A DNA stretch of 64,000 nucleotides from a virus. Positions 1 through 64,000 of the stretch are shown here, piece by piece (within the stretch, counting starts at the first letter, position 1; every line of letters starts with the position of its first letter). A program made the translations under genes and the position numbers. The DNA lies in the IMG/VR virus record IMGVR_UViG_3300032093_000013, one strand, 5' to 3'. The notes below the pieces were generated by a model, which saw only the letters and a list, made by a program, of their open reading frames with translations, had not been told where the DNA came from and searched no databases.

Positions 1-652
1 CTCTATATGATGGAGTATTTGTGTAATAGTCTAGAATAATTGTTTCTTTAGAAACGTTTACAAAAGTTCCTCTTACAAAATAGATTCCAGCATCGATGGA
101 GACTGCAGATCCAATAGCAGTAGCATCAGTAGAAATTAAAGATGCAAATGGATTTCCTGCTACGATGGTTGTATTTCCATAAACCACATTCTCACTAGCA
201 AATAATGATTCACCATCTTGGAATGGAGTAATTGCAAAACTTTCTCCAGAATCAATATATTTTACATATAATGTAATGTATTCTAAATTATTAACCGAAT
301 CGGGTACTTCAATTTTTTGAATAACTCCAGTTACACCAGAAATTTGTCCGGTAACTTTTTTACCTACAAATTGATTGATGTATAGTGAGATATTTACACC
401 AAAATTAGTTGGGTTTAACTTAATCGCATTAAACTGCGAATCATATGTTAAATTGCCAGGAATTACTACAGATCCTTCTTTGAAAATATGACTACCGAAA
501 GATTCAACTTGATTCTGTAATATTGATTGAATATTATTTAATTCTCTTGCTTGGACAGGTCTTCCTGGATTAAAAAGAACCTTGTAAAAGTTCTTTTCGG
601 CGTCAAAATCATCAAAGTAGGGGCTTACATTTAAATTTGTTTTTTGTGCCAT
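1..652 (-). CDS. DUF4815/VrlC-like virion structural protein, 5' part (runs off window)
   Basis: Manual translation from ATG at 652: MAQKTNLNVSPYFDDFDAEKNFYKVLFNPGRPVQARELNNIQSILQNQ. This N-terminus is typical of the large structural protein that follows gp8 in cyanomyoviruses. Confidence 0.8.
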   Translation of the reverse strand, partial: MAQKTNLNVSPYFDDFDAEKNFYKVLFNPGRPVQARELNNIQSILQNQVESFGSHIFKEGSVVIPGNLTYDSQFNAIKLNPTNFGVNISLYINQFVGKKVTGQISGVTGVIQKIEVPDSVNNLEYITLYVKYIDSGESFAITPFQDGESLFASENVVYGNTTIVAGNPFASLISTDATAIGSAVSIDAGIYFVRGTFVNVSKETIILDYYTNTPSYR

Positions 653-655
653 TGG

Positions 656-2224
656 TTAGAATTCCAGGATAATTTTAATGTCTTCTTTTTGTCTAACATT
701 ACGAGATACAAGAGGTCTATTGTCAATATAAATTATGTCTCCTGTTTTTTTATTTATTTCAGGATTTGCAAGACCATTTGTAAATGTTACTCCAAGATTT
801 ATGATTGAATTATTTACTGTTGTAGTAATTCCAGAAAAGGAAGAAATTTGACCAGAAAAACCACTTGTTTCTCCAATTACATTTCCGCCGGTAGAACTAA
901 AATTGATGTTTGAATTCCCCGATGTTGAAACCCCCACATAATCAGTTTGATCGTGTGTTGACCCATAATATAGAGATCTGTCTCTAAAATACTTTAAAAC
1001 TTTAGTGTCAGAATCATACGACGCAACATATCCAACCGCAATTCCAGTAGAAACTGTTTGGTTAATTTTTTCTCCAACTTCGGGTAAAAAAGAATTAACC
1101 GAATCAAATTTCATTGCATATAAACCAGAAAATTCTCCGCCACTAAAAGTTTCTGTAGATATAAATGTTGTTGGATTTTTTAAGATTCCAATCTGACAAA
1201 ACTTTGTATTTGTTGGAAAATCTCTAGTAGAATCATCAAATCTCGCATATATCATTACTCTATCTGCACCCAACTCTTTGTATAAGTCAAACCCATGCCC
1301 CCTAGAAGGAGGTATAATGGGGATTAATTTTGCGGGGTTACTGATAGTGCTTCCTGGTTGTAGAGGACCCAAATCGACGATTCCATACGTGTATCCGGTG
1401 CCTCCAGACGTTACTGTAGTGTCCGTAATTTCTCCATTGGCATTTGTTTGTACAAATACTCTCCCACCAGATCCATTTCCCAAAATATCAACTTCTCCAG
1501 ATGCATAATTTGATCCTGCATTATCAATGTAAACTGTTTTAATTTGGTTGTTATTTAGTGTTGAGTCTCCATTCTCTCTCACTGCAACAATTTGAGAATC
1601 TGTAGAAGTATTCCAGTTATTTGGTAATGTTACATATTCTGTGGAGTCAAATTTTACAATATCTGCGGGAGAAACAGTAAATAAGTACTTCCAAACATAT
1701 CCGTCCTCTCCGGTACCGGCTACTGTCGGTTCTAAGTCTGTAGAAGTTGGTTCATATTGTGACTGATTACCTGTTGTATTAATTCCGCTGGACCCATTTT
1801 CTATGCAAATATAAACATTATAATCACTATTTAATACGTAATATTCCGAATCATAAAGTCTAGATCTTCTCGATATTGGGGAAAGATTTTCTATACTGTA
1901 ATCATGTCTATACATATCATATTTTTTACCTCTTTCCCAATCAACTCTTTTGATTACTCTTCTTATATTTGAAGAAGTAACTTTCTTTCCAAAAAGAAGA
2001 GTATCTTCATATTGAGTTAGATAATCTAAATTATCTGTGGGATTTGGCACTACGCCGTTAGTTATTCCTGGACCATCCCAATTTATATTTCTACCAAAAC
2101 CAGTATAAAGATTTGGATTAGTAAGACCAACCCAAACATAATAAGAATTAGAAGAATCGTCTATTGATTCTATAAAATTACTGGCATTTAATATTCTAAA
2201 TTGATCTGTTACAAGTGCAGACAT
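656..2224 (-). CDS. gp8: baseplate wedge subunit gp8
   Basis: WERGKKYDMY, YNVYICIEN, DGYVWKYLF and C-terminal GDIIYIDNR...QKEDIKIILEF motifs; synteny with gp7/gp6/gp25. Confidence 0.9.
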   Translation of the reverse strand: MSALVTDQFRILNASNFIESIDDSSNSYYVWVGLTNPNLYTGFGRNINWDGPGITNGVVPNPTDNLDYLTQYEDTLLFGKKVTSSNIRRVIKRVDWERGKKYDMYRHDYSIENLSPISRRSRLYDSEYYVLNSDYNVYICIENGSSGINTTGNQSQYEPTSTDLEPTVAGTGEDGYVWKYLFTVSPADIVKFDSTEYVTLPNNWNTSTDSQIVAVRENGDSTLNNNQIKTVYIDNAGSNYASGEVDILGNGSGGRVFVQTNANGEITDTTVTSGGTGYTYGIVDLGPLQPGSTISNPAKLIPIIPPSRGHGFDLYKELGADRVMIYARFDDSTRDFPTNTKFCQIGILKNPTTFISTETFSGGEFSGLYAMKFDSVNSFLPEVGEKINQTVSTGIAVGYVASYDSDTKVLKYFRDRSLYYGSTHDQTDYVGVSTSGNSNINFSSTGGNVIGETSGFSGQISSFSGITTTVNNSIINLGVTFTNGLANPEINKKTGDIIYIDNRPLVSRNVRQKEDIKIILEF

Positions 2225-2244
2225 CTATATAATTCTTTTTTTTA

Positions 2245-2252
2245 TATTTATA
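2245..2252 (-). promoter_or_regulatory. T4-type late promoter TATAAATA (gp8)
   Basis: tatttata on + strand, about 20 nt upstream of the gp8 ATG. Confidence 0.75.
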
Positions 2253-2257
2253 TTGCA

Positions 2258-5200
2258 TTAGAGATCCTTTTTCAGAGACCCATTGCTTCTCAATCCATAT
2301 CCTCTCCTTTGAATAATTGGATATGTAGATAATCCCGCATTATATCCCAGAGTAGTTATTCCTACACTCGAAGTATATCCTGTCACTCCAATTGAGATTG
2401 GAGAGTTAGATCTAGAGAATCCTGACAGTCTTCCCCAAGATAATCTTCCTACAGGATATTTTATAGTTCCTGTCGTAGCAATTCCCACAATCGATGTGTT
2501 TGATGCAATATTACAAGTTACAATTCCTGTCGCAGAATTAATTGCATGAATTCTATAAACATTATTTACGAATGATGTACTTATAGAAACAATATCCGTA
2601 TTAGTCGTATTAATTGATGTTACCCCCTGCCCAACAAAAGTTTGAGAGATATAAATTGGATATCCAACTTGCAAATCTGGGAATGAGAATGGATTTCTAT
2701 CCAGAGTAAATCTAAGTGCTAATGGTGTTCCAATTCCATTTGTAGTCGCAATTCCTATGACAGAAACCGAGTATCCTTCCACATCAGATATATCAGTAAT
2801 TATTTCATACTCTTCTGCAGAATTATTCGAAAGAATAAATGCATCAAAACTAATGGGAGATTCATTCTCGTAATTAAACAGACTGCTATCATCAACGAAT
2901 ATTTCGGTTGCAGTAATGCTCAAATCTCCGATAATATTTGCAGTTGGATAAATTTGAGACTCTAAAGAATCTCTTGATTTATAAATTTTTTCACCATTGA
3001 GTATCAAATCAGTTTTTTGCTTAGTCCAATATAAGGGTTTGTTGTTAACTTCATCAATCCCCTGACCAACATAAAGATTTGTTTCAATTTTATCGGATCC
3101 GGAGATATCATAAATTGTCCTCTTCTCCTGAGTAGTTGTATTTTGAATATTTGAATTATTGCTAAAGATTTGTACGGTATCTCCTACTTTAACTGTTTCT
3201 ATTGCATCGACTTGAATTGTATCTTCACCCCTTGTGCCACGATAGAAAAATACTGATATATTATCTTCTGGTTCTGGAGCAACTGAGAATGTAAATGAAG
3301 TTCCACCACTGAATTGATATGAAACTCCTGGTTCTTGTAAAACTCCATTGATAAAAATGAGAAGAACCGAATCTAAATCAATCAACTGAGAATCGGGGTC
3401 ATTTTCATCAATTTCGAAGCTGAGTAGTTCTGAATTGTAGAGGAGTGGGAATCTAGTTCTAACTCCGTCTTGATATGGTAGAATAGAATCTATATAATCC
3501 AATTCTCCAAATTGCCAAGAAGAAAAGGAGTCCGTAAAAACATCTAAAACAGTTAATTGGAATTCATTAACTGGAGCAGAAAGACCTTTTGCAGTTACCA
3601 ACCCTACAGGTTTGAATACATCACCAACTCTAAATGAATATCCATTTCTGGTAATTTCAAAGGTTTTAACTTCAAATAAAGTGGATCCAATTCCTGTAGT
3701 GGTAGAGCTAGATCCTACTTCAATGTTTAGAAGTAAACCAACTCCAGTATCTGTTGTAGCCCCTACTCCAAGTCTAGACACTCCAGTTACAGATAAGTTT
3801 TGATACGAGGGAGAAGAAACATTTATTGTTGGATTGGTATATCCTGCCCCAGGATTAACAACATTAAATGATAAAGTTCCACCTGCACCAACATTTGCAG
3901 TTATAACAGCTCCAGTACCAATGTGCCCACTTTCTGTGACTGCAACAGAAACTGGGTATCTATATCCAGATCCAATGATATCCATAGTTCCAATTCCAAT
4001 TGCAACTATAGTTCCCCCAGCACCAACGACGGCAGTAACAGAAGCACCCACAAGAGGAGCTATTCCTAATCCTCCAGTAGATCCAAGAGATACGATTACA
4101 CCTCCACGAGGAAGTTGATTCTGATTAATATCATATTCTGATGTGAATATATTATTATTAGATGATGTTATTCCGGTAAAAGTAATTCTAGTAACACCAG
4201 AATTTTCTGCTATTATATAGTTATTTGATAAATTATTAGATGTCGTTGGAGATTGGAAAATATTATTAATGAATACAATTCCATTTCCGCCAGAAGTTCC
4301 TAATCCGACTGTGTTTATTCCTTGAGATGTTAGTATAAAGGTCTGCCCAATTCCAGTAAATTGATTCGAAATATCATCATAGATTTGATTAGTTGTATAA
4401 TCTTCTCTTAAGAAGACTCTTCCACTGAAAGAAGCCCGTTCTCTTGGCAAATTAGATTCACTCGGACCAAGTAAATCAAGAGAATTTCCTCTAGGAGCTT
4501 CTGTGAAAAAGATTTTATTTTTAGAAATGTTGTAAGATCCTCTGTAAATTCTAGCAATAGAAGTATCAGTATGCACTCCAGCAATGGATCCAAGAAATCC
4601 ACGAGTAACTTCTACAAGAGAAATACTTCCACCAAATGTGATGGGACCGGTGTTTGTTGTACCTAACCCAACATTCTCTACTCTCATATACTCTTCGTCG
4701 ATTTTTAATATATCTGTTGGAGTAATAGAACTAATTCCACTCAAAGCAAAAATTGTAGATGCTGATCCAATTTGACCACCATTTCCAGACAGTGTATGAG
4801 TTATGTAAGAAAATGCAAGAGGACTTTGTACAACGTCATTAATAGAGATTATTGATTTCTCATTCTTTTTATACATTTCTAATTGGTGGGCATTTCCTAG
4901 ACCAACAGACGTAAATGTTACTCCGATTCCTTGAATAGCATATTCTTTTCTAGTAGAAATTCTAAACGAGTCATTGCTATCCTTTATCGCATATACAACA
5001 GATGGAAGTATTGTTGTAACAACACCGACATAATTTGCGGTTGCTCCAATTCCCATTGCAAGAGTTCCAATCCCGATAAAAGTAGATTTTGGAGTATAAA
5101 TCAACTGCTCTCCAGTATTGAAGAAGTGATTTGGAATTGTAAATACACCCGTTGTCAAATTTAAAGCATTACTATCTGACGGATTGAAAGTTTTCATGAA

Positions 5201-8200
5201 AATTGGCACGCCTTCATATTCCGCTTCAAAATCATATTTGTTTACATTGGGAGAATTGGCACCAAAATATTTTGCAACCGCAACTGTTTGCTCTACTGGA
5301 CTGTAACTGAGAGTGGGTGGGATATTAACTGTATCTAAGTCAGTGTAGAAATTTTCGCTAAAAGAAAGTATTTCTAAATTGCCAGATATCGAAGGATCGG
5401 CATAGAATTTAATTATAAAATTGCCTCCAGAAATCTCTGCCCCAAATGTTCCTATTCCGGAGGTGCTGCCAATTGATAAGAATGGATATTGAATAGAATA
5501 TGCATCATTCCCATCATTAATTGCCATTATTTGGTGCAATGCGCTAGTTTGTCCAAGTCCAACTCTAATTGTCGATTTTGATGATGTGAATAAAGACTTA
5601 TCTAAAACTAAAATACTAGTAGATCCCGATGAGATGTTATTAAATTTTGATTGGAAAACAACAGTTCTTTCCGCCTCATCAGATTGACCTGGAAGTTTAA
5701 ATCTATATGTGCCTACACCAACAGCAGTAGTACCAAATCCAACATTTTTTGTTCTAACTGTGATGTTTTCTGCCGATGTATTGGTATAATTTAATGATAG
5801 GATTCCTCCACTAATAGATGCCCCAAAAGACCCAATAAATCCGGAGCTAGTTTCTGTTAGATTGTCGTCGAAATAGTATTCACTTATGTAAGTGTTGGTG
5901 CCATCATGAGTCAAATATATTTCAACATAATTCATATCCGAAGTATCATCATTTAGAATGTGAATATTCGAATATATTGCAGAATACTTAGAAGAATTTA
6001 AACTAAAGATAGATGTCGTTATTCCACTAGAGACAATTTTATTTTGCGATATCAAATCTATAAATCCGACAGATTGTGTGGTTCCGACCCCGGTTTTAGA
6101 AATAAAAGTATCTTGTAAAATTTTAATATCAAAATCAGAATTGGAAGTGTCTTCCGGATTAAATTTCAAGTAAAAATTTGATTCAGTATCAATATATCCC
6201 TCAATGTCTACTATTACATCCTCATCATTTATAGAAGTTAATTGTGCTTTTTGTAAGGTAAAAATATTTTCATCATTATTAATTGTTATAATTTCATTGA
6301 ATTGAGTTTCATTTGTAAAAATATTTCGAGTTTGAACCAAAAATTTATTGTAATTATTTCCGGAATTAATTTGGAATATATTAGAAACTTCAGATGATTC
6401 ATCATTTTCACTTGAGAATTCTGAACTTATATCATCGATTTTTAAAACCCTATTGGTTTTACACAAAATATAATCAGTGAGAGAAAGATTATTAAACTTA
6501 ATAAATTTTGATTTGCTATCTAATGTATCTACATCAATAACTAAATCTAAATTATTAATTGTATCTACTCTATTGTCACTTTCAAATACATTTAATAGCG
6601 TCAATGGAGATTCGGTAGTTCCTATTCCAGACTGAACACTTTGTAGAATTTGCGTGTCTGCAAAGTTTTTCATTCCGCTAATATGTAATAAGTTATTAAC
6701 AGGAGTTACGATTTCTTCCCAAGTTTTACTACTCTTTACTGAATAAGATAAATTTTGGTAGTAATCATTATCTGGTGTTACTTGATAATTTTCATTAAGT
6801 TTTCCTGTTTCAAATTTCCACCCAAATTTTTGCAAATTAAAGTAATCTACATCATAATACCCATCAGTAATCTTAACCGAGTCAATGGTCGCTTCATTAA
6901 AAGACTCTAATCCTCTTATTTTTTCTCCACTAGAAAGATTATAGTTACCAGATACTCTCACAAAATTTTCATCACAACTGACTACAGTTAAATCTCTATC
7001 TACAAATCCACTACCAGTATTTGACGACAATCCCTCCCCAATCTGAAAAGGTGAAAATTTCTGTATAGCTTTAAATTCCGGATAATTATTAAAATTAACT
7101 ATAGTGGCGTAAGATTCTTGAATCGTTTTTGCTACTCCGGGATTTGTAGTTAATCCAGAAAGACTGAATTCTAATTTTGCTGGATTAATATTTTGGAAGT
7201 TAGTAATAGTAAAGAATTGATATCCATAGTCAGAAGAATTAAATCCATCACCAGAAGAACCACTTTTTTGAATTCCCTCAACAAAAATTTTATCTCCGGT
7301 TGAAAATGGTGCAGATGTAAAACCAGACAATGGAGTTGTTAGGAAACAAGTAACCACTCCCGAAGAAGATTGAATAGTATCAATTGAAATTCCATTAGAG
7401 TTGTTTATTGCTCTAATTGTAACTGGTTTAATTGGGAGACCTTTTGGATTATTTTCGACAATTACAGATACAATGGAAGACCCAGATAAATTAGATCTAA
7501 GTAAACCGGAGTTAATTAACTCTCCAGTATCAGTATCAACACAAATTAAATCGGGTGCAGATGTATAATTTTGACCTCCATTTAATACATCTACGCTTTC
7601 AATTGTATTGGATGCTGATATGTAAGCAAGAGTTGGTATAGTAGCAGTTGGTCTAAGAGTTTTGTCTGATGCATATTCAAATCCCTCATTAATAATTCTG
7701 CTTTGTTTAATTTTGCCAATCGTCGCTGAAACTGGAACGATAAAAGCTCCATTTCCATTATCGGAATCAACCCCATCAAATAGTGGAAGAGATGAATACG
7801 AATAACCACCAGATAAAAGTTTTACCTTATGAATTCCACCAACTTCTGTCGAAGACGATGTTGAATATTCAAGAATTTCACAATCTCCTCTCTCATAGCG
7901 TGTATTTTCTGGAATTTGCCTTAGAGATATTGTAAAGGTTGTGTTTCCTACGCCTACAATATTATAATTTCCATTATATAAACTATTTTCAAATACTATC
8001 TCAGAATAATTTGTAACATCAGTATCAGACGTGCTAATATATCCAGATTTTTCTATATTGTAATAAAGTTTTTCTGGCACCCCATTGGAGTAATTTAGTG
8101 TTAATGTAGATGTTGAAGATAATCCGATAGTTCCAACTCCAATGACAGAAAGAGAACTAGTGGACGCTATAGAAACAAATTCTTTTTCAAATTTTTGGTC

Positions 8201-11200
8201 ATAGTAAAGTTTAAAATCATACCCTAACAATGAAGAATCTGAAAGATTGAAGACTAAATTGTTATTCTTAATAACCTTGATTTGGGGATTGACAAGACTG
8301 ATTTTTTGATTTCCTGCACCAGTTCCGCCAATTGAAACTGTAGTTGGAGGAGAATTGAGAGAATCTAATAATGTATCACACAACTTTATAGTGTTTTCAT
8401 CAATTCGATAAACAAAGTAGTTTTCGGTTGTCAAACCTACAGGTAAAGTTCCCGAAGACTCATATAAAATTTTGTCTCCAGTTTTTAAATTGTGTGAGTT
8501 TACTGAGATTGAATTTGTAAGTGTATTGATTCCGGTTGAATTAAATATCAGTGGATTTATTACTATTTTTTGAGTTGAGGGGTCTAATCTAACATGTATT
8601 GCTGTGGATGTGCCGATTCCTACAGATACGTCTGGTTTAACCTCTAAAGATATTTTATCTCCGACTCTTAACTGGTGAGATGTCGATACAGAAACAGCAG
8701 AAATTATTCTGTCAATTTTTGCCCTGACTTGAGGTAAATTCGATTCTATAGAATAATGATAATCATTTGTACCAGACGAGAGGAAGAATAGACCACCCGT
8801 AGTTGTAAGTCCGACATTCGTTACAATACCGATATAATCTTTTGACTTATTGACAATATAAACGATTTCAGAATTTCCACTCAATATGTTAAATGAAAGT
8901 CCTCCAGATGTATTAGAAACAGATAATGCCCCACCGCCTGATGGTTTTCTTAAGATTGCTTGTTGATTAGTTTTAAATGGGTGGTTTGGTAAAAATATAC
9001 TTTGTGTCGGTACAAATGCACTATATGTTGTAATTCCAATTTGATAATTTATATTTTTGCCGGACCCCGATGTTGTACCAACACCAACAGATTCTGCAGG
9101 ATTAAAATATATTTTCGAATTCTTCTGAGAATCAAAATAATTTGTTGATTTATTTACTATAAATGAATCCGGAAGATAATATACCGGTGTTGTTTGAGAA
9201 TGGGCTACTCCGGCACTAGATCTATCTACTCTCAATATTCCAAAATTTGGGTAGATATTTAAGATAGAAAAGACTTCATTTTCTATTTGAATACTACTAC
9301 CAATTGAAATATTTTCTGGAATAGACGTTAAATAAATGTCTGTAACTATTCCAGTCGAAGCAAAATTTGGTATATTCTTATCAAGAATTGTTGTGTATGT
9401 TGTAAGACCTATTTCATAAGACCCATTTAAATTGGAAACTTGAGTAGATAATCCGGATATATTGATATTATCTCTGTTTTTAAAGACATGATATGGTGAA
9501 ATATAGACTTTTACTTGATTTCCACCTTGCCATTCAATAAGAGAGTCAGTATAAGAATTTACTGTAGTGTTGACATCAACAATATCTCTTCCTGTTATTT
9601 CGGATATTTCTGCACTAATTCCTCCTCCACCACTCTTAGTGTCATCAAAAATTATTGAATCTCCCACAGCATAATCTGAGCCTGACTTAACAATTTCAAG
9701 TCCGGATACACTTCCAGAAGACACCGATTCTACTAAAGTTTTTTGCTCTATTATTTCATTTGATTCAGTAATAAAGTCATTATCGGCATATTGATCATTT
9801 ACTTTATATGGTAAAGTATTTCTAATTAGTTTAGAATTATTAAAATCAAAAGATTGGTCTAATTCAATATTTTCTTCTAGATATGGAGATCTATATTCAT
9901 TTCCAATAAAATATGGAAACTTACTAACAATTTCTCCATCAAGATTGGTTTCAGTAGTGGCAAAATAAGCATAAACTCCATCAGGAAAATCTTTGGTTTT
10001 TCCAAATCTTCCATTGTATTGATCTAAGTCTCCATTTCCAGTATATTTGTAATCTTCAACAAAATATCCATATGGAAAATCTGTGGTTGATGGTCTATTT
10101 TCCAAGTCAACTAAAGAATATCCAGGTTGTAGTTGTTTTATAGAAGAATTGATATTATTTGAATCGGTGTATCCAAAAGATCCATAAATTGGGTTTCCAT
10201 CATATGCCCACCCAATAATATCCGAATGCTGCCCGGATAAATCACCATTATCACTAAAGTTAGTTTTTATATTTTGAGAATATCCAATAACCGCATACTG
10301 CAACCCACTATGATTTTCAATTAGCACTTCGCTCGATGGATTTCTATAAAATTCATTTTGAATTCCATATTTGAAAGAATTGTTGAGAGTAAGTGCTCTA
10401 ACATTTACTCTCAATACTTCATCCTTTCCTGCAGATACGACTTTAATCTTAGTATTTGTTGAAGTATATCCTACTCCAGAATTGACAACAATTACATCTG
10501 TTATCCTATTGTCAGAAACCACAGGTCTAAGAATAGCACCTATTCCACTACCACTAATAACTAAATCTGGTGTGGAATAATATTCTAGTCCACCATATAA
10601 AACTTGTACGTCAGTTATTCTTCCATTTGTAATTGTCGGTCTAAGTTGAGCATTTTTTCCATTCTTAATGGTAACTTGGGGTCTTTTGTGGACGTTTAGT
10701 GTCGTTGTACCATAATCGGAACCCTTATCATAAACATAAATTTCAGAAATTTTACCTCTAACAATTGGGGTTGCGTTAATAACTCCTCTAACTTGAGTAC
10801 TTCCTAATCCAACAGATGAGTACTCTACTGACAGAGAAATATTTGGATATTTGAATATTTGATATCCGCTTCCTATCGAATTAAATTTTACATAGTTTTT
10901 TCTTTGATAATTTGAAGTATCGGTGCCGCCTACTCCTGCATTACAGAGTCTGAATGTATCTGAATCCAGTTTCAAAACTACATAATTGTTGGATGTCGAT
11001 AACCCAGAGATTGGTGCGGTATCATAGTCATAAGAAATAATTTCACCATCACCAAATCCATGATTTTTAAAACTAATTGTGTTGTTATACGTGGATACTC
11101 CTACCGGAGATACTCTTAAAACTCTGTTTGCATATCCAGATCCACTATCGATTACTGAAATTCCAGTAAGTTTATTTTTAGGTTCAGTTTTAAATTTCTG

Positions 11201-13942
11201 AATACCAGAATTTCCCACAGTAGTAAATCCTACTGTATTGATACCAACATTATAATCAGAAAGTGATTGATATAATTCAATTGTCCTATCATTTACAACC
11301 TTAGTATAATATGTTGCACCACTTATTAGAGTTTTTGATTGGTCTAGATTAGATCCATTAAATGTGCCGACTCCAATGGCAGAATTAAAGTTACTATTAT
11401 ATACAATTGGTTGCCCATTAGATAAATTATGTGTCGATGCAAATGAAATTCTATCATTGATAGTATCTAATCCACCGCCGTTGGAAGTTGATCTTGCATC
11501 AAATTCCAATTCTCTTGCATACTTTTCAATAATTGGTTTAAAACTAGCTCCAGACCCATTGCCGCCGGTAAGAGCAATTGAGACGATAACATCAATATCA
11601 AAATCTTGCGGGTCAACAAATATTTTTTCAACAGATCCAATTATTACTGGTTGAATGAGTGCAGATCCATAAGATAATTGTAAGCGAGGGGGATTGATTA
11701 CATCAAATTCGCTACCGCCATTTAAAACATCAATATTTTCGATTGGACCATAATAAATCTTATCGTTTGTTTTAAAGTTGTATATTTCAACACCATTTTT
11801 TAACATTCCAACTGGACCTGGAAGTGTGGTATGAGTTTCATTGCTTCCCAACTCAGGATTTAGTTTAAATTTTCTAAATGTTTTTTGTCCAGAAATTTTA
11901 TTTGATCTTTGAGAATACAATGTAAAATTGTGAGTCCCTGTTGGTGTTGATGATTCTCCCGCTCCAAAATAAACAAAGTCGCCATTTCCAACTACAGGAC
12001 CACTTAAGTATAATTTGACTTGTCTTTTATTGCTTAATACTTCAACAAAATAACTTCCTTCCTCTAATCCAGCAATAGGATTATCTGCAGAATAAAAAAC
12101 CCTATCTCCCGTTATGAAAGAAACTTCCGTATTAAAATCAATTATTGAATATGATTCATTACTAGCATCATATCCAGTTAATTCAAAAACATCATATCCA
12201 AAAACATCAACTTGTATTTCATATGATGGTAAAGAATTCGATGCAACGTATAAGTTATCGGGTCTTTCAACATAAACATTTTGAACATCAGATATTATTT
12301 TATTGTTTCCAAAATCAATTGGAACAATCGAAGATGATGCTTTATTAAGAATTCTTCTAATATCATATTTGTCTAAAGGATTTAATAAAGATGTACTTAC
12401 ATTAATAGTAACAGTATTTGCTGAAATTAAACTAACATTTGCATTTTCAAATCCAGTGACTACGATTTCTGTATTTCTTCTTAAAATTTCAACGGCATCT
12501 CCTACTTTTAAGCTTGATGCATCTATATCAGATTTAGTTGTTACAGTATTTCCTACAAAGGAATCAATCTGATATCTTGAACTTGTATTATAAATCCAAG
12601 AATTTGCAAATATCTCTTTGGTTGTGTTGCCCTGCTCTATTACTTCTCCAAGATTTTTTGGATAGATGATGTCATTATCCAATAATTCATAATTTGTAGT
12701 TTCAATGTTGAGATTGGATAATACTCCAGTAATTCTAAATTCTACCTTTTTAGATAAATCTCCATCTTCATATCCATAGTAAGTTTCATTTGAAATTAAG
12801 AATGATGTTTTTGGTATCGTTATTGAAGATGTGGATTTTACATAGCATCCCAAAAATTGATTTACACTTTTATCAGAATAAACAATTTCATAAGACCCAA
12901 AAAAGATGCTTCCGGAATTTTCAAATCCGATTGTAGAATCAACACTGATAACGGTTGTTCCAGCATCTAACGGAGTTACAGTTACTTCTTCAACAACTTT
13001 TGTATTTGGTGTGATTGAAAATGTTCCAGTAACGTTAGGATAGGTATCATCGTATCCAACAAAAAAATTAAGTTTATAATAAGTTATACCATTTCTAGTG
13101 ATGGTTTCTACTTCAGATACGGCAGCAGTAGTGCCAGTTTCATCCGTTGATTTATAAATTGTTTGACCAACCAACTTAGTTGGATTTCCAGAAATATTAC
13201 TTATGATTGCAACATCTCTTCTAATATATCCGGCATCTGATGGTTTAATTAAGAATTGTTCAAGATCAATTACACTTGGAGTTTCTCCATACAGGACATT
13301 GAATAAAATTCTAAAAGATTCTGCAGTTCCTTTGGATTCGTATAATGTCCTTGCTTCTTTTATAAAATTCCCAGCATTAATGTCTTCTGTAAAATTTAGA
13401 CCTTCTAGTCCAGGAGTTAGACTAAACTTTATCTTTTTATAAAATTCTTGTAAAAATAAAGAACTAAGATTTTGTACAGAAGCTCCTGAGGTATGTGAAT
13501 CTGCAGAAGACTCGCTAAAAACTAGTTCGCTGTATTGTAAGTCTTTATGATAATTTGTAACTCCACTAAATCCTCTTACGCAACCTGTAAAAGTATTTCC
13601 TGACAAATCTGTATATGTAATAATTTCATCATCAATTTTTAAAAGACCATATTTTGCAGGAAATCCTTTAGTATTTGATACAGTAATAGATGTTGACGAT
13701 GAAGTAATATCTCCTACAAGAGTTGTATATCCAGAAACTACCTCCTGAGTAAGATTATCAAGGTTTATATACTGATCCAGATTCTCAGCAACATCTACAG
13801 GACCACCCTGATATTCTTGGGAGATATAATACTGTTTTAAAAACTCTGCAGCCTTTGGACTTTCATCTAAGATAAACTCTGGAAGTTGACTGTCGATTAT
13901 TTGTTGTATTTTTACCCTAGACTCAAAACCCGTTTGTATCAT
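2258..13942 (-). CDS. gp7: baseplate wedge initiator gp7-like giant structural protein (3894 aa)
   Basis: N-terminal SQLPEFI...FLKQYY and LYESKGT..SFRILF; YHYH-like segment (IIGWAYDGNPIYG..YAYFAT); DNDYYQNLSY..HISGMKNF; many GGxGY/VGIGT repeats; lies between gp6 and gp8. Confidence 0.8.
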   Translation of the reverse strand: MIQTGFESRVKIQQIIDSQLPEFILDESPKAAEFLKQYYISQEYQGGPVDVAENLDQYINLDNLTQEVVSGYTTLVGDITSSSTSITVSNTKGFPAKYGLLKIDDEIITYTDLSGNTFTGCVRGFSGVTNYHKDLQYSELVFSESSADSHTSGASVQNLSSLFLQEFYKKIKFSLTPGLEGLNFTEDINAGNFIKEARTLYESKGTAESFRILFNVLYGETPSVIDLEQFLIKPSDAGYIRRDVAIISNISGNPTKLVGQTIYKSTDETGTTAAVSEVETITRNGITYYKLNFFVGYDDTYPNVTGTFSITPNTKVVEEVTVTPLDAGTTVISVDSTIGFENSGSIFFGSYEIVYSDKSVNQFLGCYVKSTSSITIPKTSFLISNETYYGYEDGDLSKKVEFRITGVLSNLNIETTNYELLDNDIIYPKNLGEVIEQGNTTKEIFANSWIYNTSSRYQIDSFVGNTVTTKSDIDASSLKVGDAVEILRRNTEIVVTGFENANVSLISANTVTINVSTSLLNPLDKYDIRRILNKASSSIVPIDFGNNKIISDVQNVYVERPDNLYVASNSLPSYEIQVDVFGYDVFELTGYDASNESYSIIDFNTEVSFITGDRVFYSADNPIAGLEEGSYFVEVLSNKRQVKLYLSGPVVGNGDFVYFGAGESSTPTGTHNFTLYSQRSNKISGQKTFRKFKLNPELGSNETHTTLPGPVGMLKNGVEIYNFKTNDKIYYGPIENIDVLNGGSEFDVINPPRLQLSYGSALIQPVIIGSVEKIFVDPQDFDIDVIVSIALTGGNGSGASFKPIIEKYARELEFDARSTSNGGGLDTINDRISFASTHNLSNGQPIVYNSNFNSAIGVGTFNGSNLDQSKTLISGATYYTKVVNDRTIELYQSLSDYNVGINTVGFTTVGNSGIQKFKTEPKNKLTGISVIDSGSGYANRVLRVSPVGVSTYNNTISFKNHGFGDGEIISYDYDTAPISGLSTSNNYVVLKLDSDTFRLCNAGVGGTDTSNYQRKNYVKFNSIGSGYQIFKYPNISLSVEYSSVGLGSTQVRGVINATPIVRGKISEIYVYDKGSDYGTTTLNVHKRPQVTIKNGKNAQLRPTITNGRITDVQVLYGGLEYYSTPDLVISGSGIGAILRPVVSDNRITDVIVVNSGVGYTSTNTKIKVVSAGKDEVLRVNVRALTLNNSFKYGIQNEFYRNPSSEVLIENHSGLQYAVIGYSQNIKTNFSDNGDLSGQHSDIIGWAYDGNPIYGSFGYTDSNNINSSIKQLQPGYSLVDLENRPSTTDFPYGYFVEDYKYTGNGDLDQYNGRFGKTKDFPDGVYAYFATTETNLDGEIVSKFPYFIGNEYRSPYLEENIELDQSFDFNNSKLIRNTLPYKVNDQYADNDFITESNEIIEQKTLVESVSSGSVSGLEIVKSGSDYAVGDSIIFDDTKSGGGGISAEISEITGRDIVDVNTTVNSYTDSLIEWQGGNQVKVYISPYHVFKNRDNINISGLSTQVSNLNGSYEIGLTTYTTILDKNIPNFASTGIVTDIYLTSIPENISIGSSIQIENEVFSILNIYPNFGILRVDRSSAGVAHSQTTPVYYLPDSFIVNKSTNYFDSQKNSKIYFNPAESVGVGTTSGSGKNINYQIGITTYSAFVPTQSIFLPNHPFKTNQQAILRKPSGGGALSVSNTSGGLSFNILSGNSEIVYIVNKSKDYIGIVTNVGLTTTGGLFFLSSGTNDYHYSIESNLPQVRAKIDRIISAVSVSTSHQLRVGDKISLEVKPDVSVGIGTSTAIHVRLDPSTQKIVINPLIFNSTGINTLTNSISVNSHNLKTGDKILYESSGTLPVGLTTENYFVYRIDENTIKLCDTLLDSLNSPPTTVSIGGTGAGNQKISLVNPQIKVIKNNNLVFNLSDSSLLGYDFKLYYDQKFEKEFVSIASTSSLSVIGVGTIGLSSTSTLTLNYSNGVPEKLYYNIEKSGYISTSDTDVTNYSEIVFENSLYNGNYNIVGVGNTTFTISLRQIPENTRYERGDCEILEYSTSSSTEVGGIHKVKLLSGGYSYSSLPLFDGVDSDNGNGAFIVPVSATIGKIKQSRIINEGFEYASDKTLRPTATIPTLAYISASNTIESVDVLNGGQNYTSAPDLICVDTDTGELINSGLLRSNLSGSSIVSVIVENNPKGLPIKPVTIRAINNSNGISIDTIQSSSGVVTCFLTTPLSGFTSAPFSTGDKIFVEGIQKSGSSGDGFNSSDYGYQFFTITNFQNINPAKLEFSLSGLTTNPGVAKTIQESYATIVNFNNYPEFKAIQKFSPFQIGEGLSSNTGSGFVDRDLTVVSCDENFVRVSGNYNLSSGEKIRGLESFNEATIDSVKITDGYYDVDYFNLQKFGWKFETGKLNENYQVTPDNDYYQNLSYSVKSSKTWEEIVTPVNNLLHISGMKNFADTQILQSVQSGIGTTESPLTLLNVFESDNRVDTINNLDLVIDVDTLDSKSKFIKFNNLSLTDYILCKTNRVLKIDDISSEFSSENDESSEVSNIFQINSGNNYNKFLVQTRNIFTNETQFNEIITINNDENIFTLQKAQLTSINDEDVIVDIEGYIDTESNFYLKFNPEDTSNSDFDIKILQDTFISKTGVGTTQSVGFIDLISQNKIVSSGITTSIFSLNSSKYSAIYSNIHILNDDTSDMNYVEIYLTHDGTNTYISEYYFDDNLTETSSGFIGSFGASISGGILSLNYTNTSAENITVRTKNVGFGTTAVGVGTYRFKLPGQSDEAERTVVFQSKFNNISSGSTSILVLDKSLFTSSKSTIRVGLGQTSALHQIMAINDGNDAYSIQYPFLSIGSTSGIGTFGAEISGGNFIIKFYADPSISGNLEILSFSENFYTDLDTVNIPPTLSYSPVEQTVAVAKYFGANSPNVNKYDFEAEYEGVPIFMKTFNPSDSNALNLTTGVFTIPNHFFNTGEQLIYTPKSTFIGIGTLAMGIGATANYVGVVTTILPSVVYAIKDSNDSFRISTRKEYAIQGIGVTFTSVGLGNAHQLEMYKKNEKSIISINDVVQSPLAFSYITHTLSGNGGQIGSASTIFALSGISSITPTDILKIDEEYMRVENVGLGTTNTGPITFGGSISLVEVTRGFLGSIAGVHTDTSIARIYRGSYNISKNKIFFTEAPRGNSLDLLGPSESNLPRERASFSGRVFLREDYTTNQIYDDISNQFTGIGQTFILTSQGINTVGLGTSGGNGIVFINNIFQSPTTSNNLSNNYIIAENSGVTRITFTGITSSNNNIFTSEYDINQNQLPRGGVIVSLGSTGGLGIAPLVGASVTAVVGAGGTIVAIGIGTMDIIGSGYRYPVSVAVTESGHIGTGAVITANVGAGGTLSFNVVNPGAGYTNPTINVSSPSYQNLSVTGVSRLGVGATTDTGVGLLLNIEVGSSSTTTGIGSTLFEVKTFEITRNGYSFRVGDVFKPVGLVTAKGLSAPVNEFQLTVLDVFTDSFSSWQFGELDYIDSILPYQDGVRTRFPLLYNSELLSFEIDENDPDSQLIDLDSVLLIFINGVLQEPGVSYQFSGGTSFTFSVAPEPEDNISVFFYRGTRGEDTIQVDAIETVKVGDTVQIFSNNSNIQNTTTQEKRTIYDISGSDKIETNLYVGQGIDEVNNKPLYWTKQKTDLILNGEKIYKSRDSLESQIYPTANIIGDLSITATEIFVDDSSLFNYENESPISFDAFILSNNSAEEYEIITDISDVEGYSVSVIGIATTNGIGTPLALRFTLDRNPFSFPDLQVGYPIYISQTFVGQGVTSINTTNTDIVSISTSFVNNVYRIHAINSATGIVTCNIASNTSIVGIATTGTIKYPVGRLSWGRLSGFSRSNSPISIGVTGYTSSVGITTLGYNAGLSTYPIIQRRGYGLRSNGSLKKDL

Positions 13943-13943
13943 A

Positions 13944-15908
13944 TTACGACCTCATTAATTTTCCGTTTGAATAGCTTGAACGATAAGAATTTTTTGTGAA
14001 AACAACGCCAGATATATCTTCTCCAGATGCAATTGTATCCTTTACCATATTTATTTCACTTTCTGAAACATCAAATGATATATAAAGGTCCTTAAGACCA
14101 ACTACATCATTTGACTCTGGATATGCTTGAATTTCTATTAAATCGTTTGATAAATCAGTATTTCTAATTGTAATGGTATTGAGAGTTATCTCACCATTTT
14201 TATAATTTACAATGCCAGCAGACTGTACGACAATAAAAGGAGATAATGATGTTGTAGCGGCACCGACTCCAGAAGATTTGATTGGTTTTACAATTGAAAT
14301 TACACCAGTAATCCCATCATCATTTGGAGTATCCGTCAAATATACGGTATCTGGTTCATCTTTGATATTAAATCCAGTGGATTTGATATTATATCCAATT
14401 TTGTTGGATTTTTCATTAATGTGAAATTGATTACCAAAACATATTTCATACTGTGCTGGACGATTTATTAATGCTTTCAAATCTCTTCTAATTCTAACTC
14501 TGGTAATATTTGAGGTAATTGCTGTATCCGTATTGTCAATTACCTGAAGTAATTTACTATACTTAAATCTTCCCCCAAATTTGTTTAAGTCTACAGATTG
14601 AGAGTATTTGTTAAGGGAATTAGTTACTCTTGTTTTTAAATCGGAAACGCTTCCAACTTGGTTGTAATTATAATAAACATAAGATTCAACTTCAACGTAG
14701 AGTATTTTAAGATCAACTATCTTGGGGCGTATTCCAGAAACACTATATTGAGTTAATTTGGAAAGTATTTGCTCTTTGTCAAAATCCGAAACGAATGTGC
14801 CATTTTTTGGTTTGATGCTAATTGACACAGATCCATACTCTGGAGGACTTAACTCTTCTCCTCCCACAACAGAAACTGATTCTGCATTTCTATAAATCTT
14901 AGATTTAATAATCGATTCATAATCACTTGCAGTTACTGCTCTATACTGTGAAGAATATAGTCGTGGAGCAAAATAACGAATCGAATCAATAGTTTCTATC
15001 TCAGATCCATTTTGAGCACTTTGATTTGTGGTAACAGTGATTGTATTCGTTACAACAACATTTCTATCATCGGCATCTTTAAATGACCCCGCAAATGAAA
15101 ATGTATCAGCACCATTTCCATCTTTACCACTTGTTACAATGTAATTTGCAGTAATCACTGCAGAGTTTTCAAGTTTTTTACCAAATCTACCATCTCCAAA
15201 AAGAAGTTGGTATTTTTCATCTTGAACCTCTTGGATTAAAAAGACTTCTGAATTTGAGTTTACTTCAAAAATATTATCTACTAGAGAGTATAAAGAACCG
15301 AGTCCGCTATCACTCAATCCTTTCACATATACTCTAATTGTTGAGGTATCGATAAAAGAATTATCTAATATAAATTTTTGGTCTAATGATGCATTTACAG
15401 TAAATTTCTTTGTTAAGAATGTTCCTTCTCGAATTATAATATTATTAAATGAAGCAACACCATTTACAACAGGAACTGTAATACTTTCTGGAATTGAAAA
15501 TACATATGAAGATCCTCTCACAAGACCTGTGCATACAAGACCCGCTTGTAGTGTGACTGACGGAGTATAAACGGGAGTGCCGTCTTGCAATATTTGATCT
15601 GGATCTACGGTTATACTGAATGAAACCGTTGCACTAGCAGCATTTCTTGAATAAGGAACGTATCCAATATTCCTAGACAAAGAAACGACATTTTCTCTTA
15701 CAGTTGCAGAATCCAAAAAGGATTCGTTGACAATCATGTTAGAGTTAAATGCCGTAATGTAGGTATTATACGCTAACGTATCAATTAAAACAGAAAAATT
15801 AGATCCTTCAAAATCAAAGTCCGTAAATGTAGAGTTAGCACGGAGATAATCTTTGATTGAAGTTTTTATCTGATCGAAATCTAGATTTGTAAATTGAGTA
15901 AAAGGCAT
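13944..15908 (-). CDS. gp6: baseplate wedge subunit gp6
   Basis: LDFDQIKTSIKDYL, DFDFEGSNFSVLIDTLAYN, FGDGRFGKK, QYRAVTASDY. Confidence 0.95.
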   Translation of the reverse strand: MPFTQFTNLDFDQIKTSIKDYLRANSTFTDFDFEGSNFSVLIDTLAYNTYITAFNSNMIVNESFLDSATVRENVVSLSRNIGYVPYSRNAASATVSFSITVDPDQILQDGTPVYTPSVTLQAGLVCTGLVRGSSYVFSIPESITVPVVNGVASFNNIIIREGTFLTKKFTVNASLDQKFILDNSFIDTSTIRVYVKGLSDSGLGSLYSLVDNIFEVNSNSEVFLIQEVQDEKYQLLFGDGRFGKKLENSAVITANYIVTSGKDGNGADTFSFAGSFKDADDRNVVVTNTITVTTNQSAQNGSEIETIDSIRYFAPRLYSSQYRAVTASDYESIIKSKIYRNAESVSVVGGEELSPPEYGSVSISIKPKNGTFVSDFDKEQILSKLTQYSVSGIRPKIVDLKILYVEVESYVYYNYNQVGSVSDLKTRVTNSLNKYSQSVDLNKFGGRFKYSKLLQVIDNTDTAITSNITRVRIRRDLKALINRPAQYEICFGNQFHINEKSNKIGYNIKSTGFNIKDEPDTVYLTDTPNDDGITGVISIVKPIKSSGVGAATTSLSPFIVVQSAGIVNYKNGEITLNTITIRNTDLSNDLIEIQAYPESNDVVGLKDLYISFDVSESEINMVKDTIASGEDISGVVFTKNSYRSSYSNGKLMRS

Positions 15909-15909
15909 T

Positions 15910-16311
15910 TTATCTTGTTGCCTCTAATATGAATGAAAACTGTTGTGTTGGTACTTCTTGCCCAATAATATCAAAAATTACAGTCACTTCAAATTCATTT
16001 GTATCTGGACTTGGATTGACTTCAATATCCACATTATCAACTCTAGGCTCATAATTGGAAATTGTATTGATAATTTGCTCTCTAATTACAGATGCTGTTG
16101 CAAAATCAACAAAATCAAACAAGCTAGAACGAACATCAGATCCCAAATTTGGATTAAAAAATCTTTCGTTTGGAATTGTTTCTACAAGGTTGCGAATAGA
16201 GCGAGTAATCGCATTTTGATTTTTCAAAATTGGCAGGTCTTTTGTCACTGGATGTGGATCAAAAGACAGACTAATATCCTTAAATGATCTAGATATTCGT
16301 GTGACTGCCAT
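15910..16311 (-). CDS. gp25: baseplate wedge subunit gp25
   Basis: FKDISLSF..HPVTKD, ERFFNPNLGS, NYEPRV. Confidence 0.95.
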   Translation of the reverse strand: MAVTRISRSFKDISLSFDPHPVTKDLPILKNQNAITRSIRNLVETIPNERFFNPNLGSDVRSSLFDFVDFATASVIREQIINTISNYEPRVDNVDIEVNPSPDTNEFEVTVIFDIIGQEVPTQQFSFILEATR

Positions 16312-16341
16312 TGGATATGAAATTTCTTGGATTATTTATGT

Positions 16342-16584
16342 TTATTTCCAGGAAGAACCATATCCAGGTTCAGTGCCATATTCCCAATCATCATAATCTT
16401 CATCATTGCGAATTTTTTCATGCAATTCTTGTTGTTTTTTTAAGTCATGCTTGGGTGCCAAATCGTGCATAACCTCTTGAATGACTCTTTTTGGTGATAC
16501 GGTATCATAATCTGTAATCAGGCGGGTAGTGCCCCACATTTCTCTCATATAATTTGAATCACGATCGACTGGTAAATTTGACAT
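16342..16584 (-). CDS. conserved cyanophage hypothetical protein
   Basis: 80-aa ORF in operon context. Confidence 0.65.
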   Translation of the reverse strand: MSNLPVDRDSNYMREMWGTTRLITDYDTVSPKRVIQEVMHDLAPKHDLKKQQELHEKIRNDEDYDDWEYGTEPGYGSSWK

Positions 16585-16650
16585 TTTAGCTCCTGTTTTA
16601 AAAATAAAACAGAACTTTTATAAAGGAGGTTGCTATCTCCTTATTTCTAT

Positions 16651-16992
16651 TTAACGATCGACTTCACGTAGAGAATAATTGTCAGAATTGAGGTATTTTA
16701 ACATTTCTAGAGCGATTAATTTAGGATTTCCTTCCCCACAAGTATAAACATCTACCGCAATACAACCTTCCTCTGGCCAAGTATGGCAGGAAACATGACT
16801 TTCCGCAAGGGCAATGACCACTGTGCATCCCTGTGGAATGAAACAATGTGAAAAAATATTTAAAATCGTCATATTGGCACGTTTTATACCTTTCACCATT
16901 GCTTCTTGGAGAGAAGTTACATCATTAATGATATCAAATTTTACATCATACACCTCTAAAAGTAGGTGTCTGCCCATCGAAAACTGTTTCAA
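16651..16992 (-). CDS. speD: S-adenosylmethionine decarboxylase proenzyme (pyruvoyl-dependent)
   Basis: GRHLLLEVY, HCFIPQG, LAESHVSCHTWPE autocleavage motif, AVDVYTCG. Confidence 0.92.
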   Translation of the reverse strand: MKQFSMGRHLLLEVYDVKFDIINDVTSLQEAMVKGIKRANMTILNIFSHCFIPQGCTVVIALAESHVSCHTWPEEGCIAVDVYTCGEGNPKLIALEMLKYLNSDNYSLREVDR

Positions 16993-17015
16993 TTCATTTT
17001 GCGGTAAAAATTTAT

Positions 17016-17606
17016 TTATTTTATATAAAAACCTTTACGATGATAGTCATTGTCTTCAATGAATTTCATATTTTTGATTTTTTTATCATCCCAAACGGGA
17101 ATCGCAACAGAATTTCCATAACGAAAATCAGGATTTCTACGAAAATGAACTTCTATTAGATTTTCCCCGATAAATTCACAATTAATCCATTCGTAATTGC
17201 CTACTAAATTGTTTAAAATATCCGGAAAAGAAATATCTTTATCTATTTTTTGCCACTTTTTCCACTTATAAAGAGGTTCATGATCATCCCGAGTTCCAAT
17301 TACGACTAATTCTGCTTTTTTATGATAAAAATCAACACTAATGTGCTCGCCTTCAAAAATTTCACACCAAAATTCTGCAGGATGAATATTATCGGTGTGT
17401 TTTTCAATCCATTCTTTACGAGCAAAACGCCCCATTCCAAGTAAATTAAAAGAAGGTCGAACAATATAAAAGTCGGGTTTGAAAACTGTAGTCCCAACAG
17501 GACCACATGTATACCCCAACATCCGACTTAAAAATAATTTATTGTATACCCAAAGATCTTCAGGATGTATATGATTCCATTCATCATTTCCATCTAAATG
17601 ATACAT
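17016..17606 (-). CDS. hypothetical protein, ATP-grasp-like
   Basis: YIVRP..NLLGMG, FWCEIFEGEHISVD and INCEFIG..IEVHFRRN resemble ATP-grasp motifs; the fold call is inference. Confidence 0.5.
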   Translation of the reverse strand: MYHLDGNDEWNHIHPEDLWVYNKLFLSRMLGYTCGPVGTTVFKPDFYIVRPSFNLLGMGRFARKEWIEKHTDNIHPAEFWCEIFEGEHISVDFYHKKAELVVIGTRDDHEPLYKWKKWQKIDKDISFPDILNNLVGNYEWINCEFIGENLIEVHFRRNPDFRYGNSVAIPVWDDKKIKNMKFIEDNDYHRKGFYIK

Positions 17607-17615
17607 CTTGGTTGA

Positions 17616-17762
17616 TTATCCTTTCCCTTGCCCTCTGTATTTTTTACGAGCTTTGTTACGAGAAGACGCTGCATACTTGGTATTAGACCCACATCCTTGC
17701 CGAGTATTCTTTGGATGAGACTCGATGATTTTATTGCCGCTGAGTGATTTTTTAATTGCCAT
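17616..17762 (-). CDS. small basic protein (48 aa)
   Basis: Manual translation MAIKKSLSGNKIIESHPKNTRQGCGSNTKYAASSRNKARKKYRGQGKG; below ORF-track cutoff. Confidence 0.7.
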   Translation of the reverse strand: MAIKKSLSGNKIIESHPKNTRQGCGSNTKYAASSRNKARKKYRGQGKG

Positions 17763-17929
17763 TAATCTAATTCTCCAATAATTTCTGTTTCAATATCTTC
17801 AGGGCGTGGAGAACCTGTCTGATAATATTCAATCGACAGATCCTCCATTACATTGAAATATTCTTCTTCAGTGAGTGAGGAATAAATCTTTCTTCCCTTG
17901 CAGATGATGTTATACGTTTCCTCTGCCAT
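17762..17929 (-). CDS. hypothetical protein (55 aa; start revised to MAEETY)
   Basis: The revised start removes the overlap with the upstream gene. Confidence 0.6.
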   Translation of the reverse strand: MAEETYNIICKGRKIYSSLTEEEYFNVMEDLSIEYYQTGSPRPEDIETEIIGELD

Positions 17930-17933
17930 TTTC

Positions 17934-18692
17934 TCAGATGATTCTTGTTTTTTCATGCCCAACACGAATGCGTGGATCGCACCAGATTTCAAATCCTGCC
18001 TCCTTTGCATCCAGACAGAAAGATACGTCCTCACCGCACATATCCTGCACTTCTCCTGATTCGAAAACCTGCATCTTTGGTGCGAACCAAGGATACTTCA
18101 TTTCAGAGTGCTCAAAGACACCGTGCTTAATCAGCAACCAACCAAAACCTGCATAATCCACAGTGAATGGTTTACGACGCTTTGAGATGCTCTCAACGGT
18201 TTCATGATTCATCACACCACCATTGTTTCTAAAGTCATCTTCTTCCATCCAATGAGCAACCGAAGTTGTGTGACCATCTTCTGTTGCATACCAACCAGAA
18301 GCAATATCTTTGTCCATTAGCACCAGTTGCCAGAATTTTTCAGTGTTGAATACAATGTCAGAATCAATCCACAACTGCCAATCATAATTCAGTTTACCAT
18401 CCCATGGCACCTGATCTGGTCCACGTAATACGTTTGCACCTAAACACTTGCAACGGGCAAAGTTGACCATTGAAGAGTAGTCTTGTGAGATTTGAATGCT
18501 TGCCCCGCTCTGCACCAAATCAAAACAGAGTTGTACAAAGTTTTTAAGATATGTATATGAAACTCCCCGCCCTGGGAGACAGAAAACAACAGATTTTCCT
18601 CTTACCATTTCTCTTGCAAGATTATAATCCCATTCTTCTGTTGCTGTTTGAGTGACGGGCGATTTTGCTTTTACCGTAAATCCTTTAGCCAT
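17934..18692 (-). CDS. glycosyltransferase family 2-like protein
   Basis: LWIDSDIVF (DxD), GFGWLLIK..VFE, GEDVSFC, GFEIWCDP...GHEK. Confidence 0.7.
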   Translation of the reverse strand: MAKGFTVKAKSPVTQTATEEWDYNLAREMVRGKSVVFCLPGRGVSYTYLKNFVQLCFDLVQSGASIQISQDYSSMVNFARCKCLGANVLRGPDQVPWDGKLNYDWQLWIDSDIVFNTEKFWQLVLMDKDIASGWYATEDGHTTSVAHWMEEDDFRNNGGVMNHETVESISKRRKPFTVDYAGFGWLLIKHGVFEHSEMKYPWFAPKMQVFESGEVQDMCGEDVSFCLDAKEAGFEIWCDPRIRVGHEKTRII

Positions 18693-18714
18693 AATAGAAA
18701 GTAGTTACTTCAGT

Positions 18715-18743
18715 ATCATACAACATTATGTATTCAATGTCAA
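18715..18743 (-). promoter_or_regulatory. sigma70-like promoter TTGACA-17-TATGAT
   Basis: tgtcaa 18738-18743, atcata 18715-18720. Confidence 0.7.
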
Positions 18744-18916
18744 TCTTCCTTTCTTTCAGATAGAATAATATCATTACCATCTAAAGTAAAAGAAATCTCA
18801 GTATCTTCATACCAAGAAAGTTCATTCATAATCTCACCTGGAATTTTGATGTAATAATCACCGCTAACTGGATCAACCTCTATGGTCTCAAAAATTTCCC
18901 CGGAATTTTTTTTCAT
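18740..18916 (-). CDS. AbrB/MazE/SpoVT-like small protein (start revised to MKKNSG)
   Basis: YIKIPGEIMNELSWYEDTEISFTLDGNDIILS matches the swapped-hairpin pattern. Confidence 0.6.
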   Translation of the reverse strand: MKKNSGEIFETIEVDPVSGDYYIKIPGEIMNELSWYEDTEISFTLDGNDIILSERKED

Positions 18917-19144
18917 ATGTGTAAAACAAACAACCTTTTTCGTTTTTATATATGGCAAAAAAATTTTTAATCTTCAATGTAATAATTAGCTTGCTTCCGT
19001 AACACTTTGTAGGTTACAGGGACCCATCGATTTTATATACGGGGGTTTAACCTTTATAATATTATAACACGCCGCCCGACGGGGCGGGCATAAATCCCGG
19101 ACCCCTGCCAAACACGCACGAATGACTGCCGACGCACGAATGAC

Positions 19145-19411
19145 TCAGAAGCGGGCAGCGAGCGGCGAATGACCCACCCGATTCAGCAGGCGGTCACGGG
19201 CAGCAGCGATACGGTCAGCACGTGCCTGCTCTGCAAAGCGGCGGGCGTTGGCGTCCTTATCACCGACCCATTGACGCCCCAACCCAACGACGGGGGTAAT
19301 GGTGAAGGCACGACCCGAACCAGCACTGCCATTCACGGGGCACGTGCCTTTCAGTGCGCCATCACCTTTGGCGATTTGTCCTTTGGTCTGGCGGGCGTTG
19401 GGGCGAAGCAT
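19145..19411 (-). CDS. GC-rich early micro-ORF (88 aa, MLRPNARQ...)
   Basis: Start revised to the ATG downstream of its own TACAAT -10 box. Confidence 0.6.
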   Translation of the reverse strand: MLRPNARQTKGQIAKGDGALKGTCPVNGSAGSGRAFTITPVVGLGRQWVGDKDANARRFAEQARADRIAAARDRLLNRVGHSPLAARF

Positions 19412-19451
19412 GGGGGTTGGTTGCGGTTGAGAGTATTGTAGCAGATCGGGG

Positions 19452-19640
19452 TCACCCCCACTGCGCCTGACGAACGTCGTTACGGTGTGCCTCAGCATAC
19501 TGGGCAGCGATGGTGGCAGCGGGCACTCCCCAGTGAATGTAGGGGGAAGGGCGGGAACCGTTCTTCAACTGGTCAGCGCGGGAGATCCATTTGATTTGGC
19601 GGGTCTCCAGGTCAGAGCACATGGCAAGGGGGAAACGCAT
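19452..19640 (-). CDS. GC-rich early micro-ORF (62 aa, MRFPLAMC...)
   Basis: Start revised; TACACT -10 box upstream at about 19672. Confidence 0.55.
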   Translation of the reverse strand: MRFPLAMCSDLETRQIKWISRADQLKNGSRPSPYIHWGVPAATIAAQYAEAHRNDVRQAQWG

Positions 19641-19716
19641 CGGTCGTCTGTCGGTTGCTTTGGTATGCCTTAGTGTAAACCCCCCACCCGCGACAGCAGG
19701 CAGGGGGTGTGCGATT

Positions 19717-19869
19717 TCAAAACTGGATTTCCTGCAGCGTGGCAGCATGGGCAAGAAAGTCAGCGATGTTCTCCTGTTCGACCTCAGCGGTCAGGGTCTC
19801 CAGAATCTCCAGGATCTGGGTGCCGTTGGCGCCACGGCGGAGCAGGGAGATGGCAAGGTCAGCGGTCAT
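19717..19869 (-). CDS. GC-rich early micro-ORF (50 aa, MTADLAIS...)
   Basis: Start revised; CTGCTACAATACTCTC promoter upstream. Confidence 0.6.
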   Translation of the reverse strand: MTADLAISLLRRGANGTQILEILETLTAEVEQENIADFLAHAATLQEIQF

Positions 19870-19906
19870 GATGTCGGGGGGTGTGGGGTGAGAGTATTGT
19901 AGCAGG

Positions 19907-20068
19907 TCAGCGGGCGAACTGCGCCAGACTGCTGGGGGCAACGTGAGCAGGCGACCCACAGGACCGGTAGAAGTCTACCATACGCTCTGCCTCCTGCAGG
20001 GTGGGGAACCACTGCGAGCGCCACTCGGTGTGGTTGTAGGGGGTCTGGTAACGGACTTCGATTCTCAT
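19907..20068 (-). CDS. early micro-ORF (53 aa, MRIEVRYQTPYNHTEWRSQWFPTLQEAERMVDFYRSCGSPAH...)
   Basis: Manual translation; own TAGAAT -10 box; not in ORF track. Confidence 0.65.
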   Translation of the reverse strand: MRIEVRYQTPYNHTEWRSQWFPTLQEAERMVDFYRSCGSPAHVAPSSLAQFAR

Positions 20069-20102
20069 GGGTCGGTTGCGGTTGTGAGAGAATTCTACAG
20101 GG

Positions 20103-20249
20103 TCAGCGGTCAGGGTCAGCGTTGCCGTGGGTCACCTTCACGAGTGGCACATATTCTACCGGGGAGTAGCGGGGTCCATGCATGAGCACCGCGCGGATCT
20201 GGTGACTGTTGCAACGGAGACTGTGAGTGTGGCGTTGCTGGCGGGACAT
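20103..20249 (-). CDS. early micro-ORF (48 aa, MSRQQRHT...)
   Basis: Manual translation; own TACAAT -10 box. Confidence 0.45.
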   Translation of the reverse strand: MSRQQRHTHSLRCNSHQIRAVLMHGPRYSPVEYVPLVKVTHGNADPDR

Positions 20250-20282
20250 CGTGACTCGGATGGGTGAGAGTATTGTAGCAGG

Positions 20283-20459
20283 TCAGGCGGCAACCAAAAC
20301 GTCGTTCTCCCAACGGGCAAAGCTCAGCACCTCATCATAGATACGGTCAGCGACCTGCTCAACGTGCTGGCGCTCTGCCTTCAGGATGGCAGCGCGGCAC
20401 TGGGCAGCAATCTCATCGATGGTATAGAGGGCGCGGTCGGTGGCGGGGTTGTAGCGCAT
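20283..20459 (-). CDS. early micro-ORF (58 aa, MRYNPATDRALYTIDEIAAQC...)
   Basis: Manual translation; lies downstream of the promoter element at 20484-20542. Confidence 0.6.
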   Translation of the reverse strand: MRYNPATDRALYTIDEIAAQCRAAILKAERQHVEQVADRIYDEVLSFARWENDVLVAA

Positions 20460-20538
20460 GGGTCGTTTGCGGTTGACTTGTTAAGTGTAAGGGGTCGGGT
20501 GGGGTCTCAGGGGGCAGGGTGTGCCACCTGGTGAATTG

Positions 20539-21126
20539 TCACCCCAGCAGGACGGCAGTGGGCAGGGGCAGGAACTGCAACCACTTTTGAGCAGGTTTCA
20601 CAATGCCCATTTGCGACAGAATGCAGTTATCTTCACCGATAGAAAGTTGCAACTGAGAGAAGGAATCTTTGCGACCAGAGGAAGACTTCCAAACGTTAGA
20701 TTTGGTGAGATTGGTATCAATCAAAACCATACCAAAGTTGTCGATTTGATTATCACTGAAGGTGTACTTAATCGACCACACAAGGTTAGTCTTTTTGCCA
20801 CCAAAGTGAGAGGTTTTGTTACCAGTGGCAAAGGACGATTTAGACTCGCCGCCCATCAATTTGAACTCAACAGGTTGACCTTCGATGATGTAATCATACC
20901 CGGCAACTTCCTCACGGCGACCATCAATCCCAAGGCGACGGATTCCTTCCTCAATCACCTCATTTACAATGTATTGAAAGATTTTCGTAAAGTCTGCAGT
21001 TTCCATGCCGCTATCTTTAATCTGTTGCAGAGTCTTACCATACAGGCGGAACTCTTCACTAACGTAGCGGTTGGTTTCAGTCACCACAAAAGCGGTGAGT
21101 TTCTCAAGGGTGGCGGTCAGAGTCAT
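20539..21126 (-). CDS. PD-(D/E)xK restriction-endonuclease-like protein
   Basis: E...GYDYIIEGQPVEFK catalytic-type motif. Confidence 0.55.
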   Translation of the reverse strand: MTLTATLEKLTAFVVTETNRYVSEEFRLYGKTLQQIKDSGMETADFTKIFQYIVNEVIEEGIRRLGIDGRREEVAGYDYIIEGQPVEFKLMGGESKSSFATGNKTSHFGGKKTNLVWSIKYTFSDNQIDNFGMVLIDTNLTKSNVWKSSSGRKDSFSQLQLSIGEDNCILSQMGIVKPAQKWLQFLPLPTAVLLG

Positions 21127-21216
21127 CAGGGGGAATGCTGTGGAGGGTCGTTTCCCCTCCGATGCCCTTAGTATAGGGTATCGGTGCGGGCACCCTGGTG
21201 GGGTTGTGCCACCTAT

Positions 21217-22113
21217 TCAACTGGCACACTGAAAGCGACCGCTGTTGAAATTATGATAGGAGAATGCCTCACGATTCACCAACTTAAACATACCAAACTC
21301 ATTGGTGAGTACGTAACCTTCGGAGTCGATTCTCTCCTGCCCGATGTAAGCGGCAGGACCATCATTGCGGCACAGATAGAGACAATCTGCCTTGATAGAT
21401 TTCACCAGTGCCCACAACCCCAGCAGGTTAGGATCGCAGTCGAATTCACTATTCACAACAGGACGATTCTCACGGATGCAAGCATTCAGTTGCTGCTTAA
21501 TCTTTGCCGCTTCTTTATCAGTTGCAAAGGTCACAACAGTTGCCATTTGACGGGCAAACTTGCAGACTTCCTCTACATCAGCGAAGGACGTTTGACCGTG
21601 CTGAATGTATGCTTGAGGTTGCACGAACTTCACCGTCTCAGTATCATTCCAGATGCTACGATCGGGGAATGCTTGAGCGTCACGAAGATCGCTCTCAGCA
21701 TAATAGCAAGTGTGCGGTGCAATGATAATTTGCTGAGAAACTACCTCAGGAAACTTGTAAGTGATCGTGTTGGGAGTATACTCATCACTACCACCAAACC
21801 CAATAAAATCACCTTGGTAGATAGTATCGAAGCGAGGCAGATAATCAAAGCAAGCGTGAAGAATACGCGCAACTTCACCCTGATAGAATGAATCAATTTC
21901 TTCATGATTGTGAGCAATACGAATCTTTTTCTTGTTAAAGACTGCTTTGGTTCCTACAAAGAACTCACCATTGGCAGGATTCACACCCCAGACAATCGCA
22001 GGGGCGCCATCAATCTTGACGCTCAAGTTGCCAGGATTCACGAACCAATCCAGGGCAGAAAGGTCACCCGTGAGAATAGAATCTTCGGGGTGCTCAAGGT
22101 GGGTGTTTTTCAT
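21217..22113 (-). CDS. DUF6267-like protein with RNA/DNA ligase-type nucleotidyltransferase motifs
   Basis: NTHLEHPED N-terminus; KIDG (motif I), YQGDFI (III), EGYVL (IV), FKLVNR (V). Confidence 0.6.
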   Translation of the reverse strand: MKNTHLEHPEDSILTGDLSALDWFVNPGNLSVKIDGAPAIVWGVNPANGEFFVGTKAVFNKKKIRIAHNHEEIDSFYQGEVARILHACFDYLPRFDTIYQGDFIGFGGSDEYTPNTITYKFPEVVSQQIIIAPHTCYYAESDLRDAQAFPDRSIWNDTETVKFVQPQAYIQHGQTSFADVEEVCKFARQMATVVTFATDKEAAKIKQQLNACIRENRPVVNSEFDCDPNLLGLWALVKSIKADCLYLCRNDGPAAYIGQERIDSEGYVLTNEFGMFKLVNREAFSYHNFNSGRFQCAS

Positions 22114-22199
22114 GCTTTTAGTATTGCAGGGATTGGTGCCGATTGCAAGGGGGTGTGTGCCACTCTCTCAACTGGCACACGAGCAGCCGACTTGAGTAT

Positions 22200-22225
22200 A
22201 AAAAAAGGGGAGCATATTGCCCCCC
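22200..22225 (-). terminator. intrinsic terminator
   Basis: Minus strand GGGGGCAATATGCTCCCC followed by T7. Confidence 0.7.
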
Positions 22226-22231
22226 GATTCT

Positions 22232-22579
22232 TTATGCAAACATGAAACCATTGCTGAAATCGTATTCATTGTAGACAGGAGAAGTTCCTGCCTGCCCGAT
22301 GAACTTGTGGACGAACCACTTAAAGTTCTTTTGAAACACACATTCACCCTTGATTCCATGCTCTTGAAGAATCGCATTCAGGCGGGATTTGGTGGTCACA
22401 GACTGCCATCCACCGTCAAAGATTTGCACGAAGTTGTCACCAATGGTAGCAATGTGATTGCCGAAAAGAAACACTTTCGACTCGTTAGTTTCAGCGTCAA
22501 AGGTAACCTCAGTGTTGCCAGACTTCCAATTGCGGGAGTCACGAATGGCAGCATTCATCTGGGATTCAATCTTACGCAT
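22232..22579 (-). CDS. conserved phage hypothetical protein (MRKIESQMNAAI...TTKSRLNAIL)
   Basis: 115-aa ORF with its own promoter element and terminator. Confidence 0.75.
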   Translation of the reverse strand: MRKIESQMNAAIRDSRNWKSGNTEVTFDAETNESKVFLFGNHIATIGDNFVQIFDGGWQSVTTKSRLNAILQEHGIKGECVFQKNFKWFVHKFIGQAGTSPVYNEYDFSNGFMFA

Positions 22580-22649
22580 TTGGGGGTTTCCCTCTCAACA
22601 AATGTAGTATGGACCAGATCGGGGGGACTTGCAACCCCCCTTGTGCCAC

Positions 22650-23367
22650 TTACTGAACTGTCACACTCTCAATCAATTCTTCGACAACATCCTCATCATA
22701 AACATAGGCAATCTCACCGAGCACATCTTCTTCAGATTTACCTGCCAAACTCTCAACAAGCGTATCGTACACAAATTGCATCAAACATTTGGTGTCCATC
22801 TCATCAACAATACGCTCAGCGTAGTTTTCAATCAGTTGGTCAAGTTGTTGGGTAGTAAGGGTCATTTCAGAACTCATCAAGACAGTGACGGGAAGTTTGA
22901 TTCAGACGAATGAGAATGTCATTCCAAAACTCTTTATCCTCATCATCATTGTATTGGTTGTTATCTTCAACCAAACGAATCAGATTGTTAAGATCGTCGG
23001 GAGTGAGATAGTTCATCAGTAATCGTAGTTTGCGTTCAGGTACTCATTCACATCGAACTTCTCATCACGAAGTTCGGGAATGTCAAGGTCAAAGATTTCA
23101 CCAGGAGCATCTTGAATCTCAGACCAGAGTTCGTCAAACATGGTTTGTCTCTCAGGGACGAATGTAATGTATCAGGGATCCTGGCGCACCACAACCCCCT
23201 GTGTGCCACTCTCTCAACTGGCACAAGGTTTCTTATACAAACTCCGCGAGATAGTAATCTAAAGGCAACTCAAGTTCTGCTGCTTTAGATTCCCATTCAT
23301 CCCATTCTTCCTGAGAAGCATCATTGAAGAAATCCTCACGAGAATATTCAAAAACAGGACCACACAT
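22650..23367 (-). CDS. four acidic micro-ORFs (22650-22865, 22867-23016, 23016-23141, 23233-23367)
   Basis: Manual translations, e.g. MFDELWSEIQDAPGEIFDL and MCGPVFEYSREDFF...KAAELELPLDYYLAEFV. Confidence 0.55.
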
Positions 23368-23506
23368 TCGAATTAATTGCGACAACGAAGGTAATGTAAA
23401 CCATCACGTGGCAGATATCAACCCCTACTGTGCCAGATTCTCAACTGTCCTCATTCTCAATAACGAGGACCTTATTGAGAATAGGTCCAATCTTTAAACT
23501 GCCACA

Positions 23507-23789
23507 TTACTTGAATGGATCGAGATGCATGATGGTAGAATGCACAGTCTCATCACCTTCGAGCTGCAATATTTCTGCCCATTCATATACATCTAGATCT
23601 AGATCATCATAACACTCTACATCTAGAATGATACGAACGTGTTGCTTATTATGCATAATGACGATATGCTAGATCTTGATAATCATGCGAATCTCGTGCA
23701 TAATCATCATCTAGATCTAGTGTATAGTTCTCATCTAGATCTACATAATCATTCGTATACGTATAGTCGAAATCGTAATCGTCGTACAT
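23507..23789 (-). CDS. two acidic micro-ORFs (23649-23789 MYDDYDFD..., 23507-23656 MHNKQHVRIILDVE...)
   Basis: Manual translation; TACAAT -10 box at 23823-23828. Confidence 0.5.
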
Positions 23790-23956
23790 GAGCTCGTCGA
23801 GATTGTGTGATGTGACTTGTATATTGTAGCATAAGGCTCGTCGAGATTGCAATAGGTGTGTGCAGATCTCGACGAGATTCATACGATAATATATATGAAT
23901 CTAGAGCGTTCTAGACGAGTTCTGATGTGGATCTCGTAACAGAATGTCTCGACGAG

Positions 23957-23985
23957 ATTCTATCATGCTTCTAGAAGAATGTCAA
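23957..23985 (-). promoter_or_regulatory. sigma70 promoter TTGACA-17-TAGAAT with extended -10 TG
   Basis: tgtcaa 23980-23985, attcta 23957-23962. Confidence 0.75.
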
Positions 23986-24034
23986 GTCTCGTCGAGTTCT
24001 TGTGAGGGTCTGGGGATTTTTATGGGGGCGGGGG

Positions 24035-24063
24035 TTGACAAACTGCTCTTCTTATGATACGCT
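24035..24063 (+). promoter_or_regulatory. sigma70 promoter TTGACA-17-TACGCT with extended -10 TG, on + strand
   Basis: ttgaca 24035-24040, tg-a-tacgct 24055-24063. Confidence 0.6.
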
Positions 24064-24084
24064 CGCTAAGGTCACAAGTCCTGG

Positions 24085-24140
24085 AGGCATTAAACAAGAC
24101 TCAAAGGCATTAAACAAGACTCAGAGGCATTTATAAGACT
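24085..24140 (+). repeat. tandem repeat, 20-bp period, about 3 copies (AGGCATTAAACAAGACTCAR)
   Basis: Units start at 24085, 24105 and 24125; the third is degenerate. Confidence 0.85.
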
Positions 24141-24349
24141 TATAATCCTCTACATTTATTCTATTCTCAACAATAATACTCAATTGATTCTCAATAATAT
24201 TCATCTTATTGAGAATGTTACAACAAACACATTTATATTTTTTAATACCTTTTTTAATTAAATTTAAGTTAAAACACTATAAAACTGGCATAATCTCAGT
24301 ATTTTGGCATCCTTGAGTCTTTACATACTTCTCCCAATGAGTAGCATCT

Positions 24350-27300
24350 TCAATCGTATAGAAAACTGCGGTTTGCTTTGAGAATGCTTTCTTTTTGGGT
24401 TTCAGGTAGATGACTTGATACTTCATAATAATACAAATTAATAGTTGGTCCGTCGTTCCAATGTCTTATGACCCCTGCGATAATGAATAGATTAGTAAGA
24501 AGATAAGTACCGAATATAACAGTCCGTATATGAGCAACGTGGTCTGATTCTCTGTCATTTTTACTTGCTTTCTCCCCAATCGCTTTTGCCCAGTATCTCC
24601 ACAGTGTTTTTCTTTTCTTCATAGATAGACTCTCTTGATTTGATATAAGTCAGTTCTTTCCATTGATTATGATAACACAGGACCATCAAACGATCATTGC
24701 GATGAATGGAACATGCCTCATAGTTCTCTTCATTTTTTGGTTTGACCCCTATCTCAATCGTAATGTAGTCATTGTCCTTGAAATAGACCCATCCTTCAAT
24801 ATGAGGTTTCCACTTTACATAATGATTAACTTGTGGTTCATACATATGCCGCTTCTAATGGAGTTTGCTTGGGAACCATTGCCGAATAAGGTGATGTTCG
24901 TTCTATACTAACAGCGTTCCCGATCTTTCCTGAGTTGATGGGGGAGTAATAGGTTCTGGTTTTGGTATTATAGAATCCCCAAATACAACGAACGGCATCA
25001 CCCAGATTGTAATCAAACCTACAATCGTAATGAATCCAGATAGCAATAACATTGCGTTTAAACTCTGTCTGCTCATAATACATTCCTTTCGGTGCTTGGT
25101 GTGGAAATTCAATCGTTGTCATAAACAGCACGAAGACGATTGGGGGGATAACCTGCAGACAAATAATTGTTAAGGAGTAGGTCACACTGCTCCTTTGTTA
25201 ATTGCCTTGCATCCTCTTCAATCAATTCCCATCCGGTGGTTGTCAATTCTAAAATGCGATAAAGTTGTGTCACGTCGTAAATGCCTCCAGAATACCAGAT
25301 TCATAATCATCTTGAAGTATGAATTTTTGAGCATTCACAACTCTTTCCATAATTCGATCCGTATAGCGATCGTCGAAGGATTCTTCATTCGCAAGAATCT
25401 CAAATGCTTCCGTATCAGATTCGGCAATCAAGTTAATCAGACCGCCATACTCACTGGAAGGAAAAGGAACCCAGTAATCGACAATATAAAGAGATTTCAT
25501 TGTTATGTGTAAATTACTCCTCTATTTTAGTGTATTTGCTGTATCCTGTCAAGTTACAAAGTTGTCGCTCAATCTCAAACCTGATGGGAAACAAATGTGA
25601 TGAGAAGAATCCAGCATACTGCCCATCCTTGAGAAGATTGTAAATGTTCTCAACCTGCATCTGTGCCAGAATCAATTTTGTCTTTTCATCCATTACACAA
25701 ACTCCGAAATGTAGTAGTCTACGGTGACTTCCAGTTCTGCTGCTTTTTGCTCATAGAAGTTGTCAGTGTATTGTTTGGCAGAAACCCATGCTTCATGATT
25801 AAACTCTTCAACCTCAGCGTGTTTCATAAAGTCCTCAAATGCAGACATAAATTGTCGAATATCTTCATCGTTCATTGGTACATCCAATCGTTTGGCAATA
25901 ATAGGACTCATACAACTTTTGGTCACGTTGTATGAGAAAGGCATTGTATCCAAAGAAAGCAATCAGAAACACAACACCAACAAAAACATATTTGGGTGAA
26001 AGATTCATTCGCATTCAAGATCGTAAGAAACAGCAGACATCATCTCAGACATTAGTTTTGACCGAAGTTTGTGAACATCATACTCAATCAGTTCGGACAA
26101 GTCATCCCAATCCTGATAATACGTGAACACATTCAACATTGCACCCAGTTCAGTCGTTGAAAGAGACATCAGCAAGCACCATAGAAAGGATTACCCAGTT
26201 GAGGCAGATCGGAGTTGTCACCAGTTTCGGTATAACCCAGTGCCAGACGCTCACGAATCGCAAGAGTCTTCTCAACACGATTCAGAAACTTCTTGGAGAT
26301 TTGATCCACACCTTTCCAAGACAGAACCTGCAGACACCATTCTTGGCTGATGTCACCGTAGGGGGTCTTCACAGGGTAGTATCCGACCAGCATCGTGCCG
26401 TCTGCAGACTGGAGAGTGGGGAAGGTGGTCATGGAGTGTCCCTCGATTACCTTGTAATTATAGGTCAGAAGGACGGCACCACGTCGTTGCGTAGACCAGT
26501 TTGCGAACTGTCCATCTGCTCAAAGACCGTGTAAAGTTTGTTGTACAGTGCTGGTACACTTCCATATTCTCTTGCGATTTGATTCTCATCACGGAGATTC
26601 AATAACTGAAGTGCGGATAGAATTACACCAACTTCATGAACATTTAGATTAACATTTGCTTCGGTCATTTCTTTTCAGTCTCCTTTGCTACAGGTTTAGG
26701 TGTTGTGTAAGGAACTCTACCAGTCTCATTGTACATCAGAATGTCGTATTTGAACTTACATTCCAATGGTTTTTGATTACACATTTTCAGTGTGTCATTG
26801 TGTGATGATTGTGAATAAAAACCACCACCAGTGATAAATCCAAGCATTGCGATTAAAGCAAAACTAGGATACAAAACAACTTCTTTCATGATTCAATCCC
26901 AACTAACATTTTGAAGAAGAAAACCAGGCATCACCATACTCCAGGCACCCTCCTGATTGATACCACCAACTTTATATTCCCACTTATAAGCAAACTTATT
27001 ATGACTGTCCCAAGTCATAAAACCTTTCTCCTTATCAAACCAAGATTTGATAGTCAGACCAAACTTGTTAGAAAAGATATTGCGAGTGCGAAGTGCTCCA
27101 CCAGTTTCGCGGGTTTCTACTACTTTACACACATCATGATAGGTTTGAAGACTTGATTCTAAGGCACAAGGAGTTTCATATGTAAAGGGGCGATATGTTT
27201 TAGGTTTTGCTGGTGCGGTCTGTGCCAATGCAGGAGAGGCAAACAGCAGGGCAGTCAGCAATAGAAGTTTTTTCATTCTTCAGATTCGTCAAGTGCAAGT

Positions 27301-27740
27301 TCCAAATAATTATAACCAATCACTTGTCTTCCTGCATGAGTGGAAGTATCAATTTCCACACCTTGATCAGACAGTTTATTCAGTCGGCGGGCAGTCGCCT
27401 CATTCATTTTTGTGGTCCAATAATAACTCATTGATTTCCTCCGGTTTTGTTATATTCTATCATAGAACGCCGTGCTGCGTAAGCCTCAAATTCAGATGCA
27501 AATGATGCAATGGTGCGTCCAGTATCAGTCCAGACCAGATACCAACGATTCGCAAACTGTTTGATGTAAATGGGTTTCATACAGAAAGAGTAACGTCGAT
27601 TTCTTTGATATTCAAACCACAGAGTTGCTCATACACACGCCTACAGATAATATCGGTTGCTTTCTTTGCTTTGGACTTCTCATACCAGATGGTGCGAAGT
27701 CCATCAAAAGTGGTGACTTGAATGCGGTAGTTTTTCATCA
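24350..27740 (-). CDS. run of small hypothetical ORFs (24350-24622, 24561-24845, 24838-about 25121, 25270-25500, 25693-25875, 26169-26432, 26465-26668, 26665-26889, 26893-27276, 27577-about 27738)
   Basis: Tightly packed, co-oriented ORFs; 26893-27276 has a signal peptide. Confidence 0.6.
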
Positions 27741-27827
27741 GAAGCGGGTGTTTCCCCTTGACTACCCTTGTATTATAGGGCAATACAGGAGACAGCGCAG
27801 TGCCCCCTGTGCCAGTTTTTGAATTGG

Positions 27828-28661
27828 TCAGTTCAGGGCGTCAAAGACAGTGCTTTGTGGTGTAATGTCCTGACACAACTCCCAGTAGGTTTGGTCAATC
27901 TCAAATCCAATATACTTACGGTCTGCTTTGATTGCCATTCTTGCCGTTGTGCCACTGCCCATAAATGGATCTAAAACAAGGTCACCAGGATTGGTCCAAG
28001 TGATAATATGATCGTAGGCAAGTTGCTCTGGCATGGTAGCAGGATGCTCATATGCTCTTTTATTGGATTGTCCAAATCCACCACTATTCTTGATTTTCCA
28101 GATATTCGTACGAGCACCAAACTCCTTGATTTCTTTTGTCTTTTCGTCTGTAATCTCCAGACTTCCATCCTTCTTCCGAGCACGTGCATTTCCCCAGGAC
28201 TTATGCCCTGCCCAGGCATTTGGTTTGTCCATGATAATATTCACCGTCTTGGGTTTGCCTTTGCTCAGAATAAAACAATACTCAAATGCCTGCGAATAGC
28301 GCAGCGACTTTTCACCAGCAGCAAAAGCAATTCCTGTCTTTTCGTAAATCATGGTATCATGCAGACGCAATCCGCACTCATCCATAAAGTAAAGTGCCTG
28401 GCGAAAACTACTTCCAGTTTCGCCACCATCAATTGTTGCGTCCCCAACATTCCACATGATAACCCCACCAGGTTTCAATACTCTGGCAAGTGCTTGTGCA
28501 ACATCTTTAAAGACATTAAAATCCCACTTGGAGGAATCGTTATACGTTCTTAAATCATCATATGGAGGAGAGGTTACACACAAATCCACAGATTCTGCAT
28601 TCATGGCATTCATGCCATCAACACAGCTATCATTATAAACTCGGTTTGTCTCCATAGTCAT
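27828..28661 (-). CDS. DNA amino-methyltransferase (N4-C/N6-A, beta class)
   Basis: TSPPY (motif IV) precedes HPATMP and DPFMGSGTT (motif I); IGFEID. Confidence 0.9.
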   Translation of the reverse strand: MTMETNRVYNDSCVDGMNAMNAESVDLCVTSPPYDDLRTYNDSSKWDFNVFKDVAQALARVLKPGGVIMWNVGDATIDGGETGSSFRQALYFMDECGLRLHDTMIYEKTGIAFAAGEKSLRYSQAFEYCFILSKGKPKTVNIIMDKPNAWAGHKSWGNARARKKDGSLEITDEKTKEIKEFGARTNIWKIKNSGGFGQSNKRAYEHPATMPEQLAYDHIITWTNPGDLVLDPFMGSGTTARMAIKADRKYIGFEIDQTYWELCQDITPQSTVFDALN

Positions 28662-28712
28662 CTAAGATTGAAACTACTATTATAGCAGAATGTAAGCATG
28701 AAATGCAACTTA

Positions 28713-29102
28713 TCAACAGGCAAAAGAAAGACCTCCGATTGCAGCACCTGCAGCAGTTGCCCAACCATAATTATCAGGATATGCACTTGCAGCAGCACGA
28801 CCAATCGCCCCACCCAAAACAGTTCCTAACAAAGTTCTTGTAGGATTGCAATTTGGATTTGTTGCTCTGCCATATCCACCCCCACCATAATACTGATTGG
28901 TAGGTCTCCAACCTTGATTGACATTGTTACAGGGCACATTATAAGTTTGCACACTCACACCGCCAGCAACATAGTTGCCAAAGCGATCGTATCCACCAGG
29001 GCGATAAACCTCTTGATTTTGAGTGCAAACTGCAAATTGATTTACCTGCTGAGCAAAAACAGGTGCGGGAAGAAACAAAAGGGCAGAAAGAAGATACTTC
29101 AT
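28713..29102 (-). CDS. exported protein with C-terminal glycine zipper
   Basis: Signal peptide MKYLLSALLFLPAPVFA; LLGTVLGGAIG...AAGAAIGG. Confidence 0.65.
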   Translation of the reverse strand: MKYLLSALLFLPAPVFAQQVNQFAVCTQNQEVYRPGGYDRFGNYVAGGVSVQTYNVPCNNVNQGWRPTNQYYGGGGYGRATNPNCNPTRTLLGTVLGGAIGRAAASAYPDNYGWATAAGAAIGGLSFAC

Positions 29103-29126
29103 GAATCTGATGTGTAATAAGAGTAA

Positions 29127-29600
29127 TTATGCCACCAGTAGGCGGTTGGGGAATAACTGTGCCACTTGCGAATTAGTCCACCCATTCTTCTCAAATAGGT
29201 ACTCAAGATATAGGGTTTCTTCTTGCTCCCGTGCCTCAATTTCGTGTGGTTGATGCCAATAGTCGTAATTTTCAACGGGTTCTTTACCATAATACATTTT
29301 TCCACGCTTGGACCGCAGCGAACCGACTACCCATTGTCGCAGGTGGACCAGTTCGTGTAAAAGAGTTTTTATATACAACTCCTCCTCCATATGGGTCTGA
29401 AGTTCAATCAGAAACTCACGGGGACGATAGGATTCTCCCACATAGTCACAGTATCCATAAACTTCCTCACGTTTCAAACCACGATGAAGAATCTCCACCT
29501 CAATCTTATGACGGGGCAGAAACTTATTCAGAAACCAAGTGGTAACGTCCTCACAGAGGAGTTTAGAATAACCGTATCCAGAATACGTGATGTAAGACAT
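29127..29600 (-). CDS. HExxH zinc metallopeptidase-like protein (start revised to MSYITY)
   Basis: TLLHELVHLRQW and YWHQPHEIEA (third ligand E). Confidence 0.75.
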   Translation of the reverse strand: MSYITYSGYGYSKLLCEDVTTWFLNKFLPRHKIEVEILHRGLKREEVYGYCDYVGESYRPREFLIELQTHMEEELYIKTLLHELVHLRQWVVGSLRSKRGKMYYGKEPVENYDYWHQPHEIEAREQEETLYLEYLFEKNGWTNSQVAQLFPNRLLVA

Positions 29601-29734
29601 TGACCCCAGTGCAAAAACCAAACGAAAGATGAAACAAAAAGCAGTTTTTCTTTAGAAGTCATCGGGAGTTTCAATTAACTTTCCAACAATTACTGCAACA
29701 GGAACAGAAAGTAAAATCCATAAAAGTATCCAAG

Positions 29735-29968
29735 TCATCGGGCGATCACATCCAAGGATTCCAACAGCATCATCGCAAGATCCATACGATTGTCTTCATC
29801 AACCACAGGAATGTTATCATCAACAAATTCGGAAGCAAGTTGTCCAAAGAGTTCAATTGTCCGCTCATCAGAAAATACAGATGTGGCAAACTCACTCTTG
29901 AAACCATCACGCAGCAGTCGCAGAGACTTGGTGATGGTCAATTCACGGATTTCGTTAGCGTAGGTCAT
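29735..29968 (-). CDS. hypothetical protein
   Basis: Start revised to MTYANE. Confidence 0.55.
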   Translation of the reverse strand: MTYANEIRELTITKSLRLLRDGFKSEFATSVFSDERTIELFGQLASEFVDDNIPVVDEDNRMDLAMMLLESLDVIAR

Positions 29969-29997
29969 TTTAAGGAATTGTTGAGTTGGGATAAACA

Positions 29998-30429
29998 TCA
30001 GCGGGCGTAAAGGTAGGAACCTGCCCAGTCAGCATGTTGAAGCAACCATTCACGCTGCTCAATGATGCGAAGATCGTAGCGAACACCCTTGGCAGGTGCT
30101 TTCCAGGATGCAGACTTGTAGACTTGACCAGTCTTCTTGTCCACAAAAGCGTGGACAGAACGCGAACCATTCGCATTCATAATGATTTTGTGATACTTAC
30201 GACCAGTCTCAGGGTAGAAGTCATAGTCACAAGTGCCCTGCTTCAGATTCTCAATGCAAGCATCGTGATACTCTACATCAGATGTACGAAGTTGATGACT
30301 CCGAATAGAGTAATCAATGTAGTTCTGACGCAGTGCCTCACAGAGGGCATAGGTGTGCCCCAGAACAGCAGCAGCGATGTCTTTCCGTGCCTCAGCAGCA
30401 GCGGCGTAGTCAGCGAAGGTGGTGGTCAT
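29998..30429 (-). CDS. conserved phage early protein (GRKYHKI...SVHAFVDKKTG..YKSASWKAPAKGVRY)
   Basis: Start revised to MTTTFAD, downstream of the element at 30451-30508. Confidence 0.75.
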   Translation of the reverse strand: MTTTFADYAAAAEARKDIAAAVLGHTYALCEALRQNYIDYSIRSHQLRTSDVEYHDACIENLKQGTCDYDFYPETGRKYHKIIMNANGSRSVHAFVDKKTGQVYKSASWKAPAKGVRYDLRIIEQREWLLQHADWAGSYLYAR

Positions 30430-30728
30430 TGCCTGGTTGCGTATGTGCTTATTATAAGGCACCTAGGCGCCTCTCAGAGCGTCAGTATGCCAGTTCAGGA
30501 TCTGGCACCCAATAGTCATCATTCTCCAAATAACCCATCCAATCTTGTGGATCAGACTCATACAGAGCGATCTCCCGCAGTTCATCAATCAGTTCAGACA
30601 GGTCCATTGGATTGGCGTTCAACTACCTCAGTATTATAGCATAAAACCCGCCTGGTGGGGCGGGTCTTAAAGAATCCTTATAACTTCCAGTTCAACGATA
30701 CCAAAGGTATCTATACAAATTCATATTT

Positions 30729-31109
30729 TCACACAGCAAGAGCACCAGAAGGAATCTCTACACCTTCAAGGTAGGTTTCATGCCAGTCGCAAGTGTCATA
30801 GCACAACCAACCTTCTTCTTGAGTATAAACATAACCATACTCTTCACCGTTTTGAAGAAACTCACCCAGATTAGCATCAAGGCGAGGGGGGCAATCTTCA
30901 CCACGGGCACTATAATACTCGGGTTTCTTATCTTCTGCCCAGCACGTGCTCATATCACCACCGTCAATCAGGTCGGCAGCAAGTTCTTTGCTATTGTAGT
31001 GCGTCTTCAGGATGCGACCCAACCATTCGGGATACGAGTCCCAATGATGATAACTGCTCAAGATGCTTCCATCAGAAAGTTCGATTCCGATTCTTCCACG
31101 AGTTGCCAT
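30729..31109 (-). CDS. conserved phage protein (MATRGRIG...YHHWDSYPEWLG)
   Basis: Recognisable widespread phage family; own promoter element. Confidence 0.75.
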   Translation of the reverse strand: MATRGRIGIELSDGSILSSYHHWDSYPEWLGRILKTHYNSKELAADLIDGGDMSTCWAEDKKPEYYSARGEDCPPRLDANLGEFLQNGEEYGYVYTQEEGWLCYDTCDWHETYLEGVEIPSGALAV

Positions 31110-31192
31110 TGAGGTGTCTGTCGATTACCCACATATTATAAGGGGTCTCCCAGCGAACCAGGAGACCCCTTGTGCCAGTTTTCTAACTGTCC

Positions 31193-31405
31193 TCAGTCAT
31201 CATACACTCTACACTCTAATGCATCAGGATTGGCATCACAATAAAGTTCCAGTGGTGTAGGATCGTGAGAGTCTTCAGGATGGTGTTCTTTATATGTTTT
31301 AAGTGCTTCTAGTTCTTCTTCAGTATGTCTCCTTGATTGTGGAGAAATAGTTGGGTCACTCAAAAGGTCCTCGTCCTTTTGAATATGTTGATCGATGTTA
31401 TCCAT
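31193..31405 (-). CDS. cp12: CP12 Calvin-cycle inhibitor (cyanophage type; start revised to MDNIDQHIQKD)
   Basis: C-terminal LELYCDANPDALECRVYDD CP12 signature; no N-terminal Cys pair. Confidence 0.88.
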   Translation of the reverse strand: MDNIDQHIQKDEDLLSDPTISPQSRRHTEEELEALKTYKEHHPEDSHDPTPLELYCDANPDALECRVYDD

Positions 31406-31433
31406 AGTTTTGTAACGTGATGACATATTTATT

Positions 31434-34400
31434 TTATTTTGGTGAGTTATCCTCTTTACCTTCAAGAGAACGAACCATCAATTCAGTGAATTTTTCCATT
31501 TTTTCGGCAGAAACTGTCTGCGGAGCATATGTAATTGCATCTTTCAGTGCTATAAGTTCGCTCCATTCTTCTTTTGTAAGAATTTCAGGTCCAGTTTTTG
31601 CTAGAGTCATAGGTTTTTTGCGGTGTGTCCCAATATTAGCATTTCAATACATTACTATCTAGAAGTTTAATATTTTCTTCGGGATTGGGTTACATTACTT
31701 AATGAAGTCGTCAAGTGCATCAAGATCATCTTGCAAATCCTTCTCCCTCTTCTTATCGTGATAATAAGACCACAGAGCATTATGTACATCCATCAGGTGA
31801 TCAATCCAGAAACCAGCAGGATAAACACCTAGAGCATCTTGAAGACCACGATGGCTCGTTCCTTCACTTTCTGCCTTACACATAATGTAGCAGATTGCCT
31901 GAACCATATCAAGTTTGTCTGATTCAGAAAGCATAAAATACTTTCCTACTGCTCGTTGCTTTGCTTCTTCAGATTCTTTCTGAAGTTGCTTACAGGCATC
32001 AGAGTCCCACCATTCTTGCCAAGAGTTTTTCTTTTCAGTCATCTTTTCCAAAGATAGTTCCAAAGAAACCAGAGTCACCTGGTTTACGGTTTTCTAATTT
32101 ATCAAGAAGAGAATCAGTTGTTTGAAGTGTTTCAATACGATGAATAAGATCTGCAATCACACTACAAACCATTGGACGTTCTTGACGCGCAGCATATGAA
32201 AGAGCATTACGCAGAGATTGTTCCGCTTCCTTCAAAGATTCTTCTACTGATTGTGATAGTGCCATTACTTAATTTCTCCTTTCAATAAATTATGATAACG
32301 TAATACCTCTGGATTTTCAAGGTCTTTACATCGTGGATAGAAGATACCATCACGATAGCAGGCATCTTCTGGACTTGGTTGATAGTATTTCATTGCTTGT
32401 GGTTGCGAATCTCTAAAGTTGCAGAGTTCTCCCTGCATTTTCATAAAATTATCAAAACAAAGTCCAGCAACAAATGGAGCGATAAATTCAAGACCATACA
32501 TCATTTAAATCTAAACGTTTCAGTGTGTTTTTGCAAAAGATAAGAATCATCACCCTGATTCACCCACTCAACAATATCACCTTCTTTCAGATTTGCTGCT
32601 TCTAGAAGATCATCGGGAAATGTTACGCAGTAAATATCTTCATCAGTGTCTTCATCTCGGACTTCTTCAACTGGAAGAACCCACTTCTTTACCTTATCTT
32701 TTTTTACTTCTGGGGTCCAATCGTATCCACCCTCTTTACGAATGTCTTCAACTTCTTTTTGAAGATTGATATTATTTGTAGTATATTTTTGATATTCTTC
32801 TGGGTAATAATTCTCTTCCCAGAAATCATTCCAGGATTTTTGACACTCTGGAGATTTATCGTCTTTATCACATTGAAGAATTGAACTATCTTCTACGGGA
32901 CGATGACCACTCAGAAGTTCCAGAAGTCCAGAAGCACGACTAATACAGTCTTTATGGTAATAATACTCTTCACGAACTGCTTCACGAATCGCAGAATAGA
33001 TTTCGTGCGGTGAAGCATCACTATTCATCGCATCGTGAACCCACTCTTGAAGTTTTTCAAGCGAATACTTTTTGTAATCAGAGGTCATTGAGGTAGTCTT
33101 TGATTGCTTGTTCCATAATAACCTGAATCTCCTTGGAAGTCAACCCATTCAACCACTTCCAATTTGGGTCTTCCTTGTCCCATCCCATTGTATAAGACCC
33201 ATCTTCATTTTGTGTTATCTTAAGACTATCAGCATTCATCGCAGTCAGTATCCTTATGTTTCTTACGAATTTTTTTAAGTTGTTTCAGTTCTTCCTTAAT
33301 CATCTTATAAGCAGTTTCAGAGTCAATCTTATCACCCAACTCAAGGGCAACAATAATATCTACTCGGGTACCAAAATGTGCGAGTGCTTTTTCAAAACAG
33401 TCTAAATCATACATCGTAATTAATCCTACAGTGTTCGGCAAGAATATCTATACGGGCGTCAAGAGAATTCTCAAGACGATAAATTTCATTTGTTAGTTCT
33501 ACGTTTTCTTCCTCTAGTTTGCTGACTTTATCCTCAAGAGCAGCAAGTCTTTCATATACTTCATCCATAGGAACTTCTGGTTTAAGTCCCCACTTCTTAT
33601 GAAACCAATATGAATCACTCATAATACACCAACCTCTTTCAAATAGTTTCTATATCGCATAAAACGATTCCAGTTTGGTTGCCCCTGGACATTTAATTGA
33701 TAGCAGATTTCACAATAACACAACCACTCATACCAAGGTGTGGTAGGATCTAATACGTGATATGGATAATCAGAGTTTTCCACCTACTTCCGACTCATAA
33801 GTTTTGGATTCAGAGAAACCTTCCTGCCGTCCTTTAAGATAAAAACGGGTCGCTGAGATACACTGCTCTTCAGTGAGAGATGTGATAAGTCCGTTACCAT
33901 CTTTGTCAGTCGAATACCAGAGTCCATACTTTTTTTCATCAACATAAAAAGCATCATCAATTAGTTTCTTTTCCATTTGTTTTATTCTTCAAATTTGTAA
34001 CTCAATTTGATGTCTTTCTTTTTCAAACTATATCGATCGATATGCTTTTTACGATGGTCTTCAGATTGAAAATAGCACTTACGGGTTTCATTTCCGTCTT
34101 TATACACAAGTTTCCAGGGAAACTGATCAAAGGGAAATTCTTCGGAGTAGTCCATCAGGTAGGTTGTTCAACACGTTGAGTATACACGGAATCAAACAGT
34201 TCGTCAAGTACCTCACCACACTCATCGTAGGTTTTTGGATCAAATACACTCCACTCTTGATACCGACGAACGGCAGTGTAGATCAATCTATATTGTTCAG
34301 AGGTAAAGTTCATTAGTCGTAAAGATTTTGCTCCTGTTGTATTTTATCTAGGTAGTGGTAGATCGTTGCTTTTGAGTACTCAAACTCCTCAAATCGTTGT

Positions 34401-35569
34401 GGTTTTTTCTTCTCCATCTTGGTGAGCATATTCACCCAGTCATAATGACTATTCACCACCCATCCATAATGATGGTCGTCACATAATAACTTGAACATTA
34501 CTTGAACCCCTTACTTTTCTTTTTGTCTAATACTTCAACGTGACTCAAAAAGTGCCCACCATTTTGAAACCAGGTGAGTTGAACATCCTCATAGTTATCA
34601 AAGATGACCTCTTTACCATCTTCATAAACTAACTTATAATCGTGGCGATCATAAGGTTTATCAGATGTTTGTTTAAAGTATTCTGGTGATGAGGAGTCAA
34701 TAAGTTGAGTCATTTCAGATAATGAGGTTTTTCAGATTCAAATGTTACCCACTTTGCCATTTTAAGGCACATCAGCAAAGTTTGGTGTTCACGGTTATAC
34801 AGTTCCCAATCTTGTTTGAGTTTCGCAGCATACCTACGACGATAGGCACAGCACCAGACGTTATAGAATATCTTGTCTTTTTCAGTCATAATGGGAATAC
34901 CTCCACATCACTAATCGTGGCACTTTTACATTTATAATAAGTTGTGAGTTGCTGAGCAGTCATCTCACTATTTGCAAGAAACTGTATTTTTACAGTTGCA
35001 CCATCCACAAGAGATGATAAGATCACCGCATACTTATTCATCATTATCATCCCAAGGTGCTTTACGATTCATCAGTTCTTTAATTCTTTCCACCACAGCA
35101 GGGTCTTGTGGTTCATTGATTCGTCGCACAAGTTCATCATATGCTTCTGCGGATACAATAATCCTTTCTGGTTCTTGTCCCAATCTCAACCTGCGTTCTG
35201 GACTGATGGTTAGATTGTAAGGGTCATCATAAGGATAGATGTATTCCTGAAACCATCCAATACTCAAACTCTCCCAGAACTCACCATAACCCCATTCATC
35301 ACCGTCATCATAACAGTCAAGAATATACAGGACATTACGAAATCCATCAAGGAAAAGTTCCCATTTTGTTGGGTTTTCAAATCTCACGGCGTTTCATCAC
35401 TCCACCAATAAGATAGTTTATCACCATAAGCAGAAATATTCAAGTGGTAGATTTTGCCATCTTTGGTATAAACTCCCACCCATAGAGTGCGTTCATTCAT
35501 ACTTTCAAGGTGAAACATCTCCACATCTTTCAGCACGATTTCATCTGGGTTTTCAGTAAATCTACTCAT
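31434..35569 (-). CDS. run of small hypothetical ORFs (31434-31610, 31695-32042, 32035-32265, 32265-32504, 33078-33239, 33229-33414, 33407-33622, 33770-33976, 34313-34498, 34498-34713, 34710-34889, 35034-35387, 35384-35569)
   Basis: Translationally coupled, co-oriented ORFs from the track plus manual translation. Confidence 0.6.
32501..33088 (-). CDS. protein with C-terminal AbrB/MazE-like domain
   Basis: YCVTFPDDLLEAANLKEGDIVEWVNQGDDSYLLQK. Confidence 0.6.
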   Translation of the reverse strand: MTSDYKKYSLEKLQEWVHDAMNSDASPHEIYSAIREAVREEYYYHKDCISRASGLLELLSGHRPVEDSSILQCDKDDKSPECQKSWNDFWEENYYPEEYQKYTTNNINLQKEVEDIRKEGGYDWTPEVKKDKVKKWVLPVEEVRDEDTDEDIYCVTFPDDLLEAANLKEGDIVEWVNQGDDSYLLQKHTETFRFK

Positions 35570-36281
35570 TACTCTTCCTCACTCGTTCAAGAAATGTAAT
35601 TGATTGTTGATAAAGTGCCTCAATCAAGTTCTCAATATCACTAATCGCAATCTCATTATACTCACGATTGAGATATTCACAACGAATAGCATCAATCATA
35701 GATTGTAGAGTAATCATTTGTTGTTGCTCTGGAGTGATTGGTGTGCCGTGAGGAAGTCCAGAACATTCCAGATTGTAGTAATCATTATACCGTCGCAGGA
35801 CAGTATCACTTCGTTCTTTGCGTTCCCATTCTTCTTTTTCAATTTCAGCAAGTTTCAACATAGTATTGACGTTCTCTTCATAGAGATGTTTATCAAGAGC
35901 ATCAAGTGCCTTGCGTTCTGATTCACGACGCTCTGCCTCCTCAAACATTTCATCCGGGTATGGTTCTTGATTGTTCATAAGTTCTAGAACTTTCTGGTAA
36001 TCTTCTTCGGATACTTTTGCTTCAATTGGTTCAGTCATTTTGATTTCAAGTTTAATTTCAGGTGCTTTGGTTCCAGTAGTAAGAGTTTCAAGAGTTGGAG
36101 CAGGCATACGGGATGTTTCCTTACCGTTTGTATAGAAGATTAAGTCCTTGTTCATAAGTTCTCTCAACTTCTGTTTACCGTATTCCGTTAATTCTTTCTT
36201 TGATTTTCTCAATTCATCCAATTCACTTTGAGATAGATTTAAATGAGGCAAATCATCAGGAACTGGAAGATTATCAGTCAT
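35562..36281 (-). CDS. hypothetical protein, possibly a fusion of modules
   Basis: 239 aa; internal in-frame ATGACTGA at 36031-36038. Confidence 0.6.
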   Translation of the reverse strand: MTDNLPVPDDLPHLNLSQSELDELRKSKKELTEYGKQKLRELMNKDLIFYTNGKETSRMPAPTLETLTTGTKAPEIKLEIKMTEPIEAKVSEEDYQKVLELMNNQEPYPDEMFEEAERRESERKALDALDKHLYEENVNTMLKLAEIEKEEWERKERSDTVLRRYNDYYNLECSGLPHGTPITPEQQQMITLQSMIDAIRCEYLNREYNEIAISDIENLIEALYQQSITFLERVRKSNE

Positions 36282-36361
36282 AAGATTTTTGTTTCATAAA
36301 GTCATTATACAACAAAGGGCACCAGATTTCAAGTGCCCCTGTTCCAGTTTGCAAAGTGTCC

Positions 36362-37120
36362 TTATGATACTCTTACTCTTTTAGAAGTGTCTATATTTTT
36401 TGATTTTTGATATCTCGTAAGTCCTCCTGGATTAGAAATAAATCCAGTTTCAATACACATCCATTTTTGATTTCCTACATTTTTTCCACTAACTTTTCCA
36501 CCATTTCTAGCATTTTCAATTCTCTGTTGTTTAGTAAATCCGTGTATTCCTAATCCGAGTTCTTTTACTTTATTTCCACCTTTTCTACCATCTTCACGAA
36601 TTTGTTCTTTTGTTTTTCCGTGTATTCCTATACAAAGTTCCTGTTGTGTTTTAGCACCTTTTCTACCATCTTCACTCATTTTTTCTTTTGTTCTTGAATG
36701 AACTCCCACTCCAAGTTCATATGCCTTTTTACCATTTTCAATTCTTTTTTCCAAAGAAACATTGTAAAGTCCTGTATTATTATTTTTATGAGTTTCTGCT
36801 GCTTTTTTTCCTGCTGCTTTGAGTATTTTTAGTGATAAAATACCATTACAATTTTCATTCAAACACCAATTATCGTTAAGAAAAGGTCTAATTATTCTTT
36901 TTTCAACTTCTTGTGCTTCTAACCAACTTTCGTCAGTATAATCAAAAACTTCAAGTATTTGTTTCTTTGGAGTATAAAATTTCCAACACCATTTATGAGT
37001 TATAGGAGTTCCCCAATATTCTTCGTTGTAATATTTTTCCTTATGAACCCCATAATAATAATATGGAACTTCTTCAAAAGTAATTTTGTATAAGTATATT
37101 CTTGGACTTTGTGAAGTCAT
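36362..37120 (-). CDS. free-standing GIY-YIG (Seg-like) homing endonuclease with GRKGG repeats
   Basis: IYLYKIT..YYYYGVH, YWGTP, AQEVEKRII, CLNEN; repeated GIHG..KE....GRKGG. Confidence 0.7.
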   Translation of the reverse strand: MTSQSPRIYLYKITFEEVPYYYYGVHKEKYYNEEYWGTPITHKWCWKFYTPKKQILEVFDYTDESWLEAQEVEKRIIRPFLNDNWCLNENCNGILSLKILKAAGKKAAETHKNNNTGLYNVSLEKRIENGKKAYELGVGVHSRTKEKMSEDGRKGAKTQQELCIGIHGKTKEQIREDGRKGGNKVKELGLGIHGFTKQQRIENARNGGKVSGKNVGNQKWMCIETGFISNPGGLTRYQKSKNIDTSKRVRVS

Positions 37121-37130
37121 CGTAATCTTA

Positions 37131-37206
37131 TTGAAACCGCATTAGTATTTATAATAGAAAAGGTGCCCGAAAGCACCTAATCCGTCCGTAGAGATTGCGG
37201 TTTCAA
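37131..37206 (-). promoter_or_regulatory. late promoter, terminator and RBS-sequestering inverted repeat
   Basis: IR 37131-37141/37196-37206; TATAAATA 37146-37153; UUCG hairpin 37161-37178 followed by a U-rich tract. Confidence 0.75.
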
Positions 37207-37222
37207 CAGACATTTTTATTTA

Positions 37223-37999
37223 TTACCTTAATTTCTCCCGCATAAGTTTCAGACACTCGTTCCATTTATAAGAGTTAGTATCGTGTTCTTTCGGCAACCA
37301 TTCGGCAACAATACTACAAATATGCTCCCTATCAACATTAGAATAGGGGTCAAGATTAGCAAAAAGAGTAGTAGGTTTTGGTTTATAATAATCATCTTCT
37401 CTTACCTTCTCTTCATATGCTGCCTGAAAACCTGCTTGAAACCCCTTCCACCTCATATCATCATACTCGGAATCAGTTTCTAATTCAGGATATTGCCCCC
37501 CCCAATCTTTGTATGCTTCTTCTACTGGTGATTTGTGTTCATCAACCACATCATCATACTTTTCCTTCTTCACATCATTAAACCAAAGTCCTTCAAGAAG
37601 TCGTTCAGTTTCTTTATCAGTCACCATCACAAGTCTTGAAGCATTATCCCAGAAATCCTCTTCTTTTTCTCTTCTCCACCACACAACATACCCATACTCA
37701 TCAGTATATTCAATACGATAATAAGTTTTCTTATTATAAGAGACAATATGAACTTCACCAGATTTTTCTGCTTCCATTCTTGGTTGAGATTTATGTGTCT
37801 CAATCTCTTTGAGAAGTTCCAGTTTCTTTTGAAGCACTTTGATTTCTGCTTCTGTCTTTTCAATATCAGATTTGTAAGTCATTTGTTTAAGATAAGGAGT
37901 AGCATCCATCACACCATCTTTGATTGCTTGTCTAAAGGCATCACGCAATCCATCGGCAACTTGCTCTGGTGTTTGTGGTTTTGGTTGATATTCAGTCAT
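37223..37999 (-). CDS. hypothetical protein (start revised to MTEYQP)
   Basis: Begins at the ATGACTGA linker overlapping the upstream stop. Confidence 0.65.
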   Translation of the reverse strand: MTEYQPKPQTPEQVADGLRDAFRQAIKDGVMDATPYLKQMTYKSDIEKTEAEIKVLQKKLELLKEIETHKSQPRMEAEKSGEVHIVSYNKKTYYRIEYTDEYGYVVWWRREKEEDFWDNASRLVMVTDKETERLLEGLWFNDVKKEKYDDVVDEHKSPVEEAYKDWGGQYPELETDSEYDDMRWKGFQAGFQAAYEEKVREDDYYKPKPTTLFANLDPYSNVDREHICSIVAEWLPKEHDTNSYKWNECLKLMREKLR

Positions 38000-40900
38000 T
38001 TTCAGTTCCTTCAACATACTTTTGTGCGTTGAGTGTTCTCCACATTACAATCTGTTCAAAGCATTCTCCAAGATTGCGACAAACGAAACTGTCTTCATCC
38101 ACCCCATCTGGACCATCCCAGATTGTAGCAGTGCATCCCTTTGTGGGATGTGAAGTAATAGTGATTTCAATCTTCATTATTCGTCAGTCCTACTTCAAGT
38201 CCTTCCATTCTTCCCATATTATAACCCATTTCGTGGATTTTTAGGGCAAACTCAACCATTTGTTTTTTGGTTGAAGAAAAATACTCTATTCCCTCATAAT
38301 CATCAACCAATACTTCAAGATGCTTTTCAGCGAGGTTAAGGATTTGTTCGTCAGTCATCAGGTGTCTGTGTGTATGAAAGTATTATACGACAAAGGGCAC
38401 CCGTTTTCAAGTGCCCCTGTGCCAGTTCTTCAAGTGTCCTTCTCTACCTCTTTTTCCAGTTGCTTATAAAGAGCATATTCGTATCCACACAAAAATGCAC
38501 TTTCCACCCAACTGATAAGAATTTGTTTCCTTTGGTTCTCATCCTCAATTTTTATGTCGTCCATAAAGTATTCATACCGATATGTAAATCGTCCATAAAA
38601 ATCTTCATAAAACCACTTGTTAAATGAAAGTTGAGCATCTTCTTGGGGGTCAAGATATTCATTAGCAGGATGTTTCATAGGTCTAATGGTTGTTGGGGGT
38701 CTCTTTTCCAAGTTTCCTTATAAGTAATCCACCGTTCCACACCAATTTCTTGTTGAGCAACCCAGTGTATTCCATTCTCATCAATCGCATCAAGATGATG
38801 AACACCAGTCTTGGGGCAGATGACTCTGGATACTTGTGTGAATTTTAGTTTGTTAGTCATTCTTCCAAACTCTTAATACATTTTTGAATCAGGTCATTCC
38901 ACCTCTTTGGAGTAAGTTTTTCATTAGCAGTTGAGGACCTGAATGGATACTTATACCAATAAAGTCTAAAGTTTTCACTTGGGATTTCAAAGTTAGGTTT
39001 ATCCATTTCATCTTCTTCATCACCCCAATAATAAGGACGGATGATAAAGAAATCGTTGGAGAAATGTGGAGTGTATCCATAATCTTTTTCTCCTGTCTTT
39101 TCTGTGATCGCATCAATCAGGATTTGGAATGGACCACCCATCCATTTCTCACGAGGAACACTATATTCCTCTGTGGGATTTCCAAATAACATTTGCCCAA
39201 GTTCAAGTTCAGTCATTTTCTTTCATACAAGGGTATTCAAAAGTTTCACCGATTTGTTCTAATAGAGTGCGGGCAAGGTGAATTTCACCGTAATCAATAC
39301 CCTCCGCAAAGGCATCATCATAACTACCAGCACTTGGAGTATAATCATCTCCATATACATCATAGCAGTGTTTTACCTCTGCGTATTCTTTGAGAACCTT
39401 GAGGAGAAGTGTGAGTTTTTGTTCGTTAGTCATAAGTTTTCACAATAGAACATTGTTCATAACCCTTATTGTATCCATCTTCATGAATTGCAAGGGCAAA
39501 CTTCAAGAGTTGTTCTTCCCAACACTCCCAGAAGTTTTCTTTCTCACCAGTGAAATCATCAAATCCACAGGTTTTAGCAAGTTCAAGTATTTGTTCGTTA
39601 GTCATAATTCATACTCATAATACGGTTGATTGCTGTTTTGTTTGCTTCTGGATTAGGAACATCTTTCAGTGAAGTAAGAACTTCCTCAATAGTTTCTTTA
39701 CGAATTGCAAGGGCAAACTTCAAAAGGTTTTCTGGTTTGTTTTCATCAATAGGATGAATTGCGAGAAAATGAGAAGCAAGTTTTAGAAGTTCTTCGTCTT
39801 TCATCGGTTGGTTGCTTATGAGAGTATTATAAGGCATTTTCAGGGACTTTGGGGAGTCCTTGTGCCAGTTCAAAAATTGTCCCACACCTCAAAGGTAATT
39901 CTTCTTGTGCGACTTGAATGGTCTATATTCATATTCATAGAATATACTTGTGCCTCTTTGTTTTTTAACTTTTCTGCAATTTGTAAGAAACCATCATTCA
40001 AACTCTCATTATCATAACAGGTGAGTTTTGTGATTGGAATAGTAGAAGTATCCCGAAGTTCTTCCAGTTCTTCTGCGTATGACTTTTCACCCTTATAATA
40101 ATCTGGTTTTGGTTCTTCTTTCTTTCCGTAGAGTTCTTCATATTTTTGTAGGAGAGGATTAGTCATAATAAGTGTTTGCGTGTCCGTAGTTCAAATAATA
40201 CCAGAACAATTCTCTCATTCTTTCTTCATCTTCAAATCCGTGAATATGGTTCCACATATGATTACTCCAAGAATACACACAATACTCAAAGAGATGAATT
40301 GAAGTATAGATGTTCCATTTCTTCCAAGTGTCTTTCTTGTTAGTCATTTCTTACACCGATGTAATGGAATACGAAGAAACTGAAAGAACCTTCCAATATA
40401 TCCTATCATATCTCCGCATTTAGGACAACGATAAGATGGGTGGGTCATTCTTTATCACCAAAATGTTCAAGTAAAGCACGAGCAAGTCCTCTTACGATTT
40501 CTTCATCATACCACCAATCCATACCATCACTCAAATAACCTTCAATAAATCCATCAAGTTCTTCATCTGTTGGTTTAGTCATTTCAATCCAATCAGTTTA
40601 GCAAAATCAGGAGTGATAGTAAGGTTTTGTTCTCTTACAAGATTACGAACTTCTTTACGGAGATGAAGATACTTATCTCGGTATTCTGTGAGATACTTTT
40701 GTGCTCGGTTCTTTTCATCAAAGTCCTTTTGGTGCTCGTAAGTTCTGGTTTCGTAGTATCTCATTTCTCATCCACCTTTGGTGTTTTACCTTTACACCAA
40801 ATAGTATGAAGTTCATCAACACGATTTTCCCAAATCATAGTATCTACAATATAGTCATATGGGGTTTCATAAGTGTCTTCATACACTTCTCTAATGAAGA

Positions 40901-43900
40901 TAGATTTATTTACTGATTGGGGGTATTTCATTTCTCATCCACCCATCTAATAGAAAGACATTTATCCATAAACCAACGAGTAATAGCATTTGGTTTATAA
41001 GGCATATAGAACCTCAAATAACCATTTCCAATCGTATAATAACCTTCGTGTTTATTTCCTTGTTTAATTACAAAACTGGAAGTAATATTACTACCATCAC
41101 CAAAAACAGAAATTTTAGAGTAATCTAATGTATATTTGAGTGGGAAAAATCCATTCTCACGGGCATACTCAAAGTCCTCATCCTGTTTCTTACAGAACTC
41201 CTCATACCTTTTTTTCTTATACAACCAATTGTGCCCTATCCTATATTCAAGATGAGTTTTCTCAATCAGTTTCTCAATCTTCTCATCAAGTTCTTGTTGG
41301 ATTTCTTCTAATGACTTGCGTGGTTCAGGAATATCAAGATAAGGTTTGATTACATCAAAATACTCAAACTCTTCGGTGTAATAAAAAGCACCACAAATAA
41401 AAGGAAGAATACTTTGAGGTGCTCCCACAAGTTTCTTTGGATTGAGTTTGTATCCTATTTTTTCAGTCATTTTGCCCTCATAGCAGTAATCACAGCATCA
41501 CGGGCACTTTTACCTTTTGCTTTATTCATAGGAAATCCACTACTCATAAATTTCCAATCACTTTCACCATTCATTTGGAGATTGTGTGGATGAAATTGAT
41601 TGAGTAGAAATTCAAGGATTTCTGTGTCTGTTGGTTCAGTCATTTTCTTCATCGGGTAGTTTTTCATTCAAATCAATACCATCTAAAACTTTATCAGACC
41701 ATTTTAGCACATTCTCAATCAGTTTATCATTAACTTCTTTTTTCTTTTCCACAAACTTTTCAATCAGTTCATCATCAGGGTCGTTGAGGATTTGTTTTAC
41801 TGGGTCTTTTTCTTCAATCATCAGTTTGAGTTGTTTGAGATTATCATAAAGTTCTTTTTGAAAATCATAACATTCAGTCAAATGTTCTATGTTATTGTCT
41901 TCAAAGTTAGTTTCCTCACGGATTTCCCAAGACAAACCATCCATATCTGCTGCGGTTTCTGTGAGAAAGTATTCAAGTGTTTCAAGTAAATTCATTTTCT
42001 AATCACAGCAATTACTTTACGATTTGGATACTTCTCTACAATTATATCACGAGCATCCTCATAGTCAATCGCATCCTTTACGGTTTCATAATACACAGTT
42101 TTATCTGCGTCATCCCAAGTTTGAACTTCGTAAGTCATTTCTTCTCCCAATTTGCTCTCACATCTTTATAAGGTTCTGCTTTCACTCCACCATAAGTATC
42201 AAAATGAGGTTTTGGGTCATTAGGTTGAGCAGTATGAACCAACTTTGTAATATTAGGAGAAATACCAGGATTACAAGGAATGGTTTGTTGAGGAGTGAGA
42301 GAAGTATAAGGAGGAATATAAGTGAGTGGAGATTTACTCAAATACTCTTCTACAATATTACAAGACCATCCATCCTCATAGAACTGCTTACCATAGAAAA
42401 TAGCATCTTCCTTATTTGGAAAGGAAGCAACATAAGTGTCGTTGTGATAGAGTGAATAAACTTTCATTTCAGTTCCTCAATAAGTTTCATAAGAGTTTTG
42501 ACGGATACTACTTGAGATTTCTTATCAACTCGTCCAGTTCCTCTAACTTCACTATGCTCATCAATCAAATATTGAAGAACAGCAGAAGCAATTGTTTGTG
42601 GGGAAGATTGTTCCATTGAAGACCAATCCCAACTCACTTCATTCAGTGTTTCAAGTAAAGTCATAATACCTCATTATCAAAGTTGTTTAGATAGTTCCAA
42701 AACCACAACATATCATCATCACTCACATATTCCTCATACCTTTTACCATATTCACTATAATAAATGTGAGGATACATTACTCTAAACCACCAATCAAAAC
42801 ACCATCTCCACATCAATCTTCGCAACCAAAACTGTTTGAGATTATATGAAAGTTTCATTTCAATTTACTCATACAAATAGAACAGAGACAATCATCAGTT
42901 TTAGGAACTCTAAACATTATGTGATTTCCAGAGCAACAATCTCTATCACCACAATTTCTACATTCATCACAAATCCATTCTTTTTGATTACGACATTTGA
43001 CGAAATCTTCAAGAGTATAGTTTTGAAGAAGATTAGTCATTTCAGGTGTCTGTGTGTATAAGAGTATTATAGGGCATCCAGAGGCACCCAGAGCATCCCC
43101 TGTGCCAGTTCTTCAAGTGTCCTCAATAATTGTCGAAGCAACCATCATCATAAGCCTTATCATAGATTTCTTGGGCAAACTTCACAAAGGCATCAAAGTT
43201 TCCAGAATACTCCCAACCATCATTCTCATCCCAATCTTCTTCAAAATGTTCTTTTACAAGTTGTAGGATTTGTTCGTCAGTCATTTTTCAATCACAAATA
43301 CAGATTGTTGAATAAGTTGTTTTGGAAAATAGACACTACCCTTGTCAGTTTCAAAGGTAAAGTAGGTCACATCCCCAATTTTTGATAGAAGATTACAAGC
43401 ATCAAGATAATCTTGCTCATCACCTTCTTTATCAACACTCTCAAAATCAACACTCTCAAAAGTTCCTTGAGGTGTGTGTGCGATGATTTTCATCAGTCTT
43501 TTTTGAAGAGTTTGTAGATTGCGTCTGCTACTGCGAGTGCTTCTTCTTTTTCCATACAAATATGATTTACTCGTTTTTCACTTGTATTCACACCAGAAGG
43601 AAGTTCCCAATAAGAAATGGTACAACCTTCAAATCCTACATCAAGGTGAGTGTCTTCTACGGTGTACCAAAAATCAGTGTGTTCCTGAATACGAACTTGA
43701 TTAGTGATTTCAATTGTCATAAGAGGTGTCTGTGTGTATGAGAGTATTATAAGGCATCCAGAGGCATCCAGAGCATCCCCTGTGCCAGTTCTTCAAGTGT
43801 CCTACATACCCAAGAGTTTTTTGTCGGCATCACTCAAAGAAGCAAGGTCTTTCTTCAGTTGTTGAAGTTTTCGTTCCTTTGCTTTTTCTTTCTCTGCCTT

Positions 43901-46173
43901 TTCTTTCTCCAGTTGTTTCATTCTCTTATTGTATTCTTTGTCGGTTTCTTCACGATGCTTGTAAAGATAATAGGCACCATCCTCATATGGTTCGCATTCA
44001 TATTCAAGTCCCACCCAACCAGCATCTAACTCTGCTTGAAGTGCGGCAATAATACTTTCAAGTGTTCCGTCAAAATCTCCCCAGTATTGTTGAGTTTCTT
44101 TGACTTGAATGCGTTCAGTCATTTCAGTTCTCCATAAGAAAGTTGTTGAATTTCTTCTCTATTCAAAGTTTTAACATAACCACGAGGATAGTCATTATCA
44201 TAAGCATTAAAGACAAAAACAGGAATGTTTCGTTCTTTACAGATTTGTTTGAACTTGTCTTCATTCAGTTCAAACTTACCAACATACTCAACATATGGAT
44301 ACATATCCCAAGATGCTACAAGTCCTCCTGGATAATAACCCCACTCAAACTCATCAAGTTCTTGAATGATTTGTTCTACATCTTGAATGTTTTCTGGATT
44401 AGTGTAGATGCGTCCGTATCCTTTGTAATTGAAGGCAGTCATTTCAGTTGTCCTCTATCAAACGAATGTTGTTTTCAATCTCACCTCTCATATCATAAAA
44501 ATACGATTTTCCCCTATCAAGAATAAAAGTATCATAATCTTCTTGGGTTGGTTCATCTTCCATTTCCATATCCTTCCAAACTTCCAAGAAATCTTCAACA
44601 GACATATGGTATTCCAGAGGAATGTATGCGACTTTGGGAATGATGTGGTTAGTCATTTCAGTCCAATCAGTTTAGAAAATTCAGGAGTAATGGTGAGGTT
44701 TTGTTCTCTTACAAGATTACGAACTTCTTTACGAAGATTTATCCACTTTTTGTAGTAATCTTGTGATGCTTTTTCTGCTCTGTTTTTAGCATCAAAGTCG
44801 CACTGGTGTTCGTAGGTTCTACTTTCGTAGTATCTCATTTAATCGTCACAGTTTGATTTTTGATTTGGCAAAGACGGGAAAGATTATCACCCGCAGTAGC
44901 AACTTGGAAGAAGTTGTAGTTAGTCCCACACTGTTCGTTGAGTGCTTGTTGAGTTGTAATGACTTTCATAACTCCTGTGATGGGAGCAGCAAGAAGAACC
45001 AAAACAACAGTACCAACAATCAAAACAGTCCAAGCATCCATAAAATCAAAGTTGTTGCGTTTCATTTCAGTTCTGGTGTTGTTTGAGGTGAAGTTGGATA
45101 CATTCCATAACATTATCAAGAGTTAGAGCACTACCCTCATAGTAGTAATCCATATTCATTACATCTGTGACTTTGAGTTTGTAATAAAAATCTCCATCAG
45201 AAGAATACTGATGAATGATGATGTCAGTTTCGTAGTTCATCGGTTTGTTTCTTATGAAGTCATTATAAGGCAAAAGGAGCACCTGTGGGATGCTCCTGTG
45301 CCAGTTCTTCAAGTGTCCTATTTCAGTTCATCTTCCTCTTTTTGAATAGCAGAGATAGCATTTAGAAACTCCAAACCATATTTACCTACAACCCAAGCAT
45401 CTTTATCCTCAAAGAACCTAGTACCGATGGTTCTCATATCATAGCCTTCTGTGCTTTTATTGAAGAAAGCAACGACATAGCAACTATCACCAGAGTCGTG
45501 AGTATACCACTTGACGAGTTCATACTTGTTGTTGACTTTACTCCAACGAAACTCTATGTTACGAAATCTCATTCTTCTTCCTCTTCATAAGGGAACATTT
45601 CATCATACTCTTCATCAGTGAGAGTCAGATACTGAACATCAGCATCTTTGTGCTCTTCGGCATACACTAACTGATAGTGAGCAAAACTACTTTCAGAAGT
45701 GCTAGCGTACTCTATGAGTCCATCAACAATACAAAGGTAATTCATTAGAGCACCTCCCAGTGTGCATCAGATTTGTCACCGAAACGATTAGTTCCAGTTC
45801 TTGTACTAACCCAAAAAAAGTATTTACGGTTTTCTGATGCCAAGAATAACTCACCACCAGTGTCCTGCTCTACAATACAGACAGGATTGTTTCCCATGAT
45901 ATTTGCTAATCTATTCTTCGCCTTGCTGCTTTTGGGTCTTACGGTTACTCTTCTCATTTTGGATCTCCAGTTTCAGTTTGCGAATACCAGTAATAAAGTA
46001 AGCAAAATCACGGGATTCAGTCACCCGTTTTTCTTCACCACAGACACCACATTTACCATTCCAGACAGATGAACAACCGACTGAATAAACACCATAAGTT
46101 TGACCACAATCCATACAAGTGGTGCCTGCCTGCTCAAGTCGTTTGAGTAGTGCCTTCTTCTCTTTGAGAGTCA
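37992..46173 (-). CDS. array of about 35 micro-genes (34-180 aa), mostly starting MT[DENK] and translationally coupled
   Basis: Track ORFs plus manually found 39426-39605, 40344-40448, 40445-40582, 41992-42138, 43123-43284, 45569-45745. Confidence 0.7.
43043..43803. repeat. near-identical direct repeat pair of about 80 bp (43044-43122 and 43724-43802)
   Basis: aggtgtctgtgtgtatRagagtattataRggcatccagaggcaYccagagcatcccctgtgccagttcttcaagtgtcc. Confidence 0.9.
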
Positions 46174-46206
46174 TAGGGGCGTTTCGTATAATGGTATTAT
46201 AGGGCA

Positions 46207-48435
46207 TCAGGAGGCGTCTTCAACGTCCTCTGTGCCAGTTTCCAAAGTGTCCTCATCGCCAGTAAGGTCTTTAAGTCTATTCATAAAGTCTTCATCAAGT
46301 GGATAGACCTTTTCTTCACCACGATCAATCCTATCACACATCTCCATCAGATATTCTAGAAACTCTTTGGGATATGTTTCATCCATATTAATGCTGCACC
46401 AGAACCACTGATAACATTCTTCATATGGATCGTCGTTTTTCAGCAGAGCATAATCAGCATAGTTTCCACTGATGAGATCTCTCCACATCTTAAAGTTGTT
46501 CCAGATCTCTCTCCAACCAGTCTGGAAACAATGTCCGAAGTAATACTCAAACCAGTTCAGTTTTTTCTTCATCAACACTCATCCATTCCAAGATAATCAG
46601 TCTCTTTTTCATCCACTTCCTCTAAATGGTCCCATCTCCAAGTGCGGGAAAGCAAATCAATATCAAACCCAAACTTATATGCCCAGAAGAGAATACCTAA
46701 AAGACCATTACTTCCCATTGTAATCTGAAGATAAGGTGAAGAAGGATAATCATTCCAACTTACAGAAAACTGAAACAAACTCCATCGTTTAATATTAACA
46801 ACTTGAACATAAACTTCGTGTCCAAAGTCATAGCGATGCTTAAATTTAATTAGATTCATTGCTCTTTAATAACACAAGATGTAGTGCATTTAAGGTCACC
46901 AGAAGATCCAGAGACCGTAGATGTATGGTGTGGTGTTTTTTCTGGTGTCAGATTATATGATACAATAGCGGACACAAAAAACGCAAGTGCAGGGATTGCG
47001 ACATATTGTAGATAAGTTTTACTGCTCATTATTGTTTTCCTCAAAGTCAAACCATTCATACAGAGAGTTCATCGCACCATCAACCACACAATCAACCACA
47101 GCATCTTCGTGTGGGTTCTCTACGTGTTTATGGGCACGATTGTATCCATAACGGACACCTTCTTCCAGTGCCATCTCCAATACCTTACGAAAGTTAGGTT
47201 TCATATCAATAAGGAAGAGATTTCAGACCATCCAGAACTTCCTGAAAGCGTTCGGCACGACTCTTGTGGTGCTCTACATTCTCCTCAAGCACACTCACAA
47301 TATCGTCCAGGACAACATCCAGAGACGCATCAGTATCAAAGTATTGTTGGATTGCTTCGGCAAGATACCGCCGCCGACTCCATTCCATACTATAGGGTTT
47401 GTAGTCCATAATCAGAGTGTATATGCGGGTATTATAAAGGTTTTTTCAGATATTGTCAATCTCTTGTTCGCCAATCGGTTTCGTCATCATCACGTTTAAA
47501 CCAATCATGCAGTTCATCTGGGTTGTCAAAACCTCTTCTACCAAATCTTTCGTGCCCTAAACCACCAATATCCATTGAGTTTAGGAAATCATCCATTTCA
47601 TCCATATTGGGATTTTCCGCTTTACGTCTTGCCTGGCGGAGCATTGTTCCAGCAGAGCGATTTGCCTTTGCAAGTTTCTCTGCCCAGATCATATCTTCTA
47701 AACTTACTTCTTTATGAAGTACAATCTTCTCACAGATTGCTTCCAGTCTCAATCTGTACTGCGTAGAGAGCATATGTATTACCAGATGTAGTGTTATTTA
47801 TTTTTATATTCGTCCATTAACTCTTTTGCGAGTTTCATAGAACGACGCCACATTAAATATTTTACCACAGGATTACGTGGATTGTTTAACAACCACCACT
47901 TTTGTTTCTCATAGTTAGACTTTGCTAACTTAAGCACATAATAAAAGGCAGCAGCGATACTATCATCTGTTGCGATAAAGTATGCCGCTACTGCAAATAC
48001 GATAAACCAAGCATAATAAGACATCATCTAGGTCTCATAGTTTTATTATTTAACCAAGAAATTGATCTAGACTGGAGACCGATGCGCCTTTTGCGGACTT
48101 TTGAATGTAGGTTTTGGCGGACTTGTAATTGTTTGCTAGATGAACCTGCTGTCCGTTGTGAATGATAATAAACTTTTTACCAAATGGCACTGCTGCCCAC
48201 ATACCATCTTTAGTGACATAACCTTGTGGATCTGATGGTTTTGGATTTAAGATTCCTGGACGATCTACAAAAGGTTTCTGAAAGTTTTCGCTCATCCGAA
48301 TACAGCGGTCACACCAATAACTTTAGCACTTGGATTACGTGCTAGAGCAGTCCGCCTGGCATCATCATAATCACGTGCCTCGACAATCTCATCAAAGACT
48401 TTGCCAGCGACATAGAGTTGGACTTTGCAGCGCAT
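46207..48435 (-). CDS. run of small conserved hypothetical ORFs (46207-46578, 46572-46859, 46856-47032, 47019-47204, 47206-47409, 47456-47773, 47794-48027, 48050-48295, 48292-48435)
   Basis: Co-oriented packed ORFs; perfect TTGACA-17-TATAAT promoter at 47431-47459. Confidence 0.65.
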
Positions 48436-48474
48436 TAGAGTTTCTCCTGATGTGTAGGTAGTATAGCAGAAAAG

Positions 48475-49704
48475 TCAGCGCCTGACAATGCTGACGGCAA
48501 CCTCACCTTGCTTGAAGATGATGTCCACCACATTCTGGACTGCCTTCGCAGTGCCCGTAGATGCCTTGTCAAAGACCGGGCAGACCACCAGACCATAGGA
48601 TTTAGTGTAGGACGACAGGTCGCCTGCCTGAATGGCGCCAGAGCGGATTCCAGCGGCGTCTTGGGGGTGCAGACGCAGCGTCCGACCAACGGTCTGACCG
48701 ATGCCCACAACGTCCATAGAGCGCAAGAACACGACCGCTTCCAGAGCAGAAATGTTGATGCCTTCTGCCAGAATGCTGTGATGCAGGACCACAAACTTTT
48801 TGTCAGGGTCTTTGCCCCAAGCATTCAGAGTGTCAAAAAACACCTCACGATTGACCTTCTGCCCATCAATAAATGCACCGTGCTTGGCAGTAATGTGCAG
48901 CACAGAGTAACCTTGCTCGGCAATCTGGTCTGCAAAGTCAGATTCAGACAGCAGAGCAATGATGTGGCGAGTTGCCTTTGCACACACCAGAATCTTATCG
49001 ACAGGATTGTCCTGAATGATTTGCATCAGATACTCACAGTCCCGTTGAGCAATATCCTCACCCTTGACGGACAGACGCATTGGAGCAGTAATCACTTTGG
49101 GAGGAATGATATAGCCACCCTGTACCAATTCAGGAGCAGGAACTTTGGCGATGATATTACCGTAGACAGCAACATCATTCATACCAGGTTTGGCAACGGT
49201 GGCAGAATACTTGGGAGTTGCAGTAAAGAAGTAGCAACGCTTTGCTTCAGCAGCAAAATGCTCTACAGCAGGAAAGAAGTGACGTTGAACGCTATTGTGT
49301 GCCTCATCAAAGTAAATCGTATCCACCTCAATATCTGCCTTTGCAAGTTGCTGCAGAGAATTGTAAGTGGTGAAAATCAGTTTGTGACCTTGAGTTTGCT
49401 CATACCAAGTGCGAATCGCATTGGGACGAGTGCTGCTGAAGTGATGAGTCTCACCACTGTGAATGTGCATCACAGAAGCATTAGTGATAAACTCAAGGTA
49501 TTCAGCAGACAACTGCTCTGCCAGGAGGATGCGCGGCGCCGTCACTACAATAGTCTTGGGGGTGCTAGACTGAAACACACGAATAGCATCAAAAATGCCC
49601 ACGTTGGTCTTACCACCACCGGTAGGAAACACACAGATACCTTTGAGATGCTGTGCCAGAGCATCCAGAGCAACTTGTTGGTGAGGGCGAAGTTGGTACA
49701 TCAT
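48475..49704 (-). CDS. superfamily 2 DExH helicase (ResIII-like)
   Basis: LRPHQ, PTGGGKT, DEAH, TATP, LAEGINI, QTVGRTLR. Confidence 0.9.
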   Translation of the reverse strand: MMYQLRPHQQVALDALAQHLKGICVFPTGGGKTNVGIFDAIRVFQSSTPKTIVVTAPRILLAEQLSAEYLEFITNASVMHIHSGETHHFSSTRPNAIRTWYEQTQGHKLIFTTYNSLQQLAKADIEVDTIYFDEAHNSVQRHFFPAVEHFAAEAKRCYFFTATPKYSATVAKPGMNDVAVYGNIIAKVPAPELVQGGYIIPPKVITAPMRLSVKGEDIAQRDCEYLMQIIQDNPVDKILVCAKATRHIIALLSESDFADQIAEQGYSVLHITAKHGAFIDGQKVNREVFFDTLNAWGKDPDKKFVVLHHSILAEGINISALEAVVFLRSMDVVGIGQTVGRTLRLHPQDAAGIRSGAIQAGDLSSYTKSYGLVVCPVFDKASTGTAKAVQNVVDIIFKQGEVAVSIVRR

Positions 49705-49734
49705 CTCTCAATTCAATACACATATTATAGCAGC

Positions 49735-49758
49735 AAAAAAGGGGTCTTGCGACCCCCC
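49735..49758 (-). terminator. intrinsic terminator embedded in the promoter element
   Basis: GGGGTC-GCAA-GACCCC then T6, downstream of the tail fibre gene. Confidence 0.75.
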
Positions 49759-49793
49759 TGTGCCAGTTTGTCAAGTGTCTTAAGTATCAAGAC

Positions 49794-51809
49794 TTATGGA
49801 ATTGTAGCGATACCACACCAACCAATTCCATTATAAACTTCTAATCTCTTGTTAGTTGTATTATAAATCAAACCACCTTCTACAATTGATAATGAATTTC
49901 TCTGCGTTGTTGTGACTTTAGGTGGAATCATAAATTGGAATATACTTCCAAGAGTTGGAACATTATACCCAGCAGCACTAAAATCAGCAAAAGAACTTGG
50001 AGTCGTTGTTCCAACTCCAACACCCTGAAAATAACCAACACCACGAGCAGCATCAACACTTACATCGTATGCAAGACTTGGTGCATAAGTGAATACATTT
50101 GTTCCAACTCCAATGCCACCAAGTGAATTGACTATGAATGCAGTAGTGCCGGCATTAACTATAAGAGGATAAGTTGAAGATGCAGATGTTTGAATGCCAA
50201 TGTTTCCAGTAGTAGTAATCGTTGTAAATCCTACTGAAGAATTTACTTGAATACGATTAAATGTTGAAATGCCTGTTGTTGCATTTACGTTGTTATTTAA
50301 AGATCCCGTAAGAGACAGTGTAGTTGTAATAAGATTATTTGCTGTTAAAACTCCACCAACAGTTAAGTTTCCGGAAACTCCAAGATTTCCACCAACAAAA
50401 GAATTTCCAGTTACTGTTGACGTTCCAACTACGTGTAGAGTGTTAGATGGAATGGTAATTCCAATTCCAAGAGAACCTCCATAAGTCAAAGTCATTAATG
50501 GAGTATTAGCATTTTGCCCATAAATCCAATTAAATGCACCAGTTCCGACACCAGAAGAACCTAGATTCAAGTAATTATTTACATTTCCAAGAGCATAATT
50601 GATAATATCTAAAGAAGACTGTGTGCTATATCCTTGACTTACGTTAGTATTTCCAAATCTTAATACCCCATTGGAAGTTTGTAGTGAATTGCTTCTTCCA
50701 ATAGAAATAAGTGCGGATTGAGTATCACTTGTAACTAGAATTGATGCAGCAGTTGCATTTCTAATTTGCAAATCACCAATTGGATTAGTTGTTCCAATTC
50801 CAATACTTGTTTGGGCAACTAGATTTGTGGTTGTTGTAAGTCCTGATACACCAAGAGTAGTGGCAGTTATGATTCCACTTGCATTTAAATTGGCAGCCGT
50901 TATATTTCCAACAGTAATACTTGGGGTCCCTGTTAGTGATTGTGCCGTGCTTGCAGTTCCAGTTACATTCCCAACAAATCCGCCAGCGGCAGTTACGATC
51001 CCAGAAACGCTGATGCTTTGAGGTAATCTAGGATTGGATAAAGTGCCCGAAGAAATATTTGAAGCATTGATTCCAGAAATATCTGTTCCAAATCCGGCAA
51101 AACTGTACGCTGTTACGATTCCAGAAACACTAATGCTTTGAGGTAATCTAGGGTTGGATAAAGTGCCTGAAGAAATATTTGAAGCATTAATTTGAGTGAT
51201 GTTTGACCCAATTCCATCAAAACTTGCAGCAGTTACAACTCCAGAAACATTGATGTTTTGGGGTAATCTAGGATTGGATAAAGTTCCTGAAGAAATGTTA
51301 GAGGCATTAATCTGAGTAATATCTGACCCAATTCCAGCAAAACTTGCAGCAGTTATGATTCCTGTATATGTTGCATTTCCATTATTATTGATCGTGACTG
51401 CAACACCAACCTGTAAAGTTCCTGTTGGATTGGTTGTCGCCACACCAACACTTGATGTTGTAGAAATAGTGCCTGCAGAAACATACCAACCATCAACAGC
51501 AATTGCATAAATGTTTGTTAGTCCCGCAGCATCTCCATAAAAAGTTGTTGCAGTTACGACTCCAGAAGCATTTATATTTGACGCAGTTAAAAATCCAACG
51601 GTGCTAACACCAGTAACATTCAAGTCACCAATTTTTGCACTCGTTGCAGTAACTAGTCCAATAACTCTAGTATCACCATAAACATTTAAAAGATAAGATT
51701 CTGGAATTGTTGTTCCAATTCCAACCAAGCCATTCGCATTTACAACGAAATTATCTTCGTCAACTTGGACTCCATTTCTAAAATTAAATGACTTCTTATA
51801 ATTTGCCAT
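49794..51809 (-). CDS. tail fibre-like structural protein
   Basis: VGIGTT repeats; three 40-aa tandem repeats; C-terminal IYNTTNKRLEVYNG; late-like promoter CATAAATA at 51824-51831. Confidence 0.7.
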   Translation of the reverse strand: MANYKKSFNFRNGVQVDEDNFVVNANGLVGIGTTIPESYLLNVYGDTRVIGLVTATSAKIGDLNVTGVSTVGFLTASNINASGVVTATTFYGDAAGLTNIYAIAVDGWYVSAGTISTTSSVGVATTNPTGTLQVGVAVTINNNGNATYTGIITAASFAGIGSDITQINASNISSGTLSNPRLPQNINVSGVVTAASFDGIGSNITQINASNISSGTLSNPRLPQSISVSGIVTAYSFAGFGTDISGINASNISSGTLSNPRLPQSISVSGIVTAAGGFVGNVTGTASTAQSLTGTPSITVGNITAANLNASGIITATTLGVSGLTTTTNLVAQTSIGIGTTNPIGDLQIRNATAASILVTSDTQSALISIGRSNSLQTSNGVLRFGNTNVSQGYSTQSSLDIINYALGNVNNYLNLGSSGVGTGAFNWIYGQNANTPLMTLTYGGSLGIGITIPSNTLHVVGTSTVTGNSFVGGNLGVSGNLTVGGVLTANNLITTTLSLTGSLNNNVNATTGISTFNRIQVNSSVGFTTITTTGNIGIQTSASSTYPLIVNAGTTAFIVNSLGGIGVGTNVFTYAPSLAYDVSVDAARGVGYFQGVGVGTTTPSSFADFSAAGYNVPTLGSIFQFMIPPKVTTTQRNSLSIVEGGLIYNTTNKRLEVYNGIGWCGIATIP

Positions 51810-51826
51810 TTTAGATTTTTAACTAT

Positions 51827-52459
51827 TTATGGTTGGCTAGTAATATAATAAAGTTTTGGAATATAAGTATCAATGACAGATTGAATTTCAAAAACTTCAC
51901 CTTTTTTAATTCTTAAATACTTACCAAAATTAAGGTTGGTGAAATTTTCTTGAGTAGGACTTTTATAGGTGATTGTGTTTAATTCTGATTTATATATTGG
52001 ATTTGCAAGATAAAGATCTTTGTTTTTATCAACTACTTCTATCGTTTCTCCTGCTGATATTTTTATTTGCTCACCATTTAAAGTTTTTGCAGAACTTGGA
52101 CACTCCCACTCCACTCCTTCAGATTCATTTGTGGTAAACAAACTATTAAAATGTAATGAATAGCACCATTTTGAATTATCTTCTAAGGCAGTTATTAAAA
52201 CTGCCTTTTGTGGTCTTCTATTAAAAGAGTCTCCAGCATAAACAGTATCGATTACATCCGTTCCTATTTCTTGAAATGTAAAGCTTCCTTCGGTTGCAAA
52301 AGTGCATCCATAATCTTCTATTTGATTATCTTCTCCCAATTCAAGACTAGTTTTTGATAAGTCGCAGGTGATGAATATTTCACCTTTATTCATAGTCCAA
52401 TAACTTAACAGCAGTTTATTTTTACTATCTCTAAAATTTTTAAATTCTACTGGTTGCAT
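51827..52459 (-). CDS. hypothetical protein in tail fibre module
   Basis: 210-aa ORF coupled to the adhesin gene. Confidence 0.6.
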   Translation of the reverse strand: MQPVEFKNFRDSKNKLLLSYWTMNKGEIFITCDLSKTSLELGEDNQIEDYGCTFATEGSFTFQEIGTDVIDTVYAGDSFNRRPQKAVLITALEDNSKWCYSLHFNSLFTTNESEGVEWECPSSAKTLNGEQIKISAGETIEVVDKNKDLYLANPIYKSELNTITYKSPTQENFTNLNFGKYLRIKKGEVFEIQSVIDTYIPKLYYITSQP

Positions 52460-53346
52460 TACCCAACACCTCCTAATCTAGATCCAGTTACCAACCAAGT
52501 TGCAAAACCACTATTAACTATATAGTTGCCTGCCGTCCCTCCGCCACCAGAAGAACTTCCACCATTTTGCCCTAGATTTCCTCCACTTGCACCAGCAGAT
52601 CCTGAGGCGCTTGCAGCCCCATTTTGAGAATATCCACCGCCGCCGCCGCCACCGCCGGCAGTTAAATTTCCTGCAGTACCACTATTTGCACCAGATCCAC
52701 CAGATCCGGCAACAGATCCGGCGCCGCCACCACCTCCACCACCATCGGCGCAGGCAGTATCACACCTTTGCTCACAACAACCAACTTGCCGACATTGAGT
52801 AAAGCAACCACCGCTTCCTGCGCCGCCGCCACCTCCGCCGCCACCGATGGTTCCATTATTTGTAATGAAAGTTGTGAGATTTAAAGTTAAAGCTGGACCG
52901 CCATTGCTGCCCCCTCCACCATTTGCATTTCCACCATTTCCGCCAGCACCCACAATGTAATTATTATTTGTTAGATAGAGTGAAGATCCTGCAGGAAAAC
53001 TGCCGGTATTGAAGGCAGTTGTTGAAGTGTTTGATGCACTTATTGTTCCGTTTACAGTTAAGTAATATTTAACTGGCAGATTATTGGTAATAATCGTTGC
53101 AATTGATTTATATCCACCCGTAACAGATGCATTTGAAAGGTCATTATAGGCATTGTAATCTGTAGCCGCACCTATAGTTCTTGTAGCATTAATTATTTTA
53201 CTATAAAAATCTGAAAACTTTATCTGACCGCTGTTTGGAATACCAGCGTCTAAACCATAATATCTTGATATTGACCTTGTACCGGCAATACCAAATTCAT
53301 TTGTTATATCGGTAAAACTAATTGCACCAGATGATGGAGTGGGCAT
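52459..53346 (-). CDS. gp38-like glycine-rich receptor-recognition adhesin
   Basis: GAGGNGG, GGPAL and IGGGGGGGG polyglycine motifs; directly follows a fibre with an S74 chaperone domain, as gp37/gp38 in T2/T6-type phages. Confidence 0.7.
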   Translation of the reverse strand: MPTPSSGAISFTDITNEFGIAGTRSISRYYGLDAGIPNSGQIKFSDFYSKIINATRTIGAATDYNAYNDLSNASVTGGYKSIATIITNNLPVKYYLTVNGTISASNTSTTAFNTGSFPAGSSLYLTNNNYIVGAGGNGGNANGGGGSNGGPALTLNLTTFITNNGTIGGGGGGGGAGSGGCFTQCRQVGCCEQRCDTACADGGGGGGGAGSVAGSGGSGANSGTAGNLTAGGGGGGGGYSQNGAASASGSAGASGGNLGQNGGSSSGGGGTAGNYIVNSGFATWLVTGSRLGGVG

Positions 53347-53347
53347 T

Positions 53348-56300
53348 TTACTTATTGATTGTTTGTTTTAGTTCATCAATTTCAGTTTTTAAATCTTTAA
53401 TTGCTTCAATTAAAAGTGGGACAAGTTTTTCATAACGAACGGCGAGGTATCCATTCTCTCTTGTTGTTACTGCCTCCGGTAAAACTTCAAGAATTTCTTG
53501 TGCAACAACACCAACATCATTACCCTCTTTGTTTGATTTTTCATTCCAATCAAATGTATTACCACTGATTGAAATGACCTTATTCAAAGCATCTGGGATT
53601 GGAGTGATATTATCTTTTAACCTTTGGTCCGAAGTATAGAATGCCGTGATATCTTGAGTGACTCTTAATTCACCATTAACAGTTGTAATATCGGTGATTG
53701 CATCTCCAAGAGTTGTGTTTCCATTAACGTTTAATGTTCCAGCAACTGTTACATTTGCTCCCGAAAGACTGATAGCGGTTGATCCATCAGATGCTTGAAT
53801 ATCATTACCATTGACTCTAATATCGCCAGCAAATGTGGTCAGGGTATTTGATGTCAGAGTAATATTAGTATTACCATTTGATGCCTGAATATCATTACCA
53901 TTAATACGAATATCGCCAGCAAATGTAGTCAGAGTGTTAGATGTTAATGTAATATTAGTATTTCCATCAGATGCTTGAATATCATTACCATTAATTCTCA
54001 GGTCATTTGTAACAATTAAATCATTGGCAGTGGTTACATTTGTTCCAGATAGACTGAGTGCAACAGATCCGGTGGAAGATTGAATATCATTACCATTAAT
54101 TCTCAGGTCATTTGTGACAATGAGATTATTGGCAGTTGTTACATCTGTACCTGACAAACTAAGTGCTACAGAACCTGCTGAAGACTGAATATCATTACCA
54201 TTAATACGAATATCGCCAGCAAATGTTGTAAGTGTATTAGATGCTAATGTAATGTTTGTGTTACCATCAGATGCTTGAATATCGTTGCCATTGACGCGCA
54301 AATCGCTGCTTACTATTACAATTCCTGACCCATTTGGAGTAAGTGTAATGTTGCCGTTGGTATTTGTAGAACTTAATACATTTCCGTCCAGTCTCAAATT
54401 ATCAACATCAAGAGATGTATTTAAAGTTACGCTACCAGTGAAAACAGAATTTCCACCAACATAAAGATTTTCTCCAATTCCAACTCCACCTTTGACAGTC
54501 AGAGCACCTTTTCCAACAGAATCGGAAGATGTTGTATTTGTAATTCTGACTTGTCCACTAAATGTAACAGCATCTTTTGCTCTGATTTGTTTGTTGAATG
54601 TTACAGGACCGTCAAATTGAGAAAGAACCGTACCAGAATCACCACCCTCTACAAGAAGTCTTTCTTTAACAGTGACTTCATCATAAACAACACTGGATTT
54701 GGAAGGATCTTGTCCAGTTACTGTAGGAGTTGGAATATCATATGAAGTAACCTCACCTGAAGTTGAAGATGTTTTGGTGTTTCCACTGAAGAAATCACCA
54801 TTGTTATTCATACCAGTATAAACAACAATGCCCCCAGATCTTTCTTGTGATTGAACTAAGAAATCTTCTCTTTCAGTAAGAGACTTGATTTGAACTTGAG
54901 GAAGACCAGTGGAATAGTTTCCGGGACCGTAACCAAGATATTCAAATGTATGTCCAGAAGCACGAAGAATTGATGGTCTACGGAATTCAACTGGAATTGG
55001 GTCAATCTTACGAATTAGTGATCCTGCATCGTGAGTTTCTTTTCTTGTTCCAAGAGCACCACGAATGACTGTAAATTGAGAATTATTACTTGAAGAAGTA
55101 ATTCTCATTATTTCACTATCAATTTGGATGTAAGATCCCATTGAGAATCTTGCACCAGTTCCAATACCCGAAGTAATAGAAGAAATTTGAAGAGTTGTTG
55201 CAGCAGAATCATCTGTAATTGCTGCAGTGAGTCTTACAATTTCATTTCCATAAAAAGAAGTTTGACGAATACCAAAGTTTTCTTCTCTAATATCAGAAAT
55301 CGCATCATTAGCAGACAGACCGTGCTTCAATACATGACCATTTGCAACACTCAATGATTGATTTGTAATCGCAGTAAATGTAGTTACGCCTACTCTTTCC
55401 TTAACTAGATAGTCTCCAGCATTATTATTAGAAGAATCGATGACTCTAAACTTGTTTCCTGCCAACAATCCATGTGGAGTTGCTGTCGTGAATGTTGCAA
55501 TTCCAGTTGTTGAACTATAACTTGTAGATGTAATTCTAGCAGATGGTCCTACAATGAAGACATACTCACCAACAACTGGTGTTGGATCTCCAGCAGTTTT
55601 AGCAATAGAGATTTGAGATGCAGAATTAACTGCACTGATACGATGATAAGAATCAGATGTGGTGCCAATACCAGTAATCTGAACTACATCACCAATGCTT
55701 GTAGAAATACCGGCGGTTGATAATGTATATCTCGCGTTACCATTACCAGCACCAATTCTGGTGTTGTCAAAATAGAGTGCTTCTCCGTTTGTATATCCAG
55801 ATCCAGCGGAAATAATATCAACGGAAGTAACAGCACCACCAGTTACAACTACTTTTGCGGTGGCACCTTTCCAAGTTCCAACAGAGGGACTTGGGTCTGT
55901 GTTTAGGAGTTTTACATCATAATAGGTGCCATTATTGTATGATGCTCCAGCAGTAATCGCACCAATAGCAATACCACCGAGACCATGATTTCTTCCAAAG
56001 GTAAGAGTAGCACTTGTTGAAGATGAAGTAAGCGAAGTAATTGATTGACCAATTCCTAGAGATGTTGCGAATTTATCAATCGTTTCGCGGGTAATACTCT
56101 TCTTTAAGTCGCTTGTATTTGTGTCGCCAATTGGTGAGCGAAGTGCAAATGTTTTTGCTGCTGGAGGATTGGAATTGACATTATCTCTATCCAATTGGGG
56201 ATAAAGATCCACAGGACTTTGCGAATACTTTAGGTTTATAAACTCTTCAGGAATTCCGTTACTTGCATTTAAAACATACAAGTGGTAGATTCCATCTTGC

Positions 56301-59158
56301 TGCCCCTCAACATAAGAAGAAATTACTTCATTTCGATAGACATAAAGATTTTGTCGAATATCATTTCTTTCGAAACGAGGAAGATCTCTAATTTGGTCAT
56401 CGGTAACTCTTAAATCAATATTATTTGTGCTGGAAGCACCTGGAGTATGAACTCTTCCAGTCAAATCTGTGGTAGAGTATGTAAACGACATATCATTTAC
56501 AACAGAAGCAACACGGAATCTTCCGTTGTATCCACGATTATATGTGCCAGTTAAGTTACTGCTGTCGGTTACATTCTTAACAATGACAATATCATCAACA
56601 TTTAAGTCATGTGGAAGTTCAGATAAGACTGTAACCGTACCAGAACTTACTGTGCAAGTTGTAATGAATCTTTGATTCTTATTGTAATTGTAATCGGTGC
56701 TTGCAATACTAGTTCTTGTAAAATCATTAGGTCTTGCACCAGTTGTGCTTGAGTCCTGAATAATAAATCCGTTTTCTGGATCCTTAGCACCAGAAAGTTC
56801 TTTTGGAATAACTGCTCTTATCTTATAAACTTTCTCATCCAAACTTCTTTCATCAATGATTCTCTTCACATAAGTGAGATCGGTGGTCTCACTTAATCCA
56901 GCAACACCAAGCGTATTAATTTGATTGTAAATTTGGTTACCGCTATTTACGGTAATAAACCAGTTACCTGCACTTGAGTCATATTGAATTGGCGATCCAA
57001 TATCACCTGCAATTTTATCAGAAACTCTACTATAAACCTTCAGTTGAGTGCCACCATAAAGAGTCAGAGCTTCATTATTCAGAGCATTTGTAAATGATGT
57101 TGCAAGTTTAATTTGAGTAGAGCTAACTCGAATTGTATAGTAATCGATATGTGGGGTTACATTTTCTGGCAAATCTCCTGTTTCACTATTGATGATAATC
57201 TTTTCACCCGTTTGAATGGCATGAGTTCCAAGAGTTAGAATTGAAGAAGATACATTTGTTACTGAATATGCGTGGAAGGAACTTGTGATTCCATCCTCCA
57301 TATAAATGTCTGCAGAATATTCTGTAGCCCCAATTGCAAGGTATAATTTATCACGAACTCTTGCACCAATTCGGTATCCTTGAGTAACACTCACAGGAAT
57401 ACTATCTGATGCATTTAATCCATAAAGATAAAGATGAGTTGATACGCCAACAGAAGTTGTAAGACCAACATCAATTGACAACCATTCAATATCTTCTTCT
57501 ACTAAACTAATATCTCTTGGAGTAATGATAGAAGTGATGAAAGCATTATCATCTTTTGAAAATGCCTCTGCTTTGAATCCATCAGAGTTTAATGAAATTT
57601 GACCGAAGTTTGAGTTAGAGTTAGTAATCGATGCATCACCACCGGACTCTAAATCAAAATGCTTATTGAAACCAATTGCAAAAACAGAAACAACTTGAAT
57701 AAAAGAATCGTTTGTTACTTTGATATGACTCGTTTCCCACCCATGACGATAGATGGCATTTGGATCTAAGTGGTAGACTTTTGTTGTATCTGTTTGAGAA
57801 GCGCCAGTAGGTAAGTCTCCACCATAAACGGTGTTATAAATGACACCATTATAAGTTCTAGTTTCCTTATCATACTTTACAAAAGCTCTATCATCTTTTT
57901 GGAGTGACACAGCAGTAAACTGTGCAACAACCATTGAACGGAATCCTGATGCTTTGCTGCCATCAGCGTGCATTCCATTCATACCCCAAACTGATCTTAA
58001 TGAGCAGTTAAAGATATATGGCGAAGCACCAGATACTGTATCAGTTTCTACCGTAACTGTAGCACCCGATGCACTTGGACTAGCAGGTAATGTGATTGGG
58101 AATGTTTGAAGTAGATACGTAAATTGTGTATCACTAATGACTGCTTGTACAGTTGAAGCAATGTTATATTCTGGTGCAGAAACTCCTCTGATTTTAATTG
58201 GAGTGCCTATGTTTAAATTGTGCGCTTCTGTTGTAGTTACAGTAACTTGTGTGCTTGCTGTCGTTCCGTTACCAGAAATAATTGTTGCAATTTCAATAGG
58301 ATCTGAAGCAAAGGCACCAACAATTTGCCATTCTGGATTTCTCTTTGCAAAATCTTCAGTGCTGGCAGGAAACTTTGCAGTCGTTGGAATTGGGCGATAT
58401 GAATTAAAAGCATTCGATAACTTACTATAATACATATCAAGGTCTGTTAGACCATATGTGCCAACCTCATTGACACCATCAGCATATTCAAAACAGGTCA
58501 GTTTATGGTGAGAGAATCTTGGTGCTGACTGATAGTTACTTGAAAAGAAAGATGGGTGAGTATAAACAAGACTAGAATCATCTGCGTCAAAAAATGAAAA
58601 CTGCCAGAAATAACAAGCTCCTGTTACTCTAAAGATTGCAGATTTAGAAACCAAAGGATCCGTTGGGTTTGGAACATACTTTGGTCTAACTTTTGTTTTT
58701 CTTAAGTCAAGACCTACAATAGAAGTTCCTCTAGGAACTACAACACCGCCAGTAACGCTGTTAAATTTGTAAAGAATATTATCTTCTTGCGTTAAATCGA
58801 AGTTGGAATCTAATTCTAGGGATAAAACTGCTTGTGCAGGAGATCCAATTCCTCCAGTTGGCGGCACAGCATATGCAGTTCCACTATTATCATAAATTGC
58901 AAAACCTGGTCTGTTATCAATTAAATGCTCACCTGGCCAAACTAAAATTGTTGTTTTTTCTACTAAATCATTATCATTTCCATTCACAAAAGAAAATCTT
59001 GCTGCTTCCAATAACGCTCTTTGAATCGTCTTAAATGGCTGAGCAAGAGAGTTGCCAGTATTTGTAATTGAATCTGTAGCGTCTAAATCATTTGGATTTA
59101 CATATAATGTACGCCCTTCAATGTTTTTGATAAAGTTGTCTAATTTATTTAATCCCAA
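53348..59158 (-). CDS. long tail fibre protein with C-terminal intramolecular chaperone (peptidase S74)
   Basis: PFKTIQRA beta-helix-type N-terminus; six DxRxNGNDIQ repeats; SDQRLKDNI...VRYEKLVPLLIEAIKDL; TATAAATA at 59189-59196. Confidence 0.8.
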   Translation of the reverse strand: MGLNKLDNFIKNIEGRTLYVNPNDLDATDSITNTGNSLAQPFKTIQRALLEAARFSFVNGNDNDLVEKTTILVWPGEHLIDNRPGFAIYDNSGTAYAVPPTGGIGSPAQAVLSLELDSNFDLTQEDNILYKFNSVTGGVVVPRGTSIVGLDLRKTKVRPKYVPNPTDPLVSKSAIFRVTGACYFWQFSFFDADDSSLVYTHPSFFSSNYQSAPRFSHHKLTCFEYADGVNEVGTYGLTDLDMYYSKLSNAFNSYRPIPTTAKFPASTEDFAKRNPEWQIVGAFASDPIEIATIISGNGTTASTQVTVTTTEAHNLNIGTPIKIRGVSAPEYNIASTVQAVISDTQFTYLLQTFPITLPASPSASGATVTVETDTVSGASPYIFNCSLRSVWGMNGMHADGSKASGFRSMVVAQFTAVSLQKDDRAFVKYDKETRTYNGVIYNTVYGGDLPTGASQTDTTKVYHLDPNAIYRHGWETSHIKVTNDSFIQVVSVFAIGFNKHFDLESGGDASITNSNSNFGQISLNSDGFKAEAFSKDDNAFITSIITPRDISLVEEDIEWLSIDVGLTTSVGVSTHLYLYGLNASDSIPVSVTQGYRIGARVRDKLYLAIGATEYSADIYMEDGITSSFHAYSVTNVSSSILTLGTHAIQTGEKIIINSETGDLPENVTPHIDYYTIRVSSTQIKLATSFTNALNNEALTLYGGTQLKVYSRVSDKIAGDIGSPIQYDSSAGNWFITVNSGNQIYNQINTLGVAGLSETTDLTYVKRIIDERSLDEKVYKIRAVIPKELSGAKDPENGFIIQDSSTTGARPNDFTRTSIASTDYNYNKNQRFITTCTVSSGTVTVLSELPHDLNVDDIVIVKNVTDSSNLTGTYNRGYNGRFRVASVVNDMSFTYSTTDLTGRVHTPGASSTNNIDLRVTDDQIRDLPRFERNDIRQNLYVYRNEVISSYVEGQQDGIYHLYVLNASNGIPEEFINLKYSQSPVDLYPQLDRDNVNSNPPAAKTFALRSPIGDTNTSDLKKSITRETIDKFATSLGIGQSITSLTSSSTSATLTFGRNHGLGGIAIGAITAGASYNNGTYYDVKLLNTDPSPSVGTWKGATAKVVVTGGAVTSVDIISAGSGYTNGEALYFDNTRIGAGNGNARYTLSTAGISTSIGDVVQITGIGTTSDSYHRISAVNSASQISIAKTAGDPTPVVGEYVFIVGPSARITSTSYSSTTGIATFTTATPHGLLAGNKFRVIDSSNNNAGDYLVKERVGVTTFTAITNQSLSVANGHVLKHGLSANDAISDIREENFGIRQTSFYGNEIVRLTAAITDDSAATTLQISSITSGIGTGARFSMGSYIQIDSEIMRITSSSNNSQFTVIRGALGTRKETHDAGSLIRKIDPIPVEFRRPSILRASGHTFEYLGYGPGNYSTGLPQVQIKSLTEREDFLVQSQERSGGIVVYTGMNNNGDFFSGNTKTSSTSGEVTSYDIPTPTVTGQDPSKSSVVYDEVTVKERLLVEGGDSGTVLSQFDGPVTFNKQIRAKDAVTFSGQVRITNTTSSDSVGKGALTVKGGVGIGENLYVGGNSVFTGSVTLNTSLDVDNLRLDGNVLSSTNTNGNITLTPNGSGIVIVSSDLRVNGNDIQASDGNTNITLASNTLTTFAGDIRINGNDIQSSAGSVALSLSGTDVTTANNLIVTNDLRINGNDIQSSTGSVALSLSGTNVTTANDLIVTNDLRINGNDIQASDGNTNITLTSNTLTTFAGDIRINGNDIQASNGNTNITLTSNTLTTFAGDIRVNGNDIQASDGSTAISLSGANVTVAGTLNVNGNTTLGDAITDITTVNGELRVTQDITAFYTSDQRLKDNITPIPDALNKVISISGNTFDWNEKSNKEGNDVGVVAQEILEVLPEAVTTRENGYLAVRYEKLVPLLIEAIKDLKTEIDELKQTINK

Positions 59159-59187
59159 GGTTCCACACCATTAAATTCTTCTGTGTT

Positions 59188-59730
59188 TTATTTATATTTG
59201 CTCATCCAATACTTGTGTAGAAATCCCAAAATATAATCATCGCCAGGACGCTCTTTACTTAACTTATTTTCTATACCGTTATTCCACCATTTTTTTCCAA
59301 AAGATGGATTATTTTCTCCCGATAGTCCTTTACTCATATTGTGTCTGTGTTCTTTCGTAAATATTTTTTTCTTTGCTGCCTCACTTAATTTTCGTTTATG
59401 TTCATCTGTAAATTTCTTACCTTTATGACTATCACTTAACTTCTTTTTAGTTTCATCACTTAAACGGCGACCAGCACATCCTTCTCCACCGTCAGTCATA
59501 TTTCTCAAAATACCTGTTCCCAAATCTTTTCGACCAAGGACAGCAATCATATAAATCTCGTGCTTTCTTGCTTCTTCATCGGTAAGATTTTTCTTTAAAT
59601 AAATTATTCTTTCTTTTTCTTTAGGAACAGCAATTCTATGTAAATTATTAGTAATTCTTCCTGCCTTACCCTTACCAATATAATAAGGTGTGCCGTCTTC
59701 ACGCAAATAAGCGTAAGTGTAGTATTCCAT
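59188..59730 (-). CDS. GIY-YIG homing endonuclease with NUMOD3 repeats (start revised to MEYYTY)
   Basis: YYTYAYLREDGTPYYIGKGK..R, NMTDGGEG, SDETKKKLSDSHKGK. Confidence 0.85.
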   Translation of the reverse strand: MEYYTYAYLREDGTPYYIGKGKAGRITNNLHRIAVPKEKERIIYLKKNLTDEEARKHEIYMIAVLGRKDLGTGILRNMTDGGEGCAGRRLSDETKKKLSDSHKGKKFTDEHKRKLSEAAKKKIFTKEHRHNMSKGLSGENNPSFGKKWWNNGIENKLSKERPGDDYILGFLHKYWMSKYK

Positions 59731-59731
59731 C

Positions 59732-59820
59732 TGCTTTTTGTTTGTGGTAATAATATTTATACAAGAAAAGGAGCATTTCTGCTCCCATTCTTTACTTTTG
59801 AATAACCACAAACAAAAGCA
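59732..59820 (-). promoter_or_regulatory. late promoter, terminator and RBS-sequestering inverted repeat
   Basis: IR 59732-59748/59805-59820; TATAAATA 59754-59761; GAAA hairpin 59770-59785 followed by a U-rich tract. Confidence 0.75.
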
Positions 59821-59827
59821 TTATTAT

Positions 59828-60148
59828 TTATGAAGTCAAATCTTCCCCACCATATTCAAATTCAAGGTCGTCTGGAAGGTCTTCAGGGTTTTCTAACTCA
59901 ACTGGAAAGAAGCAAGGATGCACCTCTTCATCGATAAGATAGAAAGAACTTCTATATAAGTCTTCTGGTTCAAATGTACGATTCTTATCTGCTGCTCTAC
60001 AAAGATCTTGATCGTATAAATGTCCGTCTGGGAGTTCGTCAAACGTGAAAGGAATGTGATTAATAAAATACATCTTCACGATCATACTGCCATCGTTATA
60101 CCAGCAGTATGCAGTGTCGATACGATAAGACATAGGAAAAATTCCCAT
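59828..60148 (-). CDS. conserved cyanophage hypothetical protein
   Basis: YCWY...IVKMYFINHIPFTFDEL...YLIDEEVHPC. Confidence 0.65.
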   Translation of the reverse strand: MGIFPMSYRIDTAYCWYNDGSMIVKMYFINHIPFTFDELPDGHLYDQDLCRAADKNRTFEPEDLYRSSFYLIDEEVHPCFFPVELENPEDLPDDLEFEYGGEDLTS

Positions 60149-60157
60149 ATCTTATAT

Positions 60158-60619
60158 TTATTTTTTATTCTTACCCCTGTAGGTGTCTGTTTGAGCGTGA
60201 CAGTTGGGGCACAGGATGCGAAGGTTTTCTAAACGATTATCGTGATGGTTGCCGTTTATGTGGTCAAGTTCAATAGGTGCTGGTTTTCCATTCCACTCCG
60301 TTATACCACAGCACTCGCACTTATGTTGTTTGAGACCTTCTGCTATTAATCGTTTTTTAAATTTATGCGATTGGTGATATGAATTTTCAGTCAAATAATA
60401 TTCAATAGGTTTTTTAGTGTAATCGTGTGTTTTTCCTCTTAAGTGTGCTTGCCCAGTAAAATGAGAATCATCAAGATTTAGAGTTTTTATTCTTTTTTGA
60501 GCAACTTCATAGTTTCCACCTGCTTGTTTTAAATTAAGTTTGGATAAAACTTGTCTAATACTCGTGGAAGTTTTGACTGCCTCTATAAATTGCTCATCAG
60601 TATATTTACGATTAGACAT
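60158..60619 (-). CDS. HNH endonuclease (tRNA-cluster associated)
   Basis: CECCG..ELDHINGNHHDNRLENLRILCPNCH; TATAAATA at 60643-60650. Confidence 0.9.
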   Translation of the reverse strand: MSNRKYTDEQFIEAVKTSTSIRQVLSKLNLKQAGGNYEVAQKRIKTLNLDDSHFTGQAHLRGKTHDYTKKPIEYYLTENSYHQSHKFKKRLIAEGLKQHKCECCGITEWNGKPAPIELDHINGNHHDNRLENLRILCPNCHAQTDTYRGKNKK

Positions 60620-60667
60620 AACTTAAACGGAAAACTCATTATTATTTATATTGCTATGTCTTTTAAG

Positions 60668-60742
60668 TAGCGGTGGCGAGATTCGAACTCGCACTGTATT
60701 GATTTTAAGTCAACTGCCTGCTGCCGATTGGGCTACACCGCC
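60668..60742 (-). tRNA. tRNA-Leu(UAA), short variable loop, no encoded CCA
   Basis: GGCGGTG/CACCGCT acceptor; GTTGA-CTTAAAA-TCAAT; GCGAG-TTCGAAT-CTCGC; promoter TTGACC-17-TATAAT at 60752-60780. Confidence 0.85.
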
Positions 60743-60781
60743 AATAAGACCATTATAACTCAAAGAGTTGTAGTGGTCAAG

Positions 60782-60855
60782 TGCTCGTTGAGAGAATCGA
60801 ACTCTTCCTACGGCGCTTTATGAGAACGCTGCCTTCACCAGATGGCTAAACGAGC
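60782..60855 (-). tRNA. tRNA with CAU anticodon (Ile2 or elongator Met)
   Basis: GCTCGTT/AACGAGC acceptor; GCGTT-CTCATAA-AGCGC; TTCGATT T-loop. Confidence 0.85.
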
Positions 60856-60884
60856 ATTCGCTATTCGCAAATAAAGAATAGCAA

Positions 60885-60972
60885 TACGAGTGCCTGGATT
60901 CGAACCAGGTCAAAGCCGCTAATCTGGCGGAAAGAGTTTATAAGACTCCTCTGACTACCAAGTCTCACTCGC
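60885..60972 (-). tRNA. non-canonical tRNA-like gene with UAU (Ile) anticodon
   Basis: GCGAGTG/CACTCGT acceptor; GGAGT-CTTATAA-ACTCT; CCTGG-TTCGAAT-CCAGG; long variable arm; minimal D-arm. Confidence 0.7.
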
Positions 60973-60980
60973 TTCTGCGT

Positions 60981-61154
60981 TTATGATGCCTCGTTATTAT
61001 ACTCAGTGTGTATTCGTATGAGGTCATCATCGGCAGGTATCATAACTGCTGCTCTACCATTCTCGTCTACTATACCTAAACTCTCTCCGTTTTCCACTCT
61101 TTCAATTAGTTCGTCAAAACGTTCTTGAAACTCTGCCACTGTGAAAACTTCCAT
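60981..61154 (-). CDS. Phd/YefM antitoxin-like micro-protein (57 aa)
   Basis: Manual translation MEVFTVAEFQERFDELIERVENGESLGIVDENGRAAVMIPADDDLIRIHTEYNNEAS; TATAAATA at 61168-61175. Confidence 0.6.
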   Translation of the reverse strand: MEVFTVAEFQERFDELIERVENGESLGIVDENGRAAVMIPADDDLIRIHTEYNNEAS

Positions 61155-61183
61155 TCGGTTTTTTCGATATTTATACTATAGCA

Positions 61184-61384
61184 TCACTGCCCATAAATGG
61201 CAAGATCAGCATACTCAATCTGCTCAGGGTCAAGTTGAGCGGTGACAACTTCCAACACATTCATAAACTCTTCTACAGTATCACACTCAACCAAACGCTC
61301 GCTGCCCTGGTCGCTGAGGAGAAGGAAGGTGCGGGTGCATACATCAATCACAATGCCCTGGACGGTTTCTTGTGCAGTGCTCAT
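61184..61384 (-). CDS. conserved hypothetical protein
   Basis: 66-aa ORF with TTGACA-17-TATAAT at 61411-61439. Confidence 0.7.
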   Translation of the reverse strand: MSTAQETVQGIVIDVCTRTFLLLSDQGSERLVECDTVEEFMNVLEVVTAQLDPEQIEYADLAIYGQ

Positions 61385-61435
61385 GGGGTGGTTTCGTCGA
61401 TTACCCCCATATTATAGGGCAGCTGGGGGCGGGTG

Positions 61436-61783
61436 TCAAGGGGTTTGGTCGGTCGATCCTTCAATTATATTCATAGGGTTATCCATAGGTCTTATCTGTG
61501 CTGGCACAACTCCTTGTTGAAGGGCTGAAATATAAAGTTGTTGATTTTGTTGGTTTGCCCTTACAACTTCATTTCTAAAACTTTCTACTGCTCCTCCAGT
61601 TTGATTTGATTTTTGTGCGATTTCTACTGCCATAAAAGGCATCCAAGCAACAGCACAACCCCACTCATCCACTGGTTCTCCGGTGTTAGGATTTGTCCCT
61701 CTCATTTGAGTATACCAAGAACACTTAAGTCCGATACAATCTTTTTTAATCAGTGGGCAAAAGTTGCCTGGTTTGATTTTCAT
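61436..61783 (-). CDS. Cys-containing hypothetical protein of the tail fibre module
   Basis: CPLIKKDCIGLKCSW...WGCAVAW...GAVESFRNE. Confidence 0.7.
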   Translation of the reverse strand: MKIKPGNFCPLIKKDCIGLKCSWYTQMRGTNPNTGEPVDEWGCAVAWMPFMAVEIAQKSNQTGGAVESFRNEVVRANQQNQQLYISALQQGVVPAQIRPMDNPMNIIEGSTDQTP

Positions 61784-61790
61784 TTTATTA

Positions 61791-62264
61791 TCAATAAGTA
61801 GGTTTTATTGGCCAATTTGAGTCGGTTGGATTTACAACAAGTTGTTTGGGGTCCGTAATACTTTCTGGTAAATCTCTCAATAATTGACGGTAATTTTTCC
61901 AAGAAATTTTTTGTTCTTCAGTAAATGAAACATCAGACATTTGAGTCCAATCGCAATCAGACAATCTTTGATTTCTCAAAACTCTCAACTCTTCCCAATA
62001 GTCTCTTGCTGCTTCAATTGCATCAAGTTCATCTTGAAGAATTTTCTTTTCATTATTAAAATCTGCAACTGCCTGTTCAAAAATTCCAAGATTTTCTATT
62101 CTTTCATTTGGTGTTTCATCATTATACTCTACTTCACCCCAAGTATCATACCATTGAAGAGCATGAACATTTGATGGAATCCAGTTTAAATCTTGTTGAA
62201 TATCGAGTAGTCCATTATTATCAATCGCAATATATTTGTCTCCAGGAATAATCGTGAGTCTCAT
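61791..62264 (-). CDS. tail fibre assembly chaperone-like protein
   Basis: LRNQRLSDCDWTQ..WKNYRQLLRDLP...WPIKP. Confidence 0.75.
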   Translation of the reverse strand: MRLTIIPGDKYIAIDNNGLLDIQQDLNWIPSNVHALQWYDTWGEVEYNDETPNERIENLGIFEQAVADFNNEKKILQDELDAIEAARDYWEELRVLRNQRLSDCDWTQMSDVSFTEEQKISWKNYRQLLRDLPESITDPKQLVVNPTDSNWPIKPTY

Positions 62265-62348
62265 TATTCTCCTTCAGGTAATTTTTTAATGTAATATTGA
62301 TTCACAATGACAAAATATTCAGTAATTAAATTAACTAAGTATATAGTA

Positions 62349-63500
62349 TCAATTTCTAGAAGCAATAATTAAATCTACATATTGAACTGCAAAGTCCATT
62401 GATGCCCCAGAGAATGATGCAGATCCACTCCATGATGGGTTTGTAAATGTGTGACTGTGAGCATTCATTGAAACGGAACCAGACCAGGATGGATTAGTAA
62501 ATCCGTGACCATGAGCGCCACTTCCGCCAGTAGCAGCAGTAGATGGAGTAACAAGAACTTGAGTACCACCCCCAGCAAATCCTTGACTTCCACCACCTCC
62601 ATTATCAATAAGAAAAGTTCCTGTAGTAGTACCATGACTATGTGATGGCATCTCCGCAGTAGACAGAGTAGTATTGCTTACACCTCCACCAGAGTTAGAT
62701 CCAGAAACAGAACCAGTAACAGTTGTGTTTGCAATACTTCCTCCACTATTAGAACCAGAAACACTCACAGACCCTGATGGAGTTCTTGATGCGAACACTG
62801 AAGTAAATGCTGTACTTCCACCAGAACCAGCAGCACCACTCACCACTCTCAATGTTTTATCATTATGTGTTGTTTGTTTTGTCCATCCAGTCGGTGCTGC
62901 TGTTTGTTGAAACAACATTAATGTTCCTGATGGAAATGTTTGTGTAGAATATGTAGTAGAATCAACTGATCCGTCTGCTTTTAAAAATTGACTTGAAGTT
63001 CCTCCAGATTTAACAAAAGAACCTGCGGTAAGTGCATTTGTGCTGGGATTATAAGTTAGATCTGCATCAACTTTAACAAGATTATTTCCAGAAGTAGCAT
63101 CAACAAAAGTTAAGTATCTCGAAGCATTTGTTGAATCTAAATTAATTCCAATAGAAGTTGCAGATCCAACGTTTGCGGCTGATGCATTAATCCAAGCAGT
63201 CTTTGTTCCATCAGAAGATAAAATTTGTCCAGATGATCCAAAAGTATTACTACCATCAAAATATTTTCCAATAATTCGAATATCTTGAAATGTAGAAATA
63301 CCACTTGAAGTTATATTTCCAGTCACATTGCCAAGTATATCGCCGGTAATATCGCCAGTTAAATTACCAATTACATTGCCGGTAATATCGCCAGTTAAAT
63401 TACCAATTACATTGCCAGTTAGATCTCCTGATATACCCGCATATGCATTAATTTTTTCATTGAAAAAAGTTTCTTGCCCGAAATATTGACTGTTGCTCAT
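62349..63500 (-). CDS. short tail fibre with collar domain
   Basis: GDITGNVIGNLT repeats; FPSGTLMLFQQTAAPTGW; HSH/HGH metal-binding tip motifs. Confidence 0.75.
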   Translation of the reverse strand: MSNSQYFGQETFFNEKINAYAGISGDLTGNVIGNLTGDITGNVIGNLTGDITGDILGNVTGNITSSGISTFQDIRIIGKYFDGSNTFGSSGQILSSDGTKTAWINASAANVGSATSIGINLDSTNASRYLTFVDATSGNNLVKVDADLTYNPSTNALTAGSFVKSGGTSSQFLKADGSVDSTTYSTQTFPSGTLMLFQQTAAPTGWTKQTTHNDKTLRVVSGAAGSGGSTAFTSVFASRTPSGSVSVSGSNSGGSIANTTVTGSVSGSNSGGGVSNTTLSTAEMPSHSHGTTTGTFLIDNGGGGSQGFAGGGTQVLVTPSTAATGGSGAHGHGFTNPSWSGSVSMNAHSHTFTNPSWSGSASFSGASMDFAVQYVDLIIASRN

Positions 63501-64000
63501 GATATTGCATCAACGACCGTGTTAATTACGTTGCCAACAATTCCACTTACCGCATTATCAATAAAGTCAATACCAACAAAACTTCCAGAGAAAACTTTTT
63601 TTGTAAAATCAATTCCAAGTAAAGAAGGAATGTTTCCACTAGTTCCTTTTATGTCTACTCGTTGACCATCAATCATGATGCGACCAGCACCACTCTTCAT
63701 TGTGATATTTCTTCCTGCTTTGAAATGAATATCTTCTTCTGCTTCAATCATAATATTGGTCGCATACAAACGAACCATTCCGTTTGCTGATATGGAAACA
63801 TTTCCATTGTTACCAATGATTACAACGTCTTCTCTTCCTTCAGGATTTTTAGAACCGCCAGAAATTTGAATGGTTTGGTCATTGTAAATTGAAAATAACC
63901 CACCACTACTTAAACTAATTGAAGATTGGTTATCTCCACTATCAGTGACACCATAAATTTTATACACATCCGTACCACTCAACCCCATCTGAGGGTTTGC
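63497..64000 (-). CDS. gp5-related baseplate/spike beta-helix protein, 3' part (frame open at window edge)
   Basis: Repetitive beta-strand pattern NGNVSISANG..NIMIEAEEDIHFKAGRNITMKSG. Confidence 0.4.
   Translation of the reverse strand, partial: ANPQMGLSGTDVYKIYGVTDSGDNQSSISLSSGGLFSIYNDQTIQISGGSKNPEGREDVVIIGNNGNVSISANGMVRLYATNIMIEAEEDIHFKAGRNITMKSGAGRIMIDGQRVDIKGTSGNIPSLLGIDFTKKVFSGSFVGIDFIDNAVSGIVGNVINTVVDAIS

Follow-up and report, generated by a model that had tools for sequence, protein, structure and literature searches.

The DNA derives from a freshwater T4-like cyanomyovirus of the family Kyanoviridae, and the closest named relatives of the contig (94.8 kb; 38% complete) are the freshwater phages S-SRM01 and DSL-LC03. 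The contig arms encode baseplate and tail-fibre proteins, and flank an accessory region that occupies 20.1-49.8 kb of the window, the whole 64,000-nucleotide stretch that was analysed. Here, about 100 small genes are arranged in about 20 units, with a mean of about five tightly packed genes per unit, and the products encoded include Kyano_Gp96, CP12 and a UvsW-type helicase. psbA was not found in the contig, and an Rfam scan of the window returned two tRNAs and nothing else.

Gene junctions in the region are of two kinds. Most of the plain junctions are 4-nt overlaps, while the others carry, on the minus (coding) strand, a 22-bp dyad, RKGMCA-N10-TGGCACA, and 30-31 nt downstream of it a -10 box of the sigma-70 type. 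About 20 copies of this arrangement are present, all within the accessory region and oriented as the genes. The 5' end usually falls at or over the stop codon of the preceding gene, and the dyad is followed by 30-31 nt of free sequence that often holds a G+C-rich hairpin and sometimes a TTGNNN -35 hexamer. The -10 box is close to TATAAT, and the ATG of a co-oriented small gene generally lies 20-26 nt further on, leaving a leader of about 15 nt before the first gene of the unit. By their layout, these elements look like promoter cassettes in front of small accessory genes, as the preliminary description had proposed. If transcription is assumed to begin 7 nt after the -10 box, the dyad, which is two-fold symmetric, spans -64 to -43 with its centre near -53.5. 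The copies are given below, each line ending with the window position of the T of TGGCAC, by which individual copies are named hereafter.

49724..49781, minus strand: cassette 1; dyad 49760-49781; hairpin 49739-49758 then a T6 run, terminator-like; -10 TATAAT 49729-49724; T at 49765
46196..46253, minus strand: cassette; dyad 46232-46253; -35-like TTGAAG; -10 TATAAT 46201-46196; ATG 21 nt past the -10; T at 46237
45262..45319, minus strand: cassette; dyad 45298-45319 over the TAG stop of the upstream gene; hairpin 45275-45297 then TTTT; -10 45267-45262; T at 45303
43746..43803, minus strand: cassette; dyad 43782-43803; no -35; -10 43751-43746; T at 43787
43066..43123, minus strand: cassette; dyad 43102-43123; no -35; -10 43071-43066; T at 43107
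39826..39883, minus strand: cassette; dyad 39862-39883; -10 39831-39826; T at 39867
38382..38440, minus strand: cassette; dyad 38419-38440; hairpin 38394-38417; -35 TTGAAA; -10 38387-38382; T at 38424
36304..36362, minus strand: cassette, proximal half TGGAAC; dyad 36341-36362; hairpin 36316-36339; -35 TTGAAA; -10 36309-36304; T at 36346
31135..31193, minus strand: cassette; dyad 31172-31193; 14-bp hairpin 31140-31171 replacing the -35; -10 31140-31135; T at 31177
30633..30700, minus strand: decayed copy; terminator-like hairpin; -10 TATAAT 30638-30633; remnant of the distal half-site only
30451..30508, minus strand: cassette, proximal half TGGCAT; dyad 30487-30508; -10 30456-30451; T at 30492
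29126..29180, minus strand: off-register copy; dyad 29159-29180; -10 CATAAT 29131-29126; gap 27 nt; T at 29164
27772..27830, minus strand: cassette, weak distal half TGACCA; dyad 27809-27830; hairpin 27777-27806; -10 27777-27772; T at 27814
26457..26514, minus strand: cassette, proximal half TGGTCT; dyad 26493-26514; -10 26462-26457; T at 26498
23393..23451, minus strand: cassette; dyad 23430-23451; -35 TTGATA; -10 TACATT 23398-23393; T at 23435
23166..23224, minus strand: cassette, perfect 6+6 palindrome; dyad 23203-23224; hairpin 23174-23199; -10 TACATT 23171-23166; T at 23208
22606..22664, minus strand: cassette; dyad 22643-22664; hairpin 22621-22640 containing -35 TTGCAA; -10 CATACT 22611-22606; T at 22648
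22120..22178, minus strand: cassette, perfect palindrome; dyad 22157-22178; -35 TTGCAA; -10 AATACT 22125-22120; T at 22162
21170..21227, minus strand: cassette, perfect palindrome; dyad 21206-21227; -10 TATACT 21175-21170; T at 21211
20484..20542, minus strand: cassette; dyad 20521-20542; -10 TACACT 20489-20484; T at 20526
20092..20150, minus strand: cassette, proximal half TGACCC; dyad 20129-20150; -10 TAGAAT 20097-20092; T at 20134

Cassette 49765 precedes the UvsW-type helicase gene (48475-49704), and cassette 27814 sits downstream of a DNA methylase gene. The gene downstream of cassette 22162 encodes a DUF6267 protein, and its ATG (22113) follows the -10 box by just 6 nt, so that transcripts may have no leader. 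The 27-nt gap of copy 29164 corresponds to a 3-nt deletion relative to homologues in the relatives L014 and L147, where the gap is 30 nt, and homologues of the decayed copy in L014 and L035 retain the dyad. Copies 43787 and 43107 are paralogues, with 93% identity over 83 nt and a 36-nt exact word in common.

The counts are well above chance expectation. A scan for perfect palindromes with three mismatches or fewer gave 41 matches, versus 13.0 +/- 3.8 in shuffles, and a strict composite of GNCA-N10-TGGCAC, a 30-31-nt gap and TAnnnT has 12 occurrences on the minus strand and a single one on the plus strand, versus a mean of 0.005 over 200 Markov simulations. A weight matrix brings in the variant proximal halves TGGAAC, TGGCAT, TGGTCT and TGACCC, for a total of 19 firm copies and the one with the 27-nt gap, in addition to the decayed copy. 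Thus, the 18 copies counted in the preliminary description were about right (copy 20134 lies just beyond the range it covered), and the fixed distance to the -10 box that it claimed holds in 19 of 20. Its statement that the structural arms are free of the element is also borne out, as no weight-matrix match above threshold occurs in the rest of the 94.8-kb contig. That the copies organise the whole region was overstated: they are confined to it, but dyad-less promoters, namely plain sigma-70 promoters and one late-type promoter, are present as well. Generic scans of the window found 70 sigma-70 promoters (56.8 +/- 7.5 in shuffles) and 13 terminators (10.7 in shuffles), no excess in either case, and are therefore uninformative on the cassettes, except for picking up those with a -35.

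Two dialects of the dyad coexist in the window, with perfect palindromes (6+6 in four copies) inside an island of 50% G+C, and AGGACA-type distal halves elsewhere. A link between the inner GTTG/GTTA and host clade was set aside, being confounded with G+C content. Of the perfect palindromes, only the one at position 23219 has a -10-like box spaced as a divergent plus-strand promoter would require.

Apart from two paralogous pairs, the spacers are about 32% identical between copies, while the dyad and -10 box are kept; this pattern indicates that both appear to be maintained by selection, and not through recent copying. TTGNNN is found at the -35 position in about seven of the 20 copies, and in 35% of 356 related cassettes, in line with the earlier remark that many copies lack a good -35, and this fits dependence on a bound factor. 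Hairpins with a minimum free energy of -8 kcal/mol or lower occupy 12 of 20 spacers, as compared to 5% of control windows, and the four named earlier were recovered (31140-31171, 36316-36339, 45275-45297 and 49739-49758). A proper T run follows the hairpin in two copies (49765 and 45303), and a weak one in two more; among the related cassettes, such a hairpin is present in 36%, and a hairpin with a T run in 13%. The idea that terminator, operator and promoter are combined in one unit is thus supported in part, with hairpins in about half of the copies, of which only two to four look terminator-like. A sigma-54 promoter (TGGCAC-N5-TTGCW; GG and GC 10 bp apart, at -24/-12) was considered and rejected, because TTGC, where present, is 8 nt from TGGCAC and not 5, and because of the sigma-70-type -10 box at 30 nt. 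To our knowledge, cyanobacteria are without sigma-54.

The preliminary description had suggested that related genomes be scanned and that the motif might already be known from Syn9, and both suggestions proved fruitful. In Syn9, the dyad recurs at 48559, 51001, 51212 and 52997, again 30 nt from a -10 box; these copies precede gp73, gp78 and gp79 and lie near gp89/gp90, beside the helicase gene. The small-gene region of S-SRM01 contains 13 copies in forward orientation; the genome paper of this phage makes no mention of promoters or motifs. In IMG/VR, 115 loci yielded 386 sites with a -10 box, and the gap is 30 nt in 218 of them, 31 nt in 148 and 29 nt in 20. Viewed purely as sequence, such a cassette is nothing unusual in this phage group. 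Doron et al. reportedly described in 2016 a 'novel regulatory element' for early genes of T4-like cyanophages (Syn9, P-TIM40). Because Syn9, S-SRM01 and over 100 contigs of uncultivated viruses have the same cassette, this is very probably the early-gene promoter type of that study, and the label 'early' is based on that study and on position.

A likeness to host promoters was found on rebuilding yfr2 promoters from genomes, with Syn9 psbA used to reach host genomes. In 29 of 39 picocyanobacterial Cyano-1/Yfr2 genes, the top-scoring match to the phage matrix ranks above the 99.9th percentile of a background of 237,000 positions, and 25 of those 29 are placed 58-63 nt ahead of where the RNA match begins, which is the phage register. 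The likeness is restricted to the distal half (9.4 bits in hosts versus 12.3 in phage), the proximal half scoring -1.6 in hosts versus 15.9 in phage. The host-genome scan proposed earlier was negative for the full phage-type dyad, which is unenriched in five host genomes. The proximal TGGCAC half (AAC-TGGCACA) is phage-specific.

In the yfr2 sRNA promoters of marine picocyanobacteria, the site CGRE1 is bound by the GntR regulator PlmA/PMM1637, which raises the activity of the yfr2 and yfr4 promoters (Lambrecht 2018, PMC6191309). CGRE1 and the phage distal half share the 9-nt half-site GTGMCA-GTT in the same register to the -10 box; in phage, it ends 55-56 nt before the predicted start, as does the proximal edge of CGRE1 (-55 to -57; PMC6191309). 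The order of half-sites is everted, however, with GTGMCA-GTT, 4 nt and AAC-TGGCAC in phage, as opposed to AAC-TGKCAC, 1-2 nt and GTGMCA-GTT in CGRE1. The partner half-site is thus downstream in phage (centre near -53.5) and upstream in CGRE1 (centre near -65), with centre-to-centre distances of 13 and 10 bp, respectively, so that a single rigid dimer of PlmA could not engage the two sites alike. The phage dyad does not take the 21-22-nt palindrome form of CGRE1, and CGRE1-like palindromes with two or three mismatches are made in three cassettes only, by the proximal half and a hairpin arm; for instance, in cassette 38424 the proximal half and the next 10 nt resemble CGRE1 with two mismatches. 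Many host yfr2 promoters have a single half-site only, and the published gel shifts were negative for the yfr5 promoter, in which one half is conserved (PMC6191309). WH7803 has one GntR-family gene.

Taken together, we consider it likely that the cassettes are the promoters of the accessory, early-type region, read by RNA polymerase with a host sigma factor and by a dyad-bound factor, for which host PlmA is a candidate. The host primary-sigma RNA polymerase would use the -10 box, and a dimeric DNA-binding protein on the dyad would replace or reinforce the missing -35 contact, with the fixed spacing holding the dimer on one face of the helix. Such a factor would most likely be a host protein already there at infection. 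PlmA/PMM1637, of the cyanobacterial GntR family, is the best candidate because the outer half-site (GGACA-GTT or GTGMCA-GTT) is in the register of the PMM1637-bound yfr2 element. In part of the copies, a hairpin would terminate or stabilise the transcript coming from upstream, and the repeated cassettes could supply short homologies for gene swapping. That the early promoters were built on the host yfr2 upstream element, with the phage-specific second half-site making a new and stronger dyad of a host half-site, and are switched on by host PlmA is a tentative proposal, and one more open to doubt than to acceptance at this stage.

The dyad might instead be bound by a phage protein, either delivered with the virion or the product of a first gene, acting as an activator or as a later switch to shut off early promoters. 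The phage specificity of the complete dyad, chiefly of the proximal half, speaks for such a protein, and a phage-borne factor would account for the conservation of the element among phages infecting marine as well as freshwater hosts, with no identical host protein required. The contig being 38% complete, the factor could be encoded elsewhere in the genome, and small ORFan proteins could conceal a DNA-binding fold. Yet the 99 proteins predicted for the region gave no match to a Pfam DNA-binding family, a search for GntR domains was negative for this contig and for the complete Syn9 and S-SRM01 genomes, and the promoters of the first genes to be expressed cannot need a protein that has still to be synthesised, unless the virion carries it. 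A phage-encoded reader is judged unlikely.

Another possibility is that the cassettes are mainly recombination substrates, as with the PeSLs (promoter-early/stem-loop cassettes) of T4-type coliphages and vibriophages (Arbiol 2010, PMC2839356; Comeau 2014, PMC4122927); as short conserved repeats between genes, they would allow deletion, insertion and exchange of small genes between co-infecting phages, and the dyad would be conserved for that purpose. In comparison with 17 related contigs, 61 of 242 indel or replacement boundaries fall in cassettes (7.5% of sequence), with 3.05 boundaries per cassette junction versus 1.37 per plain junction, and 13 boundaries are within 2 nt of the outer dyad edge. 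For instance, the small gene between cassettes 23435 and 23208 is replaced in L014, where homology also stops exactly at the outer dyad edge at 22664, and exact words of 25-36 nt are common to different cassettes. However, plain junctions hold 45% of boundaries in 14.8% of sequence, so that enrichment by footprint is 3-fold there and 3.4-fold in cassettes (2.2-fold per junction); moreover, the relatives are non-independent, and conserved motifs anchor alignment ends. Because breakpoints are about as enriched per base at other gene junctions, the case for a PeSL-like role, the parallel drawn in the preliminary description, is weak; per junction, the excess at cassettes is roughly twofold. Exchange would also leave the fixed -10 distance, the single orientation and the two-fold symmetry unexplained. 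As the main function of the cassettes, it is decidedly improbable.

UP elements are A+T-rich and non-palindromic. A reading with no separate factor, in which the alpha C-terminal domains or a sigma region of RNA polymerase recognise a strong UP-type element resembling the extended upstream regions of T4 early promoters, would suit the location at -64 to -43, the spacing fixed within +/-1 nt and the occurrence of the same outer half-site in strong host sRNA promoters, but the conserved bases contain G and C and are two-fold symmetric, perfectly so in four copies, and a specific protein binder was shown for the host element (PMC6191309), making this very improbable.

The reading preferred here, of host polymerase aided by a dyad-bound and probably host-encoded factor, gains from one new quantitative result, namely that the outer half-site and its register match those of host yfr2 promoters, whose binding activator is known. 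Whichever protein reads the cyanophage early-gene element determines how infection gets under way in the most abundant large viruses of picocyanobacteria. If PlmA is the reader, early phage expression would be wired to host light and nitrogen signalling via PipX-PII-PlmA, providing a molecular handle on the dependence of cyanophage infection on host physiology.

Among known systems, the element of Doron et al. is reportedly abundant and conserved in T4-like cyanophages, where it precedes small accessory genes, as the cassettes do here and in Syn9; the present window differs in coming from a freshwater lineage, of which it adds an example with 20 copies, and in its two dialects. With CGRE1 promoters, the cassettes have in common a -35 that is weak or absent. 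Like PeSLs, they are compact repeated units of promoter and stem-loop, between small genes of hyperplastic T4-like regions, and some lie near indels between relatives. In PeSLs, a stem-loop lies upstream of a complete -35/-10 promoter, after an A+T-rich stretch, and there is no dyad (PMC4122927). The cassettes always have a -10 box but not always a -35, and have no stem-loop immediately upstream of the promoter after an A+T-rich stretch; that place is taken by the dyad, the hairpin lies between dyad and -10 box, over the -35 position, and only a minority of hairpins have a T run. Lastly, class I activator-dependent promoters of the CRP type share with the cassettes a palindrome at a fixed helical phase, a good -10 and a poor -35, the difference being that the cassette dyad is centred near -53.5 and not at the classical -41.5 or -61.5.

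The window corresponds, on the reverse strand, to positions 16383-80382 of a viral contig of 94.8 kb, whose completeness is estimated at 38%, and its closest DNA relatives are the freshwater Synechococcus myoviruses S-SRM01 and DSL-LC03 (Kyanoviridae). Almost all of its genes are on the minus strand. Between two structural arms, at 19.5-50 kb, are about 100 small genes, among them those for a UvsW-type helicase, a DNA methylase, CP12, Kyano_Gp96 and several DUFs. The arms are as follows:

Window 1-16 kb: baseplate wedge protein genes
Window 50-59 kb: tail and tail-fibre protein genes

Giant structural ORFs of 3894 and 1936 aa are found in the baseplate and tail-fibre arms (2258-13942 and 53348-59158, respectively), and a homing-endonuclease-like ORF lies at 59188-59811. 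ARAGORN calls an 88-nt tRNA-Ile (anticodon TAT) at 60885-60972, adjoining tRNA-Leu(TAA) and tRNA-Met; this call is doubtful, as only the latter two are confirmed by Rfam.

The repeated unit of dyad and promoter proposed for the small-gene region in the preliminary description proved correct: there are 12 minus-strand occurrences and one plus-strand occurrence of the strict composite, as compared to a simulated mean of 0.005. Read 5' to 3' on the minus strand, each cassette consists of a 22-bp dyad (RKGMCA-N10-TGGCACA), a gap of 30 or 31 nt, and a -10 box, which reads TATAAT in 13 cases and otherwise TACATT, TATACT, CATACT, TACACT, TAGAAT or AATACT. Fifteen copies carry an exact TGGCAC, the T of which gives each cassette its name, and five variants were added by a weight matrix, the scan with which found no copy in the structural arms or in the other 30 kb of the contig. 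A palindrome scan of the window yielded 41 matches versus 13 +/- 3.8 in shuffled sequence. Copy 29164 has a gap of 27 nt, due to a 3-nt deletion relative to its homologues, and in a decayed copy (-10 box at 30638-30633) the dyad has been lost.

In many copies the outer, or distal, half of the dyad starts inside or immediately behind the stop codon that ends the upstream gene (TGA-GGACA, TAG-GACA, TAA-GACA), and the -10 box is followed after 20-26 nt by the ATG of the next gene. With transcription assumed to start 7 nt past the -10 box, the dyad would occupy -64 to -43. Where no cassette is present, neighbouring genes mostly overlap by 4 nt, and each cassette thus stands at the head of a group of about five genes. 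A TTGNNN hexamer is present 16-17 nt before the -10 box in about seven copies, with G+C-rich sequence at this position in the others. Spacers fold with an MFE of -8 kcal/mol or lower in 12 of 20 cases, versus 5% of 32-nt windows drawn at random from the region, and in 10 copies the fold has z < -2 against shuffled sequences. A run of at least four Ts follows the hairpin only at copies 49765 and 45303, with a weaker run at 38424 and 36346. In the case of cassette 22162, the ATG of a DUF6267 gene is only 6 nt past the -10 box (window 22111-22125), and the DUF6267 mRNA may for this reason be leaderless.

The cassettes fall into two dialects, one in a G+C-rich island (50% G+C, 20-23.5 kb), with perfect or near-perfect palindromes and a -35 element, and the other outside it, with a distal half of AGGACA or AAGACA. 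The island as a whole spans 18000-23500 at 49-50% G+C, in a genome otherwise of 31-40% G+C, and is 88% identical to the comparison contig L014; its cassettes have the perfect-palindrome dialect, suggesting a module exchanged with a higher-G+C phage. A 394-nt stretch without a gene (23883-24276) contains a 20-nt tandem repeat of 2.3 copies at 24085-24131, several inverted repeats of the TTCTCAATAA/TTATTGAGAA type and a promoter-like site, TTGACA-17-TAGAAT, and may represent a small-RNA gene or control locus.

The same arrangement is found in other cyanophages. S-SRM01 has 13 forward copies at 54-90 kb; in Syn9, copies likewise with a 30-nt gap occur in the small-gene region, adjoining the helicase gene. 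Scanning IMG/VR with one version of the dyad recovered at least 118 loci, and the matrix identified at least 386 sites with a -10 box in at least 115 of the loci fetched; among the matches listed, the gap is 30 nt at 218 sites, 31 nt at 148 and 29 nt at 20. The population logo reveals an A after TGGCAC that never varies, a weak TTG at -35 and a TGC two bases before the -10 box, with no conservation upstream of the dyad. Among the 356 unique spacers of the loci listed, 36% form a hairpin of -8 kcal/mol or lower, 13% combine a hairpin with a T run, and TTG is found at -35 in 35%. Within the window, two paralogous pairs apart, the spacers show no relationship to one another (median identity 32%), and for this reason the dyad and -10 box are evidently kept by selection rather than by recent copying.

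Doron and colleagues reportedly described, in 2016, a novel regulatory element that controls early-gene transcription in Syn9 and P-TIM40, with middle genes driven by host-like promoters; such elements are said to be abundant in T4-like cyanophages. The cassettes are real and very probably represent this promoter type, familiar from the same phage group. Other kinds of promoter are also present in the accessory region:

47459-47431: plain sigma-70 promoter without a dyad, perfect TTGACA-17-TATAAT
28708-28679: plain sigma-70 promoter without a dyad, TTGCAT then TATAAT
37153-37146: T4-late-type TATAAATA box, directly after a terminator-like hairpin at 37178-37161 (whole site 37178-37140)

The two dyad-free promoters possibly belong to the 'host-like', perhaps middle, class. 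The TATAAATA box precedes a 252-aa gene (36362-37120), and a late promoter therefore lies inside the accessory region.

From their sequence, we predict with high confidence that the cassettes are promoters, and the question they raise is which protein binds the dyad. The fixed geometry and two-fold symmetry, together with the lack of a -35 element in many copies, point to a dimeric factor that would contact RNA polymerase from the dyad. Such a factor could instead be phage-borne, or the dyad could be recognised directly by the polymerase. A mainly recombinational role is a further alternative. Comparison with 17 related contigs gave 242 indel or replacement boundaries, of which 61 fall within cassettes (7.5% of the sequence) and another 108 at plain junctions (14.8% of the sequence). 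Counted per junction, boundaries are about twice as frequent at cassettes; 13 boundaries are within 2 nt of the outer dyad edge, and individual cases resemble swaps bounded by cassettes. The pattern is compatible with shuffling like that of PeSL, the promoter-early/stem-loop cassettes of T4-type phages, without singling out the cassettes described here. Two of the features that define PeSL are lacking in the latter.

For a promoter-binding factor, the best named candidate is PlmA, a GntR-family host regulator. PMM1637, of the PlmA family, binds CGRE1, a 21-22-nt palindrome whose proximal edge is 55-57 nt before the start of the yfr2 sRNA, and raises promoter activity (Lambrecht et al. 2018, PMC6191309). 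With psbA serving to find picocyanobacterial genomes, 39 Cyano-1/Yfr2 genes were located and their upstream 110 nt scored with the phage matrix; in 29 the top match surpasses the 99.9th percentile of a background of 237,000 positions. Of these 29 matches, 25 lie 58-63 nt ahead of the point where the RNA match starts, equivalent to 29-31 nt before a -10-like box, where about 0.2 would be expected by chance. The Syn9 host WH7803 carries only one GntR-family gene, which is of PlmA size; no gene of this family was found in Syn9, S-SRM01 or this contig, and five host genomes showed no enrichment of the complete phage dyad.

In some host yfr2 promoters (loci L262, L261, L271 and L290), a complete CGRE1 palindrome overlies the core promoter, 15-35 nt before the RNA-match start, beside or in place of the element near -60, in agreement with the published MIT9313 exception. 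In the freshwater Cyanobium sp. N.Huapi 1H5 (L259, G007:C1:181314), a yfr2-like gene has a GGGCCA-GTT half-site in the usual register; at 38.9 bits, the gene scores under the Rfam gathering threshold of 41. CGRE1 is restricted to marine picocyanobacteria according to Lambrecht 2018 (PMC6191309). In three cassettes (36331-36349, 38409-38427 and 46222-46240), the proximal half and first hairpin arm form a host CGRE1 palindrome with 2-3 mismatches (TGGCAC-A-GGGGCACTT), so that three half-sites stand in a row.

Over 23 columns, the host consensus is agGACAGTTgAA.aAgcG.CcC and that of the phage is agGACAgTTgA.aAACTGGCACA. The two resemble each other in the distal half and inner bases; the proximal TGGCAC half is phage-specific. 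Since the half-site arrangement differs, PlmA would have to bind the cassette in a mode unlike that at CGRE1, and for this reason we regard its assignment, made by sequence comparison, as possible but tentative. In those hosts that have the full CGRE1, the partner of the shared half-site is upstream, separated by 1-2 nt, whereas in the phage it is downstream, separated by 4 nt.

Follow-up and report, generated by a model that had tools for sequence, protein, structure and literature searches.

Most of the unknown genes of large phages sit in hyperplastic accessory regions, which poses the question of how tiny genes stay expressed despite being shuffled. The window analysed here is a 64 kb (64,000-nucleotide) stretch of DNA from a freshwater cyanophage that is near kin of the T4-like Synechococcus phage S-SRM01 (Kyanoviridae). 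It raises this question at an array of small early genes, about a third of which start with the same octamer, ATGACTRA (R, A or G). A preliminary description had proposed that this octamer terminates any ORF joined to it, couples that ORF to the next gene and serves as a core for recombination. Here, we ask which of these roles the octamer plays.

Results

The octamer in the small-gene array

The array lies downstream of a gene with a Pfam match to DEAD/ResIII helicases (Table 1), and its genes are joined mostly by short overlaps of 4 nt (23 of 65 junctions), 8 nt (9), 1 nt (8) or 11 nt (3). ATGACT opens 24 of the 65 genes, and in 18 of these the start extends to ATGACTRA. The deposited annotation of S-SRM01 has an equivalent layout, with an ATGACTRA start in 17 of 69 array CDS; in its whole genome the octamer occurs 41 times on the forward and 0 times on the reverse strand. 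The gene caller loses about 30% of small genes, and strict ORF-based classes agree with its result.

Twenty-one exact copies are present in the window, all on the minus strand, which is the gene strand. Shuffled versions of the window, counted on both strands, contained 8.5 copies on average and 16 at most, and none of 100 shuffles attained 21. All 18 gene starts listed in the preliminary description were recovered, 16 of them within 8.4 kb (36274-44656), where about 0.6 would be expected by chance on one strand. Its four near-matches, at 40441, 42131, 42657 and 44435, are gene starts, too; their sequences are ATGACCCA, ATGACTTA, ATGACTTT and ATGACTGC. The motif had also been described as often preceded by AA, which holds only weakly, with A making up 51% at position -1 and 56% at -3 among 598 non-identical contexts. 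Across the clade, conservation around the motif stops at 8-9 nt.

In 15 of the 18 starts the ATG of the motif is the first ATG, GTG or TTG of its ORF. At 32042, 37999 and 41643 it is the first ATG at which the gene can start without overlapping the upstream gene at length, and the N-termini at 32042 and 41643 are similar to that of another array gene, in the latter case the one starting at 40582. Three exact copies lie beyond the earlier list. The peptide encoded from 36031 is similar to the N-termini at 41643 and 40582, and because a block of homology to a relative (L038) terminates there, this copy is possibly an in-frame fusion of two cassettes. The copy at 31193 looks like a leftover junction, because its ATG opens only five codons before a promoter repeat is reached.

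Table 1. Copies of ATGACTRA, the small-gene array and the promoter-bearing repeat in the window
Feature	Position	Strand	Sequence	Context
Small-gene array	30729-48435	minus		65 tightly tiled genes, 32-264 aa
Promoter-bearing repeat, ~80-90 nt	43042-43122	minus	GGACACTTGAAGAACTGGCACAGG	GC-rich hairpin, TATAAT, CA-rich leader; directly 5' of gene start; 8 copies, the other 7 near 31161, 36304, 38382, 39801, 43722, 45237 and 46171
Gene start	44649-44656	minus	ATGACTAA	70-aa gene; upstream 61-aa gene ends at A-TGA, 4-nt overlap
Gene start	44115-44122	minus	ATGACTGA	106-aa gene; 4-nt overlap
Gene start	43277-43284	minus	ATGACTGA	53-aa gene, MT(D/N)EQIL family; 4-nt overlap
Gene start	43033-43040	minus	ATGACTAA	61-aa gene, first after promoter repeat (TATAAT..ACACAGACACCTGAA); no upstream ORF
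Gene start	41636-41643	minus	ATGACTGA	58-aa gene; upstream 119-aa gene ends at TGA of AT-GAC-TGA, 8-nt overlap
Gene start	41463-41470	minus	ATGACTGA	180-aa gene; 4-nt overlap
Gene start	40575-40582	minus	ATGACTAA	45-aa gene; 4-nt overlap; gene before it paralogous to that before 44656
Gene start	40340-40347	minus	ATGACTAA	62-aa gene; 4-nt overlap
Gene start	40159-40166	minus	ATGACTAA	98-aa gene; upstream gene ends at TAA, 8-nt overlap
Gene start	39598-39605	minus	ATGACTAA	59-aa gene, MTNEQIL family; 8-nt overlap
Gene start	39426-39433	minus	ATGACTAA	74-aa gene; 8-nt overlap
Gene start	39209-39216	minus	ATGACTGA	119-aa gene; 8-nt overlap
Gene start	38853-38860	minus	ATGACTAA	61-aa gene; 4-nt overlap
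Gene start	38351-38358	minus	ATGACTGA	63-aa gene, MTDEQIL family; first after promoter repeat
Gene start	37992-37999	minus	ATGACTGA	258-aa gene; 8-nt overlap
Gene start	36274-36281	minus	ATGACTGA	239-aa gene; first after promoter repeat
Internal copy	36031-36038	minus	ATGACTGA	in frame, codon 82 of 239-aa gene (MTEPIEAK); repeat family D11
Gene start	34882-34889	minus	ATGACTGA	59-aa gene; 4-nt overlap
Gene start	32035-32042	minus	ATGACTGA	115-aa gene; 8-nt overlap with upstream 76-aa gene
Gene end	31193-31200	minus	ATGACTGA	final TGA is the stop of 77-aa gene 31193-31426; repeat family D3
Internal copy	59492	minus		in frame within 180-aa ORF, outside array

Distribution among genes and phages

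A generic frequency at gene starts is refuted by the core genes: the octamer opens 18 of 65 genes in the array and 0 of 63 elsewhere in the contig (Fisher 2e-6). In 80 related loci (1.17 Mb), 833 copies lie on the gene strand versus 23 on the opposite strand. The motif is inherited as a family trait, being the majority start in 77 of 528 protein families (15%), which are mutually unrelated. Paralogy within the window explains only about 4 of the 18 copies, and the abundance of the motif is not due to it. The octamer also occurs in unrelated cyanophage backbones that have some of these cassettes in common, carriers being T4-like myoviruses and S-CBS2-like, S-EIVl-like and unclassified phages. 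In T4 and P-SSM2, where small genes are equally dense, ATGACTRA stands at 1.5% and 1.3% of starts, respectively, and an excess of hidden stops sought in their starts was not found. Such arrays can thus do without the octamer.

Use of both stops at gene junctions

In addition to its start codon, ATGACTRA contains two out-of-frame stops, each at the earliest place possible: TGA at nt 2-4 for the +1 frame, and TGA or TAA at nt 6-8 for the +2 frame. An upstream ORF in either of these frames thus overlaps the next gene by 4 or 8 nt. As the preliminary description had noted, upstream genes use both stops: 8 of the 18 starts overlap the preceding gene by 4 nt through A-TGA and 7 by 8 nt through AT-GAC-TRA, and the other three (43040, 38358 and 36281) have a promoter-bearing gap on their 5' side and no upstream ORF. 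The claim that any ORF joined here ends beside the start is borne out by genes that swap neighbours. In 17 families, one and the same motif gene is entered via TGA or via TRA depending on the upstream family, with a single junction type in 123 of 127 gene/neighbour pairs. In-frame joining at the linker, which had been suggested as well, agrees with 52 in-frame copies inside ORFs versus 24 expected, an approximately two-fold excess.

We favour the reading, at a probability of roughly 0.6, that the downstream cassette carries in ATGACTRA a stop-start adaptor for translational coupling that works independently of frame. A ribosome terminating at either stop would be left over the next AUG, from where termination-reinitiation could couple the two genes. 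The octamer is inherited along with each small early gene, and these genes are continually re-assorted among phages, confronting a cassette with new neighbours in varied frames. Repeated trial behind new neighbours would thereby keep both stops selected even if one of them is idle, and repeated transfer would be the selective agent. As to the second codon, ACT with its A (+4) and C (+5) conforms to a general bacterial preference, threonine is an A-starting residue compatible with removal of the initiator methionine, and the T at +6 is required for the second stop.

We infer coupling at these junctions from their geometry, since coupling requires a stop close to the start (PMC12548453; PMC6728339, Huber et al. 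2019). In reporter work coupling declines once the overlap exceeds -4 (summarised in PMC12548453), so that the 8-nt overlap may couple less well. About half of the coupled starts have a moderate Shine-Dalgarno (SD) sequence inside the upstream gene as well.

Recombination at the octamer

An extended version of the adaptor reading would have small accessory cassettes pass among unrelated cyanophage backbones as a common pool, with the octamer as their standard interface. Whatever the gene upstream, a cassette would be expressed in two of three frames; the repeated junctions of 8-16 nt would favour gene-precise indels, and translation and mobility would be co-selected without a dedicated recombinase. 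We regard this version as rather doubtful.

The recombination core proposed in the preliminary description would serve as microhomology through which the phage recombination machinery could insert, delete and reorder single genes; on this account, the motif would owe its abundance to driving cassette mobility. Mosaicism of the arrays is extreme, down to the level of single genes, and a start codon is found within a few nt of 14 among 20 insertion sites and 28 among 40 deletion ends. In certain cases a whole gene is deleted from one ATGACT to the next, and the 61-aa gene starting at 38860 is gone in L038, with both breakpoints within start-codon junctions. The repeats that flank extra genes of relatives are 10-16 nt long at the motif versus 3-7 nt at plain ATGA, cassettes with a motif start are common to unrelated phage backbones, and a precedent exists in T4, for which deletion between short direct repeats is known. 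The expectation that indel breakpoints fall on the linker was thus correct with regard to start codons, but there was no clear preference for the motif over plain ATGA starts. Ends of homology blocks amounted to 4.6 per ATGACTRA start and 4.5 per plain ATGA start, indel ends to 19 per 18 motif starts versus 19 per 28 plain ATGA starts (a small, non-significant excess), and upstream-neighbour diversity to 0.75 in motif families versus 0.72 in motif-free ones (p=0.63). Because selection by itself would let only gene-precise events be seen, breakpoints at junctions are expected whatever the mechanism. Moreover, a tyrosine recombinase (PF00589) was matched in 14 of 14 control genomes and had 0 matches in the contig, S-SRM01, G001, G017 and G029, leaving this explanation without an integrase or other site-specific recombinase, and microhomology does not account for the frame and position of the T-R-A stop. 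With breakpoints about equally frequent at ATGACTRA and plain ATGA, a role as recombination core is unsupported, and we consider it unlikely.

Selection on nucleotides rather than residues

Alternatively, the octamer could reflect a plain preference at initiation or at the N-terminus. AUG-ACU-(G/A)A(A/C) would then be the best start, A/C-rich, unstructured and encoding Met-Thr for Met removal, the hidden stops would be incidental, and a stand-alone mRNA would yield more protein with ATGACTGAA than with ATGACAGAA or ATGACTTCA. Bacteria in general do favour A at +4, C at +5 and Thr as the second residue (PMC5850271, citing Tang 2010). The third codon is strongly biased against G or T at +9 (GAC:GAT 47:5, though in gene bodies GAT outnumbers GAC 3.8-fold; GAA:GAG 107:1), motif starts are slightly less folded than others, and the motif is found at promoter-proximal starts.

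The dependence of RA on synonymous choice at codon 2 argues against this explanation. ACT is preferred among Thr codons at position 2 (79% versus 51% inside genes). At -4 junctions, RA follows second codons ending in T in 64-70% of cases, those ending in C in about 33% and those ending in A or G in 12-17%. When only strict -4 junctions were considered, in which TRA is the stop of no ORF, RA followed ACT in 148 of 201 cases and ACA, ACC or ACG in 9 of 47 (p=7e-12). The excess persisted with one vote per family (63/106 versus 22/98, p=1e-7), and RA also trails the T-ending codons ATT, AGT and AAT. A +2-frame stop is enriched solely at nt 6-8 (39%, whereas gene bodies have 13.5% and later codons about 10%). 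As RA hinges on a synonymous choice, the selected unit is T-R-A and not the residues or A-richness; selection acts on nucleotides, and the idle stop is retained by synonymous-site selection.

Furthermore, the share of motif starts climbs from 8% at uncoupled starts and 12% at -1 junctions to 28% at -4 and 55% at -8 junctions, SD strength is equal at motif and non-motif starts, and core genes of the same phage, read by the same ribosomes, use the motif 0 times. In the clade, NTGA overlaps (-4) occur at 594 of 1783 starts and -8 overlaps at 163, 55% of the latter being ATGACTRA. Chains of -8 overlaps are present in high-GC carriers. We therefore judge a preference at initiation quite improbable as the whole explanation. 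Nevertheless, even where no upstream ORF exists, RA still depends on a T-ending second codon, though less strongly (39% versus 22%), and several promoter-proximal genes bear the motif as well, so that either history or a distinct effect on initiation plays a part.

Frame error-proofing and an RNA-binding regulator

The two stops might also catch wrong-frame ribosomes, arising from frameshifts or spurious upstream initiation, and reset the frame at each gene, which would extend the published ATGA 'catch' model (PMC5850271) to both frames. Both stops occupy the first possible position and are enriched nowhere else, and long coupled chains with weak SDs would gain from a reset at each gene. ATGA makes up 57% of starts without an upstream ORF, and among Ser codons at position 2 the A-starting AGT and AGC (74) outnumber TCN (44; -8 junctions excluded). 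The fourth-site A thus exceeds what overlaps need, pointing to selection for an out-of-frame stop. On the other hand, frameshifts and mis-initiation are infrequent, and selection at any single site should accordingly be weak; error-proofing leaves unexplained why the T4 and P-SSM2 arrays are free of the motif and why it is a family trait. It overlaps largely with the adaptor reading, from which sequence data cannot separate it; as a sole cause we find it very unlikely.

An operator for a phage RNA-binding regulator such as RegA, a translational repressor whose targets in T4 are early mRNAs, bound around their AUG, and which would here putatively bind AUGACUGA RNA, is highly improbable: the motif is on start codons of early-type genes only and RegA is encoded by S-SRM01 and one complete relative, but G017 and G029 have motif arrays without RegA, T4 and P-SSM2 have RegA without a motif excess, and neither the T-R-A dependence nor the dual stop use needs a binding protein.

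Discussion

Separately, the components of the octamer have been described. Stop-start spacings of -4 (NTGA) and -8 (NTGNNTGA) are recognised as enriched (PMC12548453, Brown and Wade 2025), and A at the fourth site has been proposed to act as an out-of-frame stop (PMC5850271, Abrahams and Hurst 2017). The statement that no such system had been described thus applies to the combination only, as no description of a merged, selected octamer was found in the literature searched. The overlap geometry is identical to the published one, as seen in the 23 ATGA and nine 8-nt junctions among the 65 of the array. The differences are that both spacings are merged here in one octamer that is a fixed property of the downstream gene, that the idle stop is held by synonymous selection, and that the octamer marks 15% of accessory families across the phage group. 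Fourth-site error-proofing shares with our data an A at +4 beyond overlap need and the synonymous-codon argument. The published work concerned the +1 frame only and a weak genome-wide bias, whereas here a second stop, in the +2 frame, is under selection at nt 6-8, and this is restricted to accessory arrays, to the exclusion of core genes in the same genome.

Other modular systems resemble the array in its organisation. PeSLs, reportedly described by Arbiol, Comeau, Krisch and colleagues in 2010, are said to be cassettes of promoter and stem-loop through which modules are shuffled in T4-type phages and, as intergenic elements of about 50-100 nt, to provide homology for recombination. They likewise belong to hyperplastic early-gene arrays of T4-like phages, and the eight promoter-plus-hairpin repeats are present here, too. 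The octamer, however, is only 8 nt long, coding and without a stem-loop, with no recombination signal above that of any gene boundary, and we rejected it as a PeSL-type cassette; the promoter/hairpin repeats are a separate feature. Integron cassettes, which consist of attC sites served by the IntI integrase, are similarly arrays of small, promoterless, re-assortable genes with a common junction. Here, in contrast, a tyrosine recombinase is absent from the contig, S-SRM01 and the other carriers, the junction has no attC-like hairpin, and it is a translational signal. An integron-like array was rejected, given the absence of PF00589 and of a conserved flank past 8-9 nt. We regard the octamer as the known ATGA overlap in sharpened form, not as a genetic element of a new kind.

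For gene callers, the octamer is a strong start-site cue, as a longest-ORF rule mis-sets three starts here together with many 8-nt overlaps, and it flags in-frame fusions. It also suggests a compact junction for synthetic polycistrons. For the phages themselves, a start and both out-of-frame stops in one selected octamer, used in both frames, offer a testable rule for how accessory genes may tolerate re-assortment.

Eighteen of the 65 small early genes start with ATGACTRA

The window comes from a 94.8-kb virus contig, where it spans bases 16383-80382 in reverse complement, and nearly all of its genes lie on the window minus strand. It encodes a gp6-like baseplate protein with 91% identity to its counterpart in Synechococcus phage S-SRM01, a freshwater T4-like cyanophage (Kyanoviridae, genus Serangoonvirus), as well as a Kyano_Gp96 domain; it contains no gene derived from a host. 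From a DEAD/ResIII helicase gene to about 30.7 kb, 65 small early genes are tiled on the minus strand, with junction overlaps of 4 nt (n=23), 8 nt (n=9), 1 nt (n=8) or 11 nt (n=3); the array layout in the deposited S-SRM01 annotation is identical in kind. One array gene of 252 aa (36362-37120), for which no Pfam family was found, contains three tandem 78-nt (26-codon) repeats (36495-36728) with 64-71% identity.

The octamer ATGACTRA (R, purine) combines a start codon with a stop in each of the other two frames (A-TGA and AT-GAC-TRA). It occurs 21 times in the window, exclusively on the minus strand (21/21), compared to 8.5 copies in shuffled sequences with both strands summed. The preliminary description had assigned 18 copies to gene starts, most of them densely clustered, and had stated that upstream genes use both hidden stops. 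Indeed, all 18 are gene starts at exactly the positions assigned and 16 of them fall within 8.4 kb; upstream genes end on A-TGA at eight junctions and on AT-GAC-TRA at seven, while a promoter-bearing gap precedes the remaining three motif starts. In the array, 24/65 genes start with ATGACT and 18/65 with the full octamer, compared to 2/63 and 0/63 outside it (Fisher 1e-6 and 2e-6, respectively). Equal frequency at core genes had been named beforehand as the outcome that would refute the proposal, and the octamer frequencies are clearly unequal. The structural genes show a TAA stop followed by an ATGGCA, ATGTCA or ATGCCT start.

Eight copies of a promoter-bearing repeat were found in the window, in which a conserved 5' box (GGACACTTGAAGAACTGGCACAGG) is followed by a GC-rich hairpin, by TATAAT and by a CA-rich leader (ACACAGACACC) abutting a start codon. 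The repeat is 85-97% identical in relatives and has the appearance of the PeSL cassettes known from T4-type phages. Two octamers lie at unusual sites, one in a leftover junction and one inside a 239-aa gene. Because the block of homology to the related IMG/VR sequence L038 terminates at the latter copy, this gene may represent two cassettes fused in frame. Overall, in-frame copies inside ORFs are about twofold more frequent than expected (52 vs 24).

Coordinates of features in the window
Feature	Window coordinates	Remarks
DEAD/ResIII helicase gene	48475-49704	bounds the array of 65 small genes
Promoter-bearing repeat, eight copies	31161-31192, 36304-36374, 38382-38452, 39793-39888, 43033-43128, 43713-43808, 45229-45318, 46163-46258	
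Leftover junction	31193-31200	octamer is the stop of gene 31193-31426; its ATG opens five codons, then promoter repeat
In-frame ATGACTGA	36031-36038	codon 82 of the 239-aa gene 35562-36281; N-terminus-like MTEPIEAK follows
Cluster of three tRNA genes	60667-60972	Leu-TAA, Met-CAT, Ile-TAT

The octamer is a protein-family trait used in two frames

Across 1.17 Mb from 80 related IMG/VR loci, the gene strand carries 833 copies of the motif and the opposite strand 23. Among 598 non-identical contexts, conservation ends at 8-9 nt, apart from a slight enrichment in purines between -12 and -7 and A/C at +9. An extended conserved junction was rejected, as the sequence logo is empty beyond 8-9 nt, and so was a special Shine-Dalgarno sequence, the strength of which is equal at motif and non-motif starts. 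In complete relatives, motif copies concentrate in small-gene arrays: 17/69 deposited CDS of the S-SRM01 array begin with the motif, and the S-SRM01 genome carries 41 forward and 0 reverse copies. When 1783 gene starts were clustered into 528 protein families, the motif was the majority start in 77 families, and most other families never have it. The motif is thus a trait of protein families. Paralogy was rejected as the source of the repeats, since the only links seen by blastp are within an MT[D/N]EQIL family with three or four members and between a few further gene pairs, and since the 77 families are unrelated. The window does contain a duplicated segment (40575-40766 and 44649-44840, 81-84% nucleotide identity), which spans a 61-aa gene, MRYYE(S/T)RTYEHQ (75% amino acid identity between the copies), and the beginning of the motif-bearing gene that follows it.

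The motif makes up 55% of starts at 8-nt overlaps, 28% at 4-nt overlaps, 12% at 1-nt overlaps and 8% of starts without an upstream ORF. It had been proposed that the octamer terminates upstream ORFs in either frame, and this was borne out. Four or more motif-bearing members are present in 25 families, 17 of which follow a 4-nt overlap in some genomes and an 8-nt overlap in others; likewise, 17 families have a called neighbour upstream at junctions of either type. As 123/127 pairs formed by a gene family and the family upstream of it show a single junction type, the frame changes with a change of neighbour and not by a frameshift in the same neighbour. This neighbour-dependent frame use is direct evidence, at the level of sequence, that the octamer can work as a two-frame adaptor.

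Selection acts on the second stop even where it is unused

The second residue is Thr in 33% of starts, and ACT is preferred over other Thr codons at this position (79-81% vs 51% in gene bodies). At 4-nt junctions, where TRA is nobody's stop, codon 3 opens with RA in 64-70% of cases after a T-ending codon 2, in 12-17% after an A- or G-ending one and in about 33% after a C-ending one. Restricting this contrast to Thr gave 148/201 after ACT and 9/47 after ACA, ACC or ACG (p=7e-12), and the RA contrast persisted with one vote per family (63/106 vs 22/98, p=1e-7). The other T-ending codons ATT, AGT and AAT behaved as ACT. Stops in the +2 frame were enriched at nt 6-8 only (39%; gene bodies, 13.5%; later codons, about 10%). 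Since the occurrence of RA varies with the third base of codon 2 and no other position shows the stop excess, selection acts on T-R-A as a trinucleotide at this site and in this frame, rather than on the residue or on general A-richness. TAG is essentially unused as second stop (1 in 204), and in-frame stops just upstream, as for insulation in all three frames, showed no position-specific enrichment. At +9, GAC exceeds GAT and AAC exceeds AAT, the reverse of gene bodies, and G is almost absent, which suggests an additional start-context effect.

Distribution of the motif among phages

Motif excess is slight or absent in T4, P-SSM2, S-CAM7 and S-SKS1. Using the same gene caller, the motif accounted for 1.5% of starts in T4 and 1.3% in P-SSM2, with no hidden-stop excess, and for 5.8% in S-SRM01 (10.5% of small genes, no large genes). 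When IMG/VR was scanned for triplets of the motif separated by the length of one small gene, 103 stretches were found, of which 89 were analysed. The raw count was discarded as evidence, since the control ATGACARA is nearly as frequent (79 vs 103), and only the share of gene starts differs: 59/89 stretches for ATGACTRA and 13/79 for the control have two or all three of their copies at gene starts.

A T4-type capsid gene is present in only 2/12 complete carrier genomes, and psbA (3/47) was uninformative as a cyanophage marker for the other carriers. Among these IMG/VR sequences, G029 is similar to Synechococcus phage S-EIVl, G017 to S-CBS2, S-CRES and PSS2, and L184 to Cylindrospermopsis and Nodularia phages; G013 has a weak likeness to a Pseudanabaena phage and G007 looks like a proteobacterial phage. 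For G009 and G046, protein searches among cultured phages gave neither a match nor a relative. Strand bias and clustering were repeated in G017 (14:1) and G029 (0:17).

Some other carriers have 57-61% GC and whole gene chains linked by 8-nt overlaps. L171 (2256-3190), L184 (3736-5290) and L107 (861-1745) contain runs of five to seven small genes joined by ATGACTGA, with 8-nt overlaps almost throughout in L171 and L107 and mostly in L184; as a consequence, every upstream protein terminates in x-Asp. At the 57-59% GC of these contigs, ACT codons are rare. L159 (6455-8300, 61% GC) carries ten tandem paralogous mini-genes, each after an identical 20-nt stretch and ATGACTAA; this array is built by tandem duplication, not assortment.

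Homologues in the myovirus-clade arrays were found for 11/85 motif-start proteins from other backbones (34-73% identity). One family of small proteins, several opening MTDHPIT, is common to five otherwise unrelated phages (G009, G017, G018, G029 and L184; for example L184:4003 and G017:91511; 31-75% identity), with an octamer start in every copy sampled in a search that was itself motif-based. Given these shared homologues, part of the spread reflects a shared cassette pool rather than convergence.

The octamer as a proposed recombination core or a probable translational adaptor

The preliminary description had also proposed the octamer as a recombination core, that is, a breakpoint site for gene shuffling. 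Comparison with relatives showed gene-sized mosaic blocks and, as predicted, breakpoints coincide with junctions: a start codon is no more than a few nt away from 14/20 insertion sites and 28/40 deletion ends. However, such coincidence is expected under any mechanism, because only gene-precise events are likely to survive, and plain ATGA starts lacking the full octamer take breakpoints too (4.6 block ends per motif start vs 4.5 per plain ATGA start; 19 indel ends per 18 and per 28 starts, respectively). Neighbours of motif families, upstream or downstream, are no more varied than those of motif-free families, and no tyrosine recombinase was found in the contig, S-SRM01, G001, G017 or G029. A recombination core is thus possible but not supported. 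The evidence argues against a RegA binding site, as RegA is encoded by S-SRM01 but missing from G017 and G029.

The 4-nt (NTGA) and 8-nt (NTGNNTGA) overlaps are recognised enriched stop-start spacings, and termination-reinitiation coupling requires a stop close to the start (PMC12548453, PMC6728339). A fourth-site A as out-of-frame stop, the A+4/C+5 preference and Thr in Met excision have been treated (PMC5850271), and the first out-of-frame stop of the downstream gene partly sets overlap length (PMC3887535). In the literature searched, with the S-SRM01 paper silent, the fusion of both spacings in one octamer, its fixation as a heritable cassette property, the selection on an unused stop and the restriction to accessory arrays of particular phage groups all appear undescribed. 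The observation underlying the preliminary description is hence confirmed and its interpretation stands in part, without the recombination core: the octamer is most plausibly a frame-independent stop-start adaptor that travels with each mini-gene and would serve translational coupling.
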